Origin: Escherichia phage BAU.Micro_ELP-22
Sequence record: OR699282.2
Reading direction: 5' to 3' (one strand)
DNA: 64,000 bases
The position numbers and the translations under genes were made by a program. This document shows positions 1 through 64,000 of the stretch, piece by piece. The notes below the pieces were generated by a model. The model did not search any database and was not told the DNA's origin. It saw nothing but the letters and a program-made list of their open reading frames with translations. How positions within the stretch are numbered: the first letter of the stretch is position 1; every line of letters begins with the position of its first letter.

Positions 1-365
1 AGTAGGCAGAGGAAGTCTGCCGTACTTTGTAGTTTCCAAGCTCCTTTTCCATTTTTCAAATTACATCAAATGTAATCAAAAGTAATCACGCAATGATTAG
101 TACTGAATTATTACTTTCACCTTAATTTCAATTACCCCTTTACCCTTCGGGGTAAAATTCCATTACCCCTTGAGGCTCCAGCAAAAAGTTGGTTAGTACT
201 CCATCCTAAATCTCGATCCTAAAAATTTTGGAGTACCTATGAAATAAAAGTTGGATCTTCGAAAGTTGAAATTTACGTTGGGACGTTTATGATTTGTGGG
301 ATATAATGATGTTTGTAGTCGGGTAGTTCTCAAGAATATCAGTACTGAATGGTGAAAGAAAGTTA

Positions 366-393
366 TTGACATTATGATTCAGTACTGTATAAT
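366..393 (+). promoter_or_regulatory. sigma70-like promoter without downstream ORF
   Basis: TTGACA 366-371, 16-bp spacer with CAGTACTG, TATAAT 388-393. Confidence 0.45.
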
Positions 394-782
394 GTTCTAC
401 ATAGAGAGATGAGTTGCTGCGAACAATTCATTTACTCTACCTCCTGTCGTGAGACAGTACAGAAAAGATAGTTCCTCCTGTGGTGGTACATCTTTTTGAA
501 CCTCATATGAAAATCGTAATAACAGTACTGATATTAACAGAATGGTGTCAGTACTGATTTTAATCTAAATCATTATGCCACCAGCACAAGCTGGTGGATT
601 CCCTCTAACAGTATTCAGTACTACATGATAGTCTTCATCCTCCTAGGGTAACATAGTGAGGGCTATGATGGCAGTACTGAATACTCCCTTTCAAAAGATA
701 GATCTATGGTATAGTACTGACGGATTTTGGGTGTAGTTACCCTGGATGGATTTTGGGCGTAGATATGTCTAGCCCTCCAGAA

Positions 783-897
783 GTCTGGAAGTAAAGATGG
801 CTATCCATCTAGACGGCTAAACGGCTAGATTTCTGGATGGCTGGATGGCTAGACGTTTGGACGGCTAAACGGCTAGATGGTTACACGTCTGGAAGTA
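783..897. repeat. Short imperfect direct repeats
   Basis: ACGGCTAAACGGCTAGAT at 813-830 and 861-878; GTCTGGAAGTA at 783-793 and 887-897. Confidence 0.6.
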
Positions 898-1527
898 TAG
901 ACGGCTAAATCAAAATTTTATTTTGTTTTTTCCAATAGTTCCCCTACCGCGTGGGGATAGTTTCCCCGCAGTATCTGGTGTTAGATTTTTCTGAATCTGG
1001 AATCATTATCTTATAAACTGGGGGCAATGTCAACGACCTGGACGGATATTTTTAAAAATTTTTTCAGTACTGAATTTTGGGCGTAACTATGCACCCGGTG
1101 GGCTGGAGTCTTTCTCGACTTGATGGAACTATTATACAGTACTGGAAAAATAAAGCAATACCCTGGAAGCAAAAAAGTTTTAATTAATTTGCTTGCTATC
1201 CTGGGCCGGACTATGGTACTATAATTCAGTACTGAGAAAGTGCGTTTGCCTGCTAGGGTGCGGGAGTGTATCCTTTTTTTATATCTTGAATTTTGGGCGT
1301 AATTCCGCACCCTCTGGGGTTTCCGCTTTCTCGTGTCTATGTAGTAATTATACGCTTTTTCAGGATCAAGTCAATACCTAAAAACAAAATAATTGAAAAT
1401 AATTTAACGCGTTTAAACGGCCTGTAAAGCCCTGGAATGATTGGAATGGTGCAAATGTATAGCTTATGTGTATTAATGCGTTAGAATGCGTCTGAGGCCG
1501 TTTTTTGGGGTGTAGTAGTGATTTGGT

Positions 1528-1619
1528 TGATTCAGTACTGAATAATAGTACTCCTATATAGAAAGATAGTTCCCCTGGATTGATTCAGTACTGAATAATA
1601 GTACTCCTATATAGAAAGA
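1528..1619. repeat. Direct repeat, two copies of 39 bp
   Basis: TGATTCAGTACTGAATAATAGTACTCCTATATAGAAAGA at 1528-1566 and 1581-1619. Confidence 0.8.
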
Positions 1620-1645
1620 AAACTATTTTAAAAGTATTTGTAGAA

Positions 1646-1709
1646 AGTACTTGCACCGTACTGATAAAAGCGTATAATGTTTTACATCGAGAGCGGGAAC
1701 ACTTCCCGC
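1646..1709 (+). promoter_or_regulatory. Early promoter + stem-loop cassette (PeSL-like)
   Basis: AGTACT 1646-1651, -35 TTGCAC 1651-1656, -10 TATAAT 1673-1678, hairpin GCGGGAA-CAC-TTCCCGC 1693-1709. Confidence 0.7.
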
Positions 1710-1724
1710 TACACTTTAAAAGAG

Positions 1725-2096
1725 ATGAAAACGATGGCGACTCAAATCAATAAAATCATGCTTAACCTGGTAAACTTCCGCGATGAGATGAAAGGTCTTC
1801 CGGCTGAAACTGTAAAAATTCACATTGCAGCTTATCGGGAACTTATTGCAATGTTGCCGCTTAAGCGTGAACAATACGCCGCTACTTTGATGCTGGATTC
1901 AATGATCCATATAATGATCTCAAATGATTTGACGATGGTTTATCAGTATATGGGCGAAAATTTCGCGGTGTGTAGTAAGCCAGTACCAGGGATGGCAACA
2001 ACTGAGGAATTGCACGGCTTAAACTTAAAACAAGATGCATGGGATAATATGCCTCGTTTCCTGGTATGGGCTGACAGTGGCAAAATTTACAAATAA
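1725..2096 (+). CDS. hypothetical protein (123 aa)
   Basis: Track ORF 1677..2096 trimmed to first ATG after promoter/hairpin; SD-like AAGAG just upstream. Confidence 0.65.
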   Translation: MKTMATQINKIMLNLVNFRDEMKGLPAETVKIHIAAYRELIAMLPLKREQYAATLMLDSMIHIMISNDLTMVYQYMGENFAVCSKPVPGMATTEELHGLNLKQDAWDNMPRFLVWADSGKIYK

Positions 2097-2105
2097 GTTT
2101 AATAA

Positions 2106-2169
2106 AGTACTTGCATACTAAGTTAAAACAAGTATAATACTTTCTATCAGGTGGGGAATAGTTCCCCAC
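2106..2169 (+). promoter_or_regulatory. PeSL-like promoter cassette
   Basis: AGTACT 2106-2111, TTGCAT 2111-2116, TATAAT 2133-2138, hairpin GTGGGGAATAGTTCCCCAC 2151-2169. Confidence 0.7.
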
Positions 2170-2190
2170 TATAATTAAGAGATTAATTTT

Positions 2191-2424
2191 ATGAGTACTA
2201 TTTTAACTGTTTCTCAATCCGTTGCACTGACTGACCTATTAAACGCTTTAAGCCGTTGCACTGAGGTTGGCTTGTTTGATGTGGTTGACGTTGCACCGGA
2301 CGTTATTAATCATTTTTGTGATGCGATGGAAGAATGTAAGGAAGATGATAGCCGTATGATGGCGGTCGCCTTTGAGGAAGTACAGCCAGGTGAGATCAAA
2401 GGTTTACCAGTACTGAAAAAATAG
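2191..2424 (+). CDS. hypothetical protein (77 aa)
   Basis: ATG 2191 after SD-like AAGAG; downstream of PeSL 2106-2169. Confidence 0.7.
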   Translation: MSTILTVSQSVALTDLLNALSRCTEVGLFDVVDVAPDVINHFCDAMEECKEDDSRMMAVAFEEVQPGEIKGLPVLKK

Positions 2425-2486
2425 TACTTGCAAACTAAGTTTAAAAGCGTATAATGTTTTACATCAGGTGGGGAATAGTTCCCCAC
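2423..2486 (+). promoter_or_regulatory. PeSL-like promoter cassette
   Basis: AGTACT 2423-2428, TTGCAA 2428-2433, TATAAT 2450-2455, hairpin 2468-2486. Confidence 0.7.
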
Positions 2487-2506
2487 TATATAAGAGGATT
2501 AAAAAA

Positions 2507-2746
2507 ATGGCAAAATCAAAAATGTTCTTAGGTCACAAAAACAAAACTCATTGGAATGTAAGCCTGTGGATTAATAACGATGAGGGATTGTATCGGTTGG
2601 CCCTGGATTTTATTAACGACAACACTAATCGCAATGATGCGGCCCGTCATATGATGTTATTTTTAGAACAGACTGGACAAGATAAAACACCGGACGGATT
2701 CAAATATAGCACTACTGCGATCCGTGCGGCGATGGTTGGAATGTAA
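2507..2746 (+). CDS. hypothetical protein, early paralog family A (79 aa)
   Basis: Track ORF 2468 trimmed to ATG 2507 (SD AAGAGGA); paralog of 4620..4859 (GHKNKTHWNVSLWINN ... TPDGFKYSTTAIRAAMVGM). Confidence 0.7.
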   Translation: MAKSKMFLGHKNKTHWNVSLWINNDEGLYRLALDFINDNTNRNDAARHMMLFLEQTGQDKTPDGFKYSTTAIRAAMVGM

Positions 2747-2765
2747 TAGAATAGAATTTATTTAA

Positions 2766-2799
2766 AGTACTATCGCAAAAAATGATAGTACTTTATAAT
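2766..2799 (+). promoter_or_regulatory. Promoter-like site with AGTACT inverted repeat
   Basis: AGTACTATC...GATAGTACT inverted repeat 2766-2792, TATAAT 2794-2799; no clear -35. Confidence 0.45.
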
Positions 2800-2836
2800 A
2801 GTGTTTTATTCATACACCAACGATAAGGGCAACAGC

Positions 2837-3103
2837 ATGAATATTAAGTATTTTGCGACGCGTGAACAAGCTCGGATCGCCGCACGCCAGGACGGGGCAA
2901 CGTTTAAAGATATGGGCGTACAATCGGAACGTGGTAAACGTTGGGCCATTGTAAAGCGTAGTACCGCCAGATCATTACAGTACTGGTTAGCGGCCTTAAA
3001 AAGTCCCGATAGTGTATCGCGTCGAGTGGTAGAAATAAAGCTCGACCGAAAGGGCAACCGCGTGACCGTGTACCGTACTAAAAAGATTGCAGTACTTGAA
3101 TAA
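2837..3103 (+). CDS. hypothetical protein, early paralog family B (88 aa)
   Basis: Track ORF 2801 trimmed to ATG 2837; N-terminal YFATREQARIAAR..TFKDMG and C-terminal DRKGNRVTVY shared with 16025..16420. Confidence 0.65.
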   Translation: MNIKYFATREQARIAARQDGATFKDMGVQSERGKRWAIVKRSTARSLQYWLAALKSPDSVSRRVVEIKLDRKGNRVTVYRTKKIAVLE

Positions 3104-3105
3104 AA

Positions 3106-3169
3106 AGTACTTGCAAACTAAGTTTAAAAGCGTATAATGTTTTACATCGAGAGCGGGAACACTTCCCGC
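3106..3169 (+). promoter_or_regulatory. PeSL-like promoter cassette
   Basis: AGTACT 3106-3111, TTGCAA 3111-3116, TATAAT 3133-3138, hairpin GCGGGAACACTTCCCGC 3153-3169. Confidence 0.7.
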
Positions 3170-3190
3170 CTATAACCTGGAGTAATAAAA

Positions 3191-3421
3191 ATGACTAATA
3201 TGTATATGACTGAAGTTAAAACCGTAAAAGATACTACCACAAATAAAGTTACTTACTTACAGCGGATCTGTGGTGTATGGCAACGTATCAGCAAATCAAA
3301 GTACTTTAAATTAACATCATATGCAAACCGTTCGGATTCATTCAGTACTGAAATAAAAGGTAATAAAGTACACCAATATGGCACTTATTATTATTATAGC
3401 CTGGACGCGATTGCAGTATAA
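3191..3421 (+). CDS. hypothetical protein (76 aa)
   Basis: ATG 3191 with SD GGAG; follows PeSL. Confidence 0.7.
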   Translation: MTNMYMTEVKTVKDTTTNKVTYLQRICGVWQRISKSKYFKLTSYANRSDSFSTEIKGNKVHQYGTYYYYSLDAIAV

Positions 3422-3451
3422 GCAGTTTACAAATCTTTACAATTGCCGGTA

Positions 3452-3530
3452 TTGACTTATTTTGTCAGTACTGGCATAATGTATTCATTGGCAGATAAGC
3501 CGTAGCCCATAGGGTGCGGGAGTGTATCTA
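3452..3530 (+). repeat. Repeated intergenic element, type A (promoter-like + conserved GCCCAyAGGGTGC segment)
   Basis: TTGACT 3452-3457, CATAAT 3475-3480, then CATTG..AGATA..TAGCCCATAGGGTGCGGGAGTGTATCT; related copies at 10639, 14687, 17668, 19931. Confidence 0.6.
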
Positions 3531-3561
3531 TAGAAAAATTAGTTTAGTATAGTTACAATTG

Positions 3562-3625
3562 TGCACCCGGTGGGTTAGCTGTTGTCATGTGGTATATTAT
3601 GCCAGTACTTGATAATGCTGTCAAT
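3562..3625 (-). repeat. Repeated intergenic element, type B (minus-strand promoter-like + CTAACCCACCGGGTGC)
   Basis: Reverse complement reads TTGACA-17-CATAAT then ..CTAACCCACCGGGTGCAC; convergent with element at 3452-3530; similar to 5798-5869 and 12313-12388. Confidence 0.55.
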
Positions 3626-3665
3626 ACTTTTTTTTACTATTCAGTACTGAAAACTATTTTTAAAA

Positions 3666-3698
3666 AGTACTTGCAAACTATGTTTAAAGGCGTATAAT
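3666..3698 (+). promoter_or_regulatory. PeSL-type promoter driving a non-coding element
   Basis: AGTACT 3666-3671, TTGCAA 3671-3676, TATAAT 3693-3698. Confidence 0.65.
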
Positions 3699-3705
3699 GT
3701 TTTAC

Positions 3706-3780
3706 ATCAGGACGGGGAACGAAATAAGTAACTTCCCGTTAAGTAGCCCAGGAGTAAGGCACACGAAAAACTCCCCTGAT
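3706..3780 (+). ncRNA. Candidate small structured RNA (repeated about 75-nt element)
   Basis: Starts at predicted TSS; closing helix ATCAGG/CCTGAT plus internal helix ACGGGGAA/TTCCCGT; no ATG; second copy at 14831-14903 with substitutions and a 2-nt indel. Confidence 0.4.
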
Positions 3781-3788
3781 AAAATAGT

Positions 3789-3816
3789 TTGACAAATGTT
3801 TTTAAAAGCGTATAAT
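3789..3816 (+). promoter_or_regulatory. sigma70-like promoter
   Basis: TTGACA 3789-3794, 16-bp spacer, TATAAT 3811-3816. Confidence 0.6.
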
Positions 3817-3848
3817 ACTTACATCAACTACTGAATGAGGGTTACAAA

Positions 3849-4537
3849 ATGAAAACTATCACTACTACTACTTTCGTTATGGATTTTTCTGAATTGAACG
3901 CAGAACAAAAAACGTCAGCTATCGAACTGGTTCGGGAACGTGAAAAAAACTCAAACGACATTTTTCTGAATTGAACGCAGAACAAAAAACGTCAGCTATC
4001 GAACTGGTTCGGGAACGTGAAAAAAACTCAAACGACAATTATTTTTCTGAAAGTGAAATTGAATACTATAAAGAAACAGTACTACCGGAATATGGCATTA
4101 ATGACGCTGAAATACAATTCAGTGGTTTTTGGTCCCAGGGTGACGGTGCATCAATCAGTACTGACCACGTTGACGCAGTGAAGTTTTTACGCAAGGTAAG
4201 AGCATTAACTAAGTATCGCTCAATCCGTCACTTGCTGAATGAAGATGATTTGGCGATGAGTGTAAAGCGTTCGCACTCCCACTACTCGCATGAGAATACT
4301 GTAAGCGGGTACATTGAATCGGCTTACACTGATTTAACCGCAAAACAAGAAACGTTAGTTAATGAGCTTGAGGAACTACTCACTGAAACTATTCGTGAAT
4401 TGTCCCGCAAGTTGTACCGTGATTTAGAGAATGCATATGAGGATCAATTCACTACTGAAAACATTACGGCACTGATTGAGGGTAACGAGTATCAATTCAA
4501 TGTTATTGATGGCGTAGTGGAATCAATCGAATATTAA
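3849..4537 (+). pseudogene. Acidic hypothetical protein gene disrupted by a 77-bp perfect tandem duplication
   Basis: ATG 3849; units 3884-3960 and 3961-4037 identical; 77 is not a multiple of 3, so frame from 3849 stops at 3972-3974 and the remainder (3971..4537) lacks an ATG; removing one unit restores one ORF. Confidence 0.7.
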
Positions 4538-4544
4538 TTTAAAA

Positions 4545-4600
4545 AGTACTTGTTTAAAGGCGTATAATACTTTATATCGAGGCGGGGAGTGGTTCCCCGC
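4545..4600 (+). promoter_or_regulatory. Degenerate PeSL cassette (shortened spacer)
   Basis: AGTACT 4545-4550, TATAAT 4563-4568 but -35/-10 spacing collapsed relative to other copies; hairpin GCGGGGAGTGGTTCCCCGC 4582-4600. Confidence 0.4.
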
Positions 4601-4619
4601 TCAAACGAGGATTAAAAAA

Positions 4620-4859
4620 ATGGCTAGTACTAAAACTTACAACGGGCACAAAAACAAAACTCATTGGAATGTAAGCCTTTGGATTAATAACGGTGAGTCA
4701 TTGTATCGGCTTGCTCAAAGTTGCATCGCACAAAGTAGAACTAAAGATATTGCAGCGGAATGTATGTACCGCAGATTAAAAGCCAACGGTACTACTACAA
4801 CGCCGGACGGATTCAAATATAGCACTACTGCGATCCGTGCGGCGATGGTTGGAATGTAA
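4620..4859 (+). CDS. hypothetical protein, early paralog family A (79 aa)
   Basis: ATG 4620, SD GAGGA; paralog of 2507..2746. Confidence 0.7.
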   Translation: MASTKTYNGHKNKTHWNVSLWINNGESLYRLAQSCIAQSRTKDIAAECMYRRLKANGTTTTPDGFKYSTTAIRAAMVGM

Positions 4860-4916
4860 TATTCAGTACTGAGATAATGGCGGGTAATAGTTCCCGCCTT
4901 TACTGAGGGTTATCTA

Positions 4917-5204
4917 ATGAGTAAAGTAATAAAGTACAATGTGTTAAGCAAATCATTGTCTATCAGTGAATGCACCGATGGTTTTTGGATGTACGATGAA
5001 ACGCGTGGCATGAATTTAGCTATGCGTGCAAAAACTGCTGAGGCGGCGTATATTCAAGCACTGGAATACTACCAGGAACGTTTAAAGGAAGTAGAAGAAG
5101 ATTATAAAAGCCTCAAAGCGAAAGTAGATCATTTCGTCGGTCAATTCGTGGAAGACAACGACGAGGACGGGCACTACTGCGACCGTTGCGGATCTTACAG
5201 TTAA
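4917..5204 (+). CDS. hypothetical protein (95 aa), C-terminal Cys pair
   Basis: ATG 4917, SD GAGGG; start context CTGAGGGTTATCTAATGAGT repeated at next gene. Confidence 0.65.
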   Translation: MSKVIKYNVLSKSLSISECTDGFWMYDETRGMNLAMRAKTAEAAYIQALEYYQERLKEVEEDYKSLKAKVDHFVGQFVEDNDEDGHYCDRCGSYS

Positions 5205-5221
5205 GTACTGAGGATTATCTA

Positions 5222-5425
5222 ATGAGTGATTTAATCGACCGCATCAAAGAGCTTGAAGAAAAAGAATTGCAGTTGATCGGGTTACGGAATAAAGTATTCC
5301 ATGATTTAGGTGGCTTTATTAATGCCTGGGATAGTGGCGATCCTGATGCGTTACCTGCTAACCGCCAGGCGATGATCAATGATGTGCGTGGTGTCTTTGA
5401 GTATGTTTTAAAGCAATTAAATTAA
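5222..5425 (+). CDS. hypothetical protein (67 aa)
   Basis: Track ORF 5186 (TTG) trimmed to ATG 5222; SD GAGGA. Confidence 0.65.
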   Translation: MSDLIDRIKELEEKELQLIGLRNKVFHDLGGFINAWDSGDPDALPANRQAMINDVRGVFEYVLKQLN

Positions 5426-5428
5426 AAA

Positions 5429-5492
5429 AGTACTTGCAATTAGTTTTCAGTACTGTATAATGGTTTACATCAAAGGGAGAAATGGTTCTCCC
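5429..5492 (+). promoter_or_regulatory. PeSL-like promoter cassette
   Basis: AGTACT 5429-5434, TTGCAA 5434-5439, TATAAT 5456-5461, hairpin GGGAGAAATGGTTCTCCC 5475-5492. Confidence 0.7.
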
Positions 5493-5511
5493 TGGTAATG
5501 AGGAAAATAAA

Positions 5512-5733
5512 ATGGCAAATATCACTACTCTTTCCCAACTGGAAGCACTGGTTAAATCTATGCGGGAACATGCCGACAAAATCGGCGTACAAGATCCAGC
5601 CGTTTGCTTCTGCGACGAATTGAATGATGATACCCTGGTAATAGCAGAAGTCCAGGACGTTTCTAACTATTCCTCGCGTTACACTGGCGGCGTAGCAAAT
5701 AAAGGTGACTTCTGTTTATACCTTACAAAATAA
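5512..5733 (+). CDS. hypothetical protein (73 aa)
   Basis: Track ORF 5482 trimmed to ATG 5512; SD GAGGAA. Confidence 0.7.
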   Translation: MANITTLSQLEALVKSMREHADKIGVQDPAVCFCDELNDDTLVIAEVQDVSNYSSRYTGGVANKGDFCLYLTK

Positions 5734-5738
5734 CAACG

Positions 5739-5768
5739 CGGGGAGATAATAACTCCCCGTTACTTTTT
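5739..5768 (+). terminator. Rho-independent terminator
   Basis: Stem CGGGGAG/CTCCCCG 5739-5759 with loop ATAATAA, then TTACTTTTTC. Confidence 0.65.
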
Positions 5769-5797
5769 CAGTACTGAATCATTTAATAGACGGATCT

Positions 5798-5869
5798 CGG
5801 CACCCGGTGGGTTAGTGACTGTTTCGTCTTGATGTAGTAATTATGCCAGTACTGGATGCACTTGTCAAC
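5798..5869 (-). repeat. Repeated intergenic element, type B
   Basis: Reverse complement: TTGACA-17-CATAAT then ACATCAAGACGAAACAGTCACTAACCCACCGGGTGC. Confidence 0.55.
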
Positions 5870-5901
5870 AACTATTTTTCAAATACTTTTTATTAAAATA
5901 C

Positions 5902-5954
5902 TTGCTAATAGTTTTTAAACGCGTATAATGTTTTGCATAGGGGAGCGGTTCCCC
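5902..5954 (+). promoter_or_regulatory. PeSL-like promoter cassette
   Basis: TTGCTA 5902-5907, TATAAT 5924-5929, hairpin GGGGAGCGGTTCCCC 5940-5954. Confidence 0.65.
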
Positions 5955-5975
5955 TGGTAACTAAGGAATAAGAAA

Positions 5976-6212
5976 ATGCTTGAACAAATCAAATCAACGT
6001 CTGCTAATGTAACGGGAACGGTATCACACTTTATTGGTGATGAATCGCGGGGCGTTCCCTATTGTGCTGTACATGTAAACACTGAGGGTAACTACTGGTT
6101 TACGGTTTACGGATCATATTCATTTGGACGGCCAGGGCATCAAAAAATTCTGGATAAAGTACAGCCAACGGGTAAAAATATCACGGCTGAAATGTTTTAT
6201 AAAAAATCATAA
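5976..6212 (+). CDS. hypothetical protein (78 aa)
   Basis: ATG 5976, SD AAGGAA. Confidence 0.7.
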   Translation: MLEQIKSTSANVTGTVSHFIGDESRGVPYCAVHVNTEGNYWFTVYGSYSFGRPGHQKILDKVQPTGKNITAEMFYKKS

Positions 6213-6276
6213 AGTACTTGATAATAGTTTTTAGTACTGTATAATATTTTACATAGCACGGGGGAGCGGTTCCCCC
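6213..6276 (+). promoter_or_regulatory. PeSL-like promoter cassette
   Basis: AGTACT 6213-6218, TTGATA 6218-6223, TATAAT 6240-6245, hairpin GGGGGAGCGGTTCCCCC 6260-6276. Confidence 0.7.
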
Positions 6277-6296
6277 TGGTAACTAAGGATAATCAA

Positions 6297-6596
6297 ATGA
6301 AAATTGCAATCATCGCCCTGGCTTTATCTGTTTCCTCTTTCGCTGTTAATGCGTCGTTAGATGTGAGTAGTGAAAAATTCATTCAGTGCACTGTTGCGAT
6401 GACCAATGAAAGTACGGGCGAGATTGTTTTAAAGGATTTAGAGATCCAGCCACAAGCATTTAAAAACGGGCCGTTCCATGAAGAAGACGAAAACGGTAGC
6501 ACAACCATTTACTATGATGCCAGTACTAAACGCGGTTCGGTCACGGTTATGGATACTGAGAAAGTAACTCATACAGGCGTTATTAATTGCCGTTGA
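6297..6596 (+). CDS. small secreted/periplasmic protein (99 aa) with N-terminal signal peptide
   Basis: MKIAIIALALSVSSFAVNA-SLD: basic N-terminus, hydrophobic core, AxA-like cleavage motif; SD AAGGA. Confidence 0.65.
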   Translation: MKIAIIALALSVSSFAVNASLDVSSEKFIQCTVAMTNESTGEIVLKDLEIQPQAFKNGPFHEEDENGSTTIYYDASTKRGSVTVMDTEKVTHTGVINCR

Positions 6597-6617
6597 TTGA
6601 TACTACGGGGTAACATC

Positions 6618-6848
6618 ATGACAGCACGAATAGTTTTACTTAACGAAAGCAGTACTACACAACTACTTAACGCCGTGCATTATGATATTGAAACGAGCGT
6701 TAATCTTATCAGTACTGTCGTACTGTTGGACACTGGAAAGGTCGCCAATGATAAAGCGATTGCAGGTATACTAACGGATCTTGAGCCTGGTAGCAGTGCA
6801 CCAATAACGTTAAATGGTAAAGTGTTTAACATTTTACTTACTGATTAA
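6618..6848 (+). CDS. hypothetical protein (76 aa)
   Basis: Track ORF 6597 trimmed to ATG 6618 (GGGG upstream); immediately follows 6297..6596. Confidence 0.55.
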   Translation: MTARIVLLNESSTTQLLNAVHYDIETSVNLISTVVLLDTGKVANDKAIAGILTDLEPGSSAPITLNGKVFNILLTD

Positions 6849-6854
6849 GTACAT

Positions 6855-6883
6855 AGCCCACCTGGTGGGCTTTTTTGTTTTTG
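6855..6883 (+). terminator. Rho-independent terminator
   Basis: AGCCCACC..GGTGGGCT stem followed by TTTTTTGTTTTTG. Confidence 0.7.
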
Positions 6884-6930
6884 TAGTATCGTAGTACTGA
6901 GATACTTTGAAAATAGTTTTAAAAAAGTAG

Positions 6931-6958
6931 TTGACATTACCGCAGAAAAGCGTAGAAT
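6931..6958 (+). promoter_or_regulatory. sigma70-like promoter
   Basis: TTGACA 6931-6936, 16-bp spacer, TAGAAT 6953-6958. Confidence 0.6.
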
Positions 6959-6965
6959 GTATTAC

Positions 6966-7027
6966 ATCAAGACGGGGAGCACTAAGTAGACCGCCAGTAA
7001 GTCGAACGAAAAACTGGACACGTCGAG
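6966..7027 (+). ncRNA. Diverged third copy of the candidate structured RNA element
   Basis: ATCAAGACGGGGAGC..AAGTAG..CAGTAAG..ACGAAAAACT resembles 3706-3780 and 14831-14903; no ORF. Confidence 0.3.
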
Positions 7028-7081
7028 AAAACTTTGATACACTAATAAACGTAAACTAAACTTTAATTGAGGATTTATAAA

Positions 7082-7564
7082 ATGGCTAATGTAAAATCAT
7101 TCATCAAAGCACTGGTAGCAAATGAAACTAACGTCGCGGCTGAGATCCTGGCTGAACTGGATAACGATACCATGAAAGCGGTACGCAATAATTTTAACAT
7201 CGCGTACAGTACTGCGAAAGAACTACAAGCAAATAAAGCGGCAGAAATTGAAGCGGCAAAGGCGGCCCGTGAAGCAGAACTACAAGCAACAATCGAAAGT
7301 ATTCAGGCGGCAGTAGTTGGATTGGATCTGGAAGTAGTTACAGAGATGGCACAAAAAGCCCTGGCGGTTAAGTATGGGGAAGACAAGCCAGAAGTAAAAG
7401 CCAAAAAATGGATTCAGGAACGCGTAGCGGTAGTACTGGACAACGGGGAAGAATATCTGATTCCGGTGCGTGGTAACTGTATTGCGGTAGTACTGGACGC
7501 GATTAACTCCAGTGGTATGACTCGCGAGGAATGGATCGAAGCTCATCGCAAAGTTGAAGCATAA
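7082..7564 (+). CDS. hypothetical protein (160 aa), Ala/Glu-rich helical N-terminus
   Basis: Track ORF 7067 trimmed to ATG 7082, SD GAGGA; followed by strong terminator. Confidence 0.7.
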   Translation: MANVKSFIKALVANETNVAAEILAELDNDTMKAVRNNFNIAYSTAKELQANKAAEIEAAKAAREAELQATIESIQAAVVGLDLEVVTEMAQKALAVKYGEDKPEVKAKKWIQERVAVVLDNGEEYLIPVRGNCIAVVLDAINSSGMTREEWIEAHRKVEA

Positions 7565-7585
7565 CAATTAAAGTACTGAATCACT

Positions 7586-7613
7586 AGCCCACCTTAAACG
7601 GTGGGCTTTTTTG
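7586..7613 (+). terminator. Rho-independent terminator
   Basis: AGCCCACC-TTAAAC-GGTGGGCT then TTTTTTG. Confidence 0.8.
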
Positions 7614-7761
7614 TGTTTATCGTTTACCAGGCCACCAGCACCGCCTAGAAACGATTCTAACGCATTAAACTGATTATCTGATGCATTGCCCTAGCTGGTG
7701 GCGTTAAGGTCGTTGTAATGCGATTGAGAGCGTTTAAAGTATTTTGCAAAAAGTAATAAAA

Positions 7762-7822
7762 AGTACTTGCACGATTAAGAGATTAGCGTATAATGTTTTA
7801 CATCGAGAGGGGGAAACGGTTC
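7762..7822 (+). promoter_or_regulatory. PeSL-like promoter cassette
   Basis: AGTACT 7762-7767, TTGCAC 7767-7772, TATAAT 7789-7794, hairpin in GAGAGGGGGAAACGGTTCTCC. Confidence 0.65.
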
Positions 7823-7849
7823 TCCTTCCAAATCAAAGGAATCAAAACA

Positions 7850-8077
7850 ATGGCTATTATCATTACTCGCGTATCTGGTACTACTGGCAACGAACAAGTA
7901 GTTGCAGTCATTACCAACAAGGAAGGTGCGGAATTGCAAAATGCAATGAATACCTGGGCCGTTAATGAGTTCGGTCAGTGGGCAAGTGTAGCATACATTG
8001 AAACCTATCAAGTGCCGTCGATTAGTTTAACTGATTTGGGCGTTGAGCGTATCCTTTGCCTGGATGAATTAAATTAA
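7850..8077 (+). CDS. hypothetical protein (75 aa)
   Basis: Track ORF 7793 (starts inside promoter) trimmed to ATG 7850; SD AAGGAA. Confidence 0.7.
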   Translation: MAIIITRVSGTTGNEQVVAVITNKEGAELQNAMNTWAVNEFGQWASVAYIETYQVPSISLTDLGVERILCLDELN

Positions 8078-8080
8078 AAA

Positions 8081-8145
8081 AGTACTTGCAAAGTAAATCG
8101 AATAAAGTATAATACATTACATCAAGGGGAGAAATGATTCTCCCC
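8081..8145 (+). promoter_or_regulatory. PeSL-like promoter cassette
   Basis: AGTACT 8081-8086, TTGCAA 8086-8091, TATAAT 8108-8113, hairpin GGGGAGAAATGATTCTCCCC 8126-8145. Confidence 0.7.
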
Positions 8146-8162
8146 ACTACAAGGAAACTAAT

Positions 8163-8306
8163 ATGAAAACTTGTCAATGTGGTCAGAAATCTATTACTGG
8201 TTTAAAGCGGGGCGTTGCTCTTTGCCAGTACCATTATAATTTACAAGTATGGGGTAAAGAATGGGCCGACCAGGTGGAAGCAGCAAAGAAAGCAAAAAGT
8301 AAGTAA
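8163..8306 (+). CDS. small Cys-containing protein (47 aa), not in ORF track
   Basis: ATG 8163 after SD AAGGAA and PeSL; MKTCQCGQ...CQYHY possible metal-binding Cys cluster; stop 8304-8306. Confidence 0.5.
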   Translation: MKTCQCGQKSITGLKRGVALCQYHYNLQVWGKEWADQVEAAKKAKSK

Positions 8307-8318
8307 AAATATTATCAC

Positions 8319-8354
8319 AGTACTATTGACATAGTTTGATAGTACTGGCATAAT
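8319..8354 (+). promoter_or_regulatory. Class-II promoter (AGTACT-TTGACA ... AGTACT-CATAAT), no stem-loop
   Basis: AGTACT 8319-8324, TTGACA 8326-8331, AGTACT 8341-8346, CATAAT 8349-8354; near-identical at 11513-11548. Confidence 0.65.
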
Positions 8355-8397
8355 AGATTTTATCAAAACGACACATATTAATTTAAGGAATACCAAA

Positions 8398-8721
8398 ATG
8401 GCTAAAACTATCATCAACACCGTTTCCCTGGCTGCAATCCGTGCAATCAATGTTGACGGTAAACGTTGGACTGATTCATATGGCAATACTTATCATTCTT
8501 GTCATGTAAGCGTTGAACTGGATAACGGTTTGAATGATCTGGCGGTTGAATCATTTACTTATGGCTATGAAGATGCATATCAACAAACGGCGTTTGATCT
8601 CTTAAAGGAATCAGTAGACGGGCTTGATACTGTTGAAACCTCCCTTACTCGTTTATGTAATGATTTGTCTATCCCGTTGCATTGTACTGTACAGAATGTT
8701 AAACGTAAAAAAGATCTTTAA
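8398..8721 (+). CDS. hypothetical protein, early paralog family C (107 aa)
   Basis: ATG 8398, SD AAGGAA; shares RWTDSxGNTYHSC and DVKRKKD with 15606..15929. Confidence 0.7.
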   Translation: MAKTIINTVSLAAIRAINVDGKRWTDSYGNTYHSCHVSVELDNGLNDLAVESFTYGYEDAYQQTAFDLLKESVDGLDTVETSLTRLCNDLSIPLHCTVQNVKRKKDL

Positions 8722-8801
8722 TTAGCTTTACTTTATGCAGATACTTTGATATAGTGTCTGCATAGGGGAAAGAAATTAAATTAACTTAAGAGGATAGTAT
8801 A

Positions 8802-9071
8802 ATGAAAAATATCAGTACTTTAATCGATGCAGGTACACATGTTCGTCGGTCTATGGTTACAACCAGTACTACAAAACAAGTAGCAAGCGGTTATCTTGTA
8901 TTTGTGCACGATGGAAAACTCCTGGAACGTTCAATCAATTTTGATGTTAAAAACAATTGCCGTTTTATTATCTTTAAGCGTGAACAATATAAAATCGATT
9001 TACCAGCGAAGCCCATAAGCGGGGCGTACAACGTGCAATCATTGTTTGAGCGTCAACCATACACCTATTAA
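8802..9071 (+). CDS. hypothetical protein (89 aa)
   Basis: ATG 8802, SD AAGAGGA; imperfect palindrome ATGCAGATA...TGTCTGCAT upstream (8736-8765). Confidence 0.65.
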   Translation: MKNISTLIDAGTHVRRSMVTTSTTKQVASGYLVFVHDGKLLERSINFDVKNNCRFIIFKREQYKIDLPAKPISGAYNVQSLFERQPYTY

Positions 9072-9122
9072 TCAAAACATCGTTAGCGGTCGATTCAGGC
9101 CGCTTATATTGGGGATTATACC

Positions 9123-9395
9123 ATGAACGTTAATCAAGTACTGAATGAGATCGAAAGCATCATTAAACCGATGAAGCGTACTGATGCTATGTTAACACCG
9201 GAAGAATGCCGCCTTTATGAGCGTTACAGCGTCGAACAAGTCCAGGCAATGGCTATGGCTACCCCAGCCGTTAAACCGCCTGAGAATGCGTTACAGGACG
9301 TTACAGGGGATTATATCATTAATCCAGTACTAGGGAAGATGGCTGCAATCACCGAAGATCAACAAGACTACTTAAGCCAGTACTTAAAAGGTTAA
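9123..9395 (+). CDS. hypothetical protein (90 aa)
   Basis: ATG 9123, SD GGGG. Confidence 0.6.
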   Translation: MNVNQVLNEIESIIKPMKRTDAMLTPEECRLYERYSVEQVQAMAMATPAVKPPENALQDVTGDYIINPVLGKMAAITEDQQDYLSQYLKG

Positions 9396-9400
9396 TTAAT

Positions 9401-9610
9401 ATGCTTACTGTACAGGATAAGATCGACATCTTAAAGGTTAATATGTATGTGATTGATGCAGTACCTGGTAAAGTATTTGCATACGATGACACTACTGTAA
9501 GCAATTTCTACTATAGCCAGGACGTGGGGGATCTTTCTGTACAGTCGGTTATTGAAAACGTAGTTAATGCAGCGTATGAGCATTTACTTTCAAATAGTAC
9601 TTGCAATTAG
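9401..9610 (+). CDS. hypothetical protein (69 aa)
   Basis: ATG 9401 tightly following previous gene; last codons overlap the -35 of the next PeSL. Confidence 0.6.
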   Translation: MLTVQDKIDILKVNMYVIDAVPGKVFAYDDTTVSNFYYSQDVGDLSVQSVIENVVNAAYEHLLSNSTCN

Positions 9611-9660
9611 TTTTTAAACGCGTATAATGTTTTACATGAAGGGGAGAAATGATTCTCCCC
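9596..9660 (+). promoter_or_regulatory. PeSL-like promoter cassette
   Basis: AGTACT 9596-9601, TTGCAA 9601-9606, TATAAT 9623-9628, hairpin GGGGAGAAATGATTCTCCCC 9641-9660. Confidence 0.7.
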
Positions 9661-9679
9661 ACTAATTAAGGAATATGAA

Positions 9680-9826
9680 ATGAAAGCATCAAAAAAGAGT
9701 AATACTAAGAAAGCACGTTCAACCTTAGATGGGGTATTCCCTTTACGTTTCGTTGATGAAGTAGTTTCCTACCCGCCGGGCCTTACTCCTGAGATGGTAG
9801 AAAGTTTGCGTAAATCTAAAAAATAG
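9680..9826 (+). CDS. small basic protein (48 aa), not in ORF track
   Basis: ATG 9680 with SD AAGGAA at 7-nt spacing, directly after PeSL; Lys/Arg-rich. Confidence 0.5.
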   Translation: MKASKKSNTKKARSTLDGVFPLRFVDEVVSYPPGLTPEMVESLRKSKK

Positions 9827-9885
9827 TACTTGCAATTAGTTTTTAGTACTGTATAATAGTTTACATGAAGGGGAAAACGTTCCCC
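9825..9885 (+). promoter_or_regulatory. PeSL-like promoter cassette
   Basis: AGTACT 9825-9830, TTGCAA 9830-9835, TATAAT 9852-9857, hairpin GGGGAAAACGTTCCCC 9870-9885. Confidence 0.7.
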
Positions 9886-9908
9886 TTACACCTAACGAGG
9901 AAAGTATA

Positions 9909-10160
9909 ATGGAAACAATTTTAATCAAAGACACTGCTACTACTGTAACTTATGATAATGATTGCATTATCCCAGGGACTGAGTACGGCGAACGTGTACC
10001 CGTTCAAGTAGAGATTGATACCACATACATCGACAAGGCTGACCAGTGTATCACTATTGTAATTGGTGAATATCGTTTTCTACCAGAAGAGATCCAAAAA
10101 TGGCAGAATATGATTGACCGTGCGAAATTAGTCGCACAAAGTTTAAAATACAAAGTTTAA
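9909..10160 (+). CDS. hypothetical protein (83 aa)
   Basis: ATG 9909, SD GAGGAAAG. Confidence 0.7.
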   Translation: METILIKDTATTVTYDNDCIIPGTEYGERVPVQVEIDTTYIDKADQCITIVIGEYRFLPEEIQKWQNMIDRAKLVAQSLKYKV

Positions 10161-10163
10161 AAT

Positions 10164-10228
10164 AATACTTGCAATTAGTTTTTAGTACTGTATAATGTTT
10201 TACATGAAGGGGAGAAATGATTCTCCCC
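10164..10228 (+). promoter_or_regulatory. PeSL-like promoter cassette
   Basis: TTGCAA 10169-10174, TATAAT 10191-10196, hairpin GGGGAGAAATGATTCTCCCC 10209-10228. Confidence 0.7.
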
Positions 10229-10246
10229 AATAACAGGAGAAACAAA

Positions 10247-10399
10247 ATGAAACAATACAACGCTCGGTTTGATGTTACTATCGGTAACGGCAAAGGTCAA
10301 TTCTCTTTCAGTACTCGCCGCAGTTATACAGAAAACTTCCTGCGTAATTGTGCACTGACCGCCGCTCAAATTAAACATTATTTTCAGGCTAAAAAATGA
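10247..10399 (+). CDS. hypothetical protein (50 aa)
   Basis: Track ORF 10217 trimmed to ATG 10247; SD AGGAGA. Confidence 0.6.
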   Translation: MKQYNARFDVTIGNGKGQFSFSTRRSYTENFLRNCALTAAQIKHYFQAKK

Positions 10400-10485
10400 G
10401 ATCATTAGCTTATTACAGTTCGGCCCTGGTCGGTGCATTGATCGCGGCGTTGTTAGTAACCTATCTATTCTTTATGGTGATTTAA
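10396..10485 (+). CDS. tiny hydrophobic peptide (29 aa), candidate membrane peptide
   Basis: ATG 10396 overlaps upstream stop (ATGA); single hydrophobic stretch SALVGALIAALLVTYLFFMVI. Confidence 0.4.
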   Translation: MRSLAYYSSALVGALIAALLVTYLFFMVI

Positions 10486-10629
10486 ATGAATCCAACAGGT
10501 TTAAACTATAAAAGTTGTTCGGCATTTACGAAAGCAAATAAAGCGAATGCACGTAAAGCGAAAGTACAGGAATACATCAAGCAAGGCATGACGCGAAAGG
10601 CGGCGATTCTAAAAGCTAAAAATAAATGA
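10486..10629 (+). CDS. small basic protein (47 aa)
   Basis: ATG 10486 directly after TAA of preceding peptide; Lys-rich; not in ORF track. Confidence 0.35.
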   Translation: MNPTGLNYKSCSAFTKANKANARKAKVQEYIKQGMTRKAAILKAKNK

Positions 10630-10638
10630 AAAAAGTGG

Positions 10639-10717
10639 TTGACTCCGGTCAGCCATTTTGCTATTATATATTCATTGAGAGATAGCTCACTAGCCCACAG
10701 GGTGCAGGAGTGTATCT
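10639..10717 (+). repeat. Repeated intergenic element, type A
   Basis: TTGACTCCGGTCAG..TATTATAT then CATTGAGAGATAGCTCACTAGCCCACAGGGTGCAGGAGTGTATCT. Confidence 0.6.
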
Positions 10718-10766
10718 ATTGTATAATGTTTGAGTACTGAAAACTATTTTAAAGTATTTGATAAAA

Positions 10767-10830
10767 AGTACTTGCAAACTATCTCAATAAGCGTATAATG
10801 TTTTACATCGCAAGGGGAAACGGTTTCCCC
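10767..10830 (+). promoter_or_regulatory. PeSL-like promoter cassette
   Basis: AGTACT 10767-10772, TTGCAA 10772-10777, TATAAT 10794-10799, hairpin GGGGAAACGGTTTCCCC 10814-10830. Confidence 0.7.
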
Positions 10831-10850
10831 TAGTAATAAGGAAACGAATC

Positions 10851-11192
10851 ATGACTATCTCAATTGCTCAATCTAACTTTGAAAATGAAATCATCGCCCA
10901 GGCACTGCGTTTAAATGATGGTCGGGCCGAAATCAATTACGGTTTCAATTCAGGCGGTTGTGAAAAATATCAGTACTTTGTAACGGCTGATGGCGGTGTC
11001 CTGGGTATCAATACAGTTATTGTAAACATCCAAAAAATTAATTTCAATGATCCAGACGATAGCCAGTTTTACATCACTGGCGTAGACGTGAACTATGAGG
11101 ATGACTCACTAACTGATGATCACACTGGTGAGCGGTTAGAAAGTGCATACGGTGAAGATGATTATCAGTCCGGTCCAGAAGATTTCGAATAA
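10851..11192 (+). CDS. acidic hypothetical protein (113 aa) with D/E-rich C-terminal tail
   Basis: ATG 10851; C-terminal third strongly acidic (DDSLTDDHTGERLESAYGEDDYQSGPEDFE). Confidence 0.7.
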   Translation: MTISIAQSNFENEIIAQALRLNDGRAEINYGFNSGGCEKYQYFVTADGGVLGINTVIVNIQKINFNDPDDSQFYITGVDVNYEDDSLTDDHTGERLESAYGEDDYQSGPEDFE

Positions 11193-11206
11193 TATAAAAA
11201 AATAGT

Positions 11207-11265
11207 TTGACAATAGATTATAGTACTGTATAATAGTTTACATCAAGGGGAGAATAGTTCTCCCC
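11207..11265 (+). promoter_or_regulatory. PeSL-like promoter cassette
   Basis: TTGACA 11207-11212, TATAAT 11229-11234, hairpin GGGGAGAATAGTTCTCCCC 11247-11265. Confidence 0.7.
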
Positions 11266-11287
11266 ACTAACAGAGAGAGAAAACAAA

Positions 11288-11500
11288 ATGGCTAATATCC
11301 GGTCGAAATTAAAAAATGCAAAACAAGTTTTATTTTCAGATCATGAATACTTTAATAAAGATATTACAGGAGTTACAAGTATCAAGGAAGTAAAAGAAAA
11401 AACCGGCGTTTTGTGTGATGTGCGATTAGTTGGAACATTTGGGAATAACGTGCTATATCGCTGCGGTGATTACAATTTTACACTGACTATCATTAACTAA
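11288..11500 (+). CDS. hypothetical protein (70 aa)
   Basis: ATG 11288, SD-like GAGAGAGA. Confidence 0.65.
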   Translation: MANIRSKLKNAKQVLFSDHEYFNKDITGVTSIKEVKEKTGVLCDVRLVGTFGNNVLYRCGDYNFTLTIIN

Positions 11501-11512
11501 AAATATTATCAC

Positions 11513-11548
11513 AGTACTATTGACATAGTTTGATAGTACTGACATAAT
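11513..11548 (+). promoter_or_regulatory. Class-II promoter
   Basis: AGTACT 11513-11518, TTGACA 11520-11525, AGTACT 11535-11540, CATAAT 11543-11548. Confidence 0.65.
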
Positions 11549-11582
11549 AACTTTTATCAACTACACTACTAAGGAATTAAAA

Positions 11583-11762
11583 ATGGCTATCATCGCAAAA
11601 ACTGAAATCATCGGCCTGGATTCTATCATCATGACGTTTGAAGATCAAAAAGGTATGTATGTGGTTTCCTATGGTGATTATGTTCGGGAGTATGAAACGG
11701 TAGACGAAGCCTTTGAAAGTTACATTCGCCAGGTGAATAAAGCATACGACGACTACCGCTAA
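11583..11762 (+). CDS. hypothetical protein (59 aa), not in ORF track
   Basis: ATG 11583 with SD AAGGAA; downstream of class-II promoter. Confidence 0.55.
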   Translation: MAIIAKTEIIGLDSIIMTFEDQKGMYVVSYGDYVREYETVDEAFESYIRQVNKAYDDYR

Positions 11763-11773
11763 AATATATTACC

Positions 11774-11817
11774 AGTACTATTAAATCTATTGACAATGTT
11801 TGATAGTACTGTATAAT
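11774..11817 (+). promoter_or_regulatory. Class-II promoter
   Basis: AGTACT upstream, TTGACA 11790-11795, TATAAT 11812-11817. Confidence 0.6.
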
Positions 11818-11861
11818 AAGTTTTATCAACAGTAGTTAACTTAACCTAAGAGAGAAACAAA

Positions 11862-12005
11862 ATGATCGCACTGGATTCATTCATCGACGCAGTACTGGCA
11901 AAAACTGGCGAGGATCTGACCGCAGAACAATACGCAATGATCGAGCAATGCCAGCAAGACGGTAAATCGGTGAAAGATACTGTTAAGATTATCCGCAAGA
12001 TGTAA
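11862..12005 (+). CDS. hypothetical protein (47 aa), not in ORF track
   Basis: ATG 11862 with SD AAGAGAGA; followed by stem-loop 12012-12037. Confidence 0.5.
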   Translation: MIALDSFIDAVLAKTGEDLTAEQYAMIEQCQQDGKSVKDTVKIIRKM

Positions 12006-12011
12006 GATTAT

Positions 12012-12040
12012 AGCCCACTGGTTAACGCTGGTGGGCTTTA
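12012..12040 (+). terminator. Stem-loop, possible terminator (weak U-run)
   Basis: AGCCCAC..GTGGGCT then TTTAATTC. Confidence 0.45.
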
Positions 12041-12110
12041 ATTCATTACCCTATACAATGCCAGTACTAAACCGTTTATCTCGTTAGAATGCGTTACAGG
12101 ACGTTTAACA

Positions 12111-12308
12111 ATGATTAGCATGAAATCAGTACAAAAACAAATAGAAACATTATCAAAAATTAAACGTAAACAGTACTCCTTAGAATATACAATCAATGGT
12201 AACTATCATCTAATGAAAGAAAATAATTTTATAGTCATTGATGAATCATTGCAAATCATTAGTATAGTACTGAAAGCATTAATCAATGACAGAAAAAAAT
12301 TAAAATAA
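12111..12308 (+). CDS. hypothetical protein (65 aa)
   Basis: ATG 12111; weak SD; AT-rich. Confidence 0.4.
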   Translation: MISMKSVQKQIETLSKIKRKQYSLEYTINGNYHLMKENNFIVIDESLQIISIVLKALINDRKKLK

Positions 12309-12312
12309 ACTA

Positions 12313-12388
12313 TTGACAATATCATCCAGTACTGGCATAATACTTACATCAAGACGAGAACGTCACTAACCCATAGGGTGCACAAATG
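12313..12388 (+). repeat. Repeated intergenic element (B-type sequence, plus orientation)
   Basis: TTGACA 12313-12318, CATAAT 12336-12341, then ACATCAAGACGAGAACGTCACTAACCCATAGGGTGCACA. Confidence 0.55.
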
Positions 12389-12403
12389 TAACTGTATAAT
12401 ATT

Positions 12404-12434
12404 GATCAAAAAATGATCTGATCAATACTTGATC
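12404..12434. promoter_or_regulatory. Cluster of four GATC sites (TGATCA repeats)
   Basis: GATC at 12404, 12415, 12420, 12431 within 31 bp, directly downstream of TATAAT 12395-12400. Confidence 0.4.
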
Positions 12435-12639
12435 AATTTGCGTAAAGTAGTATAATTCTATGCAGTTGGTTAGACGAAAGGTTATGATTAGTAGTGCAAG
12501 TGTATAAAAATTTTCATGGTGTATCGTTCCGCACATATGGGGATGAATATGTGGTATCATGTGGATTGGAAAAAGTAAGAACAAGTAATATTATTGTCGC
12601 ATTACAGTACTATAGTATTTTTATAATGAGGTTAAAATA

Positions 12640-12897
12640 ATGGCTGTAGGATTCGCGAAAGATGGGGCCGAACAAGACGAGATTAACGCAGTGATTCAGG
12701 CTGCCGTTAACCACGCTAGAAAGCAAATTAACGCACAAATAGAATCACTGATACATTGCCTCGACTGCGGCGATATAATCCCTGAGAAACGACGCCAGGC
12801 CGTTAAGGGATGTAAGTACTGCATAACTTGCCAGGAGGATCATGATAGTACTTTTAAACGTCCCCCGCGTAATTGTTGGCATAGATCTATGAGATAA
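12640..12897 (+). CDS. TraR/DksA-family C4 zinc-finger protein (85 aa)
   Basis: C-x2-C...C-x2-C (CLDCGDIIPEKRRQAVKGCKYCITC) C-terminal zinc-finger arrangement typical of TraR/DksA; SD GAGG. Confidence 0.7.
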   Translation: MAVGFAKDGAEQDEINAVIQAAVNHARKQINAQIESLIHCLDCGDIIPEKRRQAVKGCKYCITCQEDHDSTFKRPPRNCWHRSMR

Positions 12898-12904
12898 AAA
12901 GTAA

Positions 12905-12932
12905 TTGACAGTACTGAAAGATAGTGTATAAT
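12905..12932 (+). promoter_or_regulatory. sigma70-like promoter
   Basis: TTGACA 12905-12910, 16-bp spacer with CAGTACTG, TATAAT 12927-12932. Confidence 0.65.
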
Positions 12933-12961
12933 GTTTTATATCTTAACTGAGGATAGTAATC

Positions 12962-13318
12962 ATGGGAATACAACATATCACGCGTACTACTGACAATGGC
13001 GAGATCACTGGCTATCAAGTACAGGGCAAAGTAGCACAATTGCAGTACTGGTTTGTTAAACGTGGAATCATTGCACCGGATCTTGATTATGACCGTGTAG
13101 CGTTTATTGATTCTCTTTATGTTGATCCTGATAGTCGGGGCAATGGTGAAGGTAACGAATTAATGAATGCCTTTATCGATGCCGCCGATGATTCAGATTG
13201 TATCATCTTAGAATGCGATACGGGAGAAGATAACGCCTTTAATCTTAAAGAATGGTACGAAGGTTTCGGATTCGAGGTATTGATAGATAGTGAATATCCT
13301 ATCATGATTTTATCATAG
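12962..13318 (+). CDS. GNAT-family N-acetyltransferase (118 aa)
   Basis: IDSLYVDPDSRGNGEGNELMNAFIDAA matches the GNAT acetyl-CoA binding motif (V-x-P-x-x-R-G-x-G); SD GAGGA. Confidence 0.65.
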   Translation: MGIQHITRTTDNGEITGYQVQGKVAQLQYWFVKRGIIAPDLDYDRVAFIDSLYVDPDSRGNGEGNELMNAFIDAADDSDCIILECDTGEDNAFNLKEWYEGFGFEVLIDSEYPIMILS

Positions 13319-13378
13319 TACTTGCATTTAGTTTTCAGTACTGTTATAGTACTTGCATCAAGGGGAAACATCTTCCCC
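13317..13378 (+). promoter_or_regulatory. PeSL-like promoter cassette
   Basis: AGTACT 13317-13322, TTGCAT 13322-13327, TATAGT 13345-13350, hairpin GGGGAA-ACAT-CTTCCCC 13363-13378. Confidence 0.6.
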
Positions 13379-13396
13379 TACTAAGAGGAAATAAAA

Positions 13397-13585
13397 ATGG
13401 AAAACTTATCAAGTATTTTAGTACAAGATGATTTCGGTAATCCTGGAAGTGCTATCATTGTTCGGGGTAATAAAGCAACATTTGTTATTGCTGGTGGACC
13501 TGTACAGCGTAGCATTAAAAACAATGCCGTTACTATTAATAATGTACGCTATCGCTTAGATAAAGAATTGATTCATAAACTGTAA
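13397..13585 (+). CDS. hypothetical protein (62 aa)
   Basis: ATG 13397, SD AAGAGGAA. Confidence 0.65.
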   Translation: MENLSSILVQDDFGNPGSAIIVRGNKATFVIAGGPVQRSIKNNAVTINNVRYRLDKELIHKL

Positions 13586-13612
13586 TATTAATTTAATAGA
13601 GGATAACAATAA

Positions 13613-13936
13613 ATGTACATTCATACTACTATCACAAAGGAAGTCCGTTGCCAGTTCGAAAGTATTCCGGGCGTATGTTTCATCACTGGTACGTTTTCCC
13701 CTGGTGATCGTGATAATCCAGTACTGTTACAATTACGCCATCCATCATGGGATAAAGCATTTGATCTACCGTTGAATGAATTCGCAACTACTGCTGAAAA
13801 GTACATTAAAAATATTCGCGAGAATGATCGACTATTCATTAATGCTTTTAGTGATTCCGCGTTAAGCGAGATCCACGGCGTATTGGTTGCAATCATGGAA
13901 TCAATGCAGAAAACTAAATTCAAACAAGGTGAATAA
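13613..13936 (+). CDS. hypothetical protein (107 aa)
   Basis: ATG 13613, SD AGAGGA; no own promoter, likely co-transcribed. Confidence 0.65.
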   Translation: MYIHTTITKEVRCQFESIPGVCFITGTFSPGDRDNPVLLQLRHPSWDKAFDLPLNEFATTAEKYIKNIRENDRLFINAFSDSALSEIHGVLVAIMESMQKTKFKQGE

Positions 13937-13942
13937 AAACTA

Positions 13943-14002
13943 TTGACAATGCAATCCAGTACTGTATAATAAGTTACATGAAGGGGAGAAATGATTCTCC
14001 CC
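13943..14002 (+). promoter_or_regulatory. PeSL-like promoter cassette
   Basis: TTGACA 13943-13948, TATAAT 13965-13970, hairpin GGGGAGAAATGATTCTCCCC 13983-14002. Confidence 0.7.
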
Positions 14003-14019
14003 ACTGAGAGGAAAGAAAA

Positions 14020-14232
14020 ATGCAAGGTCAACTAATCGTTCGTAAATGGTCTGATACTAACGAAAAACCGTGGGATGTACAATACATCGGACCGGATGGG
14101 GTATCACGTTATCAGCCTGGCGTAACGCATAGTACTGAGCAATATGCCGCCGCTCACCGCGAACGCCTGTTAGAATCCATGAAACAGGGATACGGTGAAA
14201 AATTCATTCAAGATCATTGGCTGAAAGATTAA
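14020..14232 (+). CDS. hypothetical protein (70 aa)
   Basis: ATG 14020, SD GAGAGGAAAG. Confidence 0.7.
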   Translation: MQGQLIVRKWSDTNEKPWDVQYIGPDGVSRYQPGVTHSTEQYAAAHRERLLESMKQGYGEKFIQDHWLKD

Positions 14233-14249
14233 TAGAAGGAGTACAGCTT

Positions 14250-14342
14250 ATGCAAATGAATCCGATGATTATTGTTTTAGCTGTACTTATGATCATTCAT
14301 GCAATTGTAGAAGTATTAACGCAATCAGGAGTAATAAAATGA
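14250..14342 (+). CDS. tiny hydrophobic peptide (30 aa), candidate membrane peptide
   Basis: ATG 14250 with strong SD AAGGAG at 7 nt; MQMNPMIIVLAVLMIIHAIVEVL hydrophobic; not in ORF track. Confidence 0.5.
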   Translation: MQMNPMIIVLAVLMIIHAIVEVLTQSGVIK

Positions 14343-14512
14343 TTCAAGTAGAATTATCAGTACTGAAAGATCTGTTTTATCGGTTAGGTACTACTGGAGA
14401 GTATCCTAAAAGTGATACCGCAAAACTTTTTGTATCACTCGACTTATGGCAACGCGAACAATTAGTAATGTCCTGGCGTAAAGGTAAAGCAGATAGCGAG
14501 GTGAAAGCATGA
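14339..14512 (+). CDS. hypothetical protein (57 aa)
   Basis: ATG 14339 overlaps upstream stop (ATGA); not in ORF track. Confidence 0.45.
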   Translation: MIQVELSVLKDLFYRLGTTGEYPKSDTAKLFVSLDLWQREQLVMSWRKGKADSEVKA

Positions 14513-14658
14513 AAGAATTCTTATTCGAAGTAGTGTTTCAAGGTGTCGGTAGTAACCAACTGATTCGCTCAAGTGGTTACAATGTTAACCAGGCATGGAA
14601 TAACATTAAACAAATGTACCCGAACGCTATCACCTATCGCAACCCGAAAGAAGTTTAA
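14509..14658 (+). CDS. hypothetical protein (49 aa)
   Basis: ATG 14509 overlaps upstream stop (ATGA); third member of a coupled mini-operon. Confidence 0.45.
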   Translation: MKEFLFEVVFQGVGSNQLIRSSGYNVNQAWNNIKQMYPNAITYRNPKEV

Positions 14659-14686
14659 AAATAATTGAAAAAGGGATTGACTCCGG

Positions 14687-14750
14687 TCAGTCCCTTTGCT
14701 ATTATATACGCATAGAAACAAATCAGCCCACAGGGTGCATAAATGTATCT
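14687..14750 (+). repeat. Repeated intergenic element, type A
   Basis: TTGACTCCGGTCAGTCCCTTTGCTATTATAT then CGCATAGAAACAAATCAGCCCACAGGGTGCATAAATGTATCT. Confidence 0.6.
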
Positions 14751-14790
14751 ATTGTTAGCTGGTGGCTAGTACTGAAAACTATTTTTAAAA

Positions 14791-14823
14791 AGTACTTGCA
14801 TTGTACTTAGAATCAAGTATAAT
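14791..14823 (+). promoter_or_regulatory. PeSL-type promoter driving non-coding element
   Basis: AGTACT 14791-14796, TTGCAT 14796-14801, TATAAT 14818-14823. Confidence 0.65.
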
Positions 14824-14830
14824 GTTTTAC

Positions 14831-14903
14831 ATCAGGACGGGGAACGAAACAAGTAACCCCGTTAAGTAGTCCAGGAGTAAGACATACGAAAACCTCCCCT
14901 GAT
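14831..14903 (+). ncRNA. Candidate small structured RNA (second copy)
   Basis: ATCAGGACGGGGAACGAAACAAGTAACCCCGTTAAGTAGTCCAGGAGTAAGACATACGAAAACCTCCCCTGAT; same layout as 3706-3780. Confidence 0.4.
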
Positions 14904-14911
14904 AAAAAAGA

Positions 14912-14940
14912 TTGACAATAGTTTGAAGTACTGATAAAAT
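14912..14940 (+). promoter_or_regulatory. sigma70-like promoter
   Basis: TTGACA 14912-14917, 17-bp spacer with AGTACT, TAAAAT 14935-14940. Confidence 0.5.
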
Positions 14941-14972
14941 AATCACATCAACTACTGATAAGGAAACATAAA

Positions 14973-15248
14973 ATGCGGATTCTACTGACAGCTAACGAAA
15001 TCGAACAAGTACTGACTACTAACCTGGAAGACTGGAAACGTGAAGCAGATATCCAGGCGGTTCAATGGCTTAACGATAAGTTAACGCCGGATGACTTAAG
15101 CAAGATTGTAGATCCTCAATTCTACGAAGATATTCACGACACCGCGTTAAGCGTCGAGGATGTACTAGATAAGCACTACATTGATACTGATTTGCAGGTT
15201 TACGGTCGTAAAAACTTTATCACTATTCACGATATTTACAATAATTAA
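14973..15248 (+). CDS. hypothetical protein (91 aa)
   Basis: ATG 14973, SD AAGGAA. Confidence 0.7.
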   Translation: MRILLTANEIEQVLTTNLEDWKREADIQAVQWLNDKLTPDDLSKIVDPQFYEDIHDTALSVEDVLDKHYIDTDLQVYGRKNFITIHDIYNN

Positions 15249-15249
15249 G

Positions 15250-15310
15250 TATTGACAAAGTATCTTAGTACTGTATAATAGTTTACATCGAGAGGGGGAA
15301 TGGTTCCCCT
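15250..15310 (+). promoter_or_regulatory. PeSL-like promoter cassette (identical 44-bp promoter, copy 1 of 3)
   Basis: TTGACA 15252-15257, TATAAT 15274-15279, hairpin GGGGGAATGGTTCCCC; same promoter at 15519 and 18096. Confidence 0.7.
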
Positions 15311-15334
15311 CCTAACTAAAAGAGAGAAATAAAA

Positions 15335-15517
15335 ATGGCTAAGTGCACTATCTGTAATAAAGAAATAGTATTAGTTCCAAGTGCCCGTGAACGTGCCGCT
15401 CGGTTCGGTGGCAAAGCGTCAGACTATACAAAAATGTTTACTGCCCATACAGCTTGCCAGGTAGCAAAACGTTCACAAGAAAGCGTAGAATTAATGCGTA
15501 AACTTTCCAAAAAATAA
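15335..15517 (+). CDS. small Cys-containing protein (60 aa)
   Basis: ATG 15335; CTICNKE ... HTACQ possible zinc-ribbon; SD-like AGAGAGA. Confidence 0.65.
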   Translation: MAKCTICNKEIVLVPSARERAARFGGKASDYTKMFTAHTACQVAKRSQESVELMRKLSKK

Positions 15518-15518
15518 G

Positions 15519-15582
15519 TATTGACAAAGTATCTTAGTACTGTATAATAGTTTACATCAAGTGAGGGGAAACGGTTCCCCTC
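15519..15582 (+). promoter_or_regulatory. PeSL-like promoter cassette (copy 2 of 3)
   Basis: TTGACA 15521-15526, TATAAT 15543-15548, hairpin GAGGGGAAACGGTTCCCCTC 15564-15582. Confidence 0.7.
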
Positions 15583-15605
15583 CTAACAAAGAGAGAGAAA
15601 TAAAA

Positions 15606-15929
15606 ATGGCTATGATCCTTACCCAGAAAGTGGAACTGAAAATTGTAACCTCCTTTGACATTAACGTTAATCGGTGGACTGATTCACACGGCAATACTTA
15701 CCACTCTTGCTACGTGTCTGCTTTAATTGGCGACCGCTGGGAAGACCTGGGACACGAAACCTTTACATACGGTTACGGTACACAAGGCGAATACACGGGC
15801 TTGGAGATCATTAAAGAAACCGTTATAGGTTTCAACCCGAAAGAAAAAGTTATTCACCGCATCGAGGAAGAGATCAACAAAGAAATAACAGTTCGCTACC
15901 ACGATGTAAAACGTAAGAAAGACATGTAA
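15606..15929 (+). CDS. hypothetical protein, early paralog family C (107 aa)
   Basis: Track ORF 15561 trimmed to ATG 15606; paralog of 8398..8721. Confidence 0.7.
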   Translation: MAMILTQKVELKIVTSFDINVNRWTDSHGNTYHSCYVSALIGDRWEDLGHETFTYGYGTQGEYTGLEIIKETVIGFNPKEKVIHRIEEEINKEITVRYHDVKRKKDM

Positions 15930-15943
15930 TAGAATCCATTTAA

Positions 15944-15980
15944 AGTACTATTTGACATTGCCCAGATAGTACTTTATAAT
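15944..15980 (+). promoter_or_regulatory. Class-II promoter
   Basis: AGTACT 15944-15949, TTGACA 15952-15957, 17-bp spacer with AGTACT, TATAAT 15975-15980. Confidence 0.65.
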
Positions 15981-16024
15981 AGACTCTAACTTGTAGTACT
16001 AACTTAACTAATAGGATGTATACC

Positions 16025-16420
16025 ATGATTACTAAATTCTACGCTACCCGTGAAGCTGCCCGTATTGTTGCACGCGAGGAAGGCGAAACATTTAAAGACA
16101 TGGGCAAAGATGCACCGAAAGGTCAACGCTGGGCCGTACAGTTCAAAGAGATCTCTGATATTGTGAATTCACCGGAGCCAGTACTAACAGCAGCAGAACT
16201 AAAACGAGCGGATTTACTGGCGTCAATACTTGATGCACAAGATGAGTTTATCGCTGATTCTGATATCAAAGTACAGACAAACCATACCGCATGGACTCAC
16301 GCGGATCACCTGGCAAACCTTAAGCGTCCAAGTGAACTGATTCGCAACCAGAAAGAGATCCGACACGACCGTAAGGGTAATCGTGTAACAGTATACAGTA
16401 AACGCCGCCAGGTTATCTAA
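16025..16420 (+). CDS. hypothetical protein, early paralog family B (131 aa)
   Basis: ATG 16025 (SD AGGA at 8 nt; alternative ATG 16016); paralog of 2837..3103. Confidence 0.65.
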   Translation: MITKFYATREAARIVAREEGETFKDMGKDAPKGQRWAVQFKEISDIVNSPEPVLTAAELKRADLLASILDAQDEFIADSDIKVQTNHTAWTHADHLANLKRPSELIRNQKEIRHDRKGNRVTVYSKRRQVI

Positions 16421-16441
16421 TAACTTGCAGTACTAACAACA

Positions 16442-16468
16442 CGGCGGGATCAGTTCCCGCCTTTTTTA
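16442..16468 (+). terminator. Rho-independent terminator
   Basis: GGCGGGA-TCAG-TTCCCGCC then TTTTTTA. Confidence 0.75.
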
Positions 16469-16481
16469 TAGGACAAACAAA

Positions 16482-16736
16482 ATGATTAAGGTTCAACTAT
16501 ATAAAGATAACATCTTACGGGTACACTATAAAGCACCACAGAGAATCATCACAAAGGCCGTACAGCTTGCTAATGAGTTTATTAATGGTAACCTATTACC
16601 TAGGAAGTTAAGCAACGGGAAACTGCGTGTAATCGACGTGGACACTAACAACAGGATAGTAATCGAGAACACAGGAAAGATAAACCTTTATGAGCATCAA
16701 CAATACAATAAGAAAATAAAACTAATATCACGTTGA
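16482..16736 (+). CDS. hypothetical protein (84 aa)
   Basis: ATG 16482; SD weak. Confidence 0.6.
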   Translation: MIKVQLYKDNILRVHYKAPQRIITKAVQLANEFINGNLLPRKLSNGKLRVIDVDTNNRIVIENTGKINLYEHQQYNKKIKLISR

Positions 16737-16790
16737 CAGTACTCAAATGTTTTAGTACTATATGTACATACCAACACGGGGAGAAACAAA

Positions 16791-17033
16791 ATGATTACTT
16801 TAGAAAAACGTATCAAAGAAACTACATCGCTGGTGGAACTGTTAACAGTACTCAAATGTAAAACTACTCGGTTTAGTACACCGGACTTTATTAATATGGT
16901 TGATGTTAACGGTCGTTATCGTATTGCAGTAGAACAAGGCACGGCAAAAGTATTCAGTACTAAAAACACTAAGGAAGTGATTCACGCGGTTAGTGTGAAA
17001 AAAGTGGTTGCCATTGATAGTAAAGTACTGTAA
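16791..17033 (+). CDS. hypothetical protein (80 aa)
   Basis: ATG 16791, SD GGGGAG. Confidence 0.65.
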   Translation: MITLEKRIKETTSLVELLTVLKCKTTRFSTPDFINMVDVNGRYRIAVEQGTAKVFSTKNTKEVIHAVSVKKVVAIDSKVL

Positions 17034-17064
17034 GATAGTTTCATTAACTCAAGGAGAACATGCA

Positions 17065-17649
17065 ATGCGTAATTATACTAAATTCATCCGTACCCTGTCA
17101 GAAATGGAAACCAACAAAGAGATCCTTTCAGCTTGTCGGTTAGCTGGCCTGGAGATCATCGGTGCTGGTTCTTCCCGTATAGTTTTCGCTTTAAATGATC
17201 GGTTAGTGATTAAGGTCGCGAATTGTGATGCGGGTGTAGAACAAAATGAAACTGAATGTAAGGTATGGAATTTTTTAGACTATGACCGCCCTCAGTTGAA
17301 ACAGTACTTTGCAAAGGTGCATATGCATTTATGCGATCCTGATAATATGTTTATCGTTATGGATCGGTTGAGTACTGCAAGCAAAGGCAGTGTGAAGCAC
17401 GTAAACGCGTGCAATGAATTAAAGTACAATATTAAACGTAATGCAATCGAACGCCAGCACCGCTTTGCTGATGCACTACAACACGTTGATGATACATTAT
17501 CAACACTAACGATAAGAGATATCAGAAAACAGAATATCGGCCAGGATCGTAATGGACTTATTAAAGTACTTGATTACGGTTTAACCAGCAATATCTGGAA
17601 TCAGTACTATAAAAAGCGTGATGTGGCAGCAAGTAAGGTAACACGATAA
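17065..17649 (+). CDS. minimal Ser/Thr protein kinase-like protein (194 aa)
   Basis: Track ORF 17008 trimmed to ATG 17065 (SD AAGGAG, 8 nt); Gly-rich loop GAGSSRIVF, Lys in VIKVAN, catalytic-loop-like RDIRKQNIG, DFG-like LDYG. Confidence 0.65.
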   Translation: MRNYTKFIRTLSEMETNKEILSACRLAGLEIIGAGSSRIVFALNDRLVIKVANCDAGVEQNETECKVWNFLDYDRPQLKQYFAKVHMHLCDPDNMFIVMDRLSTASKGSVKHVNACNELKYNIKRNAIERQHRFADALQHVDDTLSTLTIRDIRKQNIGQDRNGLIKVLDYGLTSNIWNQYYKKRDVAASKVTR

Positions 17650-17667
17650 AAAAGATTAAAAAAGGGA

Positions 17668-17746
17668 TTGACTCCGGTCAGTCCCTTTGCTATTATATAT
17701 CCATTGAGAGATAACTCACTGACCCATAGGGTGCGGAAGTGTATCT
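17668..17746 (+). repeat. Repeated intergenic element, type A
   Basis: TTGACTCCGGTCAGTCCCTTTGCTATTATAT then CATTGAGAGATAACTCACTGACCCATAGGGTGCGGAAGTGTATCT. Confidence 0.6.
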
Positions 17747-17785
17747 ATTATATAAGTATTCAGTACTGAAAACTATTTGATAAAA

Positions 17786-17850
17786 AGTACTTGCATTGTA
17801 CTTAGAATCAAGTATAATGTTTTATATCGAGAGGGGGAAATGGTTCTCCC
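17786..17850 (+). promoter_or_regulatory. PeSL-like promoter cassette
   Basis: AGTACT 17786-17791, TTGCAT 17791-17796, TATAAT 17813-17818, hairpin GGGGGAAATGGTTCTCCC 17833-17850. Confidence 0.7.
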
Positions 17851-17872
17851 TGGTATATTAAGGAATAAAATC

Positions 17873-18094
17873 ATGACTACAATGACTTGCATTTACGCTT
17901 CCAATCTTCTGAATGATGCGGCCTTTAATGTTGATTCAGAATATCAATGTTATCGGGATGAAAATAAAAAAGTTTTTGTAGTTGATAATAATGGTTTCCA
18001 TATTGAATTGCAATCCGGTTTCACTGGTGTTGATGGTAAATCAGTATGGGGCGTACAGGATGATAAAGGCACATATCATTTTAAACGTAATTAA
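17873..18094 (+). CDS. hypothetical protein (73 aa)
   Basis: Track ORF 17777 trimmed to ATG 17873; SD AAGGAA. Confidence 0.7.
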   Translation: MTTMTCIYASNLLNDAAFNVDSEYQCYRDENKKVFVVDNNGFHIELQSGFTGVDGKSVWGVQDDKGTYHFKRN

Positions 18095-18095
18095 G

Positions 18096-18156
18096 TATTG
18101 ACAAAGTATCTTAGTACTGTATAATAGTTTACATCAAGGGGAGAATAGTTCTCCCC
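18096..18156 (+). promoter_or_regulatory. PeSL-like promoter cassette (copy 3 of identical promoter)
   Basis: TTGACA 18098-18103, TATAAT 18120-18125, hairpin GGGGAGAATAGTTCTCCCC 18138-18156. Confidence 0.7.
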
Positions 18157-18180
18157 ACACCAATAAAAGGAAACATAATT

Positions 18181-18453
18181 ATGTCTAGCTACTCCGCTAC
18201 TATGATCATTAAAGATATGAACGGTAATCCTACTTCTGCTGGTGGATCATTTGGAAACATTAATTTAGATGGTCGGTTATCCATGCAATCAGCAATCGAT
18301 GCAGCGAAAGAAGTTTTTAAGAATGAATGTACTGTTAGTAAGCTGGATTATATGGGATTTGCTATCGAAAAAACTAATCGTTTTGTGAACTACAAAAAAC
18401 CATTGATGATTGATACTAACCTGAAAGCTAACGAAGTGGAGTACTTATTATGA
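18181..18453 (+). CDS. hypothetical protein (90 aa)
   Basis: ATG 18181, SD AAAGGAAA. Confidence 0.7.
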   Translation: MSSYSATMIIKDMNGNPTSAGGSFGNINLDGRLSMQSAIDAAKEVFKNECTVSKLDYMGFAIEKTNRFVNYKKPLMIDTNLKANEVEYLL

Positions 18454-18641
18454 CAGTTGAAGAAGTTAAAAAAGTACTGGCAGTACTACGCTATCATAAT
18501 CATTGCAAGGTGAAGAATGATCCTGATTATCTCGATTCATCCCTGGAAGAGGATACACTACAAGCAATAAGCCATATGCAAACATTAGCAAAGCGTATGA
18601 CTGAAAAGAACATGCCGGACTATATCGGAAATAAAATTTAA
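18450..18641 (+). CDS. hypothetical protein (63 aa)
   Basis: ATG 18450 overlaps upstream stop (ATGA). Confidence 0.6.
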   Translation: MTVEEVKKVLAVLRYHNHCKVKNDPDYLDSSLEEDTLQAISHMQTLAKRMTEKNMPDYIGNKI

Positions 18642-18643
18642 AA

Positions 18644-18710
18644 AGTACTTGCATTGTAGTTAGATTAACGTATAATGTTTTATATCGAGAGGGGGAAATG
18701 GTTTCCCCTC
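18644..18710 (+). promoter_or_regulatory. PeSL-like promoter cassette
   Basis: AGTACT 18644-18649, TTGCAT 18649-18654, TATAAT 18671-18676, hairpin GAGGGGGAAATGGTTTCCCCTC 18687-18710. Confidence 0.7.
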
Positions 18711-18728
18711 AAGTCCAGGAGATACACC

Positions 18729-18992
18729 ATGAACACTATCGAAATCACTATCAATGCACACGTATACGACAACGTAGTACTGCAAACTACTATGACCGCT
18801 AATGATACCAGTACTTTGCGGAATACTGTTATTAGTGCCGTATGTGCCGCTATCGGTGATGTCGCCCTGGAAAATGCAAAACACGTAAACGATGGTTTCA
18901 CTATGTGCAAACGTGATAACGCAAAACATATCATCGTAGAAGGTTACGGCGGTGTAGAATATAATGTTTATATGAAAAAAGTACTTGCATAA
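18729..18992 (+). CDS. hypothetical protein (87 aa)
   Basis: Track ORF 18675 trimmed to ATG 18729 (SD AGGAGA); C-terminal codons overlap -35 of next PeSL. Confidence 0.7.
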   Translation: MNTIEITINAHVYDNVVLQTTMTANDTSTLRNTVISAVCAAIGDVALENAKHVNDGFTMCKRDNAKHIIVEGYGGVEYNVYMKKVLA

Positions 18993-19041
18993 TAACTAAA
19001 ACAAAGTATAATGTTTTGCATAGGGGGAGATATCCTCCCCC
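18980..19041 (+). promoter_or_regulatory. PeSL-like promoter cassette
   Basis: AGTACT 18980-18985, TTGCAT 18985-18990, TATAAT 19007-19012, hairpin GGGGGAGATATCCTCCCCC 19023-19041. Confidence 0.7.
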
Positions 19042-19059
19042 ACTAAAAGGAGTAATAAA

Positions 19060-19284
19060 ATGGCTAACTTTGATGAACTGATGCGGGAAGTAGCTACCCT
19101 GGCAGAAGAAAAGAAATCATTCGATTCTATCTATAGCACCGCTCACCGTGATTCAGTACTGGCATGTAACCAGGATCAAAAAGATGAACTAATCGCCACC
19201 TATCATGAAGCATGGAAGTACTACCGACAATGGGAGAAAGAAGAAAGAGAGTCTACCATTGACGGCCTCAATAATCTAATCTAA
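19060..19284 (+). CDS. hypothetical protein (74 aa)
   Basis: ATG 19060, SD AAGGAG. Confidence 0.7.
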   Translation: MANFDELMREVATLAEEKKSFDSIYSTAHRDSVLACNQDQKDELIATYHEAWKYYRQWEKEERESTIDGLNNLI

Positions 19285-19296
19285 AAGTTTTATTTC

Positions 19297-19333
19297 AGTA
19301 CTATTGACATAGCTTGATAGTACTGATGTAATA
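19297..19333 (+). promoter_or_regulatory. Class-II promoter
   Basis: AGTACT 19297-19302, TTGACA 19304-19309, AGTACT in spacer, -10-like GTAATA. Confidence 0.55.
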
Positions 19334-19360
19334 ACTTTACTAACTACAAGGGGAAACATA

Positions 19361-19618
19361 ATGGAACAGTTCACACAATATCGGGTAAATCCTCAAGCTA
19401 TGGCCTACGTAGAAGACCATAAAACATTACCAGTACTAACACCAATTAAAGGCCATATCTATCGTGCAATGTCATGGAATACCGCCCAGGATAGATATAC
19501 TACCGCTGGCGTGGGTATGTATTGCGGGAATGGTGAATGGTTTGATCCAAATAATCCGGTAGCCATTGACAGTACTGAAAAAATGAAATGGGCCGACTAC
19601 ATCGAAGATATTTCATAA
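19361..19618 (+). CDS. hypothetical protein (85 aa)
   Basis: ATG 19361, SD GGGGAAA. Confidence 0.65.
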   Translation: MEQFTQYRVNPQAMAYVEDHKTLPVLTPIKGHIYRAMSWNTAQDRYTTAGVGMYCGNGEWFDPNNPVAIDSTEKMKWADYIEDIS

Positions 19619-19625
19619 AAACTAT

Positions 19626-19686
19626 TTGACAGTACTAACCAGTAATGTATAATGTTTTACATAGAGCGGGGGAATAGTTCTCCCGC
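19626..19686 (+). promoter_or_regulatory. PeSL-like promoter cassette
   Basis: TTGACA 19626-19631, TATAAT 19648-19653, hairpin GCGGGGGAATAGTTCTCCCGC 19666-19686. Confidence 0.7.
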
Positions 19687-19708
19687 CAATAGTTTGGAGT
19701 AAAACATT

Positions 19709-19909
19709 ATGTCTATCGCTATCGCCCTGGTTGAAGTACTGAAAGAAGCTAAAGCCAACCAGATCGACGTAAAGATCCAGGAACTACAAAACGGCGTAAT
19801 CGGCTGTACTTGTACCGCTGGTGGAGCGGCAGACTATCGAGAACACGAATCACTCGAATCACTGGTTCGGTATCTTACCATGATCGTTGATGATTGGAGA
19901 ATCATCTAA
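19709..19909 (+). CDS. hypothetical protein (66 aa)
   Basis: ATG 19709, SD GGAG. Confidence 0.65.
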   Translation: MSIAIALVEVLKEAKANQIDVKIQELQNGVIGCTCTAGGAADYREHESLESLVRYLTMIVDDWRII

Positions 19910-19930
19910 CAAAAAAGAATAAAAAAGGGA

Positions 19931-20004
19931 TTGACTCCGGTCAGTCCCTTTGCTATTATATACGCATAGACAAAAACTAGCCCACAGGGTGCATAGGTGT
20001 ATCC
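19931..20004 (+). repeat. Repeated intergenic element, type A
   Basis: TTGACTCCGGTCAGTCCCTTTGCTATTATAT then CGCATAGACAAAAACTAGCCCACAGGGTGCATAGGTGTATCC. Confidence 0.6.
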
Positions 20005-20070
20005 AAAATATATAGTTAATAACGGTGAGTAACTATCTGCTGGTGGAGTGAAAACTATTAATAAAAAAGT

Positions 20071-20100
20071 ATTGACAAAGTATATCAGTACTGCGATAAT
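20071..20100 (+). promoter_or_regulatory. sigma70-like promoter
   Basis: TTGACA 20071-20076, spacer with CAGTACTG, GATAAT 20095-20100. Confidence 0.55.
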
Positions 20101-20153
20101 GTATCTCGTAGGGCGGCAATGGTGCAACGGCCCACAAAGTTAGGAGATTCAAA

Positions 20154-20486
20154 ATGAGTACTTCAATCGCTATCGTTAAAGCTTTCATCCGTACCAATGT
20201 TTCATCTGTATTCATCGACGGACTGGATCGTGAAGTAGAATACTCAATCATTATCGCACAGACTGCAAACGGTGCTCGGTATATCCTCAATGATAGTGAA
20301 GCAAATCACTACTACTTCACTAAAGCTACTGGCTTTAAACGCATCGATGCCGATGTAGTATACGCTAAGATGAATAAGCTGGTAGACAAGATTAACGCTA
20401 AAGGCACTATTGATTTACAGTACTGGACCGAAACCGATCCAGAATATGGATCTCACCGCTACCTGAATCCAGGTATCAAAATGTAA
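20154..20486 (+). CDS. hypothetical protein (110 aa)
   Basis: ATG 20154, SD AGGAGA. Confidence 0.7.
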   Translation: MSTSIAIVKAFIRTNVSSVFIDGLDREVEYSIIIAQTANGARYILNDSEANHYYFTKATGFKRIDADVVYAKMNKLVDKINAKGTIDLQYWTETDPEYGSHRYLNPGIKM

Positions 20487-20488
20487 AA

Positions 20489-20554
20489 AGTACTTGCATA
20501 GTACTTAGATTCATGTATAATGTTTTACATAGAGAGGGGGAAATGGTTCTCCCT
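20489..20554 (+). promoter_or_regulatory. PeSL-like promoter cassette
   Basis: AGTACT 20489-20494, TTGCAT 20494-20499, TATAAT 20516-20521, hairpin GAGGGGGAAATGGTTCTCCCTC 20533-20554. Confidence 0.7.
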
Positions 20555-20575
20555 CCTAAATTAAGGAGTTTTATC

Positions 20576-20977
20576 ATGACCTTCTCAATCACTTCCTTCG
20601 CTGACGTTTTAGTACTGGCTCGGACTTTTGGTAAAGATGCACTGGAGTACGCTGTAAGTAATGGCACTATCCAACCGGAACAGTGCCGCATCATTGGAAA
20701 CTGCAAACGTTGGGCGGTATCCAATACTATTGCACTGGAAAACTTCCACGATGGCAACAATGAATATTCTGTTGATGTAGTATTCGAAGCCGTTGATCTC
20801 GGCGGTATCTATAATACTAACCTGAATGATGTGCGTATCGTTCGCACTGGGTTCGGTGCTTATGATGTATCTATTCGTGAAGCTATGAACACCGGATACA
20901 TTAGCAAGGACTTACTTGCTCACATCATGCAGCTGTGTACGGAACGTAACGAAGCACGCACTATCTTAGGACTGTAA
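20576..20977 (+). CDS. hypothetical protein (133 aa)
   Basis: Track ORF 20513 trimmed to ATG 20576; SD AAGGAG. Confidence 0.7.
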   Translation: MTFSITSFADVLVLARTFGKDALEYAVSNGTIQPEQCRIIGNCKRWAVSNTIALENFHDGNNEYSVDVVFEAVDLGGIYNTNLNDVRIVRTGFGAYDVSIREAMNTGYISKDLLAHIMQLCTERNEARTILGL

Positions 20978-21045
20978 GCGTTACACATCACCAAACATCA
21001 TAGGCCGCTCTCTAGCGGCCTTAACTATATCAGGAGTACATACAC

Positions 21046-21255
21046 ATGATCTATACAGTATACAGCGTCCTAGGCACTATTGCAGGCGTACATGATAACG
21101 TCGATAGTGCTATGCGTACAGTACTGCAACAGGTTCCACTAAAGCCTAAGACCATTAAGCAGATGACAGCACGACTAACCAGGGCGACCGATGGCGTGGA
21201 AGTATGGCAGGACTACGGGGATACACAGATAATCGTTAGCGTAACGAAGGATTAA
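21046..21255 (+). CDS. hypothetical protein (69 aa)
   Basis: ATG 21046, SD AGGAG; last gene before the compositional shift. Confidence 0.65.
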   Translation: MIYTVYSVLGTIAGVHDNVDSAMRTVLQQVPLKPKTIKQMTARLTRATDGVEVWQDYGDTQIIVSVTKD

Positions 21256-21505
21256 TGCGTAAAGGGATCTAGTACTGATTCAGAAAAAAGTCAAGGCGTT
21301 TTTTAAATTATGCGTTAAAAAAATGCATAGGTAATCCCTTGACTTTTTTGAAATAAAAGGGATTGGACTATGGCAAAATGCGTAGGGGGCTAAAGGGCGG
21401 GTAACCTTTAGCGACTTCGATAAAGGGGTATTACGAATAAAATGTTATTGATTTTTTATACGAATCGTATATTATAGGATTGATATTATTTTTAATGGAG
21501 TCCCT
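21256..21505. promoter_or_regulatory. Boundary intergenic region with nested inverted repeats; probable array promoter
   Basis: AAAAAAGTCAAGG (21283-21296) / CCTTGACTTTTTT (21337-21350); GCTAAAGG..CCTTTAGC hairpin near 21388-21412; TTGATT 21448-21453 plus TATTAT-like -10. Confidence 0.45.
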
Positions 21506-21703
21506 ATGCGTATTTTAACTAAAGAACAGCACCACGAAAGACTTATCAATAACATGGCTATGATAATGTATAAGTCCCATGACCGTGGTATTGCCTATAA
21601 GCGTGAATTAATTATGGCACTATTCATTGGAACTAACTTTCAGGAAAGGTATGTCAACGATTGGATTTGGTATTTAATTGAAGATATAACGAGTAAACTA
21701 TGA
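21506..21703 (+). CDS. small tandem family F1 paralog (65 aa)
   Basis: ATG 21506, SD GGAG; C-terminal FIGTNFQERYV..WI..LI..I core. Confidence 0.65.
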   Translation: MRILTKEQHHERLINNMAMIMYKSHDRGIAYKRELIMALFIGTNFQERYVNDWIWYLIEDITSKL

Positions 21704-21900
21704 AAATGCGTATTTTAAATAAAGAAGAATATCAATCACTGTTACGTAAAAACTTCACAAAGATTTATAATACAGACACACACGTAGAACGAATGGAGTT
21801 ATACCTTTTGATTACTTTGGGAACTAACTATCAGGAAAGATGGGTGATTCAATATATGGATACATTGAAAAATAAAATATTGTCCACGAGGAAACAATGA
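21700..21900 (+). CDS. F1 paralog (66 aa)
   Basis: ATGA stop/start overlap; LGTNYQERWV core. Confidence 0.65.
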   Translation: MKMRILNKEEYQSLLRKNFTKIYNTDTHVERMELYLLITLGTNYQERWVIQYMDTLKNKILSTRKQ

Positions 21901-22106
21901 AAACTATAACACGAACCCAATCATACGGTCTTATCTTGAAATACATGGACTTAATGGTGGATATCAGCAAAGACCTTCCTAAAACTGAAATTGAAGTTGC
22001 AAGAGCAGAGATCCGCATGTTGGCTGTACTGAACACAAACCATCAGGAAGATTATGTTGAAGAATGGATTCGATTTTTAATAGAAGATATTAAGAGTAAA
22101 CTATGA
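21897..22106 (+). CDS. F1 paralog (69 aa)
   Basis: ATGA overlap; LNTNHQEDYV core. Confidence 0.65.
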   Translation: MKTITRTQSYGLILKYMDLMVDISKDLPKTEIEVARAEIRMLAVLNTNHQEDYVEEWIRFLIEDIKSKL

Positions 22107-22318
22107 TTATTATAGAAAACTCATATCAATATACTGAACGCATCGCTGCCAGACAACTTGAAATCCTCATAATATACGAAGAGACTTCTGATTTAAACTT
22201 AGCCGAGGTATTGGAAAATGATATACTATTGGGTGCATTCTTAGGAACAGACTATCAGAAGTATTATGAGGAAAAGTATTTGTCATCTCTTGAGAAATAT
22301 ATCAGGAGCAAATTATGA
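22103..22318 (+). CDS. F1 paralog (71 aa)
   Basis: ATGA overlap; LGTDYQKYY core. Confidence 0.65.
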   Translation: MIIIENSYQYTERIAARQLEILIIYEETSDLNLAEVLENDILLGAFLGTDYQKYYEEKYLSSLEKYIRSKL

Positions 22319-22527
22319 TTTTTTTAACACCAGAAGAATATAAGAAACGTTTCAATTCCGCACAGGGTGAAATCTTACTTATATACCTTTCAAATGCAGA
22401 CCTTAACTTATCAAGGGTATTAGAAAAAGATTTACTTATGGGTGCATTCCTTGATACAGACTTTCAGGTGTATTATGTAGGGGAATACTTAATTGCACTT
22501 CAGAATTATATCAGGAGTAAACTATGA
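22315..22527 (+). CDS. F1 paralog (70 aa)
   Basis: ATGA overlap; LDTDFQVYYV core; close to 22103..22318. Confidence 0.65.
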   Translation: MIFLTPEEYKKRFNSAQGEILLIYLSNADLNLSRVLEKDLLMGAFLDTDFQVYYVGEYLIALQNYIRSKL

Positions 22528-22742
22528 AACATTTAAGTAACTCCGAGAAGAATAAAATTATCGTTGCTGCAATAAACAAATATTTTACACTTCCTCACAC
22601 AGAAGGTTTATGTGTAAGGGAACACAGGATAAACACCACCGATATACGCATGATGGCTGTACTGGGGACGAACTTTCAGGAAGAGTATGTTGTTGCACAC
22701 ATAGTTGCCCTCACTGATCTAATAAGGGACAAATGTAAATGA
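22524..22742 (+). CDS. F1 paralog (72 aa)
   Basis: ATGA overlap; LGTNFQEEYV core. Confidence 0.65.
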   Translation: MKHLSNSEKNKIIVAAINKYFTLPHTEGLCVREHRINTTDIRMMAVLGTNFQEEYVVAHIVALTDLIRDKCK

Positions 22743-22996
22743 AACACTTAACTGATGATGAATTTGAAACTATAATTCGTAAACTAACCCCCATCACAAG
22801 GATAGTCTACGGTGACCCCAGCCTTACATGGAACCAAATGCGAGCTAAAGTTAATGAGCTATGGTTGCTGTACTTTATGGGGACTCAATATCAAGATAAG
22901 TTTTGCACAGAATATATCGAACAATTAACGAATGTTATACAGGATAAACTAGATGATTATTTGCTCACAAAACATGAAGACTTTATCAGGAGTTGA
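22739..22996 (+). CDS. F1 paralog (85 aa) with C-terminal extension
   Basis: ATGA overlap; MGTQYQDKF core; stop displaced so the reading frame runs into the next gene. Confidence 0.6.
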   Translation: MKHLTDDEFETIIRKLTPITRIVYGDPSLTWNQMRAKVNELWLLYFMGTQYQDKFCTEYIEQLTNVIQDKLDDYLLTKHEDFIRS

Positions 22997-23225
22997 GTAT
23001 CAAACTGCCCTATTCTCTTTAATCCATGCCCTTAGAAAAAACAATGCCTTATATGGTGCACCTGAAGTGGATGTTATCAACGGTGAACTTTATCTTATGA
23101 AATTCATTGGAACAAACTATCAAGATCTGTTCATTCAACGATACTTATCAGCATTAAGAAACCAAATCCAATATAAAACCCAGAGAGCCAAAAAAGAATG
23201 GAATAAACAATGCGACACAGACTAA
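22953..23225 (+). CDS. F1 paralog (90 aa; start uncertain, alt ATG 22974)
   Basis: IGTNYQDLFI core. Confidence 0.6.
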   Translation: MIICSQNMKTLSGVEYQTALFSLIHALRKNNALYGAPEVDVINGELYLMKFIGTNYQDLFIQRYLSALRNQIQYKTQRAKKEWNKQCDTD

Positions 23226-23458
23226 ATCACAAAATGTATTGTAAACTATTACAGACACTGGCACAGAAACACTATGACACGGTATCTGGAATATTACCCT
23301 ATGATATCATGCGTTTACTTCACTGTGAGGCCGAGATGCTTGTACTGATGACAGGCACTGATAAAAACGCAATTGCCAAATCAATAGATATGTTCATCGA
23401 AGCACACTGCCAACACATGAGAACCGAAATCTGGAGGAAAGAGAATGATAATCCTTAA
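23210..23458 (+). CDS. F1 paralog, divergent (82 aa; start uncertain)
   Basis: MTGTDKNAIAKSIDMFI core variant. Confidence 0.55.
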   Translation: MRHRLNHKMYCKLLQTLAQKHYDTVSGILPYDIMRLLHCEAEMLVLMTGTDKNAIAKSIDMFIEAHCQHMRTEIWRKENDNP

Positions 23459-23660
23459 TGAGTATCAGTATCATTGGAGGTTACAAACTATCAAATCAAA
23501 AGTGTATAGTATTGTGTTAAACAAATCTATTGCACAAGAGGACAAATGTGTTATAATAGCTGAAATGAAGTTGGGTGCTTTCGTAGGGACAAACTATCAA
23601 AACATCTACACTGACGTATTGTTAAGTGCCTTACGTAACAAGGTGGTATCCAAAATATGA
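23445..23660 (+). CDS. F1 paralog (71 aa)
   Basis: VGTNYQNIY core. Confidence 0.65.
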   Translation: MIILNEYQYHWRLQTIKSKVYSIVLNKSIAQEDKCVIIAEMKLGAFVGTNYQNIYTDVLLSALRNKVVSKI

Positions 23661-23875
23661 GAAATTTACAAGGCTTTGAATACATCAGACTCCTGAAAAC
23701 ATGTGGAAGCAGAAGGAGAATGATATCAAGCGATAAGAGCATCCAAGCTAACCTTAAGCACGCACTAGTAACTGAACTCTATGTAGGTGCACTCTTAGGC
23801 ACAAACTATCAACAAATGTATGTAGATCTATGGATTGACGCTCTACAGAAAGAGGTTAAAAGTAAATGCAAATGA
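23657..23875 (+). CDS. F1 paralog (72 aa)
   Basis: ATGA overlap; LGTNYQQMYV core. Confidence 0.65.
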   Translation: MRNLQGFEYIRLLKTCGSRRRMISSDKSIQANLKHALVTELYVGALLGTNYQQMYVDLWIDALQKEVKSKCK

Positions 23876-24084
23876 TTAATTTAAGTAAAGACGAATTTTA
23901 TGTTATACTGGCGAAAACTTATCCAGCACGTAAGGCCGTTTATGATAGTCACATTATTGAACCCTCAAAGAAGTTGATTTTAGTAAATGAGATAAAGATG
24001 CTTTCAGTCTTAGGAACAAACTATCAAGAGAATGCTGTACTGATGTTAATTGATGCCCTCCAGAGAGAGGTTAAACGTAAATGA
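23866..24084 (+). CDS. F1 paralog (72 aa)
   Basis: LGTNYQENAV core. Confidence 0.65.
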   Translation: MQMINLSKDEFYVILAKTYPARKAVYDSHIIEPSKKLILVNEIKMLSVLGTNYQENAVLMLIDALQREVKRK

Positions 24085-24311
24085 AAATGATTAATTTAAC
24101 TTACCATGAATATCAAAAACGTTTAAATGCATCCAGAGATATAAGGATTCAAATATTCAATAACAAAAAATTGAAACCTGATACCAGAAGAATCAAAATC
24201 ATAGAAGCCGTGTTGTGTAACTTCCTAGGGACTAACTATCAGGAAGGTAAGGTAGAAAACTATCTTATAGAACTCATGAATAGTATTGAAAATAAATGTA
24301 AGGGTAATTAA
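24081..24311 (+). CDS. F1 paralog (76 aa)
   Basis: ATGA overlap; LGTNYQEGKV core. Confidence 0.65.
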   Translation: MKMINLTYHEYQKRLNASRDIRIQIFNNKKLKPDTRRIKIIEAVLCNFLGTNYQEGKVENYLIELMNSIENKCKGN

Positions 24312-24312
24312 C

Positions 24313-24552
24313 ATGAAAATGATTAAATTATCTCAAGCAAAATATAAAGAACGCCTGGTGAAAATTGCACCTGGACTTAATGAAATCCATCACGGAGAAG
24401 TCATTAAACACGGAAATAAGATGATTATGAAACTTGAGTTAAAGGTGGGTGCATTCATAGGAACAAACTATCAGGAGTATTATGTAGATGAATACATAAT
24501 CGCACTTAAGAGATACATTGGAAGAAAACTATATATACAAACTAAAGAATAG
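24313..24552 (+). CDS. F1 paralog (79 aa)
   Basis: Track ORF 24286 trimmed to ATG 24313; IGTNYQEYYV core; shares about 50-bp junction repeat with next gene. Confidence 0.6.
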   Translation: MKMIKLSQAKYKERLVKIAPGLNEIHHGEVIKHGNKMIMKLELKVGAFIGTNYQEYYVDEYIIALKRYIGRKLYIQTKE

Positions 24553-24581
24553 TATTGAAAATAAATGTAAGGGTATTTAAC

Positions 24582-24845
24582 ATGAAAATGATTAATTTAA
24601 GTAAAGATGAATATACCGAGCGTATGACAAAAATTACGCACAAACGTAATACAATCTATCACAACCCAGAAATTCAACACAGTAAGAAAATGATTATGAT
24701 GCGTGAGTTAAAGATGGGTGTATTCTTAGGAACAAACTATCAAGATACAGAAGTAAATCGCTTAATCGCGGAGTTACTACTGGAAATCAGAGGTAAGCTG
24801 TACTTTCATCAAATGACCCAACCACTGAGGTGTACTGATCGATGA
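24582..24845 (+). CDS. F1 paralog (87 aa)
   Basis: Track ORF 24555 trimmed to ATG 24582; LGTNYQDTEV core. Confidence 0.6.
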   Translation: MKMINLSKDEYTERMTKITHKRNTIYHNPEIQHSKKMIMMRELKMGVFLGTNYQDTEVNRLIAELLLEIRGKLYFHQMTQPLRCTDR

Positions 24846-25093
24846 ATGCGATGAATATTGTGAATAACATCAGATTAGCAGAAAGATTTGATAGAATTGG
24901 GGAAGCACTGAGAAGATACGATAAAGAATATGGTCATTTGAGCTTTTCTATAGAAAAGAGATATGAACTTGAAGCAGAGTTTAAAATGCAGAGTCTCTTA
25001 GGCACACAGTATCAAAACCAATATATTCAAACTTGGATTGATTGTTTAATCCAGACAATTTACGTAAGAAACATTAAATGCAAAATGAAATGA
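24842..25093 (+). CDS. F1 paralog (83 aa)
   Basis: ATGA overlap; LGTQYQNQYI core. Confidence 0.65.
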   Translation: MNAMNIVNNIRLAERFDRIGEALRRYDKEYGHLSFSIEKRYELEAEFKMQSLLGTQYQNQYIQTWIDCLIQTIYVRNIKCKMK

Positions 25094-25332
25094 TATACTT
25101 AACACATGATGAGTTAACAGAAAGACTAGATAAATCCAAAAGACTTACAAATAAACTTCCTCACAACACAAATCAAACCCCAGCAGAAAGGAGTGCAGAA
25201 GTTTTATTCCAAAGATTACCATACCTTCTTGGAACTGATAGGCAAGAGTATCACATTGAACGTATAATTAAATATCTCAAAATTACTATTAAGGAAAAAG
25301 TAAATGCAAATGAAATACTTAACAGACGATGA
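25078..25332 (+). CDS. F1 paralog (84 aa; start uncertain)
   Basis: LGTDRQEYHI core; close paralog of 25304..25555. Confidence 0.6.
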   Translation: MQNEMIYLTHDELTERLDKSKRLTNKLPHNTNQTPAERSAEVLFQRLPYLLGTDRQEYHIERIIKYLKITIKEKVNANEILNRR

Positions 25333-25555
25333 GTTAAAAGAACGACTAATTAAATCCAGAAAACTTACAAATCAACTTCCAAACGACACAAACAAGTCAC
25401 ATGCCGAAAGGAGTGCAGAAGTTTTATACATTCAACTCATGTACTTTCTTGGCACTGACAGACAAGAGTATTACATTGAAAGTATGCTTCGATATCTTAA
25501 ATTCTCTATAAAGGAAAAGATACATGCTCAAGAATTTAAAAATCCTAACAGTTAA
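25304..25555 (+). CDS. F1 paralog (83 aa; start uncertain)
   Basis: LGTDRQEYYI core; shares HAERSAEVL with previous gene. Confidence 0.6.
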   Translation: MQMKYLTDDELKERLIKSRKLTNQLPNDTNKSHAERSAEVLYIQLMYFLGTDRQEYYIESMLRYLKFSIKEKIHAQEFKNPNS

Positions 25556-25766
25556 TGAATATCATACGATTGTAATGAAAACTAATAGTGCAATTTCTAA
25601 AAAATCAAACCCCAAGTACATACTGGAACACACATTTGAAGAACGTCAATTAGCTTTAGTTGAAGCAAAACTTCTTGCACTCCTAGGAACAAACTATCAA
25701 GAAGAATACATCAGAAAACTAATATACCTTTTAACTAAACATATAAGAAAAAGAAAAAATGCATGA
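25524..25766 (+). CDS. F1 paralog (80 aa)
   Basis: LGTNYQEEYI core. Confidence 0.6.
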   Translation: MLKNLKILTVNEYHTIVMKTNSAISKKSNPKYILEHTFEERQLALVEAKLLALLGTNYQEEYIRKLIYLLTKHIRKRKNA

Positions 25767-25993
25767 AACACTTGACAGATGATGAACATGGGCTTATAGT
25801 AATGGATGTAATCAACATCGAATACAAAAAGTTGATACGCTACCGTTGTTATGAAGATAAGCAACTCGTTCTAGCAGAACAGAAGTTGTTTCGACTCTTA
25901 AACACAAACTTCCAAGCACAATACGAAGAATCGTATATGTACCTTTTGGCGAGGAAAGCAAAAAGAGATTATGAAAATTTTAAGCAAAGGTGA
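25763..25993 (+). CDS. F1 paralog (76 aa)
   Basis: ATGA overlap; LNTNFQAQY core. Confidence 0.65.
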   Translation: MKHLTDDEHGLIVMDVINIEYKKLIRYRCYEDKQLVLAEQKLFRLLNTNFQAQYEESYMYLLARKAKRDYENFKQR

Positions 25994-26186
25994 TTCAGTA
26001 ATATTACTTATAGAGAGTTCAAGTAAATTCTTAAACATAACACTGTCTGATATAGATGAAGATGACAAAGAAGTACTGAGAGCAGATTTAAGAGTACTGT
26101 TACATATCGGAACAAACCTACAAGAAGAATATGTAGAGTGCTACATCAATGAACTTAAAGAATTAGTACTGAGAACATGCAAATGA
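25971..26186 (+). CDS. F1 paralog (71 aa)
   Basis: IGTNLQEEYV core. Confidence 0.6.
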   Translation: MKILSKGDSVILLIESSSKFLNITLSDIDEDDKEVLRADLRVLLHIGTNLQEEYVECYINELKELVLRTCK

Positions 26187-26419
26187 AAATCCTTTCACCA
26201 AGTGAATACCACGAACTATTAAGTAGTTTAATTCTAAAATTGTATATAGCAAAGACCACAGATTTACCTGATGAAGAAAAAAATATTCTAATGAGTGAAA
26301 TCTATGTTAATTCTACCCTAGGGACTAACTATCAAGAATGTAATATTAATGATTACATCAAAGAACTAAAAAGGTTTATCCAATGCAAATGCGAATCATT
26401 ACCGAAACAGAATACCTAA
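26177..26419 (+). CDS. F1 paralog (80 aa)
   Basis: LGTNYQECNI core; close paralog of next gene. Confidence 0.65.
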   Translation: MQMKILSPSEYHELLSSLILKLYIAKTTDLPDEEKNILMSEIYVNSTLGTNYQECNINDYIKELKRFIQCKCESLPKQNT

Positions 26420-26625
26420 CAATCATAAATGGACTGTTTTTGAAGTTATTTGCCATTAACACATCAAAACTACCAGATACTGATAAAATTATTAAGTTAA
26501 ATGAAATCTATGTTCAAGCTACACTGGGAACTAACTATCAAGAAGCCAATGTGTATAATTACATTAATACACTCAAAAGGGTAATAAAATTAAAATGCAC
26601 AAACAGCCAATACACAAACCACTAG
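26383..26625 (+). CDS. F1 paralog (80 aa)
   Basis: LGTNYQEANV core. Confidence 0.65.
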   Translation: MQMRIITETEYLTIINGLFLKLFAINTSKLPDTDKIIKLNEIYVQATLGTNYQEANVYNYINTLKRVIKLKCTNSQYTNH

Positions 26626-26825
26626 GAACAGCAGAATACATTGAACTCATGGCATTACACTTCTCATCCTTTCAGAAACTTAGGCGAGAATCAAAGAATG
26701 ATTTAGAATATACCATCAGAGGTTCCGATTTAAGAATGCTTCTCACCCTAGACACAGATTCCCAAGAGCGATTTGTCAATGAGCATATTAGAGCACTTTT
26801 AATGGAAATTCAAAGTAAACTATGA
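26595..26825 (+). CDS. F1 paralog (76 aa)
   Basis: LDTDSQERFV core. Confidence 0.6.
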   Translation: MHKQPIHKPLGTAEYIELMALHFSSFQKLRRESKNDLEYTIRGSDLRMLLTLDTDSQERFVNEHIRALLMEIQSKL

Positions 26826-27037
26826 AGATAATATCAAACCAAGAGTACTTGGCACTATTCAGGAAGAATAATCACAAATATATGGCACTTGATTCAAGAA
26901 CTGATATAAGTGAACTTGAAAAAAATCTTTTGCGTTCAGATATGATAGTACTGACACTCTTAGGAACACAGCATCAAGAGAGAACTGTTAATTCACACAT
27001 AGGGATTCTTATGCAGATAGTACAGGAAAAGATATGA
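26822..27037 (+). CDS. F1 paralog (71 aa)
   Basis: ATGA overlap; LGTQHQERTV core. Confidence 0.65.
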   Translation: MKIISNQEYLALFRKNNHKYMALDSRTDISELEKNLLRSDMIVLTLLGTQHQERTVNSHIGILMQIVQEKI

Positions 27038-27255
27038 GAATCATAACACAACAAGATATTCTTAAGTTCACAAGGGTTCATGCATCTGAATTTGATGCTA
27101 TATTATCAAAAAGTTACAACAACCCTTATACACAAGATGTACATTACAGTGAATTATGGATGTATATACTTTTAGGTACAAATAAGCAAGAGCAAGCCGT
27201 ACAGAAGTATTTGACAGCTTTACGTGATGCTACTGCTAATGGAGTACATGTTTAA
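27034..27255 (+). CDS. F1 paralog (73 aa)
   Basis: ATGA overlap; LGTNKQEQAV core. Confidence 0.65.
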   Translation: MRIITQQDILKFTRVHASEFDAILSKSYNNPYTQDVHYSELWMYILLGTNKQEQAVQKYLTALRDATANGVHV

Positions 27256-27256
27256 T

Positions 27257-27499
27257 ATGAAAGTACTGACAGAACTAGAAATGTATCATAGATTTAATAA
27301 GTACTATCATTTACTTAAGCCTATACAGAGGATTAAATGTCCATTTGAAGAGAAACAGGTTTTAATCTATGAGCACAAGTTCTTTGTATCATTAGGTACA
27401 GATCAACAAGAGTACTATTTGACGTTGTACTTGATTACATTAATAGATTTAATTCACTATAAAACCAAACAAGCTAATAAAGAGAAATATGAAAACTAA
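27257..27499 (+). CDS. F1 paralog (80 aa)
   Basis: Track ORF 27224 trimmed to ATG 27257; LGTDQQEYYL core. Confidence 0.6.
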   Translation: MKVLTELEMYHRFNKYYHLLKPIQRIKCPFEEKQVLIYEHKFFVSLGTDQQEYYLTLYLITLIDLIHYKTKQANKEKYEN

Positions 27500-27833
27500 T
27501 ATACAACTCAAGGTATATAAATCATTTGAACATACATATATCAAAAGTAGTCTATGTAGAGATGTAATGGATTACAAGGGTAAGCCATTCACAATTACCT
27601 ATGATTCTTATGTTAGTGATTTATATATATCATTTGTTAATTACGAAAATAAAATATACAAGCACGTTGATATTAAAGATTTAAGTACTTTATCACCAGA
27701 GGAATACTTTCAGGAATCATTAGTATGGGATTTAGAGTTTCCTATGCCATTAGTACATAAGATGATAGTACTAATGAAAGAATCTAAACAGGAGCCTAAT
27801 GGTGATTATGAAGAACACACAGTTGAGTATTAA
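27489..27833 (+). CDS. large tandem family F2 paralog (114 aa)
   Basis: PEEYFQESLVWD core followed by short helical C-terminus. Confidence 0.6.
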   Translation: MKTNIQLKVYKSFEHTYIKSSLCRDVMDYKGKPFTITYDSYVSDLYISFVNYENKIYKHVDIKDLSTLSPEEYFQESLVWDLEFPMPLVHKMIVLMKESKQEPNGDYEEHTVEY

Positions 27834-28203
27834 AAGTACTGATAATATTAAGAGTTATACAAGCTCAAGTACTGTGACAATCGAAGTGAATTCTCTTAAT
27901 GCTGGTAATACAGTAGATAAGTTCTTTATTGCTCAAGGGTACAGGAAAGATATTCATCAATATTGTTCAGTATATGGGGAGTACAATAGTACTGAAGATA
28001 TAATTTATTGGTCAACACATCAAGATTATATAACTAAAATTGGCGTTCCAGATGTTAGTACTTTATCTGAAGAAGAATACTTTCAGTACAGCTTAATATG
28101 TGATGTACCTATACCTTTAGGGTTAATCAAGGGTATACAGGAAGAGGTTCATAAGCTTAAATCCATGAGTAAAGGTACTTTCATTAGAACAGTGCAATAC
28201 TAG
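27799..28203 (+). CDS. F2 paralog (134 aa; start uncertain)
   Basis: EEEYFQYSLICD core. Confidence 0.6.
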   Translation: MVIMKNTQLSIKSTDNIKSYTSSSTVTIEVNSLNAGNTVDKFFIAQGYRKDIHQYCSVYGEYNSTEDIIYWSTHQDYITKIGVPDVSTLSEEEYFQYSLICDVPIPLGLIKGIQEEVHKLKSMSKGTFIRTVQY

Positions 28204-28204
28204 C

Positions 28205-28233
28205 TTGACAGTACTTTTCATTACTGATATAGT
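28205..28233 (+). promoter_or_regulatory. sigma70-like promoter inside array
   Basis: TTGACA 28205-28210, 17-bp spacer with AGTACT, TATAGT 28228-28233. Confidence 0.55.
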
Positions 28234-28262
28234 ACACTAACGTTAATCATAGGGTAAAAATT

Positions 28263-28508
28263 ATGTTAAATTTTTTAAATTTTCTTATCGTCTTGTGTAT
28301 TGTTCTTGGGATTGCACCATTTGTATTGTATTTCATGGATTCAGATGAAATGCAAAAGATGAATTGCACAAGGACAGGACAGAGTAGAGTAGAGACGATT
28401 CTTATGCCTGTTACGGTTATTGTTAATAATATGCCCATTACCAACATGGTCCCTACCCTAACGACAACGTACCAGTACTCTTGTGCTGACGGAGAGAGGT
28501 GGAGATGA
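28263..28508 (+). CDS. small membrane protein (81 aa), not a family member
   Basis: N-terminal hydrophobic helix FLNFLIVLCIVLGIAPFVLYF; own promoter; SD AGGG. Confidence 0.6.
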   Translation: MLNFLNFLIVLCIVLGIAPFVLYFMDSDEMQKMNCTRTGQSRVETILMPVTVIVNNMPITNMVPTLTTTYQYSCADGERWR

Positions 28509-28816
28509 AATTTAATATAGCAAAAACATCGAGTATATGTATTTTTGGTTATGCAGAAGAGTTAGGTGATATTGACATTCTTTTGTACAAAAAGGATGGT
28601 GTTATGCATTTCAAGTACCAGGATGAAGAGGCAGACAATTATCTTTTACCTAATTTAGTACAAATGCAGGAAGAGGAATTATTCCAGTACAGCTTAGTAT
28701 ACGACATTGATATTTGCACGATGCCAGTACTAATTAGTATTCAAAAAGTGATGCTCGATATGTATGATAAGCTAATACAAGGTATGTCAGGGAGGATCAT
28801 TGAAATTGACATATAA
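28505..28816 (+). CDS. F2 paralog (103 aa)
   Basis: Track ORF 28499 (GTG) trimmed to ATG 28505; EEELFQYSLVYD core. Confidence 0.6.
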   Translation: MKFNIAKTSSICIFGYAEELGDIDILLYKKDGVMHFKYQDEEADNYLLPNLVQMQEEELFQYSLVYDIDICTMPVLISIQKVMLDMYDKLIQGMSGRIIEIDI

Positions 28817-28838
28817 GAATATACCTAATGCATATGAA

Positions 28839-29012
28839 ATGAAGTACAGGGAGTTTATTAAAAATGTACACACCGATCCTTTTAATATCAAAATATCAGA
28901 GTTTGATGTATTATTTTATCTAGGGTCAATAGCACAGGATCAATGCGTTGATAAGCTCATATGGTCCTTGAAAATGGAGATACAATGCAGACCCAAATAT
29001 ATAAAAAGGTAG
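28839..29012 (+). CDS. F1-type paralog embedded in F2 array (57 aa)
   Basis: Track ORF 28800 (TTG) trimmed to ATG 28839; FYLGSIAQDQCV core. Confidence 0.55.
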   Translation: MKYREFIKNVHTDPFNIKISEFDVLFYLGSIAQDQCVDKLIWSLKMEIQCRPKYIKR

Positions 29013-29248
29013 ATTCTTTATTGTACGCTTCAAAGTACAGGGATTTTTGTTTACGAGGGGGAGAGGAAGATTTCTCTCTGAGATTATCTGAATTTAATAT
29101 GTTATTTTATCTTGGTACAAAAGATCAAGAAGATACAGTACAGAAATTTATCAAGCACCTTGAACAAAAAATTAATATGCAAATTTTGATGCTTAAGTTA
29201 CAGAATGAGATAAATGAATATGAATCCAGAAATAGTTCAGGATCTTAA
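28961..29248 (+). CDS. F1-type paralog embedded in F2 array (95 aa; alt ATG 28985)
   Basis: FYLGTKDQEDTV core. Confidence 0.55.
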   Translation: MVLENGDTMQTQIYKKVDSLLYASKYRDFCLRGGEEDFSLRLSEFNMLFYLGTKDQEDTVQKFIKHLEQKINMQILMLKLQNEINEYESRNSSGS

Positions 29249-29606
29249 AAAAGTAATATTTCTTTTGAATACCAGAAGTGAATTGTATACAGAGTTAAAA
29301 GAGATTAATGCATTTTATCAGAATTTTGTAATCCAAGAGATCAGTGATTTAATTACAGATGCATTATTTGAATTCTCGGAGAAATACAAAGGTTCAGAGT
29401 TCAGTGTTAAGAATGTTATTCGTCCAAGTGCAAGGAAAATTATATTATCACATTTTACATTTGACAATAAAGATTTATTCAGTCATAATCCAAGTACAGC
29501 TTTATATTTTATTCCTGATTCAGACAAAAATCATCCTATTCATTACGGATGGATTTTGTCATATATAGTACAAGGAAAGGAGTATCCTATTAAATGGAAA
29601 GATTAG
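29214..29606 (+). CDS. hypothetical protein (130 aa)
   Basis: Long ORF in array, no family core recognised. Confidence 0.5.
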   Translation: MNMNPEIVQDLKKVIFLLNTRSELYTELKEINAFYQNFVIQEISDLITDALFEFSEKYKGSEFSVKNVIRPSARKIILSHFTFDNKDLFSHNPSTALYFIPDSDKNHPIHYGWILSYIVQGKEYPIKWKD

Positions 29607-29754
29607 GGCGATTAGATTATTACACAATTAATACAAATTATTTGTTGCGTAATATAAAATCCGATTACAAAATATGGATAAAGAACAGAGATAGCATGTG
29701 TTATGAATTTTATTTAGATTATGCTATCAAACGATTTTTAAGAGAAGAACATTA

Positions 29755-29958
29755 ATGCAAAAGATTAATACGATAACATTAAATGCATTACAGGATTCAT
29801 TATTAGATAGTATTAAGATGTATTACAATATACATTTGAAGGGTGGTATTGATAATTACGATTATTATTTGAGTTTAATTACATTTGAGCACCTTTCAGT
29901 ACAGGACAGGATTTTACATCCTACAAATCCTAGGTATCCATCGATAGGTAAATTATGA
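29755..29958 (+). CDS. hypothetical protein (67 aa)
   Basis: ATG 29755; ATGA overlap with next gene. Confidence 0.5.
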   Translation: MQKINTITLNALQDSLLDSIKMYYNIHLKGGIDNYDYYLSLITFEHLSVQDRILHPTNPRYPSIGKL

Positions 29959-30503
29959 ATGAGATAGAGTTATTAGCACACAAGATAAGTACAATAATGC
30001 TTATCCTCAATAACAACCATCCTATATCGCATATAGATGGAATCCTGAGTCAGAGAACAGGTGGTAGTTTATATTTGTCCATAAACGCAGATATCGCAAG
30101 GAAATACATTGATATTGATGTTGAAATCGAATATGATACAACGGGGATTGTTGATGTAGGTGCATTAATCAGTTCAAATCCAGTATCAGCATCCCCATTG
30201 ACCAAAGGTGTTAGTACAGGATTCGAAGGGTATTTGTGGTACAATACCAATGATGATTATTTTATATATCAGCATTCCAATACAAATTATGATGAAGACA
30301 AATTTCAGTTCATAGACCCTTATGATGAAGCTGGCGTATTCCAACAATCATTAATCACAAAACCGCATGAGATGATGTATCTAATGTTATTCAGTACAAT
30401 GCATTTGAATTCATTAATTAAAGGTTTAAAATTTTATATTCAATTAAATTTAGTCCATGTAGTTTATGATTTATTAATGCAAGGATATAGTTATGAAGTA
30501 TAA
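29955..30503 (+). CDS. F2 paralog (182 aa), member of duplicated unit
   Basis: MNEIELLAHKIST N-terminus and LMQGYSYEV C-terminus shared with 30575..31081; VFQQSLI core. Confidence 0.65.
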   Translation: MNEIELLAHKISTIMLILNNNHPISHIDGILSQRTGGSLYLSINADIARKYIDIDVEIEYDTTGIVDVGALISSNPVSASPLTKGVSTGFEGYLWYNTNDDYFIYQHSNTNYDEDKFQFIDPYDEAGVFQQSLITKPHEMMYLMLFSTMHLNSLIKGLKFYIQLNLVHVVYDLLMQGYSYEV

Positions 30504-30574
30504 AATGTTGTATACCCCAAGATATGATTTATGTTGAATTAGAAGATGATGCATCCATCAATAGGTAATAATAT
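30493..30574 (+). pseudogene. Truncated, frameshifted remnant of a copy of gene 31071..31382
   Basis: ATGAAGTATAAAATGTTGTATACCCCAAGATATGATTTATGTTGAATTAGAAGATGATG matches start of 31071 gene but has 1-nt insertion and early stop. Confidence 0.6.
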
Positions 30575-31081
30575 ATGAATGAGATAGAATTATTAGCACA
30601 CAAGATTAGTACAGTAATGCTTATGCTCAAGAATAATCATTCTATGCATAAGTACATTTATATAGGTGATTTACGCATAGAAGATAGATATGATAAATTA
30701 TCGTTTTTGTTTAAAGATGAAAGTAATGCAAAAGTTTGTTTTGCAGCATTTGCCCAAGGCAATCCAGAACAAGCATCTCCTGTTATATACGAAAATAGTG
30801 AAGGGTATTTGTGGGTCAACACAAACGATTATTTCTTTTATGATTTGAAACAAAATGATGAAGTAGAAGCACGAATTGATTTAATTGATATTAGTTCAGA
30901 TTGTAGTTCTGAATTATTTCAGAAATCGTTATTATACAGTCCTCGTCAAATACATTATCTAAAGTTATTCAGTTCATTGTACGCGAATCCTTTAATTAAG
31001 GGTTTTAAATTTTATATCAAAATTCCGTACCTTTCAAACGTTTATGATATTTTGATGCAAGGATATAGTTATGAAGTATAA
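30575..31081 (+). CDS. F2 paralog (168 aa), duplicated unit
   Basis: Paralog of 29955..30503; ELFQKSLLY core. Confidence 0.65.
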   Translation: MNEIELLAHKISTVMLMLKNNHSMHKYIYIGDLRIEDRYDKLSFLFKDESNAKVCFAAFAQGNPEQASPVIYENSEGYLWVNTNDYFFYDLKQNDEVEARIDLIDISSDCSSELFQKSLLYSPRQIHYLKLFSSLYANPLIKGFKFYIKIPYLSNVYDILMQGYSYEV

Positions 31082-31382
31082 AATGATGTATACCCCAGAT
31101 ATGATTTATGTTGAATTAGAAGATGATGACGATGGGTGGAATTTGATTTATTCAAGAAGTTCAGGTTGGTACATGGCACATTTAAATGATTCGATAGTTA
31201 CAGATTATTTTGTAGATTTCAATACATTATCCGATGAAGAATTGTTCCAACAGCAATTAGTGATTGACACGGGTGGTTATGATGTCTTATTATTAAAAAA
31301 GATACAAAAAGCTGTTATTGATTTTAAGCCCATGATATGGCAAAGGAAATATTATGACCTCGAAGTACCATACCAGCAATGA
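31071..31382 (+). CDS. F2 paralog (103 aa)
   Basis: DEELFQQQLVID core. Confidence 0.6.
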   Translation: MKYKMMYTPDMIYVELEDDDDGWNLIYSRSSGWYMAHLNDSIVTDYFVDFNTLSDEELFQQQLVIDTGGYDVLLLKKIQKAVIDFKPMIWQRKYYDLEVPYQQ

Positions 31383-31920
31383 AATTCAGTACACCTACGC
31401 TAATGCCATCCTTATGGGACAAAAGTTAGCTTGTATTGTTGCAGCCTTATATAATGCCCAGAAATATCACAAGCGTCATTTCCACAAATGTATTGGTATT
31501 ATTCCATCGAAGTACAATACATATATTGCGTGCACGAGTCATTTTGATAAACGATTCAATACACCTGATACCCCAAATTCCCGTAGTGTTATTGGTCTTT
31601 TGGATTTCGCCCCTGGTGCTGTTATTGGAAAGAATGATTTAGAGTACGCATGGTATAATAAAAATGCCCCGTTAGTAATGGTAAAATATGATACAGAAAC
31701 GAACAAAACAATAGAGTACAATACATATAAATCAGAGGAAGAATTTTTCCAAGGTTCATTGCTTGTACCAGTGCGTTTGTTGTTTTATAATGTCCTTATT
31801 AGTACAGTACACAATAGTCCATTACACAAGAATCACAAAATTAATTTCAATTTTTGTGCTTATGCGATTGATGGTGTGTATGAGTGTTTAATGGAGGTAT
31901 TGAGTTATGAAGCTGAATAA
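31354..31920 (+). CDS. F2 paralog (188 aa; start uncertain)
   Basis: EEEFFQGSLL core. Confidence 0.6.
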   Translation: MTSKYHTSNEIQYTYANAILMGQKLACIVAALYNAQKYHKRHFHKCIGIIPSKYNTYIACTSHFDKRFNTPDTPNSRSVIGLLDFAPGAVIGKNDLEYAWYNKNAPLVMVKYDTETNKTIEYNTYKSEEEFFQGSLLVPVRLLFYNVLISTVHNSPLHKNHKINFNFCAYAIDGVYECLMEVLSYEAE

Positions 31921-32248
31921 TACATTTGATATTAATAAGTTAAGAGAATGGTTTTATAGTATTGAAATTGAAGCCATCCCGTATCATAGATATGAACAAT
32001 ATAATTTAACCAGTATTGATATCAGTGAGTTGTACGCGTATTATCAAAGTGCATTAGAGATGCATAAGTTATTTTTGAGTACAGATTTTGTTCTAAATTA
32101 CAATTTTGAGGAATTTAAAAATTATAATTTAGTACAGAAATATGTAGTAGCAAAGTACATGTACAATCAAGGAATCAAAGGTTGCATCGAATTCAATACC
32201 GTTCTTGTTTTAGTTGAGGTAATTTTATGCACCGCATGTCTGATTTAG
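31907..32248 (+). CDS. F2-like paralog, divergent (113 aa)
   Basis: ELYAYYQSAL variant core. Confidence 0.5.
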   Translation: MKLNNTFDINKLREWFYSIEIEAIPYHRYEQYNLTSIDISELYAYYQSALEMHKLFLSTDFVLNYNFEEFKNYNLVQKYVVAKYMYNQGIKGCIEFNTVLVLVEVILCTACLI

Positions 32249-32733
32249 AGTTCAGTTTAGATGCAGCATTTAAATTTGTTCACAAAATAGAAACAATATA
32301 CAGTACATTATGTGCAATAACATCAGTATCAAAAGAGCTTGATGTTGGTGAAAGGTATCAGGTGTGGAATAATTCATTTTTTAATAAAGAACATTCTTCG
32401 ACGGCATTTTATATTTTAGCATTTAATCCCAGCAATTGTTACCCAGAGAAGCATGAACGTTATCCGAATGACGACATGTGGTTTGAGTACAAAGAAGATT
32501 CTGATATGTCGTCAATTGTAGTTCCTGATGATTTTAATGCACAAGATTTAACAGAAGAGTGGTGGTTCCAGCAGAATTTAGTACATGATGATATTGATTT
32601 ATTTTTCTATATTGCATTTAAAATGCTTTATCACAACAATATAGTTAAAGAAAGTGTATCGTTTTCATGTCTATATATTGATGATTTGTACAATGAAATT
32701 CAAATAAACATGCCCAGAACGCCTGTATCGTAA
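32227..32733 (+). CDS. F2 paralog (168 aa)
   Basis: EEWWFQQNLVHD core. Confidence 0.6.
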   Translation: MHRMSDLEFSLDAAFKFVHKIETIYSTLCAITSVSKELDVGERYQVWNNSFFNKEHSSTAFYILAFNPSNCYPEKHERYPNDDMWFEYKEDSDMSSIVVPDDFNAQDLTEEWWFQQNLVHDDIDLFFYIAFKMLYHNNIVKESVSFSCLYIDDLYNEIQINMPRTPVS

Positions 32734-32815
32734 GATATGGGCTTTTTTCGTTTTGGTATTGACATAGAAGACCAAAGCTGTTATCATGTGTATTCATTTT
32801 AAAGGAGAACATATA

Positions 32816-33328
32816 GTGAGTTTCATAATCCCAAGTACATACGAAGATGCATCAAGTGCAGTTCATAAGATTCATTATATTTTTAATTTAATTATTAGAT
32901 CTGCAAAAATTAAAATGTATGCACCTCTTGTGACAAATAATCGAAATGAAGAAATTTTTATTAGCACAGACAAAATTATTTTTCCATATTTCAATGAAGA
33001 TAGATTGTGGTTCATACATTTAGCTGCATTACAAAAATATAAGATGTCAATTCGTAATAATTTGGTTATACCGTTATATCATCCCGATATTGGAGAGGAT
33101 GAGTATTTTCAGTACAGCACAGTACACCGCCATGAAGATATCTTTGCTGCTATGCTTATTGCTAAATTGAACACCGTTGATTTGGAGCAGTACAAATACA
33201 ATAATAAATCATGTAAGATCATAATCCCTGCATTCATAGCTCTTTATGATTATGTGGTGCATAACAAAAAAGATGATACATATGCTTTCAATGAAGAGTA
33301 TTTGAATTTTTTTAAGGAGAAAATATGA
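32816..33328 (+). CDS. F2 paralog (about 170 aa; GTG start favoured)
   Basis: GTG 32816 has strong SD AAGGAG at 8 nt; alternative ATG 32786 lacks SD; EDEYFQYSTVH core. Confidence 0.55.
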   Translation: MSFIIPSTYEDASSAVHKIHYIFNLIIRSAKIKMYAPLVTNNRNEEIFISTDKIIFPYFNEDRLWFIHLAALQKYKMSIRNNLVIPLYHPDIGEDEYFQYSTVHRHEDIFAAMLIAKLNTVDLEQYKYNNKSCKIIIPAFIALYDYVVHNKKDDTYAFNEEYLNFFKEKI

Positions 33329-33864
33329 GCAGTACAACAGTATCAAAAGTACAGAAAGCAATGTCATTCAATGAAATTGGTACATTTAAAGATAAGATCA
33401 TTGATTGCCTTGAATACATGATTTGTAGTAATATCGAAAGTATCGAGATATTTAACAAGACAAATCGCTCTTACCATATGATGTACATTGCAAACAATAA
33501 TGGTATCATTCCATTTATTTCGGATAGTACAATATGGTACGCATGTGATACGAAAAAATACACAGCAGGTTCGTATAGCTTAGGGTCACATACGGAATTG
33601 ATTATTCCTGAGCATTGTATGCAAGAAGAAGAATATTTTCAAATGCAATGTATACATTCACCATTAGTGTTGTTTAGTTTATATATTATACCTTATATCA
33701 CCAAATGTGTTCATGAGAATAAAGCTCCGTGGAATCATGAATTTGTATCGTTGAAGTTATTGTATAATGTATTAGTAGAATATTATGATTACAGGCACAA
33801 TGGTACAATCAGTGATGTATGGGAATTTGAATCGCTAAGGGTGAAAACATACACAGGTGAATGA
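33325..33864 (+). CDS. F2 paralog (179 aa)
   Basis: ATGA overlap; EEEYFQMQCIH core. Confidence 0.6.
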   Translation: MSSTTVSKVQKAMSFNEIGTFKDKIIDCLEYMICSNIESIEIFNKTNRSYHMMYIANNNGIIPFISDSTIWYACDTKKYTAGSYSLGSHTELIIPEHCMQEEEYFQMQCIHSPLVLFSLYIIPYITKCVHENKAPWNHEFVSLKLLYNVLVEYYDYRHNGTISDVWEFESLRVKTYTGE

Positions 33865-34480
33865 TATGACCAGAATTAAAATGTATGATTTGATGCAGTA
33901 CAGTAAAATTGCCATTCCAGTGCTTAATAAAGTGCTGGATGCATTCATTGCCAAATACCCTGAGAATTCAGTGTTATGTATTCCATTTAGTGTTCCAGAT
34001 AAAGATGATATATTCCAAGTGAATGTCAGTACACGTGGTATTACATTACAGCAGAAATACATGGATACGGAATATTATGGAATAAAGTTGGATTCAGTAC
34101 AGGGTTCAAAATCAGCCTATGATTTTTTTGTTCCTAATAATATAGAGTCATGGGAAACAAACATTTCAAAGAAAGATGAAAATGATGTTCCTATTAGTGG
34201 TGTGTTCAACAATAAAGTTTTTTATTATTACGAAACCGACAAATTCCCTGAAGAGTTATATTACAATTCAGAAATGAATGAAGATGTAGATGCATTCATG
34301 TTTCAATTATCTTTAGTACATGATATCATTGATGTTCAAGAGTTAAGAGCAGAAATCAATTTAGCTAAAGAGTTATCGGACATGCTGCCACCGTTTAGTA
34401 TGCTTTTTTGTGAAGGTGGTTATTTTTCAAAAGAAGTGTTTGAACATTTCGTAGATGTTGTAAAAGGGTTGGATATATAG
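33857..34480 (+). CDS. F2 paralog (207 aa)
   Basis: DAFMFQLSLVHD core. Confidence 0.6.
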   Translation: MNDMTRIKMYDLMQYSKIAIPVLNKVLDAFIAKYPENSVLCIPFSVPDKDDIFQVNVSTRGITLQQKYMDTEYYGIKLDSVQGSKSAYDFFVPNNIESWETNISKKDENDVPISGVFNNKVFYYYETDKFPEELYYNSEMNEDVDAFMFQLSLVHDIIDVQELRAEINLAKELSDMLPPFSMLFCEGGYFSKEVFEHFVDVVKGLDI

Positions 34481-34481
34481 T

Positions 34482-34676
34482 ATGCTTACAGTTGATGTTA
34501 AACAAAAATACCGTAAGTTTGATTGGTTCACCGACAGTTTCCAGCTTGAATTATTACATTTGAATATCTGTGAAACATTATGTGCAGAAACACAAGATGA
34601 ATTTGATGATAGAGTGATGAACATAGTAATGCTTTCTTGCTTTAAACATTTTGGTTATTTTTTCGGACAGAATTGA
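34482..34676 (+). CDS. hypothetical protein (64 aa)
   Basis: ORF between family members; no core recognised. Confidence 0.45.
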   Translation: MLTVDVKQKYRKFDWFTDSFQLELLHLNICETLCAETQDEFDDRVMNIVMLSCFKHFGYFFGQN

Positions 34677-34684
34677 GGTAAAAA

Positions 34685-35203
34685 ATGCATCAACACAAGC
34701 ATCATTCATATGATTTTGCAATTAACATTATGAAGTTCATTCGAGCGTTGGAGGATGGGAAGCTTAGTCATAAGTACAGAAAAGAGGGTAACAATTGGTT
34801 CAGAAATGATGATGATGAGTTCAGAAGTCATAAGATTGTTTACAGCAATAATTACAGTGCCAATTACCTACAAGATGTAGTGATGTGTTTTGAATACGTG
34901 TTGCAGTTCAGGGGTTCAATCCAGGATGAGTTGATGGAGCACATGTACATCAGATACCTTCCAATGCTCAAAGATGAAAATGTATTATTAAATTCAATAT
35001 ACCAACGAGTTCGTGAAATTGAGTGCAGGGATATATTAGATACAGAAGAATCGTATTTCCAGCAATCCCTGATTTATGCACCTGATTTATTACAGGTACA
35101 TAATTTGTTTAATACATTACGTCAAAACATCAGTACAGACATATTTTTGTCATTATCGGATTATGATACATTTGTCAAAGATTTAGAGGAAATAGGTTTA
35201 TGA
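34685..35203 (+). CDS. F2 paralog (172 aa)
   Basis: EESYFQQSLIY core. Confidence 0.6.
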   Translation: MHQHKHHSYDFAINIMKFIRALEDGKLSHKYRKEGNNWFRNDDDEFRSHKIVYSNNYSANYLQDVVMCFEYVLQFRGSIQDELMEHMYIRYLPMLKDENVLLNSIYQRVREIECRDILDTEESYFQQSLIYAPDLLQVHNLFNTLRQNISTDIFLSLSDYDTFVKDLEEIGL

Positions 35204-35544
35204 GTCAATTTTCGGTTTATATAGTAAACGTCAGTAAAGATGGTAGTTTAATTGAATTTGATGTAGTTGATAACAATGATAATTCATATGGTATTAAGGT
35301 ACAGGACAATGATGTACAGTTCAGTACAAGGACAAATTTTGAGAATCCAGTCCAAGTTCCGAATTTCATAGAAGATGAAGCTGCACGATTCCAATACGAA
35401 ACGGCATATGACAATGTACATATGCATATTATTATGCAAACGAGTTTAGTTCAATTAGTTCCTTTGTTCAGACAAAATATATATGTACATGAAGTGTCGA
35501 TTAATGGCATTCAAAGTTCCGTTTTGTTCGGTACAAATATGTAA
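35200..35544 (+). CDS. F2 paralog, divergent (114 aa)
   Basis: ATGA overlap; ARFQYETAYD core variant. Confidence 0.55.
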   Translation: MSQFSVYIVNVSKDGSLIEFDVVDNNDNSYGIKVQDNDVQFSTRTNFENPVQVPNFIEDEAARFQYETAYDNVHMHIIMQTSLVQLVPLFRQNIYVHEVSINGIQSSVLFGTNM

Positions 35545-35554
35545 GGAAAGTACA

Positions 35555-36106
35555 ATGAGTTCAATGAGTTTATTAGATACATTAGAAAAAGACAGAAGTG
35601 CAATTAAGCGTTTAAAAGAGCAAGTACAAAAGATTGTATACAACGTTGATAAGTTTGAAGTCCCAGGAAGATTTGGTGATATTTCCCATACGGAGATCAA
35701 ATCCCTTAAGTCAGATTTGTTGATTAAAAATAAAAATGGGTTGATTTTAGTTTTGAGTTCAGATATGATGGGGGCAACACATAGTTATAATGCAGTATCG
35801 GTGCGTTCAGAGTGTGAAGGTATATATCTATCACAGGGTTTCAATAGCGAGACACAGGTTTGTTTTTGTGATGCAGTACATGACCCTATGAAGTTCACGA
35901 GAAGTGAAGCCCAAGCGTTATTAGAGCTATCAGACGAGAGTTTGTTTCAGTACAGTACAATGTATGACAATGATAAGCTTCGTTGTATGTACGCTGTAAA
36001 GCATTATACACAGGAGTTTTCTGGATTTGCATACCTTTTAGTTAGAACCAATACCAGATATATTGATATGTTAGAAGATTACATCGATAAAGTTGTTAAT
36101 GTATGA
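35555..36106 (+). CDS. F2 paralog (183 aa)
   Basis: Track ORF 35483 trimmed to ATG 35555 (SD AAGGAAAG); DESLFQYSTMYD core. Confidence 0.6.
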   Translation: MSSMSLLDTLEKDRSAIKRLKEQVQKIVYNVDKFEVPGRFGDISHTEIKSLKSDLLIKNKNGLILVLSSDMMGATHSYNAVSVRSECEGIYLSQGFNSETQVCFCDAVHDPMKFTRSEAQALLELSDESLFQYSTMYDNDKLRCMYAVKHYTQEFSGFAYLLVRTNTRYIDMLEDYIDKVVNV

Positions 36107-36296
36107 TGTATTATTATGGGATGGGATAATGCTGATGAAAGAGTTATTTGAAGATCAGTTCAATACATATGTGGATAATATTCTTTATTCCAGCCGTGCT
36201 AGTCAACGAGGAAATCGTGCTTACAATATAGATTACCTATTAGTGGTGCTGAGTTCACAGTACACCTACGCTGTACAGAGGACATATTATGAATAA
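36093..36296 (+). CDS. hypothetical protein (67 aa)
   Basis: Small overlapping ORF, no core. Confidence 0.4.
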   Translation: MLMYDVLLWDGIMLMKELFEDQFNTYVDNILYSSRASQRGNRAYNIDYLLVVLSSQYTYAVQRTYYE

Positions 36297-36492
36297 TTTT
36301 AGAGATGTTGCTAAGGAGAAGTTCAAGTGCAGTTTAGATTACGGTTTAAATGATTTTCTTACATGCACAATGTACAGGAATGATGATTATGAGCAATCCG
36401 TAATTTCGTTGCACAGATATTTCGAAATAATTTACGCAAGATATCTTAGAAGGTTAGATGGGATAGGGGATTGGAATTATGATTACGTTTGA
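36289..36492 (+). CDS. hypothetical protein (67 aa)
   Basis: Small overlapping ORF, no core. Confidence 0.4.
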   Translation: MNNFRDVAKEKFKCSLDYGLNDFLTCTMYRNDDYEQSVISLHRYFEIIYARYLRRLDGIGDWNYDYV

Positions 36493-36688
36493 AGAGCCGG
36501 AAGTGTTAAGTTCGCATAGTATTAAGGGTTTTGAATACATGATGGATTTGATTTTGAAGGATACATATTTGGTTCAGAGTGTAGATAATACGGTACACCG
36601 AGTATTGAATTTATACGAGATGACGAGTCGAAGGCTTTGTGCGATGAAAAGGATTGAAGAAATCAAGCTTTCTAGGCTGAATAAATAG
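36479..36688 (+). CDS. hypothetical protein (69 aa)
   Basis: Small overlapping ORF, no core. Confidence 0.4.
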   Translation: MITFEEPEVLSSHSIKGFEYMMDLILKDTYLVQSVDNTVHRVLNLYEMTSRRLCAMKRIEEIKLSRLNK

Positions 36689-36884
36689 AGACGTTTCATT
36701 TTTACAGGCCGCAGGGGGTCAAAAAAATTTCCGCTGAAAAACATGCTAAGGTATATGTTTAATATAAAGTTTTATATTGTGTTTTTCAGAGTACAGTCCA
36801 TGTTTCCTGAAACAAAAAATACCCCGCCCCCGCAACGTGCTCCTTATATTGGAGTTTACCTTATTAATTATAGTAGAGATTAAG

Positions 36885-37262
36885 ATGGAAATAAAATATA
36901 ATGAATTTTGTGCAAGGACATGGATGTACACTGGTGAGTTAGTTACGCACTCTAACTTATACAAGGGTGATTTAAACTACGCTAGGGACAAGATTTTAAA
37001 GTACTGGAATGCTGACTTTTATTTGATGGATTTTAGTACTGGGTTTCATGGGATATCTATCGAGATGCCGGACTATACAGTACTTGATGATGCTGCACTG
37101 TTCCAGGAGGCATTAGTATTTGATAAGAAGTACATCTGTACATTAGAAGAGATGATTGAATTACAGCGTAGAATTAAATGTATTCACAGGGAATGTATAG
37201 ATATCTGGTGCAGTACTGGTGAGGCCGATTTCTGGAAATTTTTTAATCTAGGAGAAGAGTGA
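36885..37262 (+). CDS. F2 paralog, subfamily ELFQESLVFDKKY (125 aa)
   Basis: Track ORF 36777 trimmed to ATG 36885; MPDYTVLDDAALFQEALVFDKKYICTLEE. Confidence 0.6.
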   Translation: MEIKYNEFCARTWMYTGELVTHSNLYKGDLNYARDKILKYWNADFYLMDFSTGFHGISIEMPDYTVLDDAALFQEALVFDKKYICTLEEMIELQRRIKCIHRECIDIWCSTGEADFWKFFNLGEE

Positions 37263-37618
37263 TGGAATTTGATTTTTTAATATCAGTACATACTTTCAAG
37301 CACAGTTATCAGTACTTTTGTAATTTAAACAAAGGTGATTTAATGCACAGTGCGAATGAGTATGTTCATTACACTCAGGGTAAATTTACATTCATTGATT
37401 ACAGTTCATTACAGTATCCACACCAAGATATGCCGGACTATACATTAATGGATACCGCAGAACTATTCCAAGAATCATTAGTATTTGATAAGAAGTACTT
37501 GTGTACATTTGAAGAAGTTATTGCAATACAAAATGAAATGAAAGAGTATGCTGCTTTGCATAAACCCAATGCAAGTATTAATCAAGAATACAAATTCAAT
37601 TTAGGAATTCAAGAATGA
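37259..37618 (+). CDS. F2 paralog, same subfamily (119 aa)
   Basis: ATGA overlap; MPDYTLMDTAELFQESLVFDKKYLCTFEE. Confidence 0.65.
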   Translation: MMEFDFLISVHTFKHSYQYFCNLNKGDLMHSANEYVHYTQGKFTFIDYSSLQYPHQDMPDYTLMDTAELFQESLVFDKKYLCTFEEVIAIQNEMKEYAALHKPNASINQEYKFNLGIQE

Positions 37619-37974
37619 CATATGATTATTCTATGTACTATTATAAGTTACCTAAAGGATGGGACTTGTGCTGTAATCTTATTAAGGGCGACTCGGAACA
37701 TGAGTTGAGTTTATATATGCATTACAAAGATTCTTGTTTTAAATTTATTCATGTATCACATGACGACTATGACTATGAATCTGAGAGTCTTATAGATTAT
37801 ACAGTACTGGACGATGGCGAACTATTTCAGGCTGCATTAGTGTTTGATAAGAATAAGTACTCCTGTACATTTGAAGAAATGGTTTCTTTGCAAAATGAAA
37901 TGAAGAGATTTGAAAAAGAAAACGTATTTAATCCATCCCCATCAAGAACGAATAATTATTATTTCAATATATGA
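37615..37974 (+). CDS. F2 paralog, same subfamily (119 aa)
   Basis: ATGA overlap; IDYTVLDDGELFQAALVFDKNKYSCTFEE. Confidence 0.65.
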   Translation: MTYDYSMYYYKLPKGWDLCCNLIKGDSEHELSLYMHYKDSCFKFIHVSHDDYDYESESLIDYTVLDDGELFQAALVFDKNKYSCTFEEMVSLQNEMKRFEKENVFNPSPSRTNNYYFNI

Positions 37975-37983
37975 GATTATAAA

Positions 37984-38475
37984 ATGACATTACAGAGTTC
38001 ATTGGAAAAAGCAAAGAAGATTCATGAGTACATGAATATGGCAAAAGAAGGTTCAGTTTACGGTGTTTTCAAAGACACAAGTACTCAATATTATGTACCG
38101 GATAACCTCCTTTATAATGACTGCTCAGATACAGAAACGTGCGTACTGGATACAGAAACGTGCATACTAGATACCGACCCTAATGATTATGAATGCTTCA
38201 TTAATATGCATAATGAGTACATGGTCTATATTAATGATACAGATACCATCAACAGTACTGACAGCGATTCCAATGACATTATAATTCCGAGTGAAGTACT
38301 GGAAGGTCCGTGGGATAGTGAAGAGTATTACTTCCAACAAAGTACTGTATATGATAATGAAGTACTTGATGTTATTATAATTATGTGGTACTTTAAAAGT
38401 ATTGGTTCTGGGAACTTCTATTTCGATTACAAATACGTAAAGAAAACTGTAGATAACGGTATTAACAGGGGTTGA
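37984..38475 (+). CDS. F2 paralog, subfamily MSLESALK (163 aa)
   Basis: EEYYFQQSTVYDNEVLDVIIIMWYFKSIG; very close to 39387..39878. Confidence 0.65.
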   Translation: MTLQSSLEKAKKIHEYMNMAKEGSVYGVFKDTSTQYYVPDNLLYNDCSDTETCVLDTETCILDTDPNDYECFINMHNEYMVYINDTDTINSTDSDSNDIIIPSEVLEGPWDSEEYYFQQSTVYDNEVLDVIIIMWYFKSIGSGNFYFDYKYVKKTVDNGINRG

Positions 38476-38476
38476 A

Positions 38477-38947
38477 ATGAGTTTAGAAAGAGCATTAGAG
38501 ATTGCGAAGTTAATTGATTTATGCAGCAAAGAAATTGTAGCAAATTGTCTTAATGGATATCTATTCAAGGAAGGTAAATCTTATTGTCGAATGAGATACG
38601 ATGACAGTAGTGAGTACATTCACATGTATGAAGAAAACTTAGATTCTTCTGAAACAACACTCAATGGGTGTGATGTTAATTTGGAAGATAATTACATGTA
38701 CTTCTGTCGTGATGCTGATATTTTAATACAAGATTCTGACATTATATCTGGTGCAGCAGAGAAACATCTTCCGTATTCAGTACTGGATAATGACTGGGGA
38801 AGTGAAGAGTTCTACTTCCAGCAGAATACTATCTACGAGGAATATGTGCTTGACAAGCTTGTCATTCTGTGGTACTTTAATAATACCGATTGTCCTAGCT
38901 TCTATCTGGACTTGGATCTACTACGAGTTATTAAAGAGGATATATGA
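38477..38947 (+). CDS. F2 paralog, same subfamily (156 aa)
   Basis: EEFYFQQNTIYEEYVLDKLVILWYF. Confidence 0.65.
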   Translation: MSLERALEIAKLIDLCSKEIVANCLNGYLFKEGKSYCRMRYDDSSEYIHMYEENLDSSETTLNGCDVNLEDNYMYFCRDADILIQDSDIISGAAEKHLPYSVLDNDWGSEEFYFQQNTIYEEYVLDKLVILWYFNNTDCPSFYLDLDLLRVIKEDI

Positions 38948-39384
38948 GTTTAGCAAGTGCACTTAAACTGGCACACAAAATACATCACTTCCACGATAAC
39001 ATAAAAAGTGGTTTCTATGGTGATAAAGTAAGTGCATTTGGTAATGAGTATTATCTATCAGGTATAAAGACATACTCTGATGATATTTTACTTATGGGCC
39101 ATGATAAAGACAATACTATACAGTACTCTTCATGTAGTCAATATACTAGTTTCTTTGTATATATTCCAGGTACTAAGATTACTTTTGACACATCAAATAC
39201 ACCTGTTGACTTCGGGGTACTTGATGGGCCGTGGGGTACTGAAGAGTATTACTTCCAACAGAGTCTTATTTTTAACCAAGAAATGCTTGATTCCTTGGTT
39301 GTTTTGTGGTACTTTAAGGAATTGAATTTTGAACCCTTCTTCCTTGACTGGGGAGCATGTGAATATTTAAGTACAGGGGATTAG
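38944..39384 (+). CDS. F2 paralog, same subfamily (146 aa)
   Basis: ATGA overlap; EEYYFQQSLIFNQEMLDSLVVLWYF. Confidence 0.65.
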   Translation: MSLASALKLAHKIHHFHDNIKSGFYGDKVSAFGNEYYLSGIKTYSDDILLMGHDKDNTIQYSSCSQYTSFFVYIPGTKITFDTSNTPVDFGVLDGPWGTEEYYFQQSLIFNQEMLDSLVVLWYFKELNFEPFFLDWGACEYLSTGD

Positions 39385-39386
39385 TA

Positions 39387-39878
39387 ATGTCATTAGAAAG
39401 TGCATTGAAAGAAGCAAAGAAGATTCATGAGTACATGATTATGGTACAAGAAGGTTCAGTGCCTGGTGTGTATAAAACATCTGATACTGAATTTTTTGTA
39501 AAAGACCGCGACGATTATGATGAGTCAGAGATACATGCAGAAACGTTAGTACTACACACTGATACGGGTGATACTGATGACTGTGAATATCATATGTACA
39601 ATCAGTACATTAGTTATTGTAGAGATGAAGATATTATAATTTACAGCCCTGATTACGATGATTATGACACAATCATTCCGTATTCAGTACTAGAAGGTCC
39701 GTGGGATAGTGAAGAATATTACTTCCAGAATAGTACGTTGTACAATGAAGAAGAATTAGATGTTATTGTAATTATGTGGTACTTTAAAAGTATTGGTTCT
39801 GATAGTTTCTATTTCGATTATGAATACGTAGAGAATACTGTAGGGGAAGATAATGTCATTACAAAGTGCTCTGGATAA
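39387..39878 (+). CDS. F2 paralog, same subfamily (163 aa)
   Basis: EEYYFQNSTLYNEEELDVIVIMWYFKSIG. Confidence 0.65.
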   Translation: MSLESALKEAKKIHEYMIMVQEGSVPGVYKTSDTEFFVKDRDDYDESEIHAETLVLHTDTGDTDDCEYHMYNQYISYCRDEDIIIYSPDYDDYDTIIPYSVLEGPWDSEEYYFQNSTLYNEEELDVIVIMWYFKSIGSDSFYFDYEYVENTVGEDNVITKCSG

Positions 39879-40296
39879 AGCAAAAGAACTACAGGTATAT
39901 ATTGAAGATATCAAGGCTGGGAAGTTCGAAGAAGTATACAAAGCCGAGAATGGTAACTACTACAAGGATAGTGATTTTGCTACAACTACAGTTATTCTTG
40001 GGTTGAATTCCAAAAGTCCCGCAGATTTTTCACAATACAATCCAGATGCAGAATTTATCAGTTATGCTTATGGTGGTGAAATCCGTTTTTATAATCGCAG
40101 CAGACCTTTAAAATTGAACTTTGAAGTACTGAAAGGTCCGTGGGATAGTGAAGAGTATTACTTTCAGAATAGTACTTTGTATGATGATGAAGTACTAGAT
40201 ACTTTAGTTATTATGTGGTACTTTAAAAGTATTGATAGTACAAGGTTTTATTTGGATTATGAATATGTACGTGCCGAACATAAGGGTAAACGATGA
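39853..40296 (+). CDS. F2 paralog, same subfamily (147 aa)
   Basis: EEYYFQNSTLYDDEVLDTLVIMWYFKSID. Confidence 0.65.
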   Translation: MSLQSALDKAKELQVYIEDIKAGKFEEVYKAENGNYYKDSDFATTTVILGLNSKSPADFSQYNPDAEFISYAYGGEIRFYNRSRPLKLNFEVLKGPWDSEEYYFQNSTLYDDEVLDTLVIMWYFKSIDSTRFYLDYEYVRAEHKGKR

Positions 40297-40607
40297 AATT
40301 ATTATACAGTATTCAGTACATTCCAGGTACAATTAGTTTAATGTATTTCTTCGATCATGATAATTTCCAGCACCTTGCCGTTAGAAGATGTAATGAATCT
40401 TTAATGATTGAATATCTTCACGATTGTGATTATCTTCCTGACTTCCTTGAATGTGATTACAGAGATGATCATGAATCATTTATTTTTCAGGAATCACTTG
40501 TATGGGATAAGAGAATTAATTTTTATGCTTTACTTGAGATACAAAAACATGTGAAGTACTACTGGGATTACTTAATTACCCAAAAATATATAGAGATTGA
40601 AATATAA
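40293..40607 (+). CDS. F2 paralog (104 aa)
   Basis: ATGA overlap; HESFIFQESLVWD core. Confidence 0.6.
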   Translation: MKLLYSIQYIPGTISLMYFFDHDNFQHLAVRRCNESLMIEYLHDCDYLPDFLECDYRDDHESFIFQESLVWDKRINFYALLEIQKHVKYYWDYLITQKYIEIEI

Positions 40608-41080
40608 TGTACGAAAGTGATCTTAAGCACGCTGAGGAATTAGTTAATATAGTAAAGTTCTTTCAAAATAATGTAAAGTACTTAGACGACAAAGGGGCAT
40701 ATATTAGTACTATAAGTGTTGGTACAGATATTCTAGGATTAGGTAATGAATATAAGTACGAGTCCCATGATTATGATTTGGAATTCAAGTACTTCGAATG
40801 GAATCCTGGAACTTTCTATTCAATCGATGAAAGTGGGAAATATTTTGAATTCACCGAAGAAGACGTACTATTCTTAAATTCAGAAGATGCTTACTTCCAG
40901 TACAGTACTATATACCCAAATAGTGCATTAAGATCTTTAGTAGTTTTTAATGCATTTCTGAAAGAGAACTTTAATAATTCTATATTCATTGATTTAAATT
41001 ATGTATATGAACTAAATCAGGTGATATATATGGAGTCCAGAAAAAATGAGTTACGAAAGTGCAATCAAGAAAGCAAATGA
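40607..41080 (+). CDS. F2 paralog (157 aa)
   Basis: EDAYFQYSTIY core. Confidence 0.6.
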   Translation: MYESDLKHAEELVNIVKFFQNNVKYLDDKGAYISTISVGTDILGLGNEYKYESHDYDLEFKYFEWNPGTFYSIDESGKYFEFTEEDVLFLNSEDAYFQYSTIYPNSALRSLVVFNAFLKENFNNSIFIDLNYVYELNQVIYMESRKNELRKCNQESK

Positions 41081-41492
41081 TATTCTAAAAGTTGTTAAGT
41101 TCTTCAAAGAAAATCCTGAATACGTAGATGATGAACGAAGAGAAGTTTCTAATGGCACGAAGATTACAATTGATTCTTTATTTGATACTAGCAACAACAA
41201 CTGTAGTACTATTGAATTAGCATACGATTATATTTCATTGAACAGAAAATATGATGAAGTTACGATAGAGCGTCATGAGAATGAAGAATCTTTTAAAATT
41301 TCTGATATTTTATCTCTGAGTACAGAAGAAGGGTACTTCCAGGGAAGTACTGTTTATAATGAAGGAACACTAGACAATCTATGTACATTTAGTGTACTAT
41401 ATCAGAAGTCAGTACTGGATATATTTTATCTAGACACTGAAAAACTTGATAGGTTAGTTGATTTCGTTACTATAGAAGAGGCATCCGTTTGA
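41046..41492 (+). CDS. F2 paralog (148 aa)
   Basis: EEGYFQGSTVY core. Confidence 0.6.
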   Translation: MSYESAIKKANDILKVVKFFKENPEYVDDERREVSNGTKITIDSLFDTSNNNCSTIELAYDYISLNRKYDEVTIERHENEESFKISDILSLSTEEGYFQGSTVYNEGTLDNLCTFSVLYQKSVLDIFYLDTEKLDRLVDFVTIEEASV

Positions 41493-42025
41493 GAAAAATT
41501 AACATTAATGATTATGATGCATTACAAGATTTATCAAAAAAGATTCGCACTATCGTACCAGTACTGAAGAAATGCAGTACTGGTTTAATCGATCCTAGTA
41601 CTGTTGTTAATGAGAAGTACAATTTTCATTATGTATTACAGGGTACTGGGGCATTCCAGAAGTGTGAGGTGCGTGAGACACACGTAATTGATACATCATT
41701 GTTTTCTATTGGTGCACCTGTGTCGAATAATACTATTTTCCTAGACAACGCTGGAAATATTCAACAATTAACATTTAAGAAAAGGAAAAAGAACAATAAC
41801 ATTGGTGTGTATGCGATGAAGTGGGGTCAACCTGATTTGAAGCGTGAAATTCACATCCCTAAGTACAATTACAATGCATTTGACGAACAGTGTTTTCAAC
41901 TATCGTGTACTGACCCTGACTATGCTATTATTCAGTTCTATATGGAATTGCAGATAGCATTTAACAGTAATTTGTATATTAACTTATTGGCGATGAACAT
42001 CGATGAAGTATTCAAAAACATTTAA
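41489..42025 (+). CDS. F2 paralog, divergent (178 aa)
   Basis: ATGA overlap; DEQCFQLSCTD core variant. Confidence 0.55.
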   Translation: MRKININDYDALQDLSKKIRTIVPVLKKCSTGLIDPSTVVNEKYNFHYVLQGTGAFQKCEVRETHVIDTSLFSIGAPVSNNTIFLDNAGNIQQLTFKKRKKNNNIGVYAMKWGQPDLKREIHIPKYNYNAFDEQCFQLSCTDPDYAIIQFYMELQIAFNSNLYINLLAMNIDEVFKNI

Positions 42026-42221
42026 TCGAATTGAATACATGAGAACTGTGAGTGCAGTGTGGGACATATGGTTCACTACTAAACCAAAAATGGATTACCA
42101 TGACTTTAAGCTCTTGTTCTTCGTTGGCTCTAACAAACAGGATGTTGCAATGAAGGGTTATATTCAGCACTTACAGGAACTAATCCAGAAGAGAATATAT
42201 GAAAATAATAGACCAAAATGA
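42003..42221 (+). CDS. F1-type paralog embedded in F2 array (72 aa)
   Basis: FFVGSNKQDVAMKGYIQHLQELI core. Confidence 0.55.
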   Translation: MKYSKTFNRIEYMRTVSAVWDIWFTTKPKMDYHDFKLLFFVGSNKQDVAMKGYIQHLQELIQKRIYENNRPK

Positions 42222-42390
42222 CATTGCTAAACTATTCAATATATATTCTACTAGAATGATGCAAACAGACTCATATAGTACTGAATTCAAAGAGTTGAAA
42301 GTCCTGATGTACTTGGGAACCCAATATCAGGAACAAGTTATTTTGGAATATATTAATTCGCTGAAGAAGGATATCCGTTATGTACGATGA
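42199..42390 (+). CDS. F1-type paralog embedded in F2 array (63 aa)
   Basis: MYLGTQYQEQVILEYINSL core. Confidence 0.6.
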   Translation: MKIIDQNDIAKLFNIYSTRMMQTDSYSTEFKELKVLMYLGTQYQEQVILEYINSLKKDIRYVR

Positions 42391-42940
42391 TTTAGATCTT
42401 GCGTTTGAACGTATGGTAATTTTAATGCAATGTGCAGAAATGCATGAAACAATCCGTCGCACCAAAGGGATTGAATATACAAGTAAACTATTCTCATACG
42501 AAAGTCGTCGAGGGATGGATCATTTTTACTGCACTGATTGTTCAAAGTTTTCAGTACTGAAATATTATCATCCTACTGTTTCCAATAATAGTTTAATATC
42601 CACATATGACGGTGATCTGTTTAGTGTAATGTATGACACATTACATCCATCAATTTCAATCTATAAAGATTGCGATAGTAGTTTATCGTATATAATTGAA
42701 GATTACTTATCTCCTAATACTGAAGAGAATATTTTTCAGAACAGTGTGTTGTATGATGAATTAAGTATAAAATGCATCTATATGTTCAATAAGTTAAAAG
42801 AGTACGCCGATAATAATTACTTAATTGATAAGTTAGCAGTATTGTCTGTTTCCGTTTTTAATACAAATGACATTGATATGAAATACTATAATGAGATTTG
42901 TAAAGTACATCATATGTATAAGGAACTATTATGTCAATAA
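42380..42940 (+). CDS. F2 paralog (186 aa)
   Basis: EENIFQNSVLYD core. Confidence 0.6.
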   Translation: MYDDLDLAFERMVILMQCAEMHETIRRTKGIEYTSKLFSYESRRGMDHFYCTDCSKFSVLKYYHPTVSNNSLISTYDGDLFSVMYDTLHPSISIYKDCDSSLSYIIEDYLSPNTEENIFQNSVLYDELSIKCIYMFNKLKEYADNNYLIDKLAVLSVSVFNTNDIDMKYYNEICKVHHMYKELLCQ

Positions 42941-43533
42941 ATGCAAATAAATGTTGTAGTGCAGATGTGCATTTGTTTTTTAAGAAATTAGCAAATGATA
43001 TTATATATATGCAGGAAATGATTTATCACAAACGAGCGGATTTAGAAAAAGCATTAGTACAGTTCTCATTTATGCTTGATGGTGATATATTTCTAGAGAG
43101 TGATGCATTGCGAATAGTATTAGACAAAAATGCTAAAAGATTTTTATTTCATATAGATAATAAATTATGTTCCTCCGTATGTCGTACTTTTTATAATCGT
43201 GATTCGGACTTATATCAATTCCTTTATTCTAAAGGTGCAGTAGAAGCATCATATGGTGATGGTTATGCCCTAGGAAAGAGTATTCCATTTATGAAATCAT
43301 TTAAAATAGAACACATCAGTACTGATGAAGATGTAATGTTCACAAATGATATAACTATGGGACGTGAAGATGCAATGCGATATATTACAAATTCTATGCA
43401 TACATTCTTTCAACGAACAGAATTTGATAATGTATATATATCAAATGTAAATATTTTCAATGACCTGTGTCAGTACTTGAAAAGTGTTTGTGATTTTGAT
43501 GAAAGCTATTGTAAGCTATACACTGAGGTATAA
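42931..43533 (+). CDS. hypothetical protein in array (200 aa), core not evident
   Basis: Long ORF; possible degenerate core DVMFTNDIT. Confidence 0.5.
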   Translation: MSINANKCCSADVHLFFKKLANDIIYMQEMIYHKRADLEKALVQFSFMLDGDIFLESDALRIVLDKNAKRFLFHIDNKLCSSVCRTFYNRDSDLYQFLYSKGAVEASYGDGYALGKSIPFMKSFKIEHISTDEDVMFTNDITMGREDAMRYITNSMHTFFQRTEFDNVYISNVNIFNDLCQYLKSVCDFDESYCKLYTEV

Positions 43534-43538
43534 AACCA

Positions 43539-43901
43539 ATGAACACATTAAGTATTACATACTATACAACTAAAAAATTAGTTACTTGTTTAATATCATT
43601 GAAGACAAATCATGATGATATGTTTGATATGGCGGCATATGAATTAGAATTATCAGAAGATGGCTTCAAGAGCTATGAAGTATATAGCTATGTTCGTGAA
43701 GATGTAATTGACACTACACTAATGCAAGAGGATGAGTTATTCCAAGAAAGTTTAGTATGGGATAATAAGTACGATTGTAACTTTGATTTCTTATGTTTAA
43801 TCCAGAAAGAAATGAAAAGAATCTTTGATAATTATCCAGTGAAGAGATTGAGTACTGGACCGGAGCAGTACAGGAGAATTTTATTCCGTTATGAAGACTG
43901 A
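43539..43901 (+). CDS. F2 paralog, ELFQESLV subfamily (120 aa)
   Basis: EDELFQESLVWDNKYDCNFD. Confidence 0.6.
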   Translation: MNTLSITYYTTKKLVTCLISLKTNHDDMFDMAAYELELSEDGFKSYEVYSYVREDVIDTTLMQEDELFQESLVWDNKYDCNFDFLCLIQKEMKRIFDNYPVKRLSTGPEQYRRILFRYED

Positions 43902-44226
43902 ATTAGTGAAAGTAATGTACGCTACTCATATTAAACTACTACTTGTGAAATTTGATTATAATAAAAAACATAATGATTTCTATACTTTAATTCGTGATGA
44001 AAATACATTCTCCTTGCGATGCAACAATATACCGTTGAAGATAAATGATTTTACTTCACTTGACGAGGGTGAATTATTTCAAGAATCATTAGTTTTTAAT
44101 AGTAATATAAAAATTGATATAGAAGTTATTAAAAAATACCAGATTTTATTGAACAAAATTATGAATTGTTATCCATGTGAAATAGGTGGTCATATGCAGT
44201 TCAAATCAAAAATGTATGAATTATGA
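43891..44226 (+). CDS. F2 paralog, ELFQESLV subfamily (111 aa)
   Basis: EGELFQESLVFNSN. Confidence 0.6.
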   Translation: MKTELVKVMYATHIKLLLVKFDYNKKHNDFYTLIRDENTFSLRCNNIPLKINDFTSLDEGELFQESLVFNSNIKIDIEVIKKYQILLNKIMNCYPCEIGGHMQFKSKMYEL

Positions 44227-44233
44227 GGTTTAT

Positions 44234-44770
44234 ATGTTAGATGAAAAAATGAACAATGGAACACAATATAATCATCTTAAGTTAGATACATTCGAATCAG
44301 CTATCAGTACTGCACAAGATATAATTGATATTATCAAGTTCATTAAAGAAAATAAGTTCAAATGTTTGAAAATACTAAATCGTTCAATGTACCGTGATAA
44401 CAATATTCATGTATCAGTACGTAGACCGAAAGATAAAGAAAGTGGGAGAGATTTCTATAACAACAGTGAGCAGTTCGAATGTGAATATGATCCAGAATTC
44501 AGAGGCGGTTTCATGTGTTACAGTATAAAGGATACCTCACACATTGAGATACGTTCATCGAAAGGTGGCATACGTACATTAGAGTTCATTGATATAGTTT
44601 TAAATCAGGAATACTACTTTCAACTATCATTATTGTTTCCTGCATACGATTTAGGAGTTCTATTCATGTATAAGTACTTTTATGAGCACTGGAATGAAGA
44701 CTTCTATCTGGACTTAGAAGATTACCAATTAGTTTGGAAAGAAATGGTAGAACTTCGCAATCCCTCTTGA
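44234..44770 (+). CDS. F2 paralog (178 aa)
   Basis: Track ORF 44186 trimmed to ATG 44234 (SD GAGG); QEYYFQLSLLF core. Confidence 0.6.
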   Translation: MLDEKMNNGTQYNHLKLDTFESAISTAQDIIDIIKFIKENKFKCLKILNRSMYRDNNIHVSVRRPKDKESGRDFYNNSEQFECEYDPEFRGGFMCYSIKDTSHIEIRSSKGGIRTLEFIDIVLNQEYYFQLSLLFPAYDLGVLFMYKYFYEHWNEDFYLDLEDYQLVWKEMVELRNPS

Positions 44771-44819
44771 CACCCACCGATTCTTTGTGATATAATCCCT
44801 TTATATTAATTGTAAAGGG
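44767..44819 (+). promoter_or_regulatory. Internal array promoter with stem-loop
   Basis: TTGACA 44767-44772, 18-bp spacer, TG-n-TATAAT 44791-44796, hairpin CCCTTTA..TAAAGGG 44797-44819. Confidence 0.6.
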
Positions 44820-44829
44820 TTATAACACA

Positions 44830-45306
44830 ATGTCCAAAGACCTATCATTTAGCAATGCACAAAAAATAGCAAAAGACATTATCAGGGTTTATAAATTCCT
44901 TGCGAATGTTACTGAAGATTTTTCCGTGGGGGAACATAAAGTTATTAAACGAAATGGATACCTTTCATTTATGGATGGGTTACTCTATAGTTCAGATGAA
45001 TCAACTTGTAGCATTAGAGTACTTGATGAAGTACCAAGTGGTGATTTTATTTCATACCATTTTCCAAGTTCAGATAATTTCAAATACTACAATCATCTTC
45101 TTATAAATGAAGCATTTAATACGATTGTAATTAACACTGAAGAAGAGTTCTTCCAGTACAGTACTGTGTATCCAGAGAGGATTGTTTTCAGTTCAGTGAT
45201 TTTAACAGCCCTTAAAAATGAACTAAATTCCGATAGTGATCATTTCTACTTGGACCTGAACAATGTCGATTGTATTATTGAGTACCTGGAGAAAAATGGT
45301 TTATGA
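44830..45306 (+). CDS. F2 paralog (158 aa)
   Basis: EEEFFQYSTVYP core. Confidence 0.6.
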   Translation: MSKDLSFSNAQKIAKDIIRVYKFLANVTEDFSVGEHKVIKRNGYLSFMDGLLYSSDESTCSIRVLDEVPSGDFISYHFPSSDNFKYYNHLLINEAFNTIVINTEEEFFQYSTVYPERIVFSSVILTALKNELNSDSDHFYLDLNNVDCIIEYLEKNGL

Positions 45307-45788
45307 TTACTACAGAATATGATTACTATGGTGTTTTAGAATTTACAGAAAATATCTATCGCATTGCAAAGGAGTTCAGAAGTCCTAAGCCTTTTGGTGG
45401 AATGCCTTTTGGTGGTATGTTTCAATACGATGAGTTCAGTTCATCTAAAGGAAGACTAGCATTTACTAATGGTAGAGGTAATCAAATCTACGCGGAGTAC
45501 TTTGATGATAATGACTTTCATTACAAAGCCGAATACATTTCATATTGCCCTGGGTCTGATTTGAAGATTAATATTGATACATTTAGAGAAGCAGTATTTG
45601 TTCCGTATAATGATTTAGTCTTCATGTCAGAGGAAATGTACTTTCAGGGTTCTTGTATTCATGATGTAAAAGTACTTAATGCTATGTTATTTTATGGTGC
45701 ACTACTTAATCATTACAAATACAATCAACGATTCTTTTTAGATTTAGCAGTCTACTATAAATGCGTGGATTATTTGAATGCAAAATAA
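45303..45788 (+). CDS. F2 paralog (161 aa)
   Basis: ATGA overlap; EEMYFQGSCIHD core. Confidence 0.6.
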   Translation: MITTEYDYYGVLEFTENIYRIAKEFRSPKPFGGMPFGGMFQYDEFSSSKGRLAFTNGRGNQIYAEYFDDNDFHYKAEYISYCPGSDLKINIDTFREAVFVPYNDLVFMSEEMYFQGSCIHDVKVLNAMLFYGALLNHYKYNQRFFLDLAVYYKCVDYLNAK

Positions 45789-46140
45789 GAAAACAATTCA
45801 GTACATGACGGATGGCAATGAATGCTTTGCTTCAAGATATGAATTCAACAAGAACCATTTCGTAACCTATATCCCTGAATATAATCAGTTTTATCTACAG
45901 ATTTACCAAAATGATTCATATATGAATGAGATATATTCTGAAATAAAAATCCTGGATTATAGTACTTTATCAGAAGAGGAATTGTTTCAGCAGAGCACTA
46001 TCAGTACTGAAGATGTGTATGAAATAATGGAATACCAGAAGGTACTTAAATATTTCCATGAAGTTCAGGATATACAAATGGATAGTGTTAAAGCGTGGAA
46101 TTATAACACATACGAGGTAAATTATGTTCGAAATGATTAA
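45778..46140 (+). CDS. F2 paralog (120 aa)
   Basis: EEELFQQSTIS core. Confidence 0.6.
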   Translation: MQNKKTIQYMTDGNECFASRYEFNKNHFVTYIPEYNQFYLQIYQNDSYMNEIYSEIKILDYSTLSEEELFQQSTISTEDVYEIMEYQKVLKYFHEVQDIQMDSVKAWNYNTYEVNYVRND

Positions 46141-46537
46141 AATTATGCAACGATGTATTGTAGACCAACACGGGATATATGGATATAGTTTAAGTGCTCC
46201 TATTGACAAAAATAAAACAACCTATGTAAGCTATAATGCTGTACAAGGATTTGATATATTCATTGATGCCAACAATAAAATCAAACAAGCTAAGGATGTG
46301 TCTATAATGACCCCTGACGAGCTATTTCAGTACAGCTTAGTTCTGCCTACCTGTATTGATTTACAACGTCTAGGAGCTATACAGAAGGTTTTACGCGAAC
46401 ATAAAGTACAACCCAATAAAGTCACACACATTCCAGAAACAATCTTCAAAACCATAGAAGTAGAAACTCCTGATTATATGTTAAGTGATGATGAGTACTA
46501 CGAGAAACACTTCCCTGGTAAAGTTTGGAGAGACTAA
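46124..46537 (+). CDS. F2 paralog (137 aa)
   Basis: PDELFQYSLVLP core. Confidence 0.6.
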   Translation: MFEMIKIMQRCIVDQHGIYGYSLSAPIDKNKTTYVSYNAVQGFDIFIDANNKIKQAKDVSIMTPDELFQYSLVLPTCIDLQRLGAIQKVLREHKVQPNKVTHIPETIFKTIEVETPDYMLSDDEYYEKHFPGKVWRD

Positions 46538-47019
46538 TGAACCGAAAGTACAGAGAAACTATGAAGTTCGCTAAGGAGTGTTTAGAGACAGTTGATTTCA
46601 TTTTCGATAACAAAGACTCACTGGGTCATCACTTCGTAATTACAAAGAAAGAAGATAAGAGATACAAGTGTGAAAGATTAGGATACAGTATTGAGTTCTC
46701 CTTAATGATTGATGGAATGATAAACTCCTTATATGAATGTGGTAAGACTGATTACCTTTCATTTAGATCATGGAGTGAAGGTATCATGTTCTTGAGAACA
46801 AATGGAGTTTTATATCCGTTTCTTGATGATTTATCAGAAGAAAGTTACTTTCAAAATAGTTTAATTTACACAGAAAAAGAACTCAAGATGCTATTCATTA
46901 TGTCGTACTTTAAAAAGTACTGCAATTTTAAATCATTATCTTTTGAGATCTCTGCAATGAAAGTATTCATTAAAAATGTAAAAGAATTAAAGAGGATTTA
47001 CGATGTACATAGAAAATGA
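46525..47019 (+). CDS. F2 paralog (164 aa)
   Basis: EESYFQNSLIY core. Confidence 0.6.
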   Translation: MERLMNRKYRETMKFAKECLETVDFIFDNKDSLGHHFVITKKEDKRYKCERLGYSIEFSLMIDGMINSLYECGKTDYLSFRSWSEGIMFLRTNGVLYPFLDDLSEESYFQNSLIYTEKELKMLFIMSYFKKYCNFKSLSFEISAMKVFIKNVKELKRIYDVHRK

Positions 47020-47545
47020 TAATGTAAAATGCATTGCCGACATTTGTATAAAATTAATGAAAATTTTCATTAACCCAAAATACAAGACTCGTTCTTTACG
47101 TCATAATATTGATGAGCATTGTACCATTAATATACTAGGTAGTATTCTTGATGTAAAATATGATGGTAAAATGTTATTCGGTATAAGAGAAGAGAAGATA
47201 GATGATGCATTCTTTTCTTCTAAAGATAAATTTGAACCTTCTGATTATAAAGTGATTATTCGTGATGATAGCATCTATATTAGTAGTGATTATTCAAATT
47301 ACTTCGATAAAATATACACTGAAAACGTTGACTACCATTATGAAATGATTGATTTACCAGTAACAGACATTGATATGGAGAGAATCAAATTTTCATTATC
47401 AGATAATGAGTACTTAGGTATACAAACATATTATTCACTACAAGGAAAGATTCCACCTGCTATGTATATAAGGATTGAGATTGGTAATGTATTCAATGAT
47501 AAGGTTATATCAATTGCTGATAAAATATTGAGGGTTGAATTATGA
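47003..47545 (+). CDS. hypothetical protein in array (180 aa), core not evident
   Basis: Long ORF, ATGA coupling to next gene. Confidence 0.5.
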   Translation: MYIENDNVKCIADICIKLMKIFINPKYKTRSLRHNIDEHCTINILGSILDVKYDGKMLFGIREEKIDDAFFSSKDKFEPSDYKVIIRDDSIYISSDYSNYFDKIYTENVDYHYEMIDLPVTDIDMERIKFSLSDNEYLGIQTYYSLQGKIPPAMYIRIEIGNVFNDKVISIADKILRVEL

Positions 47546-48105
47546 ATATCAATGATTACCAATTTCATAGGCTTGAATTTCGTCATTGTGTTGCATTTGC
47601 AAAAACATTGATGTGCATCATTGACACTCTTTCATCCAAACAATTTCGTAAGGATAATGATTTATTTCTGAAAAAAGGTCGTGTAACATCATCCGATATC
47701 AGTGTTGAACTATTTGTTGATATCAGTGTTGATACCGGAGACAGTACAAGGGTTGGTTGTATAGGTCATATTGGTACACATTGCTTCACATGGAATCCAA
47801 ATACAAGTCAAGTACGAATTGATTATAGAAATTCACGTTGGGTTGATCTTAGTACTGAATCCGATTTAGAATCAGCTATGTTCCAGCTAAGTTTAATTCA
47901 CAATCCTAATGAACTTCTTTACATTATTACTTTCAGTTATCTGTTACAAAACTACGATAATCCATCAGGGTTTTTCATAGAATCGGATATAGAAGAAATT
48001 ATGGAAGAGTTTCCTAGTTTAAAGGATATTCTGGAAGAAAAAGATTTCTATGAAGACTTCAGAGATTTATACGACATGCACTTGGAGTTATTTAAGAATG
48101 GATAA
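47542..48105 (+). CDS. F2 paralog (187 aa)
   Basis: ATGA overlap; LESAMFQLSLIHN core. Confidence 0.6.
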   Translation: MNINDYQFHRLEFRHCVAFAKTLMCIIDTLSSKQFRKDNDLFLKKGRVTSSDISVELFVDISVDTGDSTRVGCIGHIGTHCFTWNPNTSQVRIDYRNSRWVDLSTESDLESAMFQLSLIHNPNELLYIITFSYLLQNYDNPSGFFIESDIEEIMEEFPSLKDILEEKDFYEDFRDLYDMHLELFKNG

Positions 48106-48616
48106 AGATGATATTCTAATTAGACTAATTAAGAGTTTAATAAAGTTCTCAAATAATGATGTCGATACATACAAAGTAGGGGATATTGAATTCAAATCAT
48201 TTGGTATGTACGGTGAGGACAAAACATATTATGCGTCAATGAAAATTCAAGATTTTCACGAGATGTTAATATCGTTATCATATGAAGATGTTGATCCAAG
48301 ATGGAGTTCCAGTATTTCACTATCGAGAATGGTAATTCGTAGTAAGCATCGTTACATTTCGTCAAAGAATACTCCTAACTTGATTAATATTGTGTTGAAT
48401 GAAAATACCAATCCTATATCTAAACTTGATATCGTACCGTTAACCGATGAAGTACTTTTTCAATTGAGTACCATTTGTGATGAAGATGTGATATCATGTA
48501 TGAAAATTTATGAGACGGTTGGGAGTGATATTCCCATGAACTATTACCTAACGATAGATGGAACATACCTCAGAGATGAAGCTCTAGCGTACATTGACAG
48601 TGTTTTACCAAAATAA
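48098..48616 (+). CDS. F2 paralog (172 aa)
   Basis: Track ORF 48050 trimmed to ATG 48098 (overlaps upstream stop); DEVLFQLSTICD core. Confidence 0.55.
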   Translation: MDKDDILIRLIKSLIKFSNNDVDTYKVGDIEFKSFGMYGEDKTYYASMKIQDFHEMLISLSYEDVDPRWSSSISLSRMVIRSKHRYISSKNTPNLINIVLNENTNPISKLDIVPLTDEVLFQLSTICDEDVISCMKIYETVGSDIPMNYYLTIDGTYLRDEALAYIDSVLPK

Positions 48617-48640
48617 AGACCCTTATTGGGTCTTTTTGTG
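48617..48640 (+). terminator. Rho-independent terminator inside array
   Basis: AGACCC-TTATT-GGGTCT then TTTTTGTGTTT. Confidence 0.75.
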
Positions 48641-48648
48641 TTTACGTC

Positions 48649-48677
48649 TTTACAGTAGCATTCAGATGTGTTATAAT
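48649..48677 (+). promoter_or_regulatory. Promoter with extended -10
   Basis: TG-T-TATAAT 48669-48677; weak -35 TTACAG; precedes gene 48705. Confidence 0.5.
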
Positions 48678-48704
48678 CGCTTTTAATAGAGTACAGGAGA
48701 AGAT

Positions 48705-49271
48705 ATGAGTACTGAATTAATTAAAGAAGTTACCTTACTTCTGAAGCATTGTTTTAAGTTCATTCCTGATACTGGTTCACGCCAGTACATTAAAGTTAAT
48801 GAGAAATATAACATCAATATCCTTGTATCTGAAACTGCGAGCAGTTATGCTAACATTGAGTTGGATTCTGAAGAAAAATATACAGTATTACAAATCATAG
48901 CAGATGTACAACGTAAACAAGATTATCGTTCTTCATTTTACAACGATTATCTGTGTGTTTGCTCAAACTTCAGTGAGAATAAAATTGTGTATAAGAATTT
49001 ATACACACATGAAGTGATTGATACATATAATTATAAAATTTCATCTGATGAATACAATGTGCTAATGTTCAACGCAAACCTTTTGTATGATGCCAGTACT
49101 GTACGCTGTTTAGAGTTAGCATATAAAATTCCAAAGATCATGGAAAGAAAAGATTTGATTCACTTTAAAACTATTTTAAAATACAGTACAAAAGAATTAG
49201 AGGATTTAGTACAGGCTCTTAAGAATTTCATTAATGAACATGTACCTGTTAAATTCGAGGATGCACAATGA
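48705..49271 (+). CDS. F2-like paralog (188 aa)
   Basis: SD AGGAGA; variant core VLMFNANLLYD. Confidence 0.55.
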   Translation: MSTELIKEVTLLLKHCFKFIPDTGSRQYIKVNEKYNINILVSETASSYANIELDSEEKYTVLQIIADVQRKQDYRSSFYNDYLCVCSNFSENKIVYKNLYTHEVIDTYNYKISSDEYNVLMFNANLLYDASTVRCLELAYKIPKIMERKDLIHFKTILKYSTKELEDLVQALKNFINEHVPVKFEDAQ

Positions 49272-49852
49272 ACCATATCAGAACTAAAATTTTGAGACTC
49301 ATGCATGACATTGCAGAACTTTCAGAGATTCATGACATTACAGAAATTGTTGAATTTGATGATTATCGACTGAAAATTGAAAACAAATCCAAACATCGTT
49401 TTGGATCAGTTCAGTTGGATGTATATAAAACTTATGAATTTTCTAAAAAAATTAAAAGTTCATGGGATACGATTACTATGTACATTCGCACATCCAGAAA
49501 TCGTGAACGTATTGGTTCTATTTCTTCTAATATGGTATTTGCGAATGCATTACATGAAAAAATGAATAAAATTGTAGAATCTGATTTCAGTGAAGATGAT
49601 GGTTTTATTGGGTTGGATGTTCCACCAGAATTAGACCAAAGTGAAGATATTCGAGATGCATTCATTTTCCAGAAATCATTGTTGGACAATTACAAAGAAT
49701 TCGAGTACTTAATGCTTTGTTACGATACTGCAAAAGTTCTTGATTGTGGTGAACTAGTTATGTACAATGATTTTATCAATTACAAGACTGATGTTCTGAA
49801 TACACTACTTCAAAATATAGAATCGGTTAAGGAAAAATATGAACGCTTATAG
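49268..49852 (+). CDS. F2 paralog (194 aa)
   Basis: ATGA overlap; DAFIFQKSLLDN core. Confidence 0.6.
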   Translation: MNHIRTKILRLMHDIAELSEIHDITEIVEFDDYRLKIENKSKHRFGSVQLDVYKTYEFSKKIKSSWDTITMYIRTSRNRERIGSISSNMVFANALHEKMNKIVESDFSEDDGFIGLDVPPELDQSEDIRDAFIFQKSLLDNYKEFEYLMLCYDTAKVLDCGELVMYNDFINYKTDVLNTLLQNIESVKEKYERL

Positions 49853-50417
49853 TTATATGACAGAACGCCATCAGTTATTATATGATATCAGTACAAAAAT
49901 GTTATCAATTGTTAGTAGTGCAAAAGAAATTGAAAAACAATACCTCATCCGTGATGTAGCAATTTCATCTAAATGTTGGTCCAATGAATATTACGATCAC
50001 GGTATTCTTACTATTTCTGGGGCTAGAAATATTTGTATTGTAAAAAATAAAAATAAAAGTAATGAAGAGTGTGAGATTATAACCGATATACAAATTAAGG
50101 ATGATGGAAGTTTTTCACACCACCCATTCCATATTAGTACTATTGGTGTTTTATATAATATTAAAGTACTATTCGGTGATGAAGAGTATGTGTTAAAATC
50201 TATCAATCCAGAATCAAGTACAGTTGAAGAAGAACTGTTCCAGATGAGCACTGTTATACCTGAAGAGGTTCTTAGTACTGTTATTTTTTGTAGTTTAATT
50301 TATCATGAATACAAAAAGTACCAGTTCGATTTCCACATGTTAGGAACATACATCTTCAATAATTTGAATGTAGATCGTTTAACAGCATTAAATGCAGCAA
50401 TGGATAAGGTGCTATAA
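49839..50417 (+). CDS. F2 paralog (192 aa)
   Basis: EEELFQMSTVIP core. Confidence 0.6.
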   Translation: MNAYSYMTERHQLLYDISTKMLSIVSSAKEIEKQYLIRDVAISSKCWSNEYYDHGILTISGARNICIVKNKNKSNEECEIITDIQIKDDGSFSHHPFHISTIGVLYNIKVLFGDEEYVLKSINPESSTVEEELFQMSTVIPEEVLSTVIFCSLIYHEYKKYQFDFHMLGTYIFNNLNVDRLTALNAAMDKVL

Positions 50418-50845
50418 TGACAAGAGATGATTGTTTGTACATATGGGATATAATTGAAACTACACTTTCAAATCCAGAAAATTATAAAACAAAAAAAAGA
50501 CAACGACACAAAATATGGATAGATTTGTTCGTTGAGGGCATACACGCAGTGACTATTTGGGATTCACCGAGGGCATCATCATCTACTCTGTTGGACAATG
50601 AATGCATTGATTGCATTAATTCCACTTTTCATCTCCACGGTACTACAATTTTTGGTACATTTCTGGATATTGAAAGTAAAGATGATATTGATTCACTTGC
50701 GTTACAATACCAAGTACTATATAATACTAAATTAATTTACGATTTAGTACTAGCTTCTTATGTGTATAAATTAATGATGAAATATAATCATATTTCTGTT
50801 TCAGTTTATACTAAGGATATTCTTTCATTAAGAGACAAAACATGA
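50417..50845 (+). CDS. F2-like paralog, divergent (142 aa)
   Basis: Variant core SLALQYQVLYN. Confidence 0.5.
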   Translation: MTRDDCLYIWDIIETTLSNPENYKTKKRQRHKIWIDLFVEGIHAVTIWDSPRASSSTLLDNECIDCINSTFHLHGTTIFGTFLDIESKDDIDSLALQYQVLYNTKLIYDLVLASYVYKLMMKYNHISVSVYTKDILSLRDKT

Positions 50846-51351
50846 GTTTATTAAATGCACGCGAATTGGTTGAGATGTATGAGATTTTGTCTTCATATAA
50901 AAATTCTCCAAAAGATGTAATTCTAAACAAAAAGTTCCATGTCAGTGTTGAACATATAACAAATATAGATATGATTTCTTTGGTGGAAAGTAATAAGTCA
51001 GGTCTGGAGCGTGATATCATGCGTTTGATTTATATTCCTAAACCATCATATACTAATGATAGTACTATTAGCAATGAGACATTCATGTATAGTCCTGGTA
51101 CGGATTCTACTATAGTATCGCTGTCCAATAAATCAATGGATACTTTCCAATTCATCTATACCAGTACTGATAACATTGAAGAAATTGAATTTCAAAACAA
51201 TACATTAAGTCCATGTAGTAGTGTTATAACCTTTATGTCATATCTATGGTCAACTAAAACAAGTGCTGTTGTATATAGTTCAAATTATACACAAGATAGT
51301 ATTGTTGAATCATATAAAGTTCTAAAGGAATACTATGAAAATAACAAATGA
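50842..51351 (+). CDS. hypothetical protein in array (169 aa)
   Basis: ATGA overlap; weak variant MDTFQFIYTSTD. Confidence 0.5.
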   Translation: MSLLNARELVEMYEILSSYKNSPKDVILNKKFHVSVEHITNIDMISLVESNKSGLERDIMRLIYIPKPSYTNDSTISNETFMYSPGTDSTIVSLSNKSMDTFQFIYTSTDNIEEIEFQNNTLSPCSSVITFMSYLWSTKTSAVVYSSNYTQDSIVESYKVLKEYYENNK

Positions 51352-51916
51352 TTTTATTAAAAGTGTAGTACACCCTATGCTTAGTATTATGAAAAAAATA
51401 CAGAATCTACCGGAAGATAACGATTACAAGTTTAATCGTTTTGATTCAGATGTGTTTTGTATTGAAATTGAAATTAATAACAATCGTAATTTACATTTAA
51501 AATTCAAAGAATCTTCGAGTCCGTACTACAACTTTGATATGAATTTTAAAATAGATACTGACATTGAAGAAAACGTAATATCAAATCATACTAGCAAAAA
51601 TGGTTTTATGCATAGAACTACTATGTACAATAATAAAAATAGTATTATATCTAAATGGAATCAACAATTCACTAAAATTTGTGAAATTGAATATAATGAT
51701 TTTGGTGAAGAACATTACTTTCAGTTAAGTACAATTCATGAACTTCCACCATATGATTATGTTAAAACATGGTTTGATATTCATAATATAATTGATGATG
51801 CAATCAAACTTCCATTTGGTGTGTCAATATCATATACTGCTCCTAAAACATTTGTTTTTACTGAAGATATGATTATGAAAAAGATATGGGCAATCATCCC
51901 ACTTATGATGGATTAA
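51335..51916 (+). CDS. F2 paralog (193 aa)
   Basis: EEHYFQLSTIHE core. Confidence 0.6.
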   Translation: MKITNDFIKSVVHPMLSIMKKIQNLPEDNDYKFNRFDSDVFCIEIEINNNRNLHLKFKESSSPYYNFDMNFKIDTDIEENVISNHTSKNGFMHRTTMYNNKNSIISKWNQQFTKICEIEYNDFGEEHYFQLSTIHELPPYDYVKTWFDIHNIIDDAIKLPFGVSISYTAPKTFVFTEDMIMKKIWAIIPLMMD

Positions 51917-51921
51917 ATTTG

Positions 51922-51947
51922 TACCAGGGGTTGACTCTGGTTTTTTT
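51922..51947 (+). terminator. Possible terminator (short stem, long T-run)
   Basis: ACCAGG..CTGGT then TTTTTTT; overlaps candidate -35 TTGACT. Confidence 0.4.
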
Positions 51948-51977
51948 GTATGATACATTGTTCTCAAGGAGAATTTT

Positions 51978-52529
51978 ATGAACTACAATCATGATCTTTT
52001 TACATTATGTGCATCCAAATGTGTTGAAGGATGGGCAGATAAAATCAATACCATAATTCATCGATATCTCGTCTTTAGTTCCCGTGCACGAAGTGAGGGG
52101 GCTATGGATTTCAAATATACACTATCTATTGATGGTGTAACTATCCATGCAGACGAAGAACGTCTGAACATTAATTTGTATGATTCCTGTGTATTTGCTA
52201 TTCACCAAAAGATGGGGAAAGGATGGGGTTGTAATAACATTAACTCCAAAGCTATCTTTTGGGTTGGTCACCATCAGACAGTACTTGATCCTTCAATCAA
52301 ATCTAATCTTTTATCCGATAATATGGTTTATGATTTATTGTACTCCGAAGAACAACATTTTCAGTTAAGTACATTACATGATCTGGCACAGTACGAGGAT
52401 TGTTACAAAACATTAGAACTATGCCATTCCCTTGAACTTAAAGATAAATTGATACAAGTTTACCCTTCATTCTTTCATGAAGAAGTACAAAGTACACTAG
52501 ATCATATTTTATATGGATACGATAAATGA
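51978..52529 (+). CDS. F2 paralog (183 aa)
   Basis: SD AAGGAG; EEQHFQLSTLHD core. Confidence 0.6.
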   Translation: MNYNHDLFTLCASKCVEGWADKINTIIHRYLVFSSRARSEGAMDFKYTLSIDGVTIHADEERLNINLYDSCVFAIHQKMGKGWGCNNINSKAIFWVGHHQTVLDPSIKSNLLSDNMVYDLLYSEEQHFQLSTLHDLAQYEDCYKTLELCHSLELKDKLIQVYPSFFHEEVQSTLDHILYGYDK

Positions 52530-53128
52530 GAAAAAGTTATCAAGAAGCTATTGACTTAATTCGTGAAGTTATCAAGGTGGCTCCTGCTGCTATTGAGTTC
52601 AAGAAGTCCATATACAAGAAGTATGGTTCAATGTCGAGTATGTGCTTTCAAAAGAAACGTAGAGCATTCACTACCCAGTACTGGAATGATTCTATCATCC
52701 TGAGCAATGAGACTCAGCGTATTTTAACACTAGAATCTGAACCTAATGAGTACGGGGAAGGGAACATTTGTGTACCTGATTATGATGAAATTAACTTCAA
52801 CTGCGGTGATTTTGAAACAACATTATTACTTCATGAGGGTTATCCAGAAGGTGATGTATTAGCTGAGTACAATCCAAAAACTAAAATTCTCAAAAGAGGA
52901 ATCCAGTTCACTATTAATAACAAAGATGATGTTCAAGCAGCACTGATGCAACTGAGTACAAGTGAACCTATCACTATTAGTGTAGAAGAGTTATGGGGAA
53001 TTATTTCAGTACTCAATGAGTGCTACAAAGTAAAATCATTGCGTAAACACAGCATTATATTACATACCAATATGGCAAATATAAAATGTAAGCACATTCA
53101 AGAAATGGTGGTTCCAGATGGACTTTAA
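52526..53128 (+). CDS. F2-like paralog (200 aa)
   Basis: ATGA overlap; variant AALMQLSTSEP. Confidence 0.5.
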   Translation: MRKSYQEAIDLIREVIKVAPAAIEFKKSIYKKYGSMSSMCFQKKRRAFTTQYWNDSIILSNETQRILTLESEPNEYGEGNICVPDYDEINFNCGDFETTLLLHEGYPEGDVLAEYNPKTKILKRGIQFTINNKDDVQAALMQLSTSEPITISVEELWGIISVLNECYKVKSLRKHSIILHTNMANIKCKHIQEMVVPDGL

Positions 53129-53702
53129 AGAAATTGAAAGTAAATTAAAGTACTTCAAAGATATCAAACTTCTTTGGAAAAAGTATAAAGTTGATTACAA
53201 TTTCAGTGATGATGAGACAATAAAATACATTGAGATTAATATCAAAATCAAGTTCAAGAATAATAATTATGGTGAAGTAACCTTAAATCATACTGGTATA
53301 TCACTCAAGGACTATGATGGTACAACACTCGCATATTTTGACTTCACACCAGAACCAGGTGAAACACTACTTAGTGAGATAAATTCCTATGACATGGAAG
53401 TGTTCGGCGGGAATCCGTTACTGTTCCGACTTTCTGAAGAGTGGAGTGAAGAGTACTACACTTACAAAGATGGTGTAGTACTTGACATTCATGGAGAAGT
53501 TGTGAATGACTTGGAAGAACGTTTGTTCCAAGAATTGTGTGTTTCAAATACTTCATATGCATACAATCATATCCTTGACATGTTTGATTTATATAGTAAA
53601 ATAGATGCTGAAATGAAGGCACATGGTATTCATTACCTTACAATTAACGACTATGCTCAACTCGAAACCGCTGTGAAAGCATTGACTAAAGTACTGAAAT
53701 AG
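53118..53702 (+). CDS. F2 paralog (194 aa)
   Basis: EERLFQELCVSN core. Confidence 0.55.
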   Translation: MDFKEIESKLKYFKDIKLLWKKYKVDYNFSDDETIKYIEINIKIKFKNNNYGEVTLNHTGISLKDYDGTTLAYFDFTPEPGETLLSEINSYDMEVFGGNPLLFRLSEEWSEEYYTYKDGVVLDIHGEVVNDLEERLFQELCVSNTSYAYNHILDMFDLYSKIDAEMKAHGIHYLTINDYAQLETAVKALTKVLK

Positions 53703-53711
53703 GAATGAAAT

Positions 53712-54125
53712 ATGAAACTGTATCATGCGAGTACTGTAAAAATTGATAACTTTTATATCCCGTATGGTGGTCTTCATATGGGAGGTAAACACAGTGCTTT
53801 GGAAGCTGCATTACGCAAGCTGAGAAGCCCACTGAACGTAGTAGACGCATGTACAGTATACTTGCATACCTTAGAAGTTGATGTTGATAACGTGCTTCTG
53901 TGTGAAGATTTAGGCAGTGATGATGAGTGGCGTTCACTTATTGAGAATTGCACTGCTCAAGGTTATGATGCTGTTCAGTACAAAAATGATTACGAGCCAG
54001 ACAATGTTCCTAGCTTTATGATTTGGGATGCATCTAAAGTTCGCATCATTGAAGTTGATGCTATGCATATGGATGAAGCTGAAATGATTATCGAAGATTT
54101 TCTTGATGAATATGAAGGTGTATAA
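53712..54125 (+). CDS. hypothetical protein (137 aa), not a family member
   Basis: ATG 53712 with SD AGGAA; no F1/F2 core; acidic C-terminus. Confidence 0.55.
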   Translation: MKLYHASTVKIDNFYIPYGGLHMGGKHSALEAALRKLRSPLNVVDACTVYLHTLEVDVDNVLLCEDLGSDDEWRSLIENCTAQGYDAVQYKNDYEPDNVPSFMIWDASKVRIIEVDAMHMDEAEMIIEDFLDEYEGV

Positions 54126-54661
54126 TGACTGACCCGATGGTAGCACTGGCACGTACTAAGTTACTATTAAAGATTGGTGAGATTTTTACGGTTCTTCTGT
54201 CCAATAATATTGATATTACTGAGCTAGATATTAAGCAACCGTGGGAAGTGACTATGTTCTCGGCGTTCCACCGATTGTCATATAAAGGTGAAAGTGTTCT
54301 TGATTTTAACCCTAAAGCAAAATTCATAGATTATGCTGCGTTGTACAGAGAGTTGCACCGAAATATTTATTCCGGTTGTATAACCAATAACTTCAAAGAA
54401 ATTAAAGTTCAAACTGCATCACATGAGTTCAATGATTTACTTTATCCAGAATTTAATCTAACGGAAGAATTACTCTTTCAGTACTCGTTAATTCTCACAA
54501 ATCTCGAAACGCTAGAGTACTACAAAGAGTTAGTAGATATTTTTATGAATACACGTCTTTCAAAAGATATTGTGATATTCTGGTATACAGAGCATGTTAC
54601 GGAGGAATTGCTTACTGAATTTCTTCTAAATATGACAGCTATAAAGGAGAAGTTATGTTAG
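54125..54661 (+). CDS. F2 paralog (178 aa)
   Basis: TEELLFQYSLIL core. Confidence 0.6.
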   Translation: MTDPMVALARTKLLLKIGEIFTVLLSNNIDITELDIKQPWEVTMFSAFHRLSYKGESVLDFNPKAKFIDYAALYRELHRNIYSGCITNNFKEIKVQTASHEFNDLLYPEFNLTEELLFQYSLILTNLETLEYYKELVDIFMNTRLSKDIVIFWYTEHVTEELLTEFLLNMTAIKEKLC

Positions 54662-55128
54662 ATATTTTAGGAAACATCGACACTGCAAATTATTTTATTC
54701 AAGATGCATTGTTTAATACAGTACAACAAGGTTTAGAAGTTCACCACAATGTTTATCAGGGTGATGGATATTTTGTTGATATTATCGAGACACGTAAAAA
54801 TACATTTAATGTTAACATTACGACGCTTGGAAGACAGAACATTGCACGAATTTTAGTAAGTAAAGATGAAATAGTACTGAGATACAGTGCTAAGTTTATG
54901 TTGACTTATAAGAAAAAAACTGATATGTTCAGTACTAATTTATTTGATGAGCCATTTGACCTTGAAGATATTGAAGCTACTTTCTTTACTCAAAGTACTA
55001 TGGTAAAATACACTGATGTTCAATTTTCTGCTGATGTAATGTCGGAAACATTACAAATGATCAAGGTATTATTTTATGCATTTGAGCAATTTAGAGAAGA
55101 AAGAAACAAGGTTAACAACCACAGATGA
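54655..55128 (+). CDS. F2-like paralog (157 aa)
   Basis: Variant core EATFFTQSTMV. Confidence 0.5.
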   Translation: MLDILGNIDTANYFIQDALFNTVQQGLEVHHNVYQGDGYFVDIIETRKNTFNVNITTLGRQNIARILVSKDEIVLRYSAKFMLTYKKKTDMFSTNLFDEPFDLEDIEATFFTQSTMVKYTDVQFSADVMSETLQMIKVLFYAFEQFREERNKVNNHR

Positions 55129-55489
55129 ACTAATAGAGGCGATCACTAAGGAGTCAAAATACCACAAAGGGATTCGTCTATATTTTATAGATATTGGTTC
55201 AATGGAAGGCATATACATTTATGGTTCACAATCTTTATCTTATGATGTAATGCCAAAAAAACATGTAAAAATCTTTTTAGGTTCAGATAAAAAAACTTTC
55301 TTGACAATTAATGATAAAAACGTTATTATGAATTCGTTGGGTCATGATAAGGTGGAAATTGATCTAAACACACTGGAGGATATTGATTTTTTTCAATACG
55401 AGTGTTTAGGTGTTGACTTACATGGCATTAGTAGCGATATGATAAAATCATTAATCAAATATTTCGAAGGTGTTCATAAATGTATCTAA
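55076..55489 (+). CDS. F2-like paralog (137 aa; start uncertain)
   Basis: Variant core DIDFFQYECLG. Confidence 0.5.
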   Translation: MHLSNLEKKETRLTTTDELIEAITKESKYHKGIRLYFIDIGSMEGIYIYGSQSLSYDVMPKKHVKIFLGSDKKTFLTINDKNVIMNSLGHDKVEIDLNTLEDIDFFQYECLGVDLHGISSDMIKSLIKYFEGVHKCI

Positions 55490-55977
55490 CTAAATCAATG
55501 AAAAATTCATTTGATAAAATCAAGAGTTGTCTTGATGGGGAAAATATTACAAGTGTTACACAAACTGCTGACCAAATTCAAAGCAGTTCAAGTGATTGTA
55601 CTGTTATTTTAGGTTTACATAGTCTACGTTTATCAATAGTAAATAATATTGACAACACTGCTATTGTAATCACACCATGCCATATTCAAAATGAGAATGG
55701 TGTATATCTTCATCACATGGGAACAGTATTTCATATTTTCAATACAAACGAAAACATTGTTAAGGAATACAAATCTCTTAATATTGATTCAGGTGAATTA
55801 TTTCAAATGAGTACTTTGTACTCATGTAATTTTACAGATACTTCATGTATTTTGCCATTTTTCTTGGAAATTATTAAGAAAATGGAAAATTTAAAACGTG
55901 AATACAATAAAGAAATGGTTCCTGAAGCTATATTAAATATTACTAATGCTATAGAGAAGTATAATGCAGTGACTTAA
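55480..55977 (+). CDS. F2 paralog (165 aa)
   Basis: SGELFQMSTLYS core; last member before array ends. Confidence 0.6.
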   Translation: MYLTKSMKNSFDKIKSCLDGENITSVTQTADQIQSSSSDCTVILGLHSLRLSIVNNIDNTAIVITPCHIQNENGVYLHHMGTVFHIFNTNENIVKEYKSLNIDSGELFQMSTLYSCNFTDTSCILPFFLEIIKKMENLKREYNKEMVPEAILNITNAIEKYNAVT

Positions 55978-56019
55978 TAAAAACGCACATGGAGTGCATT
56001 AGAAGATCAAGGATAGATC

Positions 56020-56493
56020 ATGGAGATTAAAACTGTTGAAAATGGGAAAATTGATGACATTTTAGAGTTGGACGCATTCAAAGTTCATGATATAATGTTT
56101 AATGTGAAGGACATTATTCAATGTCTATTTTTGTGTAGCAAGACAATGCATGATTTTTTTCACAACCCAAATACTAACGTTTTTATACTAACAATCAGTA
56201 CTGAAAACTCGTTTATCATGGGTATGCCTATGAGTACAAATGAACAATATATTGATTGTGTTATTCGTAATAACGATAGTATTACGCCACAATCTGAAGT
56301 ACGTAAAAAGAAAAACACCTACACAATCAAAGATGATAAAATTATGATGTGCTGTAGTAAAGGGTTTATATTAGATAATTTTATCATCAAAGACAGTTAT
56401 CACGACTTTAAAGTGTCTGAAAATCAATCCAATGTAGTTCTTTATGCGAGTGACATAGAAAGTCTAACAGTTAAAGATCCCAGTTTGGAGTAA
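56020..56493 (+). CDS. hypothetical protein (157 aa)
   Basis: ATG 56020, SD-like AAGGA; no family core. Confidence 0.6.
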   Translation: MEIKTVENGKIDDILELDAFKVHDIMFNVKDIIQCLFLCSKTMHDFFHNPNTNVFILTISTENSFIMGMPMSTNEQYIDCVIRNNDSITPQSEVRKKKNTYTIKDDKIMMCCSKGFILDNFIIKDSYHDFKVSENQSNVVLYASDIESLTVKDPSLE

Positions 56494-56495
56494 GT

Positions 56496-56627
56496 ATGGC
56501 TAAGAAAGTAAACAATTTCGTACAGAAACACATGAATGAGTTTAACAAGCCTCAGACACATGTTGATCGTAAGAAAGAAATGAAAAATGGTAAAGTAAAA
56601 CACAAGTCGAGATTTATTCTCGACTAA
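56496..56627 (+). CDS. small basic protein (43 aa), not in ORF track
   Basis: ATG 56496 with SD GGAG at 5 nt; Lys-rich. Confidence 0.45.
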   Translation: MAKKVNNFVQKHMNEFNKPQTHVDRKKEMKNGKVKHKSRFILD

Positions 56628-56656
56628 TTTTTTGTCTAAATTTATGGAGATTTTAT

Positions 56657-57508
56657 ATGTTAGATAGCACTGACTTTCGCAATTTCAAAAAGTATTCAGT
56701 TCTTGAACATATAAACGAATTTCTAAATTCTACTACACCATTTGGCATCAGTGCGTTCGACTCATACGATGGGTATAGAATCTTCTCATGCAATGACTTT
56801 CAAATTTCCGTCAAAAAAGGTTTTACAAAAGAAGTTGCAATTCGTGATGTAGTACTGTATAGCGATTCTTCCATTTCTTACTGTCATGATGCGAACAATT
56901 TTGAATCTCTTTCAACACCTAATTGTTCATACTACAAATCCCATGACACGATGATGTACAAAGAACAACATATCAATGGTGTTTCGTTCTATAAAACGAA
57001 CAGTGATAAGTCATATACATCGAGAGATGATTTTGGAAAGTACACATGTACTATGCACGCGGATAATGAAAAAACAAGCTACACACATTCATTCGAGTCC
57101 AAATTCAAAGAGAGTGACTTTTCAAATATCACTATTCAAGAACAAGTTACAGAAGAAGGTGTTGTATATCGTAGTACTGCATTCTTTCGCATGAAAGATA
57201 TTGTCACTGGTAGACCAATGATGTACAATATTGACATATATATGAAAGGTGATATATCCGAAGTAGTGATTAGTACTGGTTATCGTGAAAAATATACAGT
57301 TACGATGGAATCACCAGATGCATCACTAGTTCACCTCTTTAACAATTTATACACATTCCAATTCGAACTTAGTTTCGAACCCAATGAATATCAAATATTC
57401 GATGTATTAAAAAGTAATATTATTAATAAGTTAGAATATTACTACAAGTTAGGTGGGAAAATGAGCATAGTTAATACTATGTTACATAACATAAAAGAAA
57501 CATTATAA
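56657..57508 (+). CDS. hypothetical protein (283 aa)
   Basis: ATG 56657, SD GGAG; Ser/Thr/Tyr-rich. Confidence 0.65.
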   Translation: MLDSTDFRNFKKYSVLEHINEFLNSTTPFGISAFDSYDGYRIFSCNDFQISVKKGFTKEVAIRDVVLYSDSSISYCHDANNFESLSTPNCSYYKSHDTMMYKEQHINGVSFYKTNSDKSYTSRDDFGKYTCTMHADNEKTSYTHSFESKFKESDFSNITIQEQVTEEGVVYRSTAFFRMKDIVTGRPMMYNIDIYMKGDISEVVISTGYREKYTVTMESPDASLVHLFNNLYTFQFELSFEPNEYQIFDVLKSNIINKLEYYYKLGGKMSIVNTMLHNIKETL

Positions 57509-57523
57509 ATTGGAGGATTTGGG

Positions 57524-57817
57524 ATGGATACTAAATTCAAAGTTATATTTAAAACTAAGCCGTATATTCCGCATACAGCAGAACGTTTTATACCACATGG
57601 TGCAGAGGAAATTATTCACCATGATGGTACAAAGTTATATCTAGTGCCATGTTCATATGAACGTGCAGTAGAAATGTTACTCATGAATTCTAAATTATGT
57701 ACAAACAAGTACATTAGCTACTTATACAATGAACATATTTTAGATTTTAATGATGAAAATATGTTTATTCTAGCAATTGAAGATTTTAATAATTGGTACA
57801 ACATTATTAAAATCTGA
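57524..57817 (+). CDS. hypothetical protein (97 aa)
   Basis: ATG 57524, SD GGAGGA. Confidence 0.65.
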   Translation: MDTKFKVIFKTKPYIPHTAERFIPHGAEEIIHHDGTKLYLVPCSYERAVEMLLMNSKLCTNKYISYLYNEHILDFNDENMFILAIEDFNNWYNIIKI

Positions 57818-57825
57818 TAAAAATA

Positions 57826-57863
57826 TTGTGAACATATTAAATCTTTATGATATAATGTTCACA
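57826..57863 (+). promoter_or_regulatory. Promoter overlapped by 9-bp inverted repeat (candidate operator)
   Basis: TGTGAACAT 57827-57835 and ATGTTCACA 57855-57863 flank/overlap TATAAT 57851-57856. Confidence 0.5.
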
Positions 57864-57887
57864 TCTTTTTTGATAATGGAGATATAG

Positions 57888-58274
57888 ATGAATACAAGTT
57901 CAATCCTAAAAGCAATTGGTGGTGTTTTACTTATTGAAGTGAAAGGTGAACCAAAACTATGCTGTTTGGAAGATATGAAGAATACAAAACACTTCAGTAC
58001 TGGTCAGATTTTTAATGCCATTCGTGTTCTAAATGATAAATCAATCGCTGATTATGGTAAAGTTTGGCCTGTATATCAAAACGCAGAGGGTGATATCAGT
58101 TCTGACTGGAAAACCATCGAAGCAGTTCGACAAAGTTGCGATAGTGACTGGGACTTTATTGTCGAAGTATGTGATCAACTACAAGAAGATGTTCCAGAAA
58201 TTGTCGAACGAAAAGAAGTCCTAGCACGACTTGAAAAATTCCGTCACGGAACACTACAGTATGACACAATCTAA
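57888..58274 (+). CDS. hypothetical protein (128 aa)
   Basis: ATG 57888, SD GGAG. Confidence 0.65.
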   Translation: MNTSSILKAIGGVLLIEVKGEPKLCCLEDMKNTKHFSTGQIFNAIRVLNDKSIADYGKVWPVYQNAEGDISSDWKTIEAVRQSCDSDWDFIVEVCDQLQEDVPEIVERKEVLARLEKFRHGTLQYDTI

Positions 58275-58323
58275 TCTGCTTATTAAAAATATCTAATTAA
58301 CATTATATAAAAGGAATTTAAAA

Positions 58324-58629
58324 ATGGAAGACAATGGAATGAAATTTGATATGTTTGAAGGTGTACCAGAGTTCGATTTCAATAAACTTGAAAATGGTGA
58401 AGAATCAGAACTAGTAAGTGTTACACTAAAATCAGATACCAAAAAGAAATATTCCCCATCAGTTCGTTCACGTTCTCAAGAAGAATATGAAACCTTCATT
58501 GAGAGTATTCATTACGAAACGTTCCATCATGCAGATGGTACTCCGTATGAAGTTCGTGTTACAGTACTGAAGCCTGAAGTAAACCCAATGGAAAATCTAC
58601 GTCCTGTTTACTGCTGGGCAAGCCACTAA
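58324..58629 (+). CDS. hypothetical protein (101 aa)
   Basis: ATG 58324, SD AAGGAA; followed by strong terminator. Confidence 0.65.
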   Translation: MEDNGMKFDMFEGVPEFDFNKLENGEESELVSVTLKSDTKKKYSPSVRSRSQEEYETFIESIHYETFHHADGTPYEVRVTVLKPEVNPMENLRPVYCWASH

Positions 58630-58639
58630 TAAACCAAAG

Positions 58640-58669
58640 GACGGGATATAATATCTCGTCTTTTTTTTT
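58640..58669 (+). terminator. Rho-independent terminator
   Basis: GACGGGATAT..ATATCTCGTC stem then nine T. Confidence 0.8.
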
Positions 58670-58681
58670 GTCTGGAGATAT

Positions 58682-59530
58682 ATGAAACTTTATCTAATCG
58701 TTGACTACAGTAAGGGTTATTATGACTACGCAGAAGAATCTGAAGGGTATTGCTCGTCTACTAATGTCAATGTACGCACCAGTAGTACACATGAGCATGA
58801 ATCTATTACAAACCTAAAAGATTTCATCGCATATCGAGCATTTGAAAAGAATTTCTGTCGTAGTAGATATTCGAAGTTTGAGTACCCGTTAATTGATGTT
58901 CCTGATGAATTGATGTTCCAGTTAATGCTCACTGGAGTACAAGATTATGATTACATCGCGTACAATCACATTACTAAGAAAATTTATATCGGTACGTCAA
59001 CACATGACATTTCTATGTATGCATCATGCCCCGATGATCGAATGAATGATAGAAAATCATACTATAGTGGATCAGTTGGTTCAAATGATTCATTAAATAA
59101 AAATTTATTCTTTGAGTACGAGTTTGATAATCATCGAGGGAAAAAAGACCGAGAAGATTATTGTACTGAAATTGATAGTACCAATGGATATGAAGAAGTG
59201 AAAGAAGCGATAATGCCATATATCCTTGACAAGTACTACAAAGATTTTCAGTACTGTAGTAATTTTCTAATCCGAAATTCTATCATAATCGGTCGTCAAA
59301 GTACTGCATTCTCTAAGTACTACAATGATTCCCCTGTTGCTGAAAATGAAAACTGTAATATTCTCTCAATCCCACGTGAAGATATGGTATTCATGTTCAC
59401 ATCTTTCATTGAAGATGATGAGTTGTATGTAAAAAACAAGCACAGGTTCATGCCAAGTAAGATTGAGGTTATGAGAAGCTTAAGTGCAGATATCTTAACT
59501 AATTTCACTGAAAAAACAGAATACAACTGA
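58682..59530 (+). CDS. hypothetical protein (282 aa)
   Basis: ATG 58682, SD GGAGA. Confidence 0.65.
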   Translation: MKLYLIVDYSKGYYDYAEESEGYCSSTNVNVRTSSTHEHESITNLKDFIAYRAFEKNFCRSRYSKFEYPLIDVPDELMFQLMLTGVQDYDYIAYNHITKKIYIGTSTHDISMYASCPDDRMNDRKSYYSGSVGSNDSLNKNLFFEYEFDNHRGKKDREDYCTEIDSTNGYEEVKEAIMPYILDKYYKDFQYCSNFLIRNSIIIGRQSTAFSKYYNDSPVAENENCNILSIPREDMVFMFTSFIEDDELYVKNKHRFMPSKIEVMRSLSADILTNFTEKTEYN

Positions 59531-59560
59531 GACATACCATAAGTTTATGATATAATGTAA

Positions 59561-59594
59561 GGTGACAGCAGAATATGTTGTCGCCTTTTTTTTT
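59561..59594 (+). terminator. Rho-independent terminator
   Basis: GGTGACAGC-AGAATAT-GTTGTCGCC (G-U tolerant) then nine T. Confidence 0.7.
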
Positions 59595-60132
59595 AATCCT
59601 GAAAGGTTCCATATGGAAATGATTAAAGCCTAATCCACTCGAAAAGTAGAGGGTAGATGAGTAGTCCTTTCAGTACGAACAGCAAATGAAACCCGTTAGA
59701 TGATGGCATAGTTTGAACCACTCACGGCAATGCGGCTGTATAAAGAACTCCAATAGGATAAAGAGAGTTCCTCGATAGACATATAAGGATCGCACCTTAC
59801 CAATTATCTAAGGGAGATTTCATGAGAAATTTGCGGTCGTAATTTATACAAAATAGTTGCGTCCAAAATTCGTGAAATCAAATACAAGTACTGGTCATAT
59901 GGTATTTGTATTATGTGTCGGGATGTTTAAGACCGACGACCGTTGCTACAAGAACCGCGATAGAGAGAAACAGAGCAACCCGCTTTCGTCTCGTAAGAGA
60001 ATTCGTGATATGAACTATGTGAAGGCCACCAGCGTCAAACTTTTTTGTTCTTTCCCCTGCGGGGGGATGAAATATGCTCAAGCAAACCCCGTCAATATTA
60101 ATTAAAAGAAAATAGTACTTGTAGAATTAGAC
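59595..60132. other. Non-coding island, GC-richer than flanks
   Basis: No ORF with RBS; contains hairpin TCCCCTGCGGGGGGA near 60052-60068; no tRNA-like T-loop seen. Confidence 0.45.
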
Positions 60133-60753
60133 ATGCGTAGCATGGTAATTCTACTGATGTTGATGGAATCAACGTCACGTATATTCATTGATGTTTCCAT
60201 AGGAATAATGATGGCATTTATTAGAAAACAAAAAACTTTTACCTATAAGACTTTGGATTTTGTTGATTGTGAAAACCAATTACAAGATGAAGATAACTTT
60301 ACAGGATTTGTTGTTATTAAAGAAAAAGGATGCATTTCGTATATAAAGGAATTACAGAACGGCATTGAAGTTACTTCAGTCAAATTACTTCCTACACAAA
60401 AACCAACAATATTAAAAGCACAGTATGGTAATTATTTCGAGGAAAGATATAGTAATAATTTAATAAGTGTTAAGGCTCATATTATAAAAGGAGAACTAGA
60501 AGGAGAATATAGAAAATACAACCCACAAGGAAAATGTGTTTGGGTTAAATACTTCAATTCAGGAAATGATGTAACATCTGAAATAATTGAGTTTTTAGGT
60601 TTAACATGTACCCCTGAAACTCTTCATGATTACAAATTTAATACTGAAGAAGAGTTTAATCTGATGATGCGTTATGGTTCACATTTTAAATTTTTATATG
60701 AATATAACATTGACAGTAGTACTTTTGATAAGATAGTACAGAACTGTCTCTAA
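60133..60753 (+). CDS. hypothetical protein (206 aa; alternative start ATG 60208 with SD AGGAA)
   Basis: Long ORF; possible MORN-like G..Y..NG repeats (weak). Confidence 0.55.
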   Translation: MRSMVILLMLMESTSRIFIDVSIGIMMAFIRKQKTFTYKTLDFVDCENQLQDEDNFTGFVVIKEKGCISYIKELQNGIEVTSVKLLPTQKPTILKAQYGNYFEERYSNNLISVKAHIIKGELEGEYRKYNPQGKCVWVKYFNSGNDVTSEIIEFLGLTCTPETLHDYKFNTEEEFNLMMRYGSHFKFLYEYNIDSSTFDKIVQNCL

Positions 60754-60769
60754 CAAAAGGAATTATATA

Positions 60770-61291
60770 ATGTCGAAGAAGGATGCTTCGAAAAAACATT
60801 CAGTACATTTTAGTACTGGTAAAGATAACTGGACAACTCCAAAAGATTTCTTTGAAGAGTTAGATGAGTTATGGGGATTTACGCTTGATGCTGCTTGTGT
60901 TGATGAGACTGCATTATGTGAGAATTATTTTACACCAAATGATGATTCTCTTTCACAGGATTGGGGAAAGAATATAGTTTGGTTGAACCCTCCATATAGT
61001 GATTTGAAAACATGGTTATCTAAAGCAGTAGATGCGTATAATAAAGGAGCAACTGTATTAATTCTTGTACCATCAAGAACGGATACTATAGCCTTTCAGG
61101 ATTATGCTGCGAAAGTTTGTGATTGTATTTGTTTTATTAAGGGAAGGTTACGATTTGGTATCCCAGAAGAACCAGAGAAGAAAACAGATTCAGCACCATT
61201 TCCTTCGTGTCTGATAGTACTGGATAAGTACTTAACCACTGCTAAAATCAATTATCTTAAATCTCTTGGATTGGTGATGAAGAATTTATGA
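60770..61291 (+). CDS. dam: DNA N6-adenine methyltransferase, phage Dam type (173 aa)
   Basis: FTLDAAC...VWLNPPYS: target-binding/catalytic NPPY motif and overall layout typical of small phage Dam methylases; SD AAGGAA. Confidence 0.8.
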   Translation: MSKKDASKKHSVHFSTGKDNWTTPKDFFEELDELWGFTLDAACVDETALCENYFTPNDDSLSQDWGKNIVWLNPPYSDLKTWLSKAVDAYNKGATVLILVPSRTDTIAFQDYAAKVCDCICFIKGRLRFGIPEEPEKKTDSAPFPSCLIVLDKYLTTAKINYLKSLGLVMKNL

Positions 61292-61821
61292 AAGAAACAT
61301 GCGTATTAACTTTTGGACGTGTTAATCCCGTACATCGTGGACATGGTTTAGTTTTTGAAAAGGCCAAAACATTACAAGAACAGTACAATGCTGATTTAAA
61401 AATATATCTAAGCACCAGTACTGACAATATAAAAAACCCACTCCCACCTGAACTAAAAATGTATTATACAGAGGGATTTTATCCTTCAGTGCAAGAGAAC
61501 ATCTACACAGAAGACAATCTGTTTGATATAATGAGAGAACTGGATGGAAAGTACTTAGATGTTCTTTTCATATGTGGTTCTGACCGTATTGATTCTTTTC
61601 AAAAAACTCTTGACATGTACAATGGTAAGTTGTATAATTTTTGTAGTATAAAAGTAATTCAAGCAGGTATTGACCGTAATGTAAGTCAATATAGCTCAAC
61701 ACAAATGCGTAACTTCGCAAAAAATGAAGATTTTGATAGTTTTCGTGAGTTTTTACCTGGAAATGACGAGAACTTAAAAATACAATTATTTGAAGACGTT
61801 ATAAAATACATGAGGAAATAA
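61288..61821 (+). CDS. HxGH-motif nucleotidyltransferase (NMNAT/NadD-like adenylyltransferase) (177 aa)
   Basis: ATGA overlap with dam; FGRVNPVHRGH (G-x-F-x-P-x-H-x-G-H) and C-terminal SSTQMR (S-x-T-x-x-R) motifs. Confidence 0.7.
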   Translation: MKETCVLTFGRVNPVHRGHGLVFEKAKTLQEQYNADLKIYLSTSTDNIKNPLPPELKMYYTEGFYPSVQENIYTEDNLFDIMRELDGKYLDVLFICGSDRIDSFQKTLDMYNGKLYNFCSIKVIQAGIDRNVSQYSSTQMRNFAKNEDFDSFREFLPGNDENLKIQLFEDVIKYMRK

Positions 61822-61823
61822 TT

Positions 61824-62117
61824 ATGTCAGTACTGTTCAAAACCAATCCAGTACTTTGGGATCAAAATGAGCAATCAGGATTTCGTTCCATCCATGTTGA
61901 ATACAAAGGTAATACTGTAGTTGCAATTATTGCTAACAAAACTCTAGGAAACTGGACTGCACAGGTTGTTCCTATGGGATATTCTTACACATCTGATGAG
62001 GTTCAATTCCTGGCTGAACTATATCGTCAAGTGCCGTTTATCATTAATGTACTAGAAGGTAATGATACATTATCACATGCAGATGTGATTAATTTTCTTG
62101 GAAACTTGCATGTGTGA
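61824..62117 (+). CDS. hypothetical protein (97 aa)
   Basis: ATG 61824 two nt after upstream stop. Confidence 0.6.
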   Translation: MSVLFKTNPVLWDQNEQSGFRSIHVEYKGNTVVAIIANKTLGNWTAQVVPMGYSYTSDEVQFLAELYRQVPFIINVLEGNDTLSHADVINFLGNLHV

Positions 62118-62397
62118 TGAAATAAATCTTACAGGATATTTTTTACAAGAATCAATGATTAAATTTAGTGATAAATTTTCAGTACTGGATGGTATCGAAA
62201 TGTGGCATGTCAAACCACTGTTCCACACTTTCAGTAAAGAGCACAAAATGTTATTGACTGAAGCGAGTAAATCAAATAACATATGTGAAATCAAAATTGG
62301 TGTAAATGTCTATAAAGGGATGGTTATCTTTTTTGACAATAACAGCAACTACTTTTATATTGTTAAGGAGCATTACGTTGACAAATACAAATACTAA
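62110..62397 (+). CDS. hypothetical protein (95 aa)
   Basis: Track ORF 62098 (TTG) trimmed to ATG 62110; overlaps upstream gene by 8 nt. Confidence 0.55.
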   Translation: MCDEINLTGYFLQESMIKFSDKFSVLDGIEMWHVKPLFHTFSKEHKMLLTEASKSNNICEIKIGVNVYKGMVIFFDNNSNYFYIVKEHYVDKYKY

Positions 62398-62992
62398 TAC
62401 ATACTTCCGTTATCTTCGCTTAGGTCTTTCCCTACGTCCGATCCGTGGAAAGTGCGATTCACTCGCTGACCTTGACTATGCATATGCATTACATCATGAA
62501 GGTGTACAGTATGTATTGGGTGATTATGGTGAATTTGAAGAAACAAATGACAGTACTGGAATTAATGCTGGTGTAGAAAATCTTAACAACATTGCTAACA
62601 GTTCTCGCCATGACATTGTGTTACAGATTCAAAACTTTATTGAGCAGCACACAGGTAAACGTGTTTGGTGCTATGTCGGTACTGATGCACAAATGTCAAT
62701 TTCATTCGGTAACGATGAAGGATATGTTGCACAGCTTATTATGGATTTTGAATCTGAAGAGAAGTTTTTAGAATTCAAAGAAAAGATTATTCAGTCACTT
62801 GTTGATATGGGTATCCCCGAAGATAAAATGCCAGAAGTTCAAAACATTGATGAATTTGTTTTGATTCCATCTGATGAGAAATATGATGCAATGTTTACTG
62901 CCCTTAATATTCCAGGAGTTATTGTGGAGTACTTTGATGATGGTGATGATAGTATCTATATCGATCTAGATGACGATGACGACGATGAATAA
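62378..62992 (+). CDS. acidic hypothetical protein (204 aa), poly-Asp C-terminus, probable TTG start
   Basis: TTG 62378 preceded by SD AAGGAG at 7 nt; C-terminus DDGDDSIYIDLDDDDDDE. Confidence 0.55.
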   Translation: MTNTNTNTYFRYLRLGLSLRPIRGKCDSLADLDYAYALHHEGVQYVLGDYGEFEETNDSTGINAGVENLNNIANSSRHDIVLQIQNFIEQHTGKRVWCYVGTDAQMSISFGNDEGYVAQLIMDFESEEKFLEFKEKIIQSLVDMGIPEDKMPEVQNIDEFVLIPSDEKYDAMFTALNIPGVIVEYFDDGDDSIYIDLDDDDDDE

Positions 62993-62998
62993 TGTACA

Positions 62999-63027
62999 TA
63001 GCCCGACATAAGTTCGGGCTATTTTTG
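62999..63027 (+). terminator. Rho-independent terminator
   Basis: TAGCCCGA-CATAAGT-TCGGGCTA then TTTTTG. Confidence 0.8.
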
Positions 63028-63038
63028 TAAGGGGATAT

Positions 63039-63314
63039 ATGAATTATAAAGTTCTACAATATACATACAGTGTTTTGTTTGATTTACATCACAATGGAAG
63101 ATATCTCAATACAATACGAGAAAACACATTCACTCATACTATCTGGATTAATCACTTAATAATGATACGTGAATATTTTGTTAATAGTGAGATAATCATT
63201 CGTGGTAAAAAACAGAAGATAGAACAAGTTAATAGTTTTGGTGGTAAATTAGTACTATCATTTATAGATAGTAATACTAATGAAAGATATAGTATAGATT
63301 TGGTGGACATATGA
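63039..63314 (+). CDS. tandem family F3 paralog (91 aa)
   Basis: MNYKVLQYTYSVLFDLHHNG; SD GGGGA. Confidence 0.6.
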   Translation: MNYKVLQYTYSVLFDLHHNGRYLNTIRENTFTHTIWINHLIMIREYFVNSEIIIRGKKQKIEQVNSFGGKLVLSFIDSNTNERYSIDLVDI

Positions 63315-63577
63315 ATTATAAAGATTTCCTACTAACATACAAGATTATTCGAGATTTAGCACACGACAATGATAGCCCTAGTCTAGAAGACACATGCACT
63401 GAAATGATTCATACAATTCGTGGTAAGATTAAAAAAAAATTCAGTACTGTTATTATTGGTGATGACCATGCAGAATTTTCTGATATAATCATTAGACGTG
63501 ATGGTAAAGTTGAGGTTCAGTACTACACTGATTTTGGATTTACCAGTATTCCGTTGGAGATATTCCCTTGGGATTAA
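63311..63577 (+). CDS. F3 paralog (88 aa)
   Basis: ATGA overlap; MNYKDFLLTYKIIRDLAHDN. Confidence 0.6.
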   Translation: MNYKDFLLTYKIIRDLAHDNDSPSLEDTCTEMIHTIRGKIKKKFSTVIIGDDHAEFSDIIIRRDGKVEVQYYTDFGFTSIPLEIFPWD

Positions 63578-63879
63578 ATTTAAATGATATACAATTCACT
63601 TATAAGATCCTATATGATTTGTATGATGTATACCTTGTTAGTAACAAAATAGGTTCACATAACCCATACAAAGAACAACCATTTATTGATTTATATATTG
63701 AGTACTTAGATTCAGTAGGTGAATATATAAAAAAGAATTACAGTACTTTTATCGATGGAAATGATAAATTCGATTTCTATGGTGTGCAATCATATAATGG
63801 TATAATCCATGTTCAATTTCAGGAAATAACCGATAGGGGATTTATCGAGATTAAAGTTGTGAAGTTGGTGAATTTATAA
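63568..63879 (+). CDS. F3 paralog (103 aa), no in-frame ATG (TTG start?)
   Basis: LNDIQFTYKILYDLYDV; TTG 63568 with SD GGAGA upstream; may be decaying. Confidence 0.45.
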   Translation: MGLNLNDIQFTYKILYDLYDVYLVSNKIGSHNPYKEQPFIDLYIEYLDSVGEYIKKNYSTFIDGNDKFDFYGVQSYNGIIHVQFQEITDRGFIEIKVVKLVNL

Positions 63880-63889
63880 GAGGTTACAT

Positions 63890-64000
63890 ATGTTATTAAA
63901 TGATATACAATTCACATACAAATTTTTGTATATCCAATACGCTACGGTTGATGCTGGAGAATATCTCTACAGTGAAATCTATCGTTCGGTATGGATAAAG
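63890..64000 (+). CDS. F3 paralog, 5' partial (runs off window)
   Basis: ATG 63890; MLLNDIQFTYKFLY matches previous gene. Confidence 0.55.
   Translation, partial: MLLNDIQFTYKFLYIQYATVDAGEYLYSEIYRSVWIK

Follow-up and report, generated by a model that had tools for sequence, protein, structure and literature searches.

For decades, cyanobacterial genomes have been known to contain highly iterated palindromes, none with a proven function. Chi, read by RecBCD, and the DNA uptake sequences of Neisseria and Haemophilus are asymmetric words with known readers. A close known system for the hexamer described here, AGTACT, is that of HIP1 and the alternate highly iterated palindromes of cyanobacteria (GCGATCGC; PMC4390886, PMC5861425), which display the same statistical behaviour and are each accompanied by a cognate methyltransferase (PMC4390886). 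At promoters, dimeric YefM recognises a hexamer with a TGTACA core within its own operator (PMC1802561). The function of AGTACT in the phages considered below is apparently unreported.

The sequence under study is a window of 64,000 bases, on one strand, from Escherichia phage BAU.Micro_ELP-22 (OR699282.2). It is the left end of an Asteriusvirus (Rak2-like jumbo coliphage), starting with a terminal repeat of ~21 kb, and its first base aligns to the first base of fEgEco12, for which a terminal repeat of 20,993 bp has been determined experimentally (PMC13070987). Counts, Markov models and mismatch variants define a strandless field of 255 AGTACT hexamers dispersed over 1..64000, with a mean spacing of 1 per 251 bp. 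The expected number is 21.4, 17.1 and 45.2 at Markov orders 0, 1 and 2, respectively. The over-representation had been claimed in an earlier note on this DNA, which had itself named a third-order Markov count as the way to refute it; the claim is borne out, since 98.3 copies are expected at that order (z ~16). The enrichment is thus 12–15 fold over orders 0/1 and 2.6 fold over order 3; AGTACT ranks first in frequency among the 4096 hexamers and is the strongest outlier at orders 1 and 3. An order-4 model expects 214 copies (z 2.8), but it is circular in this case, since the pentamers AGTAC and GTACT on which it is built come from the hexamer itself.

The excess is restricted to the exact word. 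Seventeen of the 18 single-mismatch variants stay at background in the window, the sole raised one being AGTACA (114 versus 25 expected). Among the NGTACN palindromes, AGTACT alone is strongly raised, GGTACC and CGTACG being absent and TGTACA occurring 42 times for 29 expected. Both halves are coupled, AGTAC being followed by T in 255 of 397 cases and GTACT preceded by A in 255 of 314 over the whole window. The unit of selection is clearly the palindrome as a whole. Its flanks are weakly informative (C at −1 in 106 of 255 sites, G at +6 in 124 of 255), nearly all sites have a unique sequence context, and their spacing is near random (CV 0.8–1.07), with no sign of a regular structural array.

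Large local differences are observed along the window. The left direct terminal repeat region (1..21300, + strand, approximate boundary) carries small early genes with one sigma-70-type promoter each, and is the densest part, with 137 sites, at 12.3/kb in noncoding DNA (69 copies in 5.6 kb) and 4.3/kb in coding DNA. The small early gene arrays at 36990..64000 (+ strand), which include the FQxSLV-core superfamily, hold 100 copies (~3.9/kb), nearly all intragenic and in all three phases; their coding sequences contain 94, compared to 25.4 ± 4.6 under synonymous shuffling. No copy is found in 21,272–26,071 or in 28,727–36,999. The first of these stretches (21272..26071, + strand) came out of the counts and of a paralogue survey; it consists of tandem paralogues of a 21-member family (21.5–27.3 kb), encoding proteins of 70–85 aa, and TGTACT is present 8 times in this motif-free stretch for 1.2 expected. 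Over the whole window, 73 sites are noncoding and the coding sequences contain 170, as opposed to 52.5 ± 5.8 after synonymous shuffling (3.2x) and 21 ± 4.5 after codon permutation (8x). Every codon phase is used (66/45/59). The earlier statement that the FQYST core often encodes CAGTACAGTACT was wrong in degree, that string having just 2 occurrences. The excess is not an artefact of codons, peptides, paralogues or repeats.

Related genomes were compared to define the phylogenetic range. In fEgEco12, 946 copies are distributed over 350 kb (~2.7/kb), with a minimum of 96 per 50 kb, and ECO103 4-12-1 has 918. AGTACT is also the top hexamer of RaK2 (119 versus 12 expected) and of Yersinia phage fHe-Yen9-04 (111 versus 13), and Cronobacter phage GAP32 has 67 copies in 30 kb. 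No excess was found in the Pseudomonas relative PA5oct (3 versus 14 expected), in T4 (3 versus 4.6) or in a 50 kb sample of E. coli K-12 (3 versus 4.7), whose density of 0.06/kb is about 45-fold lower than that of the phage. Between the window and fEgEco12, 209 of the 237 aligned sites are intact (88%), whereas the values for hexamers overall and for those in the flanks are 65% and 72%, respectively. Across 38 orthologue pairs of fEgEco12 and RaK2, the totals are almost equal (64 versus 65) and about 70% of positions have turned over, with 18 of 64 sites still at the same codon and phase for 0.17 expected under independent placement. Densities are alike in genera sharing 67% nucleotide identity. 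These alignments show that AGTACT sites are under purifying selection, and natural selection maintains the word in four related phage genera.

A subset of the sites is tied to transcription signals. A set of 33 sigma-70-like promoters was listed in the terminal repeat, some of them within near-identical copies of a module. AGTACT lies directly upstream of the −10 element (AGTACTG-TATAAT) in 12 of the 33, at −7 from the −10 hexamer, and overlaps the first T of the −35 element in 9, at −27 from the start of the −10 hexamer; TTGACAGTACT is present in 4. By reading of the promoter listing, one or the other position is occupied in 23 of the 33. In the promoter at 11207..11235 (TTGACA-N9-AGTACTG-TATAAT, + strand), for example, the motif fills the spacer beside the −10, as it also does at 366, 5434, 6218, 9830, 10169, 11790, 13943, 14912, 15252, 15521 and 18098 (all + strand). 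The promoter at 2423..2455 (AGTAC-TTGCAA, + strand) illustrates the other arrangement, in which the motif and the −35 share one T, the final base of the former and the initial base of the latter; the nine members of this group are listed at 2428, 3111, 3671, 5434, 6218, 8086, 9601, 9830 and 10772 (+ strand). Pairs spaced by 20–22 bp are seen in the window. The fixed distances to the −35 and −10 hexamers, proposed in the earlier note, are real. The wider proposal of a functional site belongs to the right class of explanation, as regards a real excess and purifying selection, but a promoter role covers only ~10% of all sites.

The best explanation, to which we assign a probability of about 0.4, is that AGTACT is a selected, exact, dyad-symmetric duplex-DNA word for a factor peculiar to enterobacterial Rak2-like jumbo phages. 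The candidate reader would most probably be a small dimeric protein or enzyme encoded by the phage; we infer that it acts on duplex DNA to mark or organise the DNA of the phage. Selection holds the word at ~1 per 250–450 bp along the whole ~350 kb chromosome, through synonymous codon choice and even amino acid choice, and thereby makes phage DNA about 45 times denser in AGTACT than the sampled host DNA. In the terminal repeat, the word is built into the early sigma-70 promoters, on the −35 and beside the −10, about two helical turns apart. A factor bound there would touch RNA polymerase, and could therefore switch early transcription. Against this explanation stand the near-random spacing of the sites and a Pfam survey of 121 window proteins, which detected no recognisable DNA-binding domain. 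The survey gave no Phd/YefM domain either.

The enrichment stands out against a background of severe palindrome loss. In the window, no copy is found of 26 of the 64 six-base palindromes, against a combined expectation of ~107, and none of the AGTACT-rich genomes sampled contains a single GCGC, so that the contrast with the usual avoidance of palindromes, drawn in the earlier note, holds. The tolerance of a ScaI-cuttable word while 26 others are purged would fit a target of an orphan phage DNA methyltransferase, the methylated site rather than the bare sequence being functional in protection, timing or strand discrimination. This reading is unlikely. The window encodes a single DNA-modifying enzyme, a Dam-family (PF05869) N6-adenine DNA methyltransferase at 60770..61291 (+ strand), which is a candidate reader; RaK2 gp088 belongs to the same family, and a small C5-cytosine methylase is also encoded by these phages. 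Neither has a predicted AGTACT specificity, and characterised PF05869 enzymes are GATC-specific or non-specific. The pairing of HIP-type palindromes with cognate methyltransferases (PMC4390886) argues for methylation, as does the CpG methylation reported for RaK2 DNA (PMC3622015), but AGTACT contains no CpG. Furthermore, EcoRI, HindIII, ClaI and others gave the predicted digests of fEgEco12 DNA, in the only published panel for a close relative, which does not include ScaI or RsaI (PMC13070987); this DNA is thus not broadly adenine-methylated. No footprint of deamination or short-patch repair is seen (AGTATT 67 versus 42 expected, AATACT 47 versus 39, neither being depleted), C/T exchanges at position 5 do not predominate among the changes between relatives at AGTACT, and protection alone leaves a 12-fold enrichment unexplained.

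The second stretch without AGTACT has a different character. Trinucleotide counts delimit an island of about 20 genes (28729..36930, + strand) in which 8,201 bp contain no ACT on the sense strand, and therefore no AGTACT. The ban is strand-specific and frame-independent, and 45 GTACT are still present on the opposite strand. AGTACA stands in for AGTACT there, with 43 copies (5.2/kb) for 3.8 expected. The island is kept in fEgEco12 (L001 29,019–37,312), with 1,363 aligned positions differing between both islands; RaK2 is AGTACT-rich, yet devoid of such an island. To our knowledge, no natural case has been reported of a block of several genes from which recoding has removed one trinucleotide. 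In the early gene arrays, the excess of AGTACA is confined to the sense strand, with 44 copies in 37–64 kb versus 24 under synonymous shuffling, its complement TGTACT remaining at 11 versus 12.5; in RaK2 it amounts to roughly 90 versus 30 (summed from a table). Such a strand bias is not predicted by a symmetric duplex reader.

One-strand trinucleotide specificity is a hallmark of primases, and T4-family enzymes make a pentaribonucleotide primer, the T4 site being GCT. The T4-type primase of this clade could recognise 5'-ACT-3' (cryptic 3' T, start on C) and prefer 5'-AGTACT-3', which would template the five-nucleotide primer pppGUACU, the palindrome providing a start site for both strands. ACT is one base away from GCT and fits the recognition pattern (trinucleotide, cryptic 3' base, central pyrimidine), one cryptic base plus the primer gives the length of the hexamer, the word occurs throughout, on either strand and whether or not the DNA is coding, and the ACT ban with its retained opposite-strand GTACT would be explained as well. 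This start-site hypothesis is nevertheless quite unlikely. Given ACT, AGT as the 5' half becomes a 1-in-64 coincidence; if ACT alone (about 20 per kb) is sufficient, the hexamer enrichment is needless, and if the hexamer is required, the total ACT ban is unnecessary. The fixed promoter positions are left unexplained, and RaK2 has the word without any ACT-free island.

The same sense-strand features, namely the ACU ban and the surplus of AGTACA that two genera show in their early arrays, together with the highest AGTACT density in early transcripts, could also point to a word read in RNA. AGUACU, with AGUACA second, would be recognised by an RNA-binding protein or endoribonuclease setting mRNA lifetimes, and the DNA palindrome would be incidental. 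Enterobacterial MazF-SEA indeed cuts U^ACU well and UACA poorly (PMC10864209). This is very unlikely, however: nearly all genes lie on one strand, so that an RNA reader has no need of a DNA palindrome, and yet the palindrome is clearly the selected unit; many copies, being part of −35 and spacer DNA, precede the transcription start; and a ribonuclease site enriched in every gene, late structural genes included, brings no obvious benefit.

A host protein has also been considered as the reader. SlmA is a nucleoid-occlusion factor with a 12-bp palindromic site, GTGAGTACTCAC, the core of which is identical to AGTACT. The phage could collect sites for an enterobacterial DNA-binding protein such as SlmA, in order to titrate or recruit that protein, and phages infecting Escherichia, Klebsiella, Yersinia and Cronobacter do show the excess, unlike the Pseudomonas relative. 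This possibility is highly improbable, since T4 grows on the same host without any AGTACT excess, and the half-site order is wrong for LexA. The identity of AGTACT with the SlmA-binding site is rejected: its flanks are opposite, G at −1 (21 of 255) and C at +6 (13 of 255) being the rarest bases, at most three of the six flanking SlmA positions are matched at any site, with at least three mismatches everywhere, and GAGTACTC occurs 0 times in the window. Finally, an excess without function, arising from biased mutation, codon or dipeptide usage, promoter duplication and gene paralogy, could draw on the near-identical promoter modules, the richness in paralogue families and the near absorption of the excess at order 4, but it is hardly credible and is already contradicted by the mismatch, conservation, shuffling and orthologue results, given the use of all three phases at 3.2 and 8 times expectation, the unique context of almost every site, the conservation of sites beyond their own flanks, the equal density at 67% identity, the absence of any rise in neighbouring words and the circularity of the order-4 model.

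The duplex-word explanation can be extended, tentatively, to a less probable joint reading in which AGTACT as a dense self word, the GCGC purge and the ACU-less gene block would together form a sequence-encoded self/non-self discrimination. A phage machine reading AGTACT would target transcription, replication or protection from nucleases to the DNA of the phage, host DNA alone would be open to destruction by a GCGC-directed nuclease, and mRNAs of the ACU-less block would survive an ACU-cutting ribonuclease. T4 hypermodifies its bases; the identity of these jumbo phages would instead be written in their sequence. Against the duplex-word explanation, a total GCGC ban would already separate phage from host DNA, so that a second mark is not obviously needed. 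These genomes look sculpted in both directions at once, with one palindrome 12-fold up and 26 others plus GCGC erased. This bears on how phages with unmodified DNA distinguish their own DNA from that of the host, on host-range prediction and on phage engineering, since synonymous recoding would destroy or create AGTACT words. A lytic phage whose E. coli host can be cultured and whose life cycle is short, with ~950 sites and two clear negative controls (PA5oct and T4), would also offer a far more tractable system for the iterated-palindrome problem.

Compared with HIP1, AGTACT is likewise an exact short palindrome at least 10-fold over-represented genome-wide (255 versus 17–21 in the window; 946 in 350 kb of fEgEco12), found within and between genes irrespective of reading frame, conserved between related genomes above background, lineage-variable and without proven function. 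HIP1 is, however, an 8 bp, GC-rich word of a cellular chromosome, whereas AGTACT is a 6 bp, AT-rich word of a lytic phage, with no evident cognate methyltransferase, and is wired into early promoters at fixed positions. With Chi and the DNA uptake sequences it shares the character of a short exact word held dense by selection, which would let a machine tell own from foreign DNA, being far denser in the phage than in the host sample; it differs in being palindromic and far denser (1 per ~370 bp), with a reader that is only postulated. Restriction-site avoidance, a feature of phage genomes, takes an extreme form here, and yet this ScaI-type site is enriched instead of purged. The operators of YefM/Phd-type antitoxins (PMC1802561) resemble the early promoters in their six-base NGTACN palindromes lying over promoter elements, in the pairing of sites on one helix face and in having a small dimeric reader, as is proposed for AGTACT; their outer bases are T..A instead of A..T, and each operator has a handful of sites, compared to ~950 AGTACT in a phage genome.

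The palindrome AGTACT occurs 255 times in the window and is its commonest hexamer. Expected counts are 21.4, 17.1, 45.2, 98.3 and 214 under Markov models of orders 0, 1, 2, 3 and 4, respectively, the last value being circular, since the hexamer itself creates the pentamers used. The over-representation claimed in the earlier note thus holds against a third-order expectation, AGTACT being the largest outlier at this order as well as at order 1. The excess is also exact. Among the 18 single-mismatch variants, 17 lie at background and AGTACA alone is raised. Over the whole window, AGTAC is followed by T in 255 of 397 cases and GTACT is preceded by A in 255 of 314; the unit under selection is the AGTACT palindrome. 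The other palindromes of the NGTACN type are either absent (GGTACC and CGTACG) or close to expectation (TGTACA). Flanking preferences are weak: at -1, C is favoured and G disfavoured, the reverse holds at +6, and there is no information farther out, which indicates dispersed copies rather than pieces of a longer repeat. A regular structural spacing could be ruled out, since the distances between sites are nearly random, with a near-exponential distribution (CV 0.8-1.07).

The first 20 kb and last 24 kb of the window match Asteriusvirus genomes (PBECO4, 121Q, G17, fEgEco12 and others) with 93-98% identity, these being jumbo coliphages of 350-380 kb. Base 1 aligns with base 1 of the close relative fEgEco12, the direct terminal repeat of which, 20,993 bp long, has been confirmed experimentally (PMC13070987). 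The window thus starts with the left terminal repeat (about 1-21.3 kb) and continues with arrays of small early genes. The + strand carries nearly all genes. The terminal-repeat region (1-20,000) also gave megablast matches to 13 Campylobacter phage records.

Within the terminal repeat, noncoding AGTACT reaches a density of 12.3 per kb. The fixed positions in early promoters proposed earlier were indeed recovered among 33 sigma-70-like promoters: the word lies next to the -10 box, in the layout TTGACA-N9-AGTACTG-TATAAT, in 12 of them, and in nine the -35 box follows AGTAC directly, its first T completing the word. Four contain TTGACAGTACT. By reading of the promoter listing, 23 of the 33 bear AGTACT, several of these promoters being near-duplicates, and where both positions are occupied the two are separated by 20-22 bp. 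Such a placement fits an operator-like role. Only about one site in ten is explained by promoter positions. A role as a promoter element alone is ruled out by the roughly 25 fixed-position sites in the 33 promoters versus 255 in the window; structural-gene regions still contain about 2 copies per kb. A distinct promoter-like module, TTGACT-CCGGTCAG(C/T)C(A/C)(T/C)TTTGC-TATTAT, is devoid of AGTACT and present in four + strand copies (at 10,639, 14,677, 17,668 and 19,931); it probably accounts for the enrichment of the words CCGGAC, CCGGTC and ACCGGA.

AGTACT is likewise frequent inside genes, as had been noticed by eye: 170 copies lie in coding sequence, using every codon phase (66/45/59), and 73 sites are noncoding. 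The 170 copies in + strand genes compare with 52.5 +/- 5.8 when synonymous codons are shuffled within each gene and with 21 +/- 4.5 when codons are permuted, so both codon choice and amino-acid order are bent toward the word. A codon, peptide or paralogue artefact is ruled out by the phase counts, by the synonymous and codon shuffles, and by the unique contexts of the sites. In the DNA aligned between the window and fEgEco12 (91% identity), 209 of 237 sites are intact (88%), versus 65% of all hexamers and 72% of those at most 30 bp from a site. A more distant comparison is provided by 38 orthologue pairs of fEgEco12 and the Klebsiella phage RaK2 (61% amino-acid and 67% nucleotide identity), which contain 64 and 65 sites, respectively. 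Eighteen are common to both, matching in codon and phase, against expectations of 0.17 for independent placement and about 6 from 0.67^6. With near-equal counts and 18 common sites, the density is held and roughly 70% of the positions turn over.

These substitution patterns bear on the possibility that AGTACT is a methylation word. Methylases are indeed encoded, but AGTACT does not match the specificities predicted or reported for them, and the footprint expected from deamination is not seen, which makes this reading rather unlikely. A drive by deamination and short-patch repair, as proposed for the cyanobacterial palindrome HIP1, can be rejected, AGTATT and AATACT not being depleted and substitutions between relatives showing no C/T bias. 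Ten restriction enzymes cut fEgEco12 DNA as predicted, AGTACT or GTAC being recognised by none of the ten (PMC13070987).

The first cold stretch, where AGTACT is not enriched (21,272-26,071), consists of tandem paralogues from a 21-member family. The 21 genes, at 21,506-27,255, encode proteins of 70-85 aa with about 36% identity; members to the right of 26.0 kb contain AGTACT and those to the left contain none. TGTACT is found eight times in this region, where 1.2 copies would be expected; the paralogues may have it at a conserved position.

A second stretch is more extreme. Over 8,201 bp of about 20 + strand genes (28,729-36,930), the sense strand is entirely free of ACT, a trinucleotide found about 19 times per kb elsewhere in the window, where the next longest run without it measures 422 bp. 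The product of run length and rate amounts to 154, that of any other trinucleotide being at most about 20. The complementary AGT is present at a normal level (204 copies). The genes of this island avoid the ACT codon, and synonymous shuffling still yields 46 +/- 5 out-of-frame ACT versus none in the real sequence; the codon order itself is thus set to avoid it. The island is also present in fEgEco12 (29,019-37,312), with 1,363 aligned positions differing from the window. A partial ban only, with about 3 ACT per kb, is observed in the divergent Asteriusvirus ph0011, and no such island was found in the homologous region of RaK2. Dozens of proteins of 100-210 aa encoded at 27,500-56,000 have in common a loose core, (E/D)x(F/L)FQxSL(V/I)xD, and form a single very large diverged superfamily, which spans the island and its neighbours, so that the gene family does not define the island. 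The ACT-free island appears not to have been described before.

Inside the island AGTACT is absent of necessity, and AGTACA is present 43 times versus 3.8 expected, its copies using every phase and being as dense as those of AGTACT in adjoining DNA; AGTACC and AGTACG have one copy each. Whichever agent favours AGTACT thus accepts AGTACA where the final T is forbidden. AGTACA is raised outside the island too, on the sense strand only (27,000-56,000). At 37-64 kb this strand contains 44 copies versus 24 after synonymous shuffling, the values for TGTACT being 11 versus 12.5, and the early arrays of RaK2 (245-295 kb) display the same sense-only bias (roughly 90 versus 30, summed from table).

A strand-specific, frame-independent ban of ACT points to an enzyme reading single strands. 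One possible candidate is an endoribonuclease cutting at ACU, to which the island might be immune; a precedent is MazF-SEA of Salmonella, which cleaves U^ACU efficiently but UACA only poorly (PMC10864209). Another is a primase, by which the island strand possibly could not be primed. If AGTACT were itself a primase start word, the ACT ban and five-nucleotide primers would be neatly linked, but a 1-in-64 coincidence would be required and the promoter positions would stay unexplained; this reading is unlikely. Recognition of the word in RNA would account for the sense-strand excess of AGTACA in the early arrays, yet it has no need for a DNA palindrome and is quite improbable.

AGTACT has 946 copies in the 350 kb of fEgEco12 (96-204 per 50 kb, including structural and replication genes) and 918 in the 350 kb of ECO103 4-12-1; ECO103 and the 150-350 kb part of fEgEco12 served for word counts only, outside the scan for trinucleotide-free islands. 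It is the top hexamer in 50 kb samples of RaK2 (119 versus 12 expected) and of the Yersinia phage fHe-Yen9-04 (111 versus 13), and 30 kb of the Cronobacter phage GAP32 contain 67 copies. Three copies each were counted in 50 kb of the Pseudomonas phage PA5oct (14 expected), 25 kb of T4 (4.6 expected) and 50 kb of E. coli K-12 (4.7 expected), the phage density being about 45 times that of the K-12 sample. The excess is a trait of the enterobacterial Rak2-like clade, not of the host in general. Reading by a host factor such as SlmA is very improbable, since the flanks of AGTACT run opposite to its requirement and T4 is negative; SlmA and LexA sites were both ruled out by misfitting flanks or half-site order. 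An excess without any function is scarcely credible in view of the variant counts, the site conservation, the shuffles and the fEgEco12/RaK2 orthologues.

GCGC, expected 43 times in the window, is absent. It is missing from every Rak2-like locus sampled (L001-L016, L018-L020 and L022), amounting to more than 1 Mb from four genera (Asteriusvirus, RaK2, fHe-Yen9-04 and GAP32 sequence), as compared with normal levels of 47 copies per 50 kb in PA5oct, 38 per 25 kb in T4 and 342 per 50 kb in E. coli. This ban, apparently undescribed before, coincides in its phylogenetic range with the excess of AGTACT. In an IMG/VR scan for clustered AGTACT, the majority of matches proved to be local repeats or chance occurrences; the eight loci checked in which the word is dense and dispersed all lack GCGC and thus look like fragments from the same clade, and two further loci (L052 and L131) exceed shuffles only about 2.3-fold. 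In addition, 26 of the 64 possible palindromes of six bases are missing from the window (about 107 copies expected in total). Together with the missing GCGC, this indicates very strong word-level selection on the genome, and AGTACT is the sole palindrome pushed upward. GATC (0.69), CTAG (0.53) and AGCT (0.69) fall somewhat below expectation; CCWGG is enriched 2.5-fold, with CCCTGG at 22 versus 2.6 expected.

A dimeric reader of duplex DNA would be expected to give rise to the properties described: an exact word, coupled palindrome halves, a density under selection, restriction to one clade and an operator-like position in promoters. The word would then serve to mark phage DNA and to control early promoters. 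This favoured reading, a selected DNA word recognised by a candidate factor that is probably phage-encoded, is given a probability of about 0.4. A Pfam survey of 121 window proteins, made in search of such a reader, revealed only Dam, a ParE-like toxin domain, a DksA/TraR zinc finger, GNAT and DUFs. The ParE-like early protein (84 aa; 16,482-16,736, + strand, in the terminal repeat) matches PF24732 (E 6e-11) and, as a member of the RelE/ParE superfamily, may act either by poisoning gyrase or as an mRNA endonuclease; no sequence relative of it was found in the PDB.

Iterated palindromes are already known, and the excess in Rak2-like phages appears to be unreported, no paper tying AGTACT or ScaI sites to these phages having been found in the literature. 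That small dimers are able to read such a hexamer is illustrated by YefM, which recognises a TGTACA core (PMC1802561). Statistically, the nearest known thing is HIP1 of cyanobacteria, the function of which is still unknown (PMC5861425, PMC4390886). AGTACT differs from the known iterated palindromes in that it is found in a phage, is AT-rich and is wired into promoters.

Follow-up and report, generated by a model that had tools for sequence, protein, structure and literature searches.

Escherichia phage BAU.Micro_ELP-22 is an Asteriusvirus (PBECO4/121Q group), a jumbo coliphage, and the 64,000-nt stretch of its record OR699282.2 that we analysed (the window) opens with the largest gene-free stretch that it contains, at positions 1-1676. 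What is such a region for? An earlier note, made from the letters alone, had described it as a non-coding region dense in repeats, promoters and hairpins and had suggested a replication origin, a packaging site or a cluster of small RNAs. The density of such elements was borne out when each item was checked, and so was the lack of a supportable ORF. The longest ORFs of 1-1676 have 99, 62 and 59 aa, and all but one of its ORFs are broken by in-frame stops or frameshifts in A4, EJP2 or 121Q. The sole unbroken ORF (44 aa, 1293-1427) has a TTG start and no Shine-Dalgarno sequence, and the Muenster ORF annotated there uses another frame. The homology search that had been named as a possible refutation gave zero matches to Pfam and PHROGs for the ORFs of 1-1676, and no RNA family or tRNA was detected in the region with Rfam 15 covariance models and ARAGORN. 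In some deposited records the stretch that matches window 1-1700 carries 6-11 annotated hypothetical proteins; in several of these the match also takes in the first real genes. The first gene of the window starts with the ATG at 1734. Within the genus, conservation at positions 1000-1500 of this leader is 0.93-0.97, versus 0.83-0.91 for the downstream genes. A coding density above 90 percent elsewhere, also claimed, was too high; a crude ORF call gave 0.82 overall.

The start of the window coincides with a mapped DNA end. Base 1 is the first base of five independently deposited genomes, and the junction is conserved across genera, which upholds the suggestion of a packaging site. The record of fEgEco12, a genome whose ends were mapped with PhageTerm and restriction digests, has the same first base as the window. 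The junction consensus is CAGTACTG-N8-14-CC(A/G)CTA, then the cut, then AGT/TAT...AAGTC, and both flanks of the cut are conserved in 12 genomes of four genera (Asterius-, Alcyoneus-, Mimas- and Eneladusvirus) as well as three UViGs (metagenomic contigs). The terminal repeat (DTR) that begins here covers 1-21407, ~21.4 kb; DTRs are annotated in the vB_Ec-M-J and Muenster records. At the right boundary the reverse complement reads GTCGCTA(A), then the cut, then AGGTTACC, with a short core, CTA^AG, in common with the left junction; this core is also at the right boundary in Muenster, that is, in two genera. The cut-site core CRCTAAG occurs 7 times in the window, so that the core alone cannot specify cutting and its presence at both boundaries is only suggestive. 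Judged by its sequence, 1-1676 is a conserved gene-free control region at the physical left end of the genome, where the DTR starts. Its features, together with the right boundary of the repeat, are as follows.

1-17, plus strand: left end of the virion DNA, with the terminase cut directly 5' of base 1 and a conserved AAGTC at 13-17
56-110, no strand: 10-bp repeats of TCAAATGTAA (3.3 copies) and the palindrome ATTACAT-CAA-ATGTAAT
139-156, plus strand: 7-bp stem with a UUCG/TTCG loop between direct repeats of ATTACCCCTT, not uniquely favoured
199-238, plus strand: conserved block CCATCCTAAATCTCGATCCTAAAAATTTTGGAGTACC, which aligns with XbC2 80-117 and BF 80-135
366-393, plus strand: P1, an orphan sigma-70 promoter of consensus sequence, with CAGTACTG directly next to the -10 hexamer
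578-597, minus strand (578) and plus strand (590): back-to-back Chi sites, CCACCAGC-acaa-GCTGGTGG, forming an 8-bp hairpin (z -4.0)
724-761, plus strand: two of four ATTTTGGGYGTA motifs
763-914, no strand: 19 tandem 8-bp MetJ-type met boxes, with a majority consensus of exactly AGACGTCT
921-970, plus strand: conserved block TTTTCCAATAGTTCCCCTACCGCGT, then a hairpin at 948-968; the block directly follows the array in all four genera
1005-1033, minus strand: leftward promoter TTGACA-17-GATAAT, specific to Asteriusvirus
1068-1158, minus strand: H1 cassette, with promoter TTGCTT-16-TATAAT, CAGTACTG beside the -10, 5' hairpin GUC-GAGAAA-GAC, a second hairpin and TACGCCCAAAAT
1193-1281, plus strand: P2 cassette, with a -10 at 1220-1225, a ~50-nt transcript and a terminator-like hairpin (1255-1274) followed by T7
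1283-1374, minus strand: H2 cassette, with promoter TTGACT-16-TATAAT (11/12) and transcribed hairpins as in H1, converging on P2
1376-1512, no strand: spacer with a within-genus conservation of 0.94-0.96 and no significant fold
1527-1619, plus strand: 53-bp tandem duplication, each copy with TTCAGTACTGAA and a second AGTACT, polymorphic in copy number
1646-1733, plus strand: family-type early promoter AAAGTACTTGCAC-16-TATAAT (1651-1678), 5' stem-loop at 1692-1710 (z -4.8) and leader of the first gene
21407, no strand: right DTR boundary, outside the gene-free region

The same order of modules was found in the leaders of four genera of RaK2-like jumbo phages: cut junction, sigma-70 promoter, short-period array, conserved block with hairpin, and end-facing promoter/hairpin cassettes. 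A promoter of at least 10/12 lies 261-414 nt from the end in this window, A4, Muenster, RaK2, BF, GAP32 and U19, an H cassette lies ~1000-1100 nt (1002-1098) from the end in every genus, and the first CDS starts at 1304-1793 in Muenster, BF, XbC2 and pEa12.

The short-period array resembles an operator of the host. A direct repeat had been reported at 783-897; it belongs to an array with an 8-bp period at 779-906, which extends to 763-914 when scored in phase. The operator of MetJ consists of tandem 8-bp met boxes, AGACGTCT (PMC4239095, PMC3413123). Over 16 in-phase boxes the array scores 94/128, where the window averages 32 (sd 4.8) and elsewhere reaches at most 53, and at least two tandem 8-bp boxes resembling AGACGTCT, the criterion used, are present in it. 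Its per-position match to AGACGTCT is 0.73, equal to that of E. coli operators (0.69 for metF and 0.75 for metJ/B), with which it shares the 8-bp tandem units, the CTAG junctions, the consensus and the natural variants AGATGT.., GGACGTCT and AAACGG.T. The number of boxes differs, being 19 here and up to 34 in AhSzq-1 versus 4-5 in the two E. coli operators examined. Natural MetJ operators overlap a promoter, whereas this array overlaps none, its closest promoter hexamers being at 393 and 1005, and met genes are absent. At box position 6, around half of the boxes in the phages read G, not T, consistently across lineages, and the true binder could accordingly be another ribbon-helix-helix protein. 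Three phage families have similar arrays close to their DTR ends. In three genera the array occupies a fixed place, 650-900 nt from the cut, and in podovirus PGT2 it lies 40-117 nt from the end. Among the phage records with a similar array, 84/85 have hosts in Enterobacterales, Vibrionales or Aeromonadales, which are orders listed with a MetJ regulon. The recorded host of XbC2, Xanthomonas, lies outside the taxa so listed and speaks against the MetJ reading. A strict three-box met pattern found one contig in IMG/VR, and such a pattern is too strict to map the distribution. We infer that the array is a set of candidate binding sites for host MetJ.

The Chi pair at 578-597, which had been overlooked, compares with an expectation of 0.006 Chi per strand in 1.7 kb. 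The pair is kept in EcMJ, G17 and 121Q, the latter two having an inverted loop. The DTR as a whole is Chi-rich in one orientation: all nine plus-strand sites (GCTGGTGG) of the window lie inside it versus 0.12 expected, an enrichment of ~75-fold. Muenster has seven plus-strand sites and one minus-strand site inside its DTR and none in the next 30 kb. For phage P1, a Chi-rich terminal redundancy has been proposed to drive RecBCD-dependent circularisation (bioRxiv 10.1101/2021.07.08.451572). The likeness is in the dense, oriented Chi sites confined to the terminally repeated part of the genome, and a similar action of Chi may be supposed at the DTR studied here. Phage P1 differs in that it packages by headful from pac, whereas the present genome has fixed ends and an exact repeat; the back-to-back pair in the leader is another difference.

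The promoters are arranged around the array without genes of their own. The orphan promoter reported at 366-393 is a perfect one (TTGACA-16-TATAAT, 12/12). Degenerate copies of the intergenic element family, which had been noticed in the sequence, were confirmed by nhmmer; in this family P2 is an inverted paralogue of the H cassette, and the P2 cassette has 67-70% identity to Muenster 1156-1383 and RaK2. The 5' hairpin of the H cassettes covaries (0.415 versus 0.106; 0/500 shuffles reach the score), and the second hairpin of the H transcripts (ACCC/GGGT) is unproven because it is mostly invariant, with one compensatory change. A small-RNA cluster is supported in part, by five ORF-less promoter cassettes and one covarying 5' hairpin. 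The RNA fold downstream of promoter P1, however, is not conserved within the genus, so that the promoters, not the RNAs, look selected. As a gene of a structured ~100-nt sRNA with a terminator P1 was rejected: z is -2.7 here, the outer stem and T-run are lost in A4, and the segment is unalignable in EJP2. The spacer 1376-1512 was likewise rejected as a structured RNA (z +0.4, both strands). As to the UUCG hairpin proposed at about 139-160, its 7-bp stem exists at 139-156, but an alternative fold competes and the local z is only -1.9. T4-type phages carry promoter-early stem-loop (PeSL) cassettes, reportedly described by Arbiol and colleagues in 2010, which like those here are repeated intergenic units with a sigma-70 promoter and then a stem-loop. 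The leader cassettes differ from them in that no gene stands behind, in that three face the genome end, and in the lineage-specific AGTACT palindromes carried at -27 and -7.

Other repeats fill the space between these modules. The direct repeat reported at 1528-1619 is the 53-bp tandem duplication, of which 1527-1566 and 1580-1619 are 100% identical; G17 has one copy only. An apparent 1.15-kb insertion in G17, suggested by two-piece BLAST rows, proved to be an artefact of joining pieces onto downstream promoter copies, as established for G17 among the two-piece records. Three segments containing GATTTTGGGCGTA had been counted; the motif is real, and the actual number is four copies of ATTTTGGGYGTA, at 724, 750, 1074 and 1290, all on the plus strand and nowhere else in the 64 kb (0.85 expected). 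The copy at 1074 lies at the far end of cassette H1 and that at 1290 at the far end of H2. Equally missed before was AGTACTGA, with 101 occurrences in the window versus 2.4 expected and 12 inside the region. The consensus of the AGTACT motif in the phage is TTCAGTACTGAA. SlmA was considered as its reader and rejected: the SlmA site, GTGAGTACTCAC, needs G1, T2, a purine at 3, A4 and G5 around the centre (PMC3020112), and this flank is present at 1/255 AGTACT sites.

A second host repressor enters through the sister lineages. Matches of at least 14/19 to the Fur box GATAATGATAATCATTATC number seven in Muenster, seven in RaK2, one in BF and four in Repeat Region 3 (RR3) of T5, and none was found in window 1-1760. 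In Muenster and RaK2 the Fur boxes stand in the slot of the array and just downstream of each H promoter. LexA boxes were absent from the leader of the window at the threshold used. RR3, in the left terminal repeat of T5, is the proposed injection stop signal (iss) region (Davison, bioRxiv 10.1101/866236). Like the region studied here, it is a large untranslated repeat-dense region that straddles the boundary of a long DTR, overrunning it by ~270 bp in T5 and by about 260-300 bp here, and it is conserved above the neighbouring ORFs. The order is also alike: a cluster of host-factor sites, a dispersed phage-specific short motif, and the boundary. RR3 holds Fur-box-like palindromes, and the estimated shear point of T5 first-step transfer (about 9618) lies inside the Fur-like cluster 9574-9640. 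In T5-like phages of Aeromonas and Vibrio the equivalent slot holds 20-34 met boxes, so that T5-like phages alternate MetJ and Fur sites in the proposed injection-stop region as RaK2-like phages do in their leaders.

Differences from T5 were also seen. A region of the T5 type is expected to carry paired DnaA boxes within IRD'/IRC' inverted repeats, and the leader has neither DnaA boxes nor IRC/IRD inverted repeats; TTWTNCACA was found in none of the RaK2-like leaders, and once each, at 9/9, in T5 and AhSzq-1. With neither Fur nor DnaA boxes in the leader of the window, one defining feature of the T5 region fails. Homologues of A1 and A2, the pre-early proteins for whose synthesis T5 DNA transfer waits, were absent from the ten DTR proteins scanned (the six largest and the four small ones nearest the leader); all matches of these were to families without a known function. 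Two-step transfer is hypothetical for RaK2-like phages, and the region here lies at the left boundary of a 21-kb repeat all of whose genes read away from it.

We lean, if only slightly, towards the explanation that the region is a cis-acting DTR boundary and a docking platform for host proteins, on which a MetJ filament would serve as a barrier. What the analysis shows is an end of the genome, a lack of supportable genes, a synteny kept in four genera, and motif matches with their statistics. With the packaging cut at base 1, the virion DNA would have one copy of the region at its very left end and a second at the inner edge of the right-hand repeat. The partners would be host proteins already present as the DNA arrives. 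Host sigma-70 RNA polymerase could load at the gene-less promoters, which face each other, P1 and P2 directing it inward and H1, H2 and the 1033 promoter toward the end. Host MetJ with its cofactor SAM would occupy the met boxes, which lie between the converging promoters and together have the length for a continuous repressor filament. RecBCD, at the Chi pair in the Chi-rich oriented DTR, may be switched from degradation of the incoming end to recombination of the terminal repeats. At the repeat boundary the filament would halt polymerases and perhaps also DNA transfer, and it would keep the cut site free. Such a barrier job is that proposed for the untranslated "injection stop" region of T5, and the sister lineages would perform it with Fur boxes. 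Against this explanation stand the difficulty of seeing physically how incoming DNA would be halted by a protein that is bound within the cell, and the ability of RecBCD to displace bound proteins.

A comparable gene-free end is that of T7. Its left end has a 160-bp terminal repeat, the short-repeat array SRL and promoters A1-A3 before the first gene at about 925; genome entry is driven by polymerase, and polymerase pausing at the concatemer junction is needed for packaging. Both combine a terminal cut with a short-period array and, ahead of the first gene, several strong host promoters. In the phage studied here the array is ten times further from the end and matches a host repressor operator, and the promoters converge, whereas those of T7 all point inward.

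Two other readings of the array deserve weight, and we consider each of them unlikely. One holds that it is a packaging recognition array for a phage protein (the terminase small subunit or a ribbon-helix-helix protein) and not for host MetJ. It would then resemble the short-repeat arrays beside the terminal repeat of T7 or the heptad arrays bound by omega/ParG-type proteins, and the met-box likeness would be convergence on a palindromic 8-mer. The fixed distance from the cut, the position near DTR ends in three phage families and the G at box position 6 fit this. However, three unrelated families would need one common DNA-binding specificity, and a phage-encoded MetJ-like protein was found neither in the window nor in 50,697 phage records, where the only hits were records of host DNA. 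The sister lineages, moreover, fill the slot with Fur boxes that match the host consensus at up to 16/19, which points to host factors. The other reading makes the array a decoy or sponge: replicating phage DNA would present thousands of met boxes (Fur boxes in the sisters) and titrate the host repressor, and methionine/SAM synthesis or iron uptake would be derepressed to the benefit of the phage. Nineteen boxes per copy with two copies per genome, a site quality like that of natural operators, and an interchange with Fur that suits a logic of "any abundant metabolic repressor" agree with it. A sponge, however, needs neither a fixed distance from the repeat boundary nor a place between converging promoters, the Muenster Fur boxes right after each H promoter look like transcriptional control, and a single incoming copy is unable to titrate early in infection.

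The small regulatory RNAs of the five cassettes could instead be the main products, with the DNA motifs incidental. This has in its favour the absence of ORFs, the covarying hairpin, the end of the P2 transcript at a hairpin and T-run, and the convergence of P2 and H2, by which both RNAs could pair; we hold it to be decidedly improbable, in view of the P1 fold and terminator lost in A4 and EJP2, the weak z of the H2 and P2 RNAs (-0.4 and -0.75), the zero Rfam matches, and the presence of the same hairpin family ahead of ordinary genes, where it looks like a generic 5' leader. An origin of the T4 type, in which an orphan promoter would give a persistent R-loop across DNA that unwinds easily, with the repeats as iterons, is very improbable. 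Orphan promoters do have AT-rich tracts downstream (915-935, 1040-1065), and a phylogeny of portal proteins relates the RaK2-like to the T4-like phages, but the cumulative GC skew, one of the checks named in the earlier note, rises monotonically through the region with no inflection, the leader has no DnaA boxes, the repeat period of 8 bp matches a repressor operator and not iterons, and the region lies exactly at the packaging cut. We hardly believe that the region is non-functional debris, that is, promoter cassettes in decay and slipped repeats that piled up at an end of the genome. The polymorphic 53-bp duplication and some non-significant hairpins could be so explained, whereas module order and end distances are kept across four genera and the leader is conserved above the neighbouring genes. 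Of the suggested roles, packaging is supported, small RNAs are supported in part and an origin finds no support here; the genome end and the host-factor sites (met boxes, Chi) had gone unseen.

Beyond the docking platform itself, a wider proposal is that long operator arrays for abundant host repressors of metabolism (MetJ-SAM or Fur-Fe) recur as a general and interchangeable part of DTR boundaries in no fewer than three phage groups without common ancestry, namely RaK2-like jumbo myoviruses, T5-like siphoviruses and phiKT-like podoviruses, and that the repressor filament is the long-sought cis/trans mechanism by which delivery or processing of the genome is paused or gated there; we put it forward tentatively, as possible though doubtful. 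Practical consequences follow from the end itself. Most RaK2-like genomes are deposited permuted and without the ~21-kb repeat, and the conserved junction (AAGTC at +13) and leader architecture can be used to correct their orientation and start; both also help to prevent spurious ORF annotation in the region. From the Chi-rich, oriented repeat one would predict that the phage depends on host RecBCD, a point that bears on host range and engineering. If the wider proposal holds, RaK2-like phages would deliver a Chi-armoured 21-kb repeat first, with the right end leading, in a two-step entry like that of T5. The stop of T5 DNA transfer at 8% has been an open question since the 1960s, and the candidates so far rest on DnaA boxes; if boundary regions are built around MetJ/Fur arrays, the question would become testable with metJ and fur knockouts, SAM or iron manipulation and array deletions. 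Host metabolic sensors would then be put to physical use on the DNA of the phage at a stage when none of its own proteins exists yet.

Thirty-three genomes of Asteriusvirus jumbo coliphages, including PBECO4, 121Q, phAPEC6, and G17, matched window 1-1700 with 95-99% identity, and window base 1 is the exact start of five independently deposited genomes (CRJP21, fEgEco12, E9.1, BF17, and vB_Ec-M-J). A direct terminal repeat (DTR) is annotated at bases 1-21525 in the vB_Ec-M-J record. The ends of fEgEco12 were determined by PhageTerm and confirmed by restriction digests, with a repeat of 20,993 bp (PMC13070987); its right end, mapped onto the window, sets the right DTR boundary at 21407. The gene-free stretch at 1-1676 (the leader) is therefore the first 1.7 kb of virion DNA and lies at the left boundary of a 21.4-kb DTR. 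These results show that the leader is both a genome end and a repeat boundary. The G+C content was 0.387 in the DTR (window 1-21407) vs 0.323 in 21408-64000, and likewise 0.358 in the repeat of Klebsiella phage Muenster vs 0.273 outside it. A 213-aa DTR protein (17008-17649) matched protein kinases weakly in Pfam (E 0.005, below the cut-off), and a putative protein kinase is annotated at the corresponding place in the Muenster repeat (17325-17909). Genes for a YeeU-like antitoxin and a YafQ-like toxin are also in the Muenster repeat.

PBECO4 and other permuted records show the absence of genes extending about 260-300 bp further left of the cut, and this extension carries more TTCAGTACTG sites (three in fEgEco12). 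We aligned the cut junction using the reported ends, permuted genomes, and three metagenomic contigs. A single conserved junction emerged, which reads ...CAGTACTG-N8-14-CC(A/G)CTA^AGT...AAGTC (^, cut) in Asteriusvirus and Alcyoneusvirus and ...CCGCTA^TATCTnTTCCTGAAGTC in Mimasvirus and Eneladusvirus. The right DTR boundary, as reverse complement, is GTCGCTA^AGGTTACC in fEgEco12 and GTGCTA^AGCCTAAT in Muenster, so that a core CTA^AG is common to both boundaries in inverted orientation. This shared core is suggestive only, because it recurs elsewhere in the window.

The earlier note had described the leader as free of supportable ORFs and dense in repeats, promoters, and hairpins. All of these elements were found on checking, with corrected coordinates, and the claim about ORFs held: no ORF exceeds 99 aa, each except one is disrupted in A4, EJP2, or 121Q, and none matched Pfam or PHROGs. 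The leader also contains no Rfam family and no tRNA. The exception, an ORF of 44 aa with a TTG start (1293-1427), stays open within the genus but lacks a ribosome-binding site, and the Muenster annotation places an ORF in another frame over the equivalent element. The non-coding status of the leader is solid. Within the genus, identity was 0.93-0.97 at leader 1000-1500 vs 0.83-0.91 in the protein genes downstream, a pattern also noted for the untranslated repeat regions of T5 (Davison, bioRxiv 10.1101/866236).

Distant BLAST matches revealed two leader sub-segments conserved beyond the genus, at similar distance from the record start. We compared the initial 1.8 kb of four genomes: Muenster, an Alcyoneusvirus whose terminal repeat was set by PhageTerm; the Eneladusvirus phages BF (Serratia) and pEa_SNUABM_12 (Erwinia); and XbC2 (Mimasvirus). 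The first annotated gene begins at 1304-1793 in these four, and the module order was identical in all genomes compared.

Modules of the leader, from the genome end
Module 1: genome end, AAGTC at bases 13-17
Module 2: AAATCTCGA...AAAATTTTGGAGTACC block
Module 3: ~260-390, rightward, strong sigma-70 promoter
Module 4: short-period array, ~130 bp
Module 5: TTTTCCAtTAGyTCCCCTtCCGCGT block, then a hairpin whose stem varies between genera
Module 6: rightward promoter, ~50-nt transcript
Module 7: one or two 'H' elements

In each genome examined, a search with an nhmmer profile of H located the element 1002-1098 nt from the end. Thus, a non-coding leader of the same architecture is conserved across four genera. 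The XbC2 leader (OP292654) is 83-91% identical to two metagenomic contigs, and XbC2 groups with Enterobacterales phages.

Read on the minus strand, the H elements are promoter cassettes with the following layout.

Layout of the H cassette, 5' to 3'
1: -35 hexamer
2: spacer ending in CAGTACTG, abutting the -10 hexamer (TATAAT or gCATAAT)
3: short 5' hairpin closing a GAGAAA loop
4: second GC hairpin
5: TACGCCCAAAATTCA

The first hairpin covaries (CGC/GCG, GUC/GAC, GAC/GUC, CGAA/UUCG, GGAG/CUCC), with a score of 0.415 vs 0.106 in shuffles, reached by none of 500; with partners slid it was at most 0.086. Other members of the family lie in ordinary intergenic gaps of the DTR, mostly rightward and ahead of genes. 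The cassette at 5784-5855 points leftward between the rightward genes 5482-5733 and 5976-6212, and its RNA would be antisense to the upstream gene.

Promoters of the leader, left to right
366-393, plus strand: promoter cassette P1
1033-1005, minus strand: leftward promoter
1068-1158, minus strand: H1
Plus strand: promoter cassette P2
1283-1374, minus strand: H2
Promoter of the first gene

The palindrome AGTACT occurs 255 times in the window (99, 341, 381, 524, 550 ... 63517), compared with about 22 expected from base composition, and AGTACTGA 101 times compared with 2.4. AGTACT had no codon-frame bias in the window. Its density is 6.4/kb within the DTR vs 2.8/kb outside, and it is equally dense in the leaders of other genera (Muenster, BF, XbC2). 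Relative to -10 hexamers, the sites cluster at -27 and -7, and they pair preferentially 20-22 bp apart. SlmA was considered as the reader; its site shares the core, but its flank requirements exclude it. The palindrome is absent from window 21272-26071 (~4.8 kb) and 28727-36999 (~8.3 kb), with 3-7 per kb around; the latter block includes a run of similar-sized ORFs (168-207 aa, 29955-36106).

The 8-bp array at 763-914 separates P1 from the leftward promoters that face it. Judged from its sequence, it is a met-box array, with repeats that match the operator unit of the host repressor MetJ. Nineteen boxes are read in phase from 763, and their majority consensus is exactly AGACGTCT. Sixteen consecutive boxes gave 94 of 128 matches (0.73 per position), similar values being found over four boxes in genuine E. 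coli operators (metJ/metB, 0.75; metF, 0.69); all other 128-nt stretches of the window gave a mean of 32 (sd 4.8, maximum 53). The single boxes AGAAGTCT, GGACGGCT, AAACGGCT, AGATGGTT, and AGACGTTT are variants that also occur in natural operators. Fifteen to sixteen boxes are at the equivalent place in BF, XbC2, and GAP32. BLAST with the window array detected similar arrays in 85 phage records, usually close to the record end, and 84 of the 85 records come from hosts in Enterobacterales, Vibrionales, or Aeromonadales. XbC2 has a 16-box array although its recorded host is Xanthomonas. The taxa listed with a MetJ regulon do not include Xanthomonadales, which calls into question either the recorded host or the MetJ reading.

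In Muenster and RaK2, Fur-box-like palindromes fill the array slot, immediately 5' of the conserved TTTTCCCATTAG block; one example, GAGAATGATAATGATTCTC, scores 16/19 against the Fur-box consensus. In these two phages, each H promoter is also closely followed by Fur boxes. Sites of at least 14/19 number seven each in Muenster and RaK2 and one in BF.

Similar arrangements were found in other phage families. The sequence of T5 Repeat Region 3 (examined in AY587007, 9100-10600) has known DnaA boxes and, within record 9330-9640, the palindrome TACTGTATAAATATACAGTA ('palindrome D'), which matches the LexA box, together with clustered Fur-like boxes, the strongest of which (at least 14/19) lie at 9574-9640; nine dispersed copies of a 14-bp phage-specific repeat span the boundary. 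This 1.2-kb untranslated region lies across the right boundary of the repeat (10,139 bp), extends 270 bp past it, and is the proposed site of the injection stop signal (Davison). The first-step-transfer shear point, estimated at ~9618 in that work, falls within the Fur-like cluster; the text of that preprint makes no mention of Fur, LexA, or MetJ. Next to gene A2, the T5-like Aeromonas phage AhSzq-1 has a large untranslated stretch with ~28-34 met boxes (2951-3180). The record of the T5-like Vibrio phage Pontus opens with 1 kb free of genes, in which 20 met boxes (468-627) are flanked by DnaA/LexA-type boxes on one side and by dispersed GGATTTGCACCT repeats on the other. Adjoining the Pontus array are LexA-like palindromes and three TTATCCACA DnaA boxes. 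The phiKT-like podovirus PGT2 (42 kb), one of the 85 records with a similar array, has at least five met boxes 40-117 nt from its left end. Thus, T5-like and phiKT-like phages share with the leader met-box-type 8-bp arrays in gene-free regions near ends or repeat regions.

The window has nine plus-strand Chi octamers, all in the DTR (0.12 expected) and none in the 42.6 kb beyond.

Chi octamers of the window
590, 7694, 12027, 13490, 14758, 16829, 18238, 19817, 20039: plus strand
578, 7632, 60026: minus strand

Chi is ~75-fold enriched in the DTR, nearly all in one orientation, and the contexts of the plus-strand sites are unrelated, some coding and some intergenic. Muenster has seven plus and one minus within its 20,030-bp repeat and none in 20031-50000. 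RecBCD recognizes Chi when approaching from its 3' side, so the plus-strand sites would be read by enzyme that comes in from the right physical genome end. At 578-597, two oppositely oriented Chi sites make up an 8-bp hairpin, CCACCAGC-acaa-GCTGGTGG (z -4.0), and CCACCAGC at 578 is the first correctly oriented Chi for enzyme entering the left end. The loop (586-589) is acaa in the window vs ttgt in G17 and 121Q with both Chi arms kept, an inversion characteristic of a flip at the centre of the palindrome. Phage P1 is a precedent: its Chi-dense terminal redundancy was proposed to drive RecBCD-dependent circularisation (bioRxiv 10.1101/2021.07.08.451572).

At the sequence level, then, the matches of the leader to host sigma-70 promoters, to a MetJ operator array, and to Chi greatly exceed chance, and host sigma-70 polymerase, MetJ, and RecBCD may be its working parts. 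MetJ-SAM would act as a barrier that separates the converging promoters from the cut site, as proposed for the T5 stop region; Fur would take this job in sister lineages, and Chi sites would turn RecBCD into a recombinase joining the two repeats. If only the orientation of Chi is considered, entry probably starts with the right end, in which case the second leader copy would sit exactly where T5 has its stop region. Two caveats apply to the MetJ reading: G is as frequent as T at box position 6, and the leader array overlaps no promoter. A search of the window and of 50,697 phage records found no phage-encoded MetJ homologue. Alternatively, the array could be bound by a phage protein or act as a repressor sponge, and the leader could be an R-loop origin or a cluster of small RNAs.

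Long terminal repeats and ends in Asteriusvirus, and untranslated repeat regions at T5 repeat boundaries, are already published. In the literature searched, we found no description of the cross-genus leader architecture and cut junction, of met-box or Fur-box arrays at repeat boundaries of several phage families, or of oriented Chi enrichment of the terminal repeat, and no paper linking met boxes with phage genomes. We class the leader as a control region that acts in cis at the genome end. That arrays for host repressors are a general device of phage repeat boundaries is compatible with the evidence but not proven by it.
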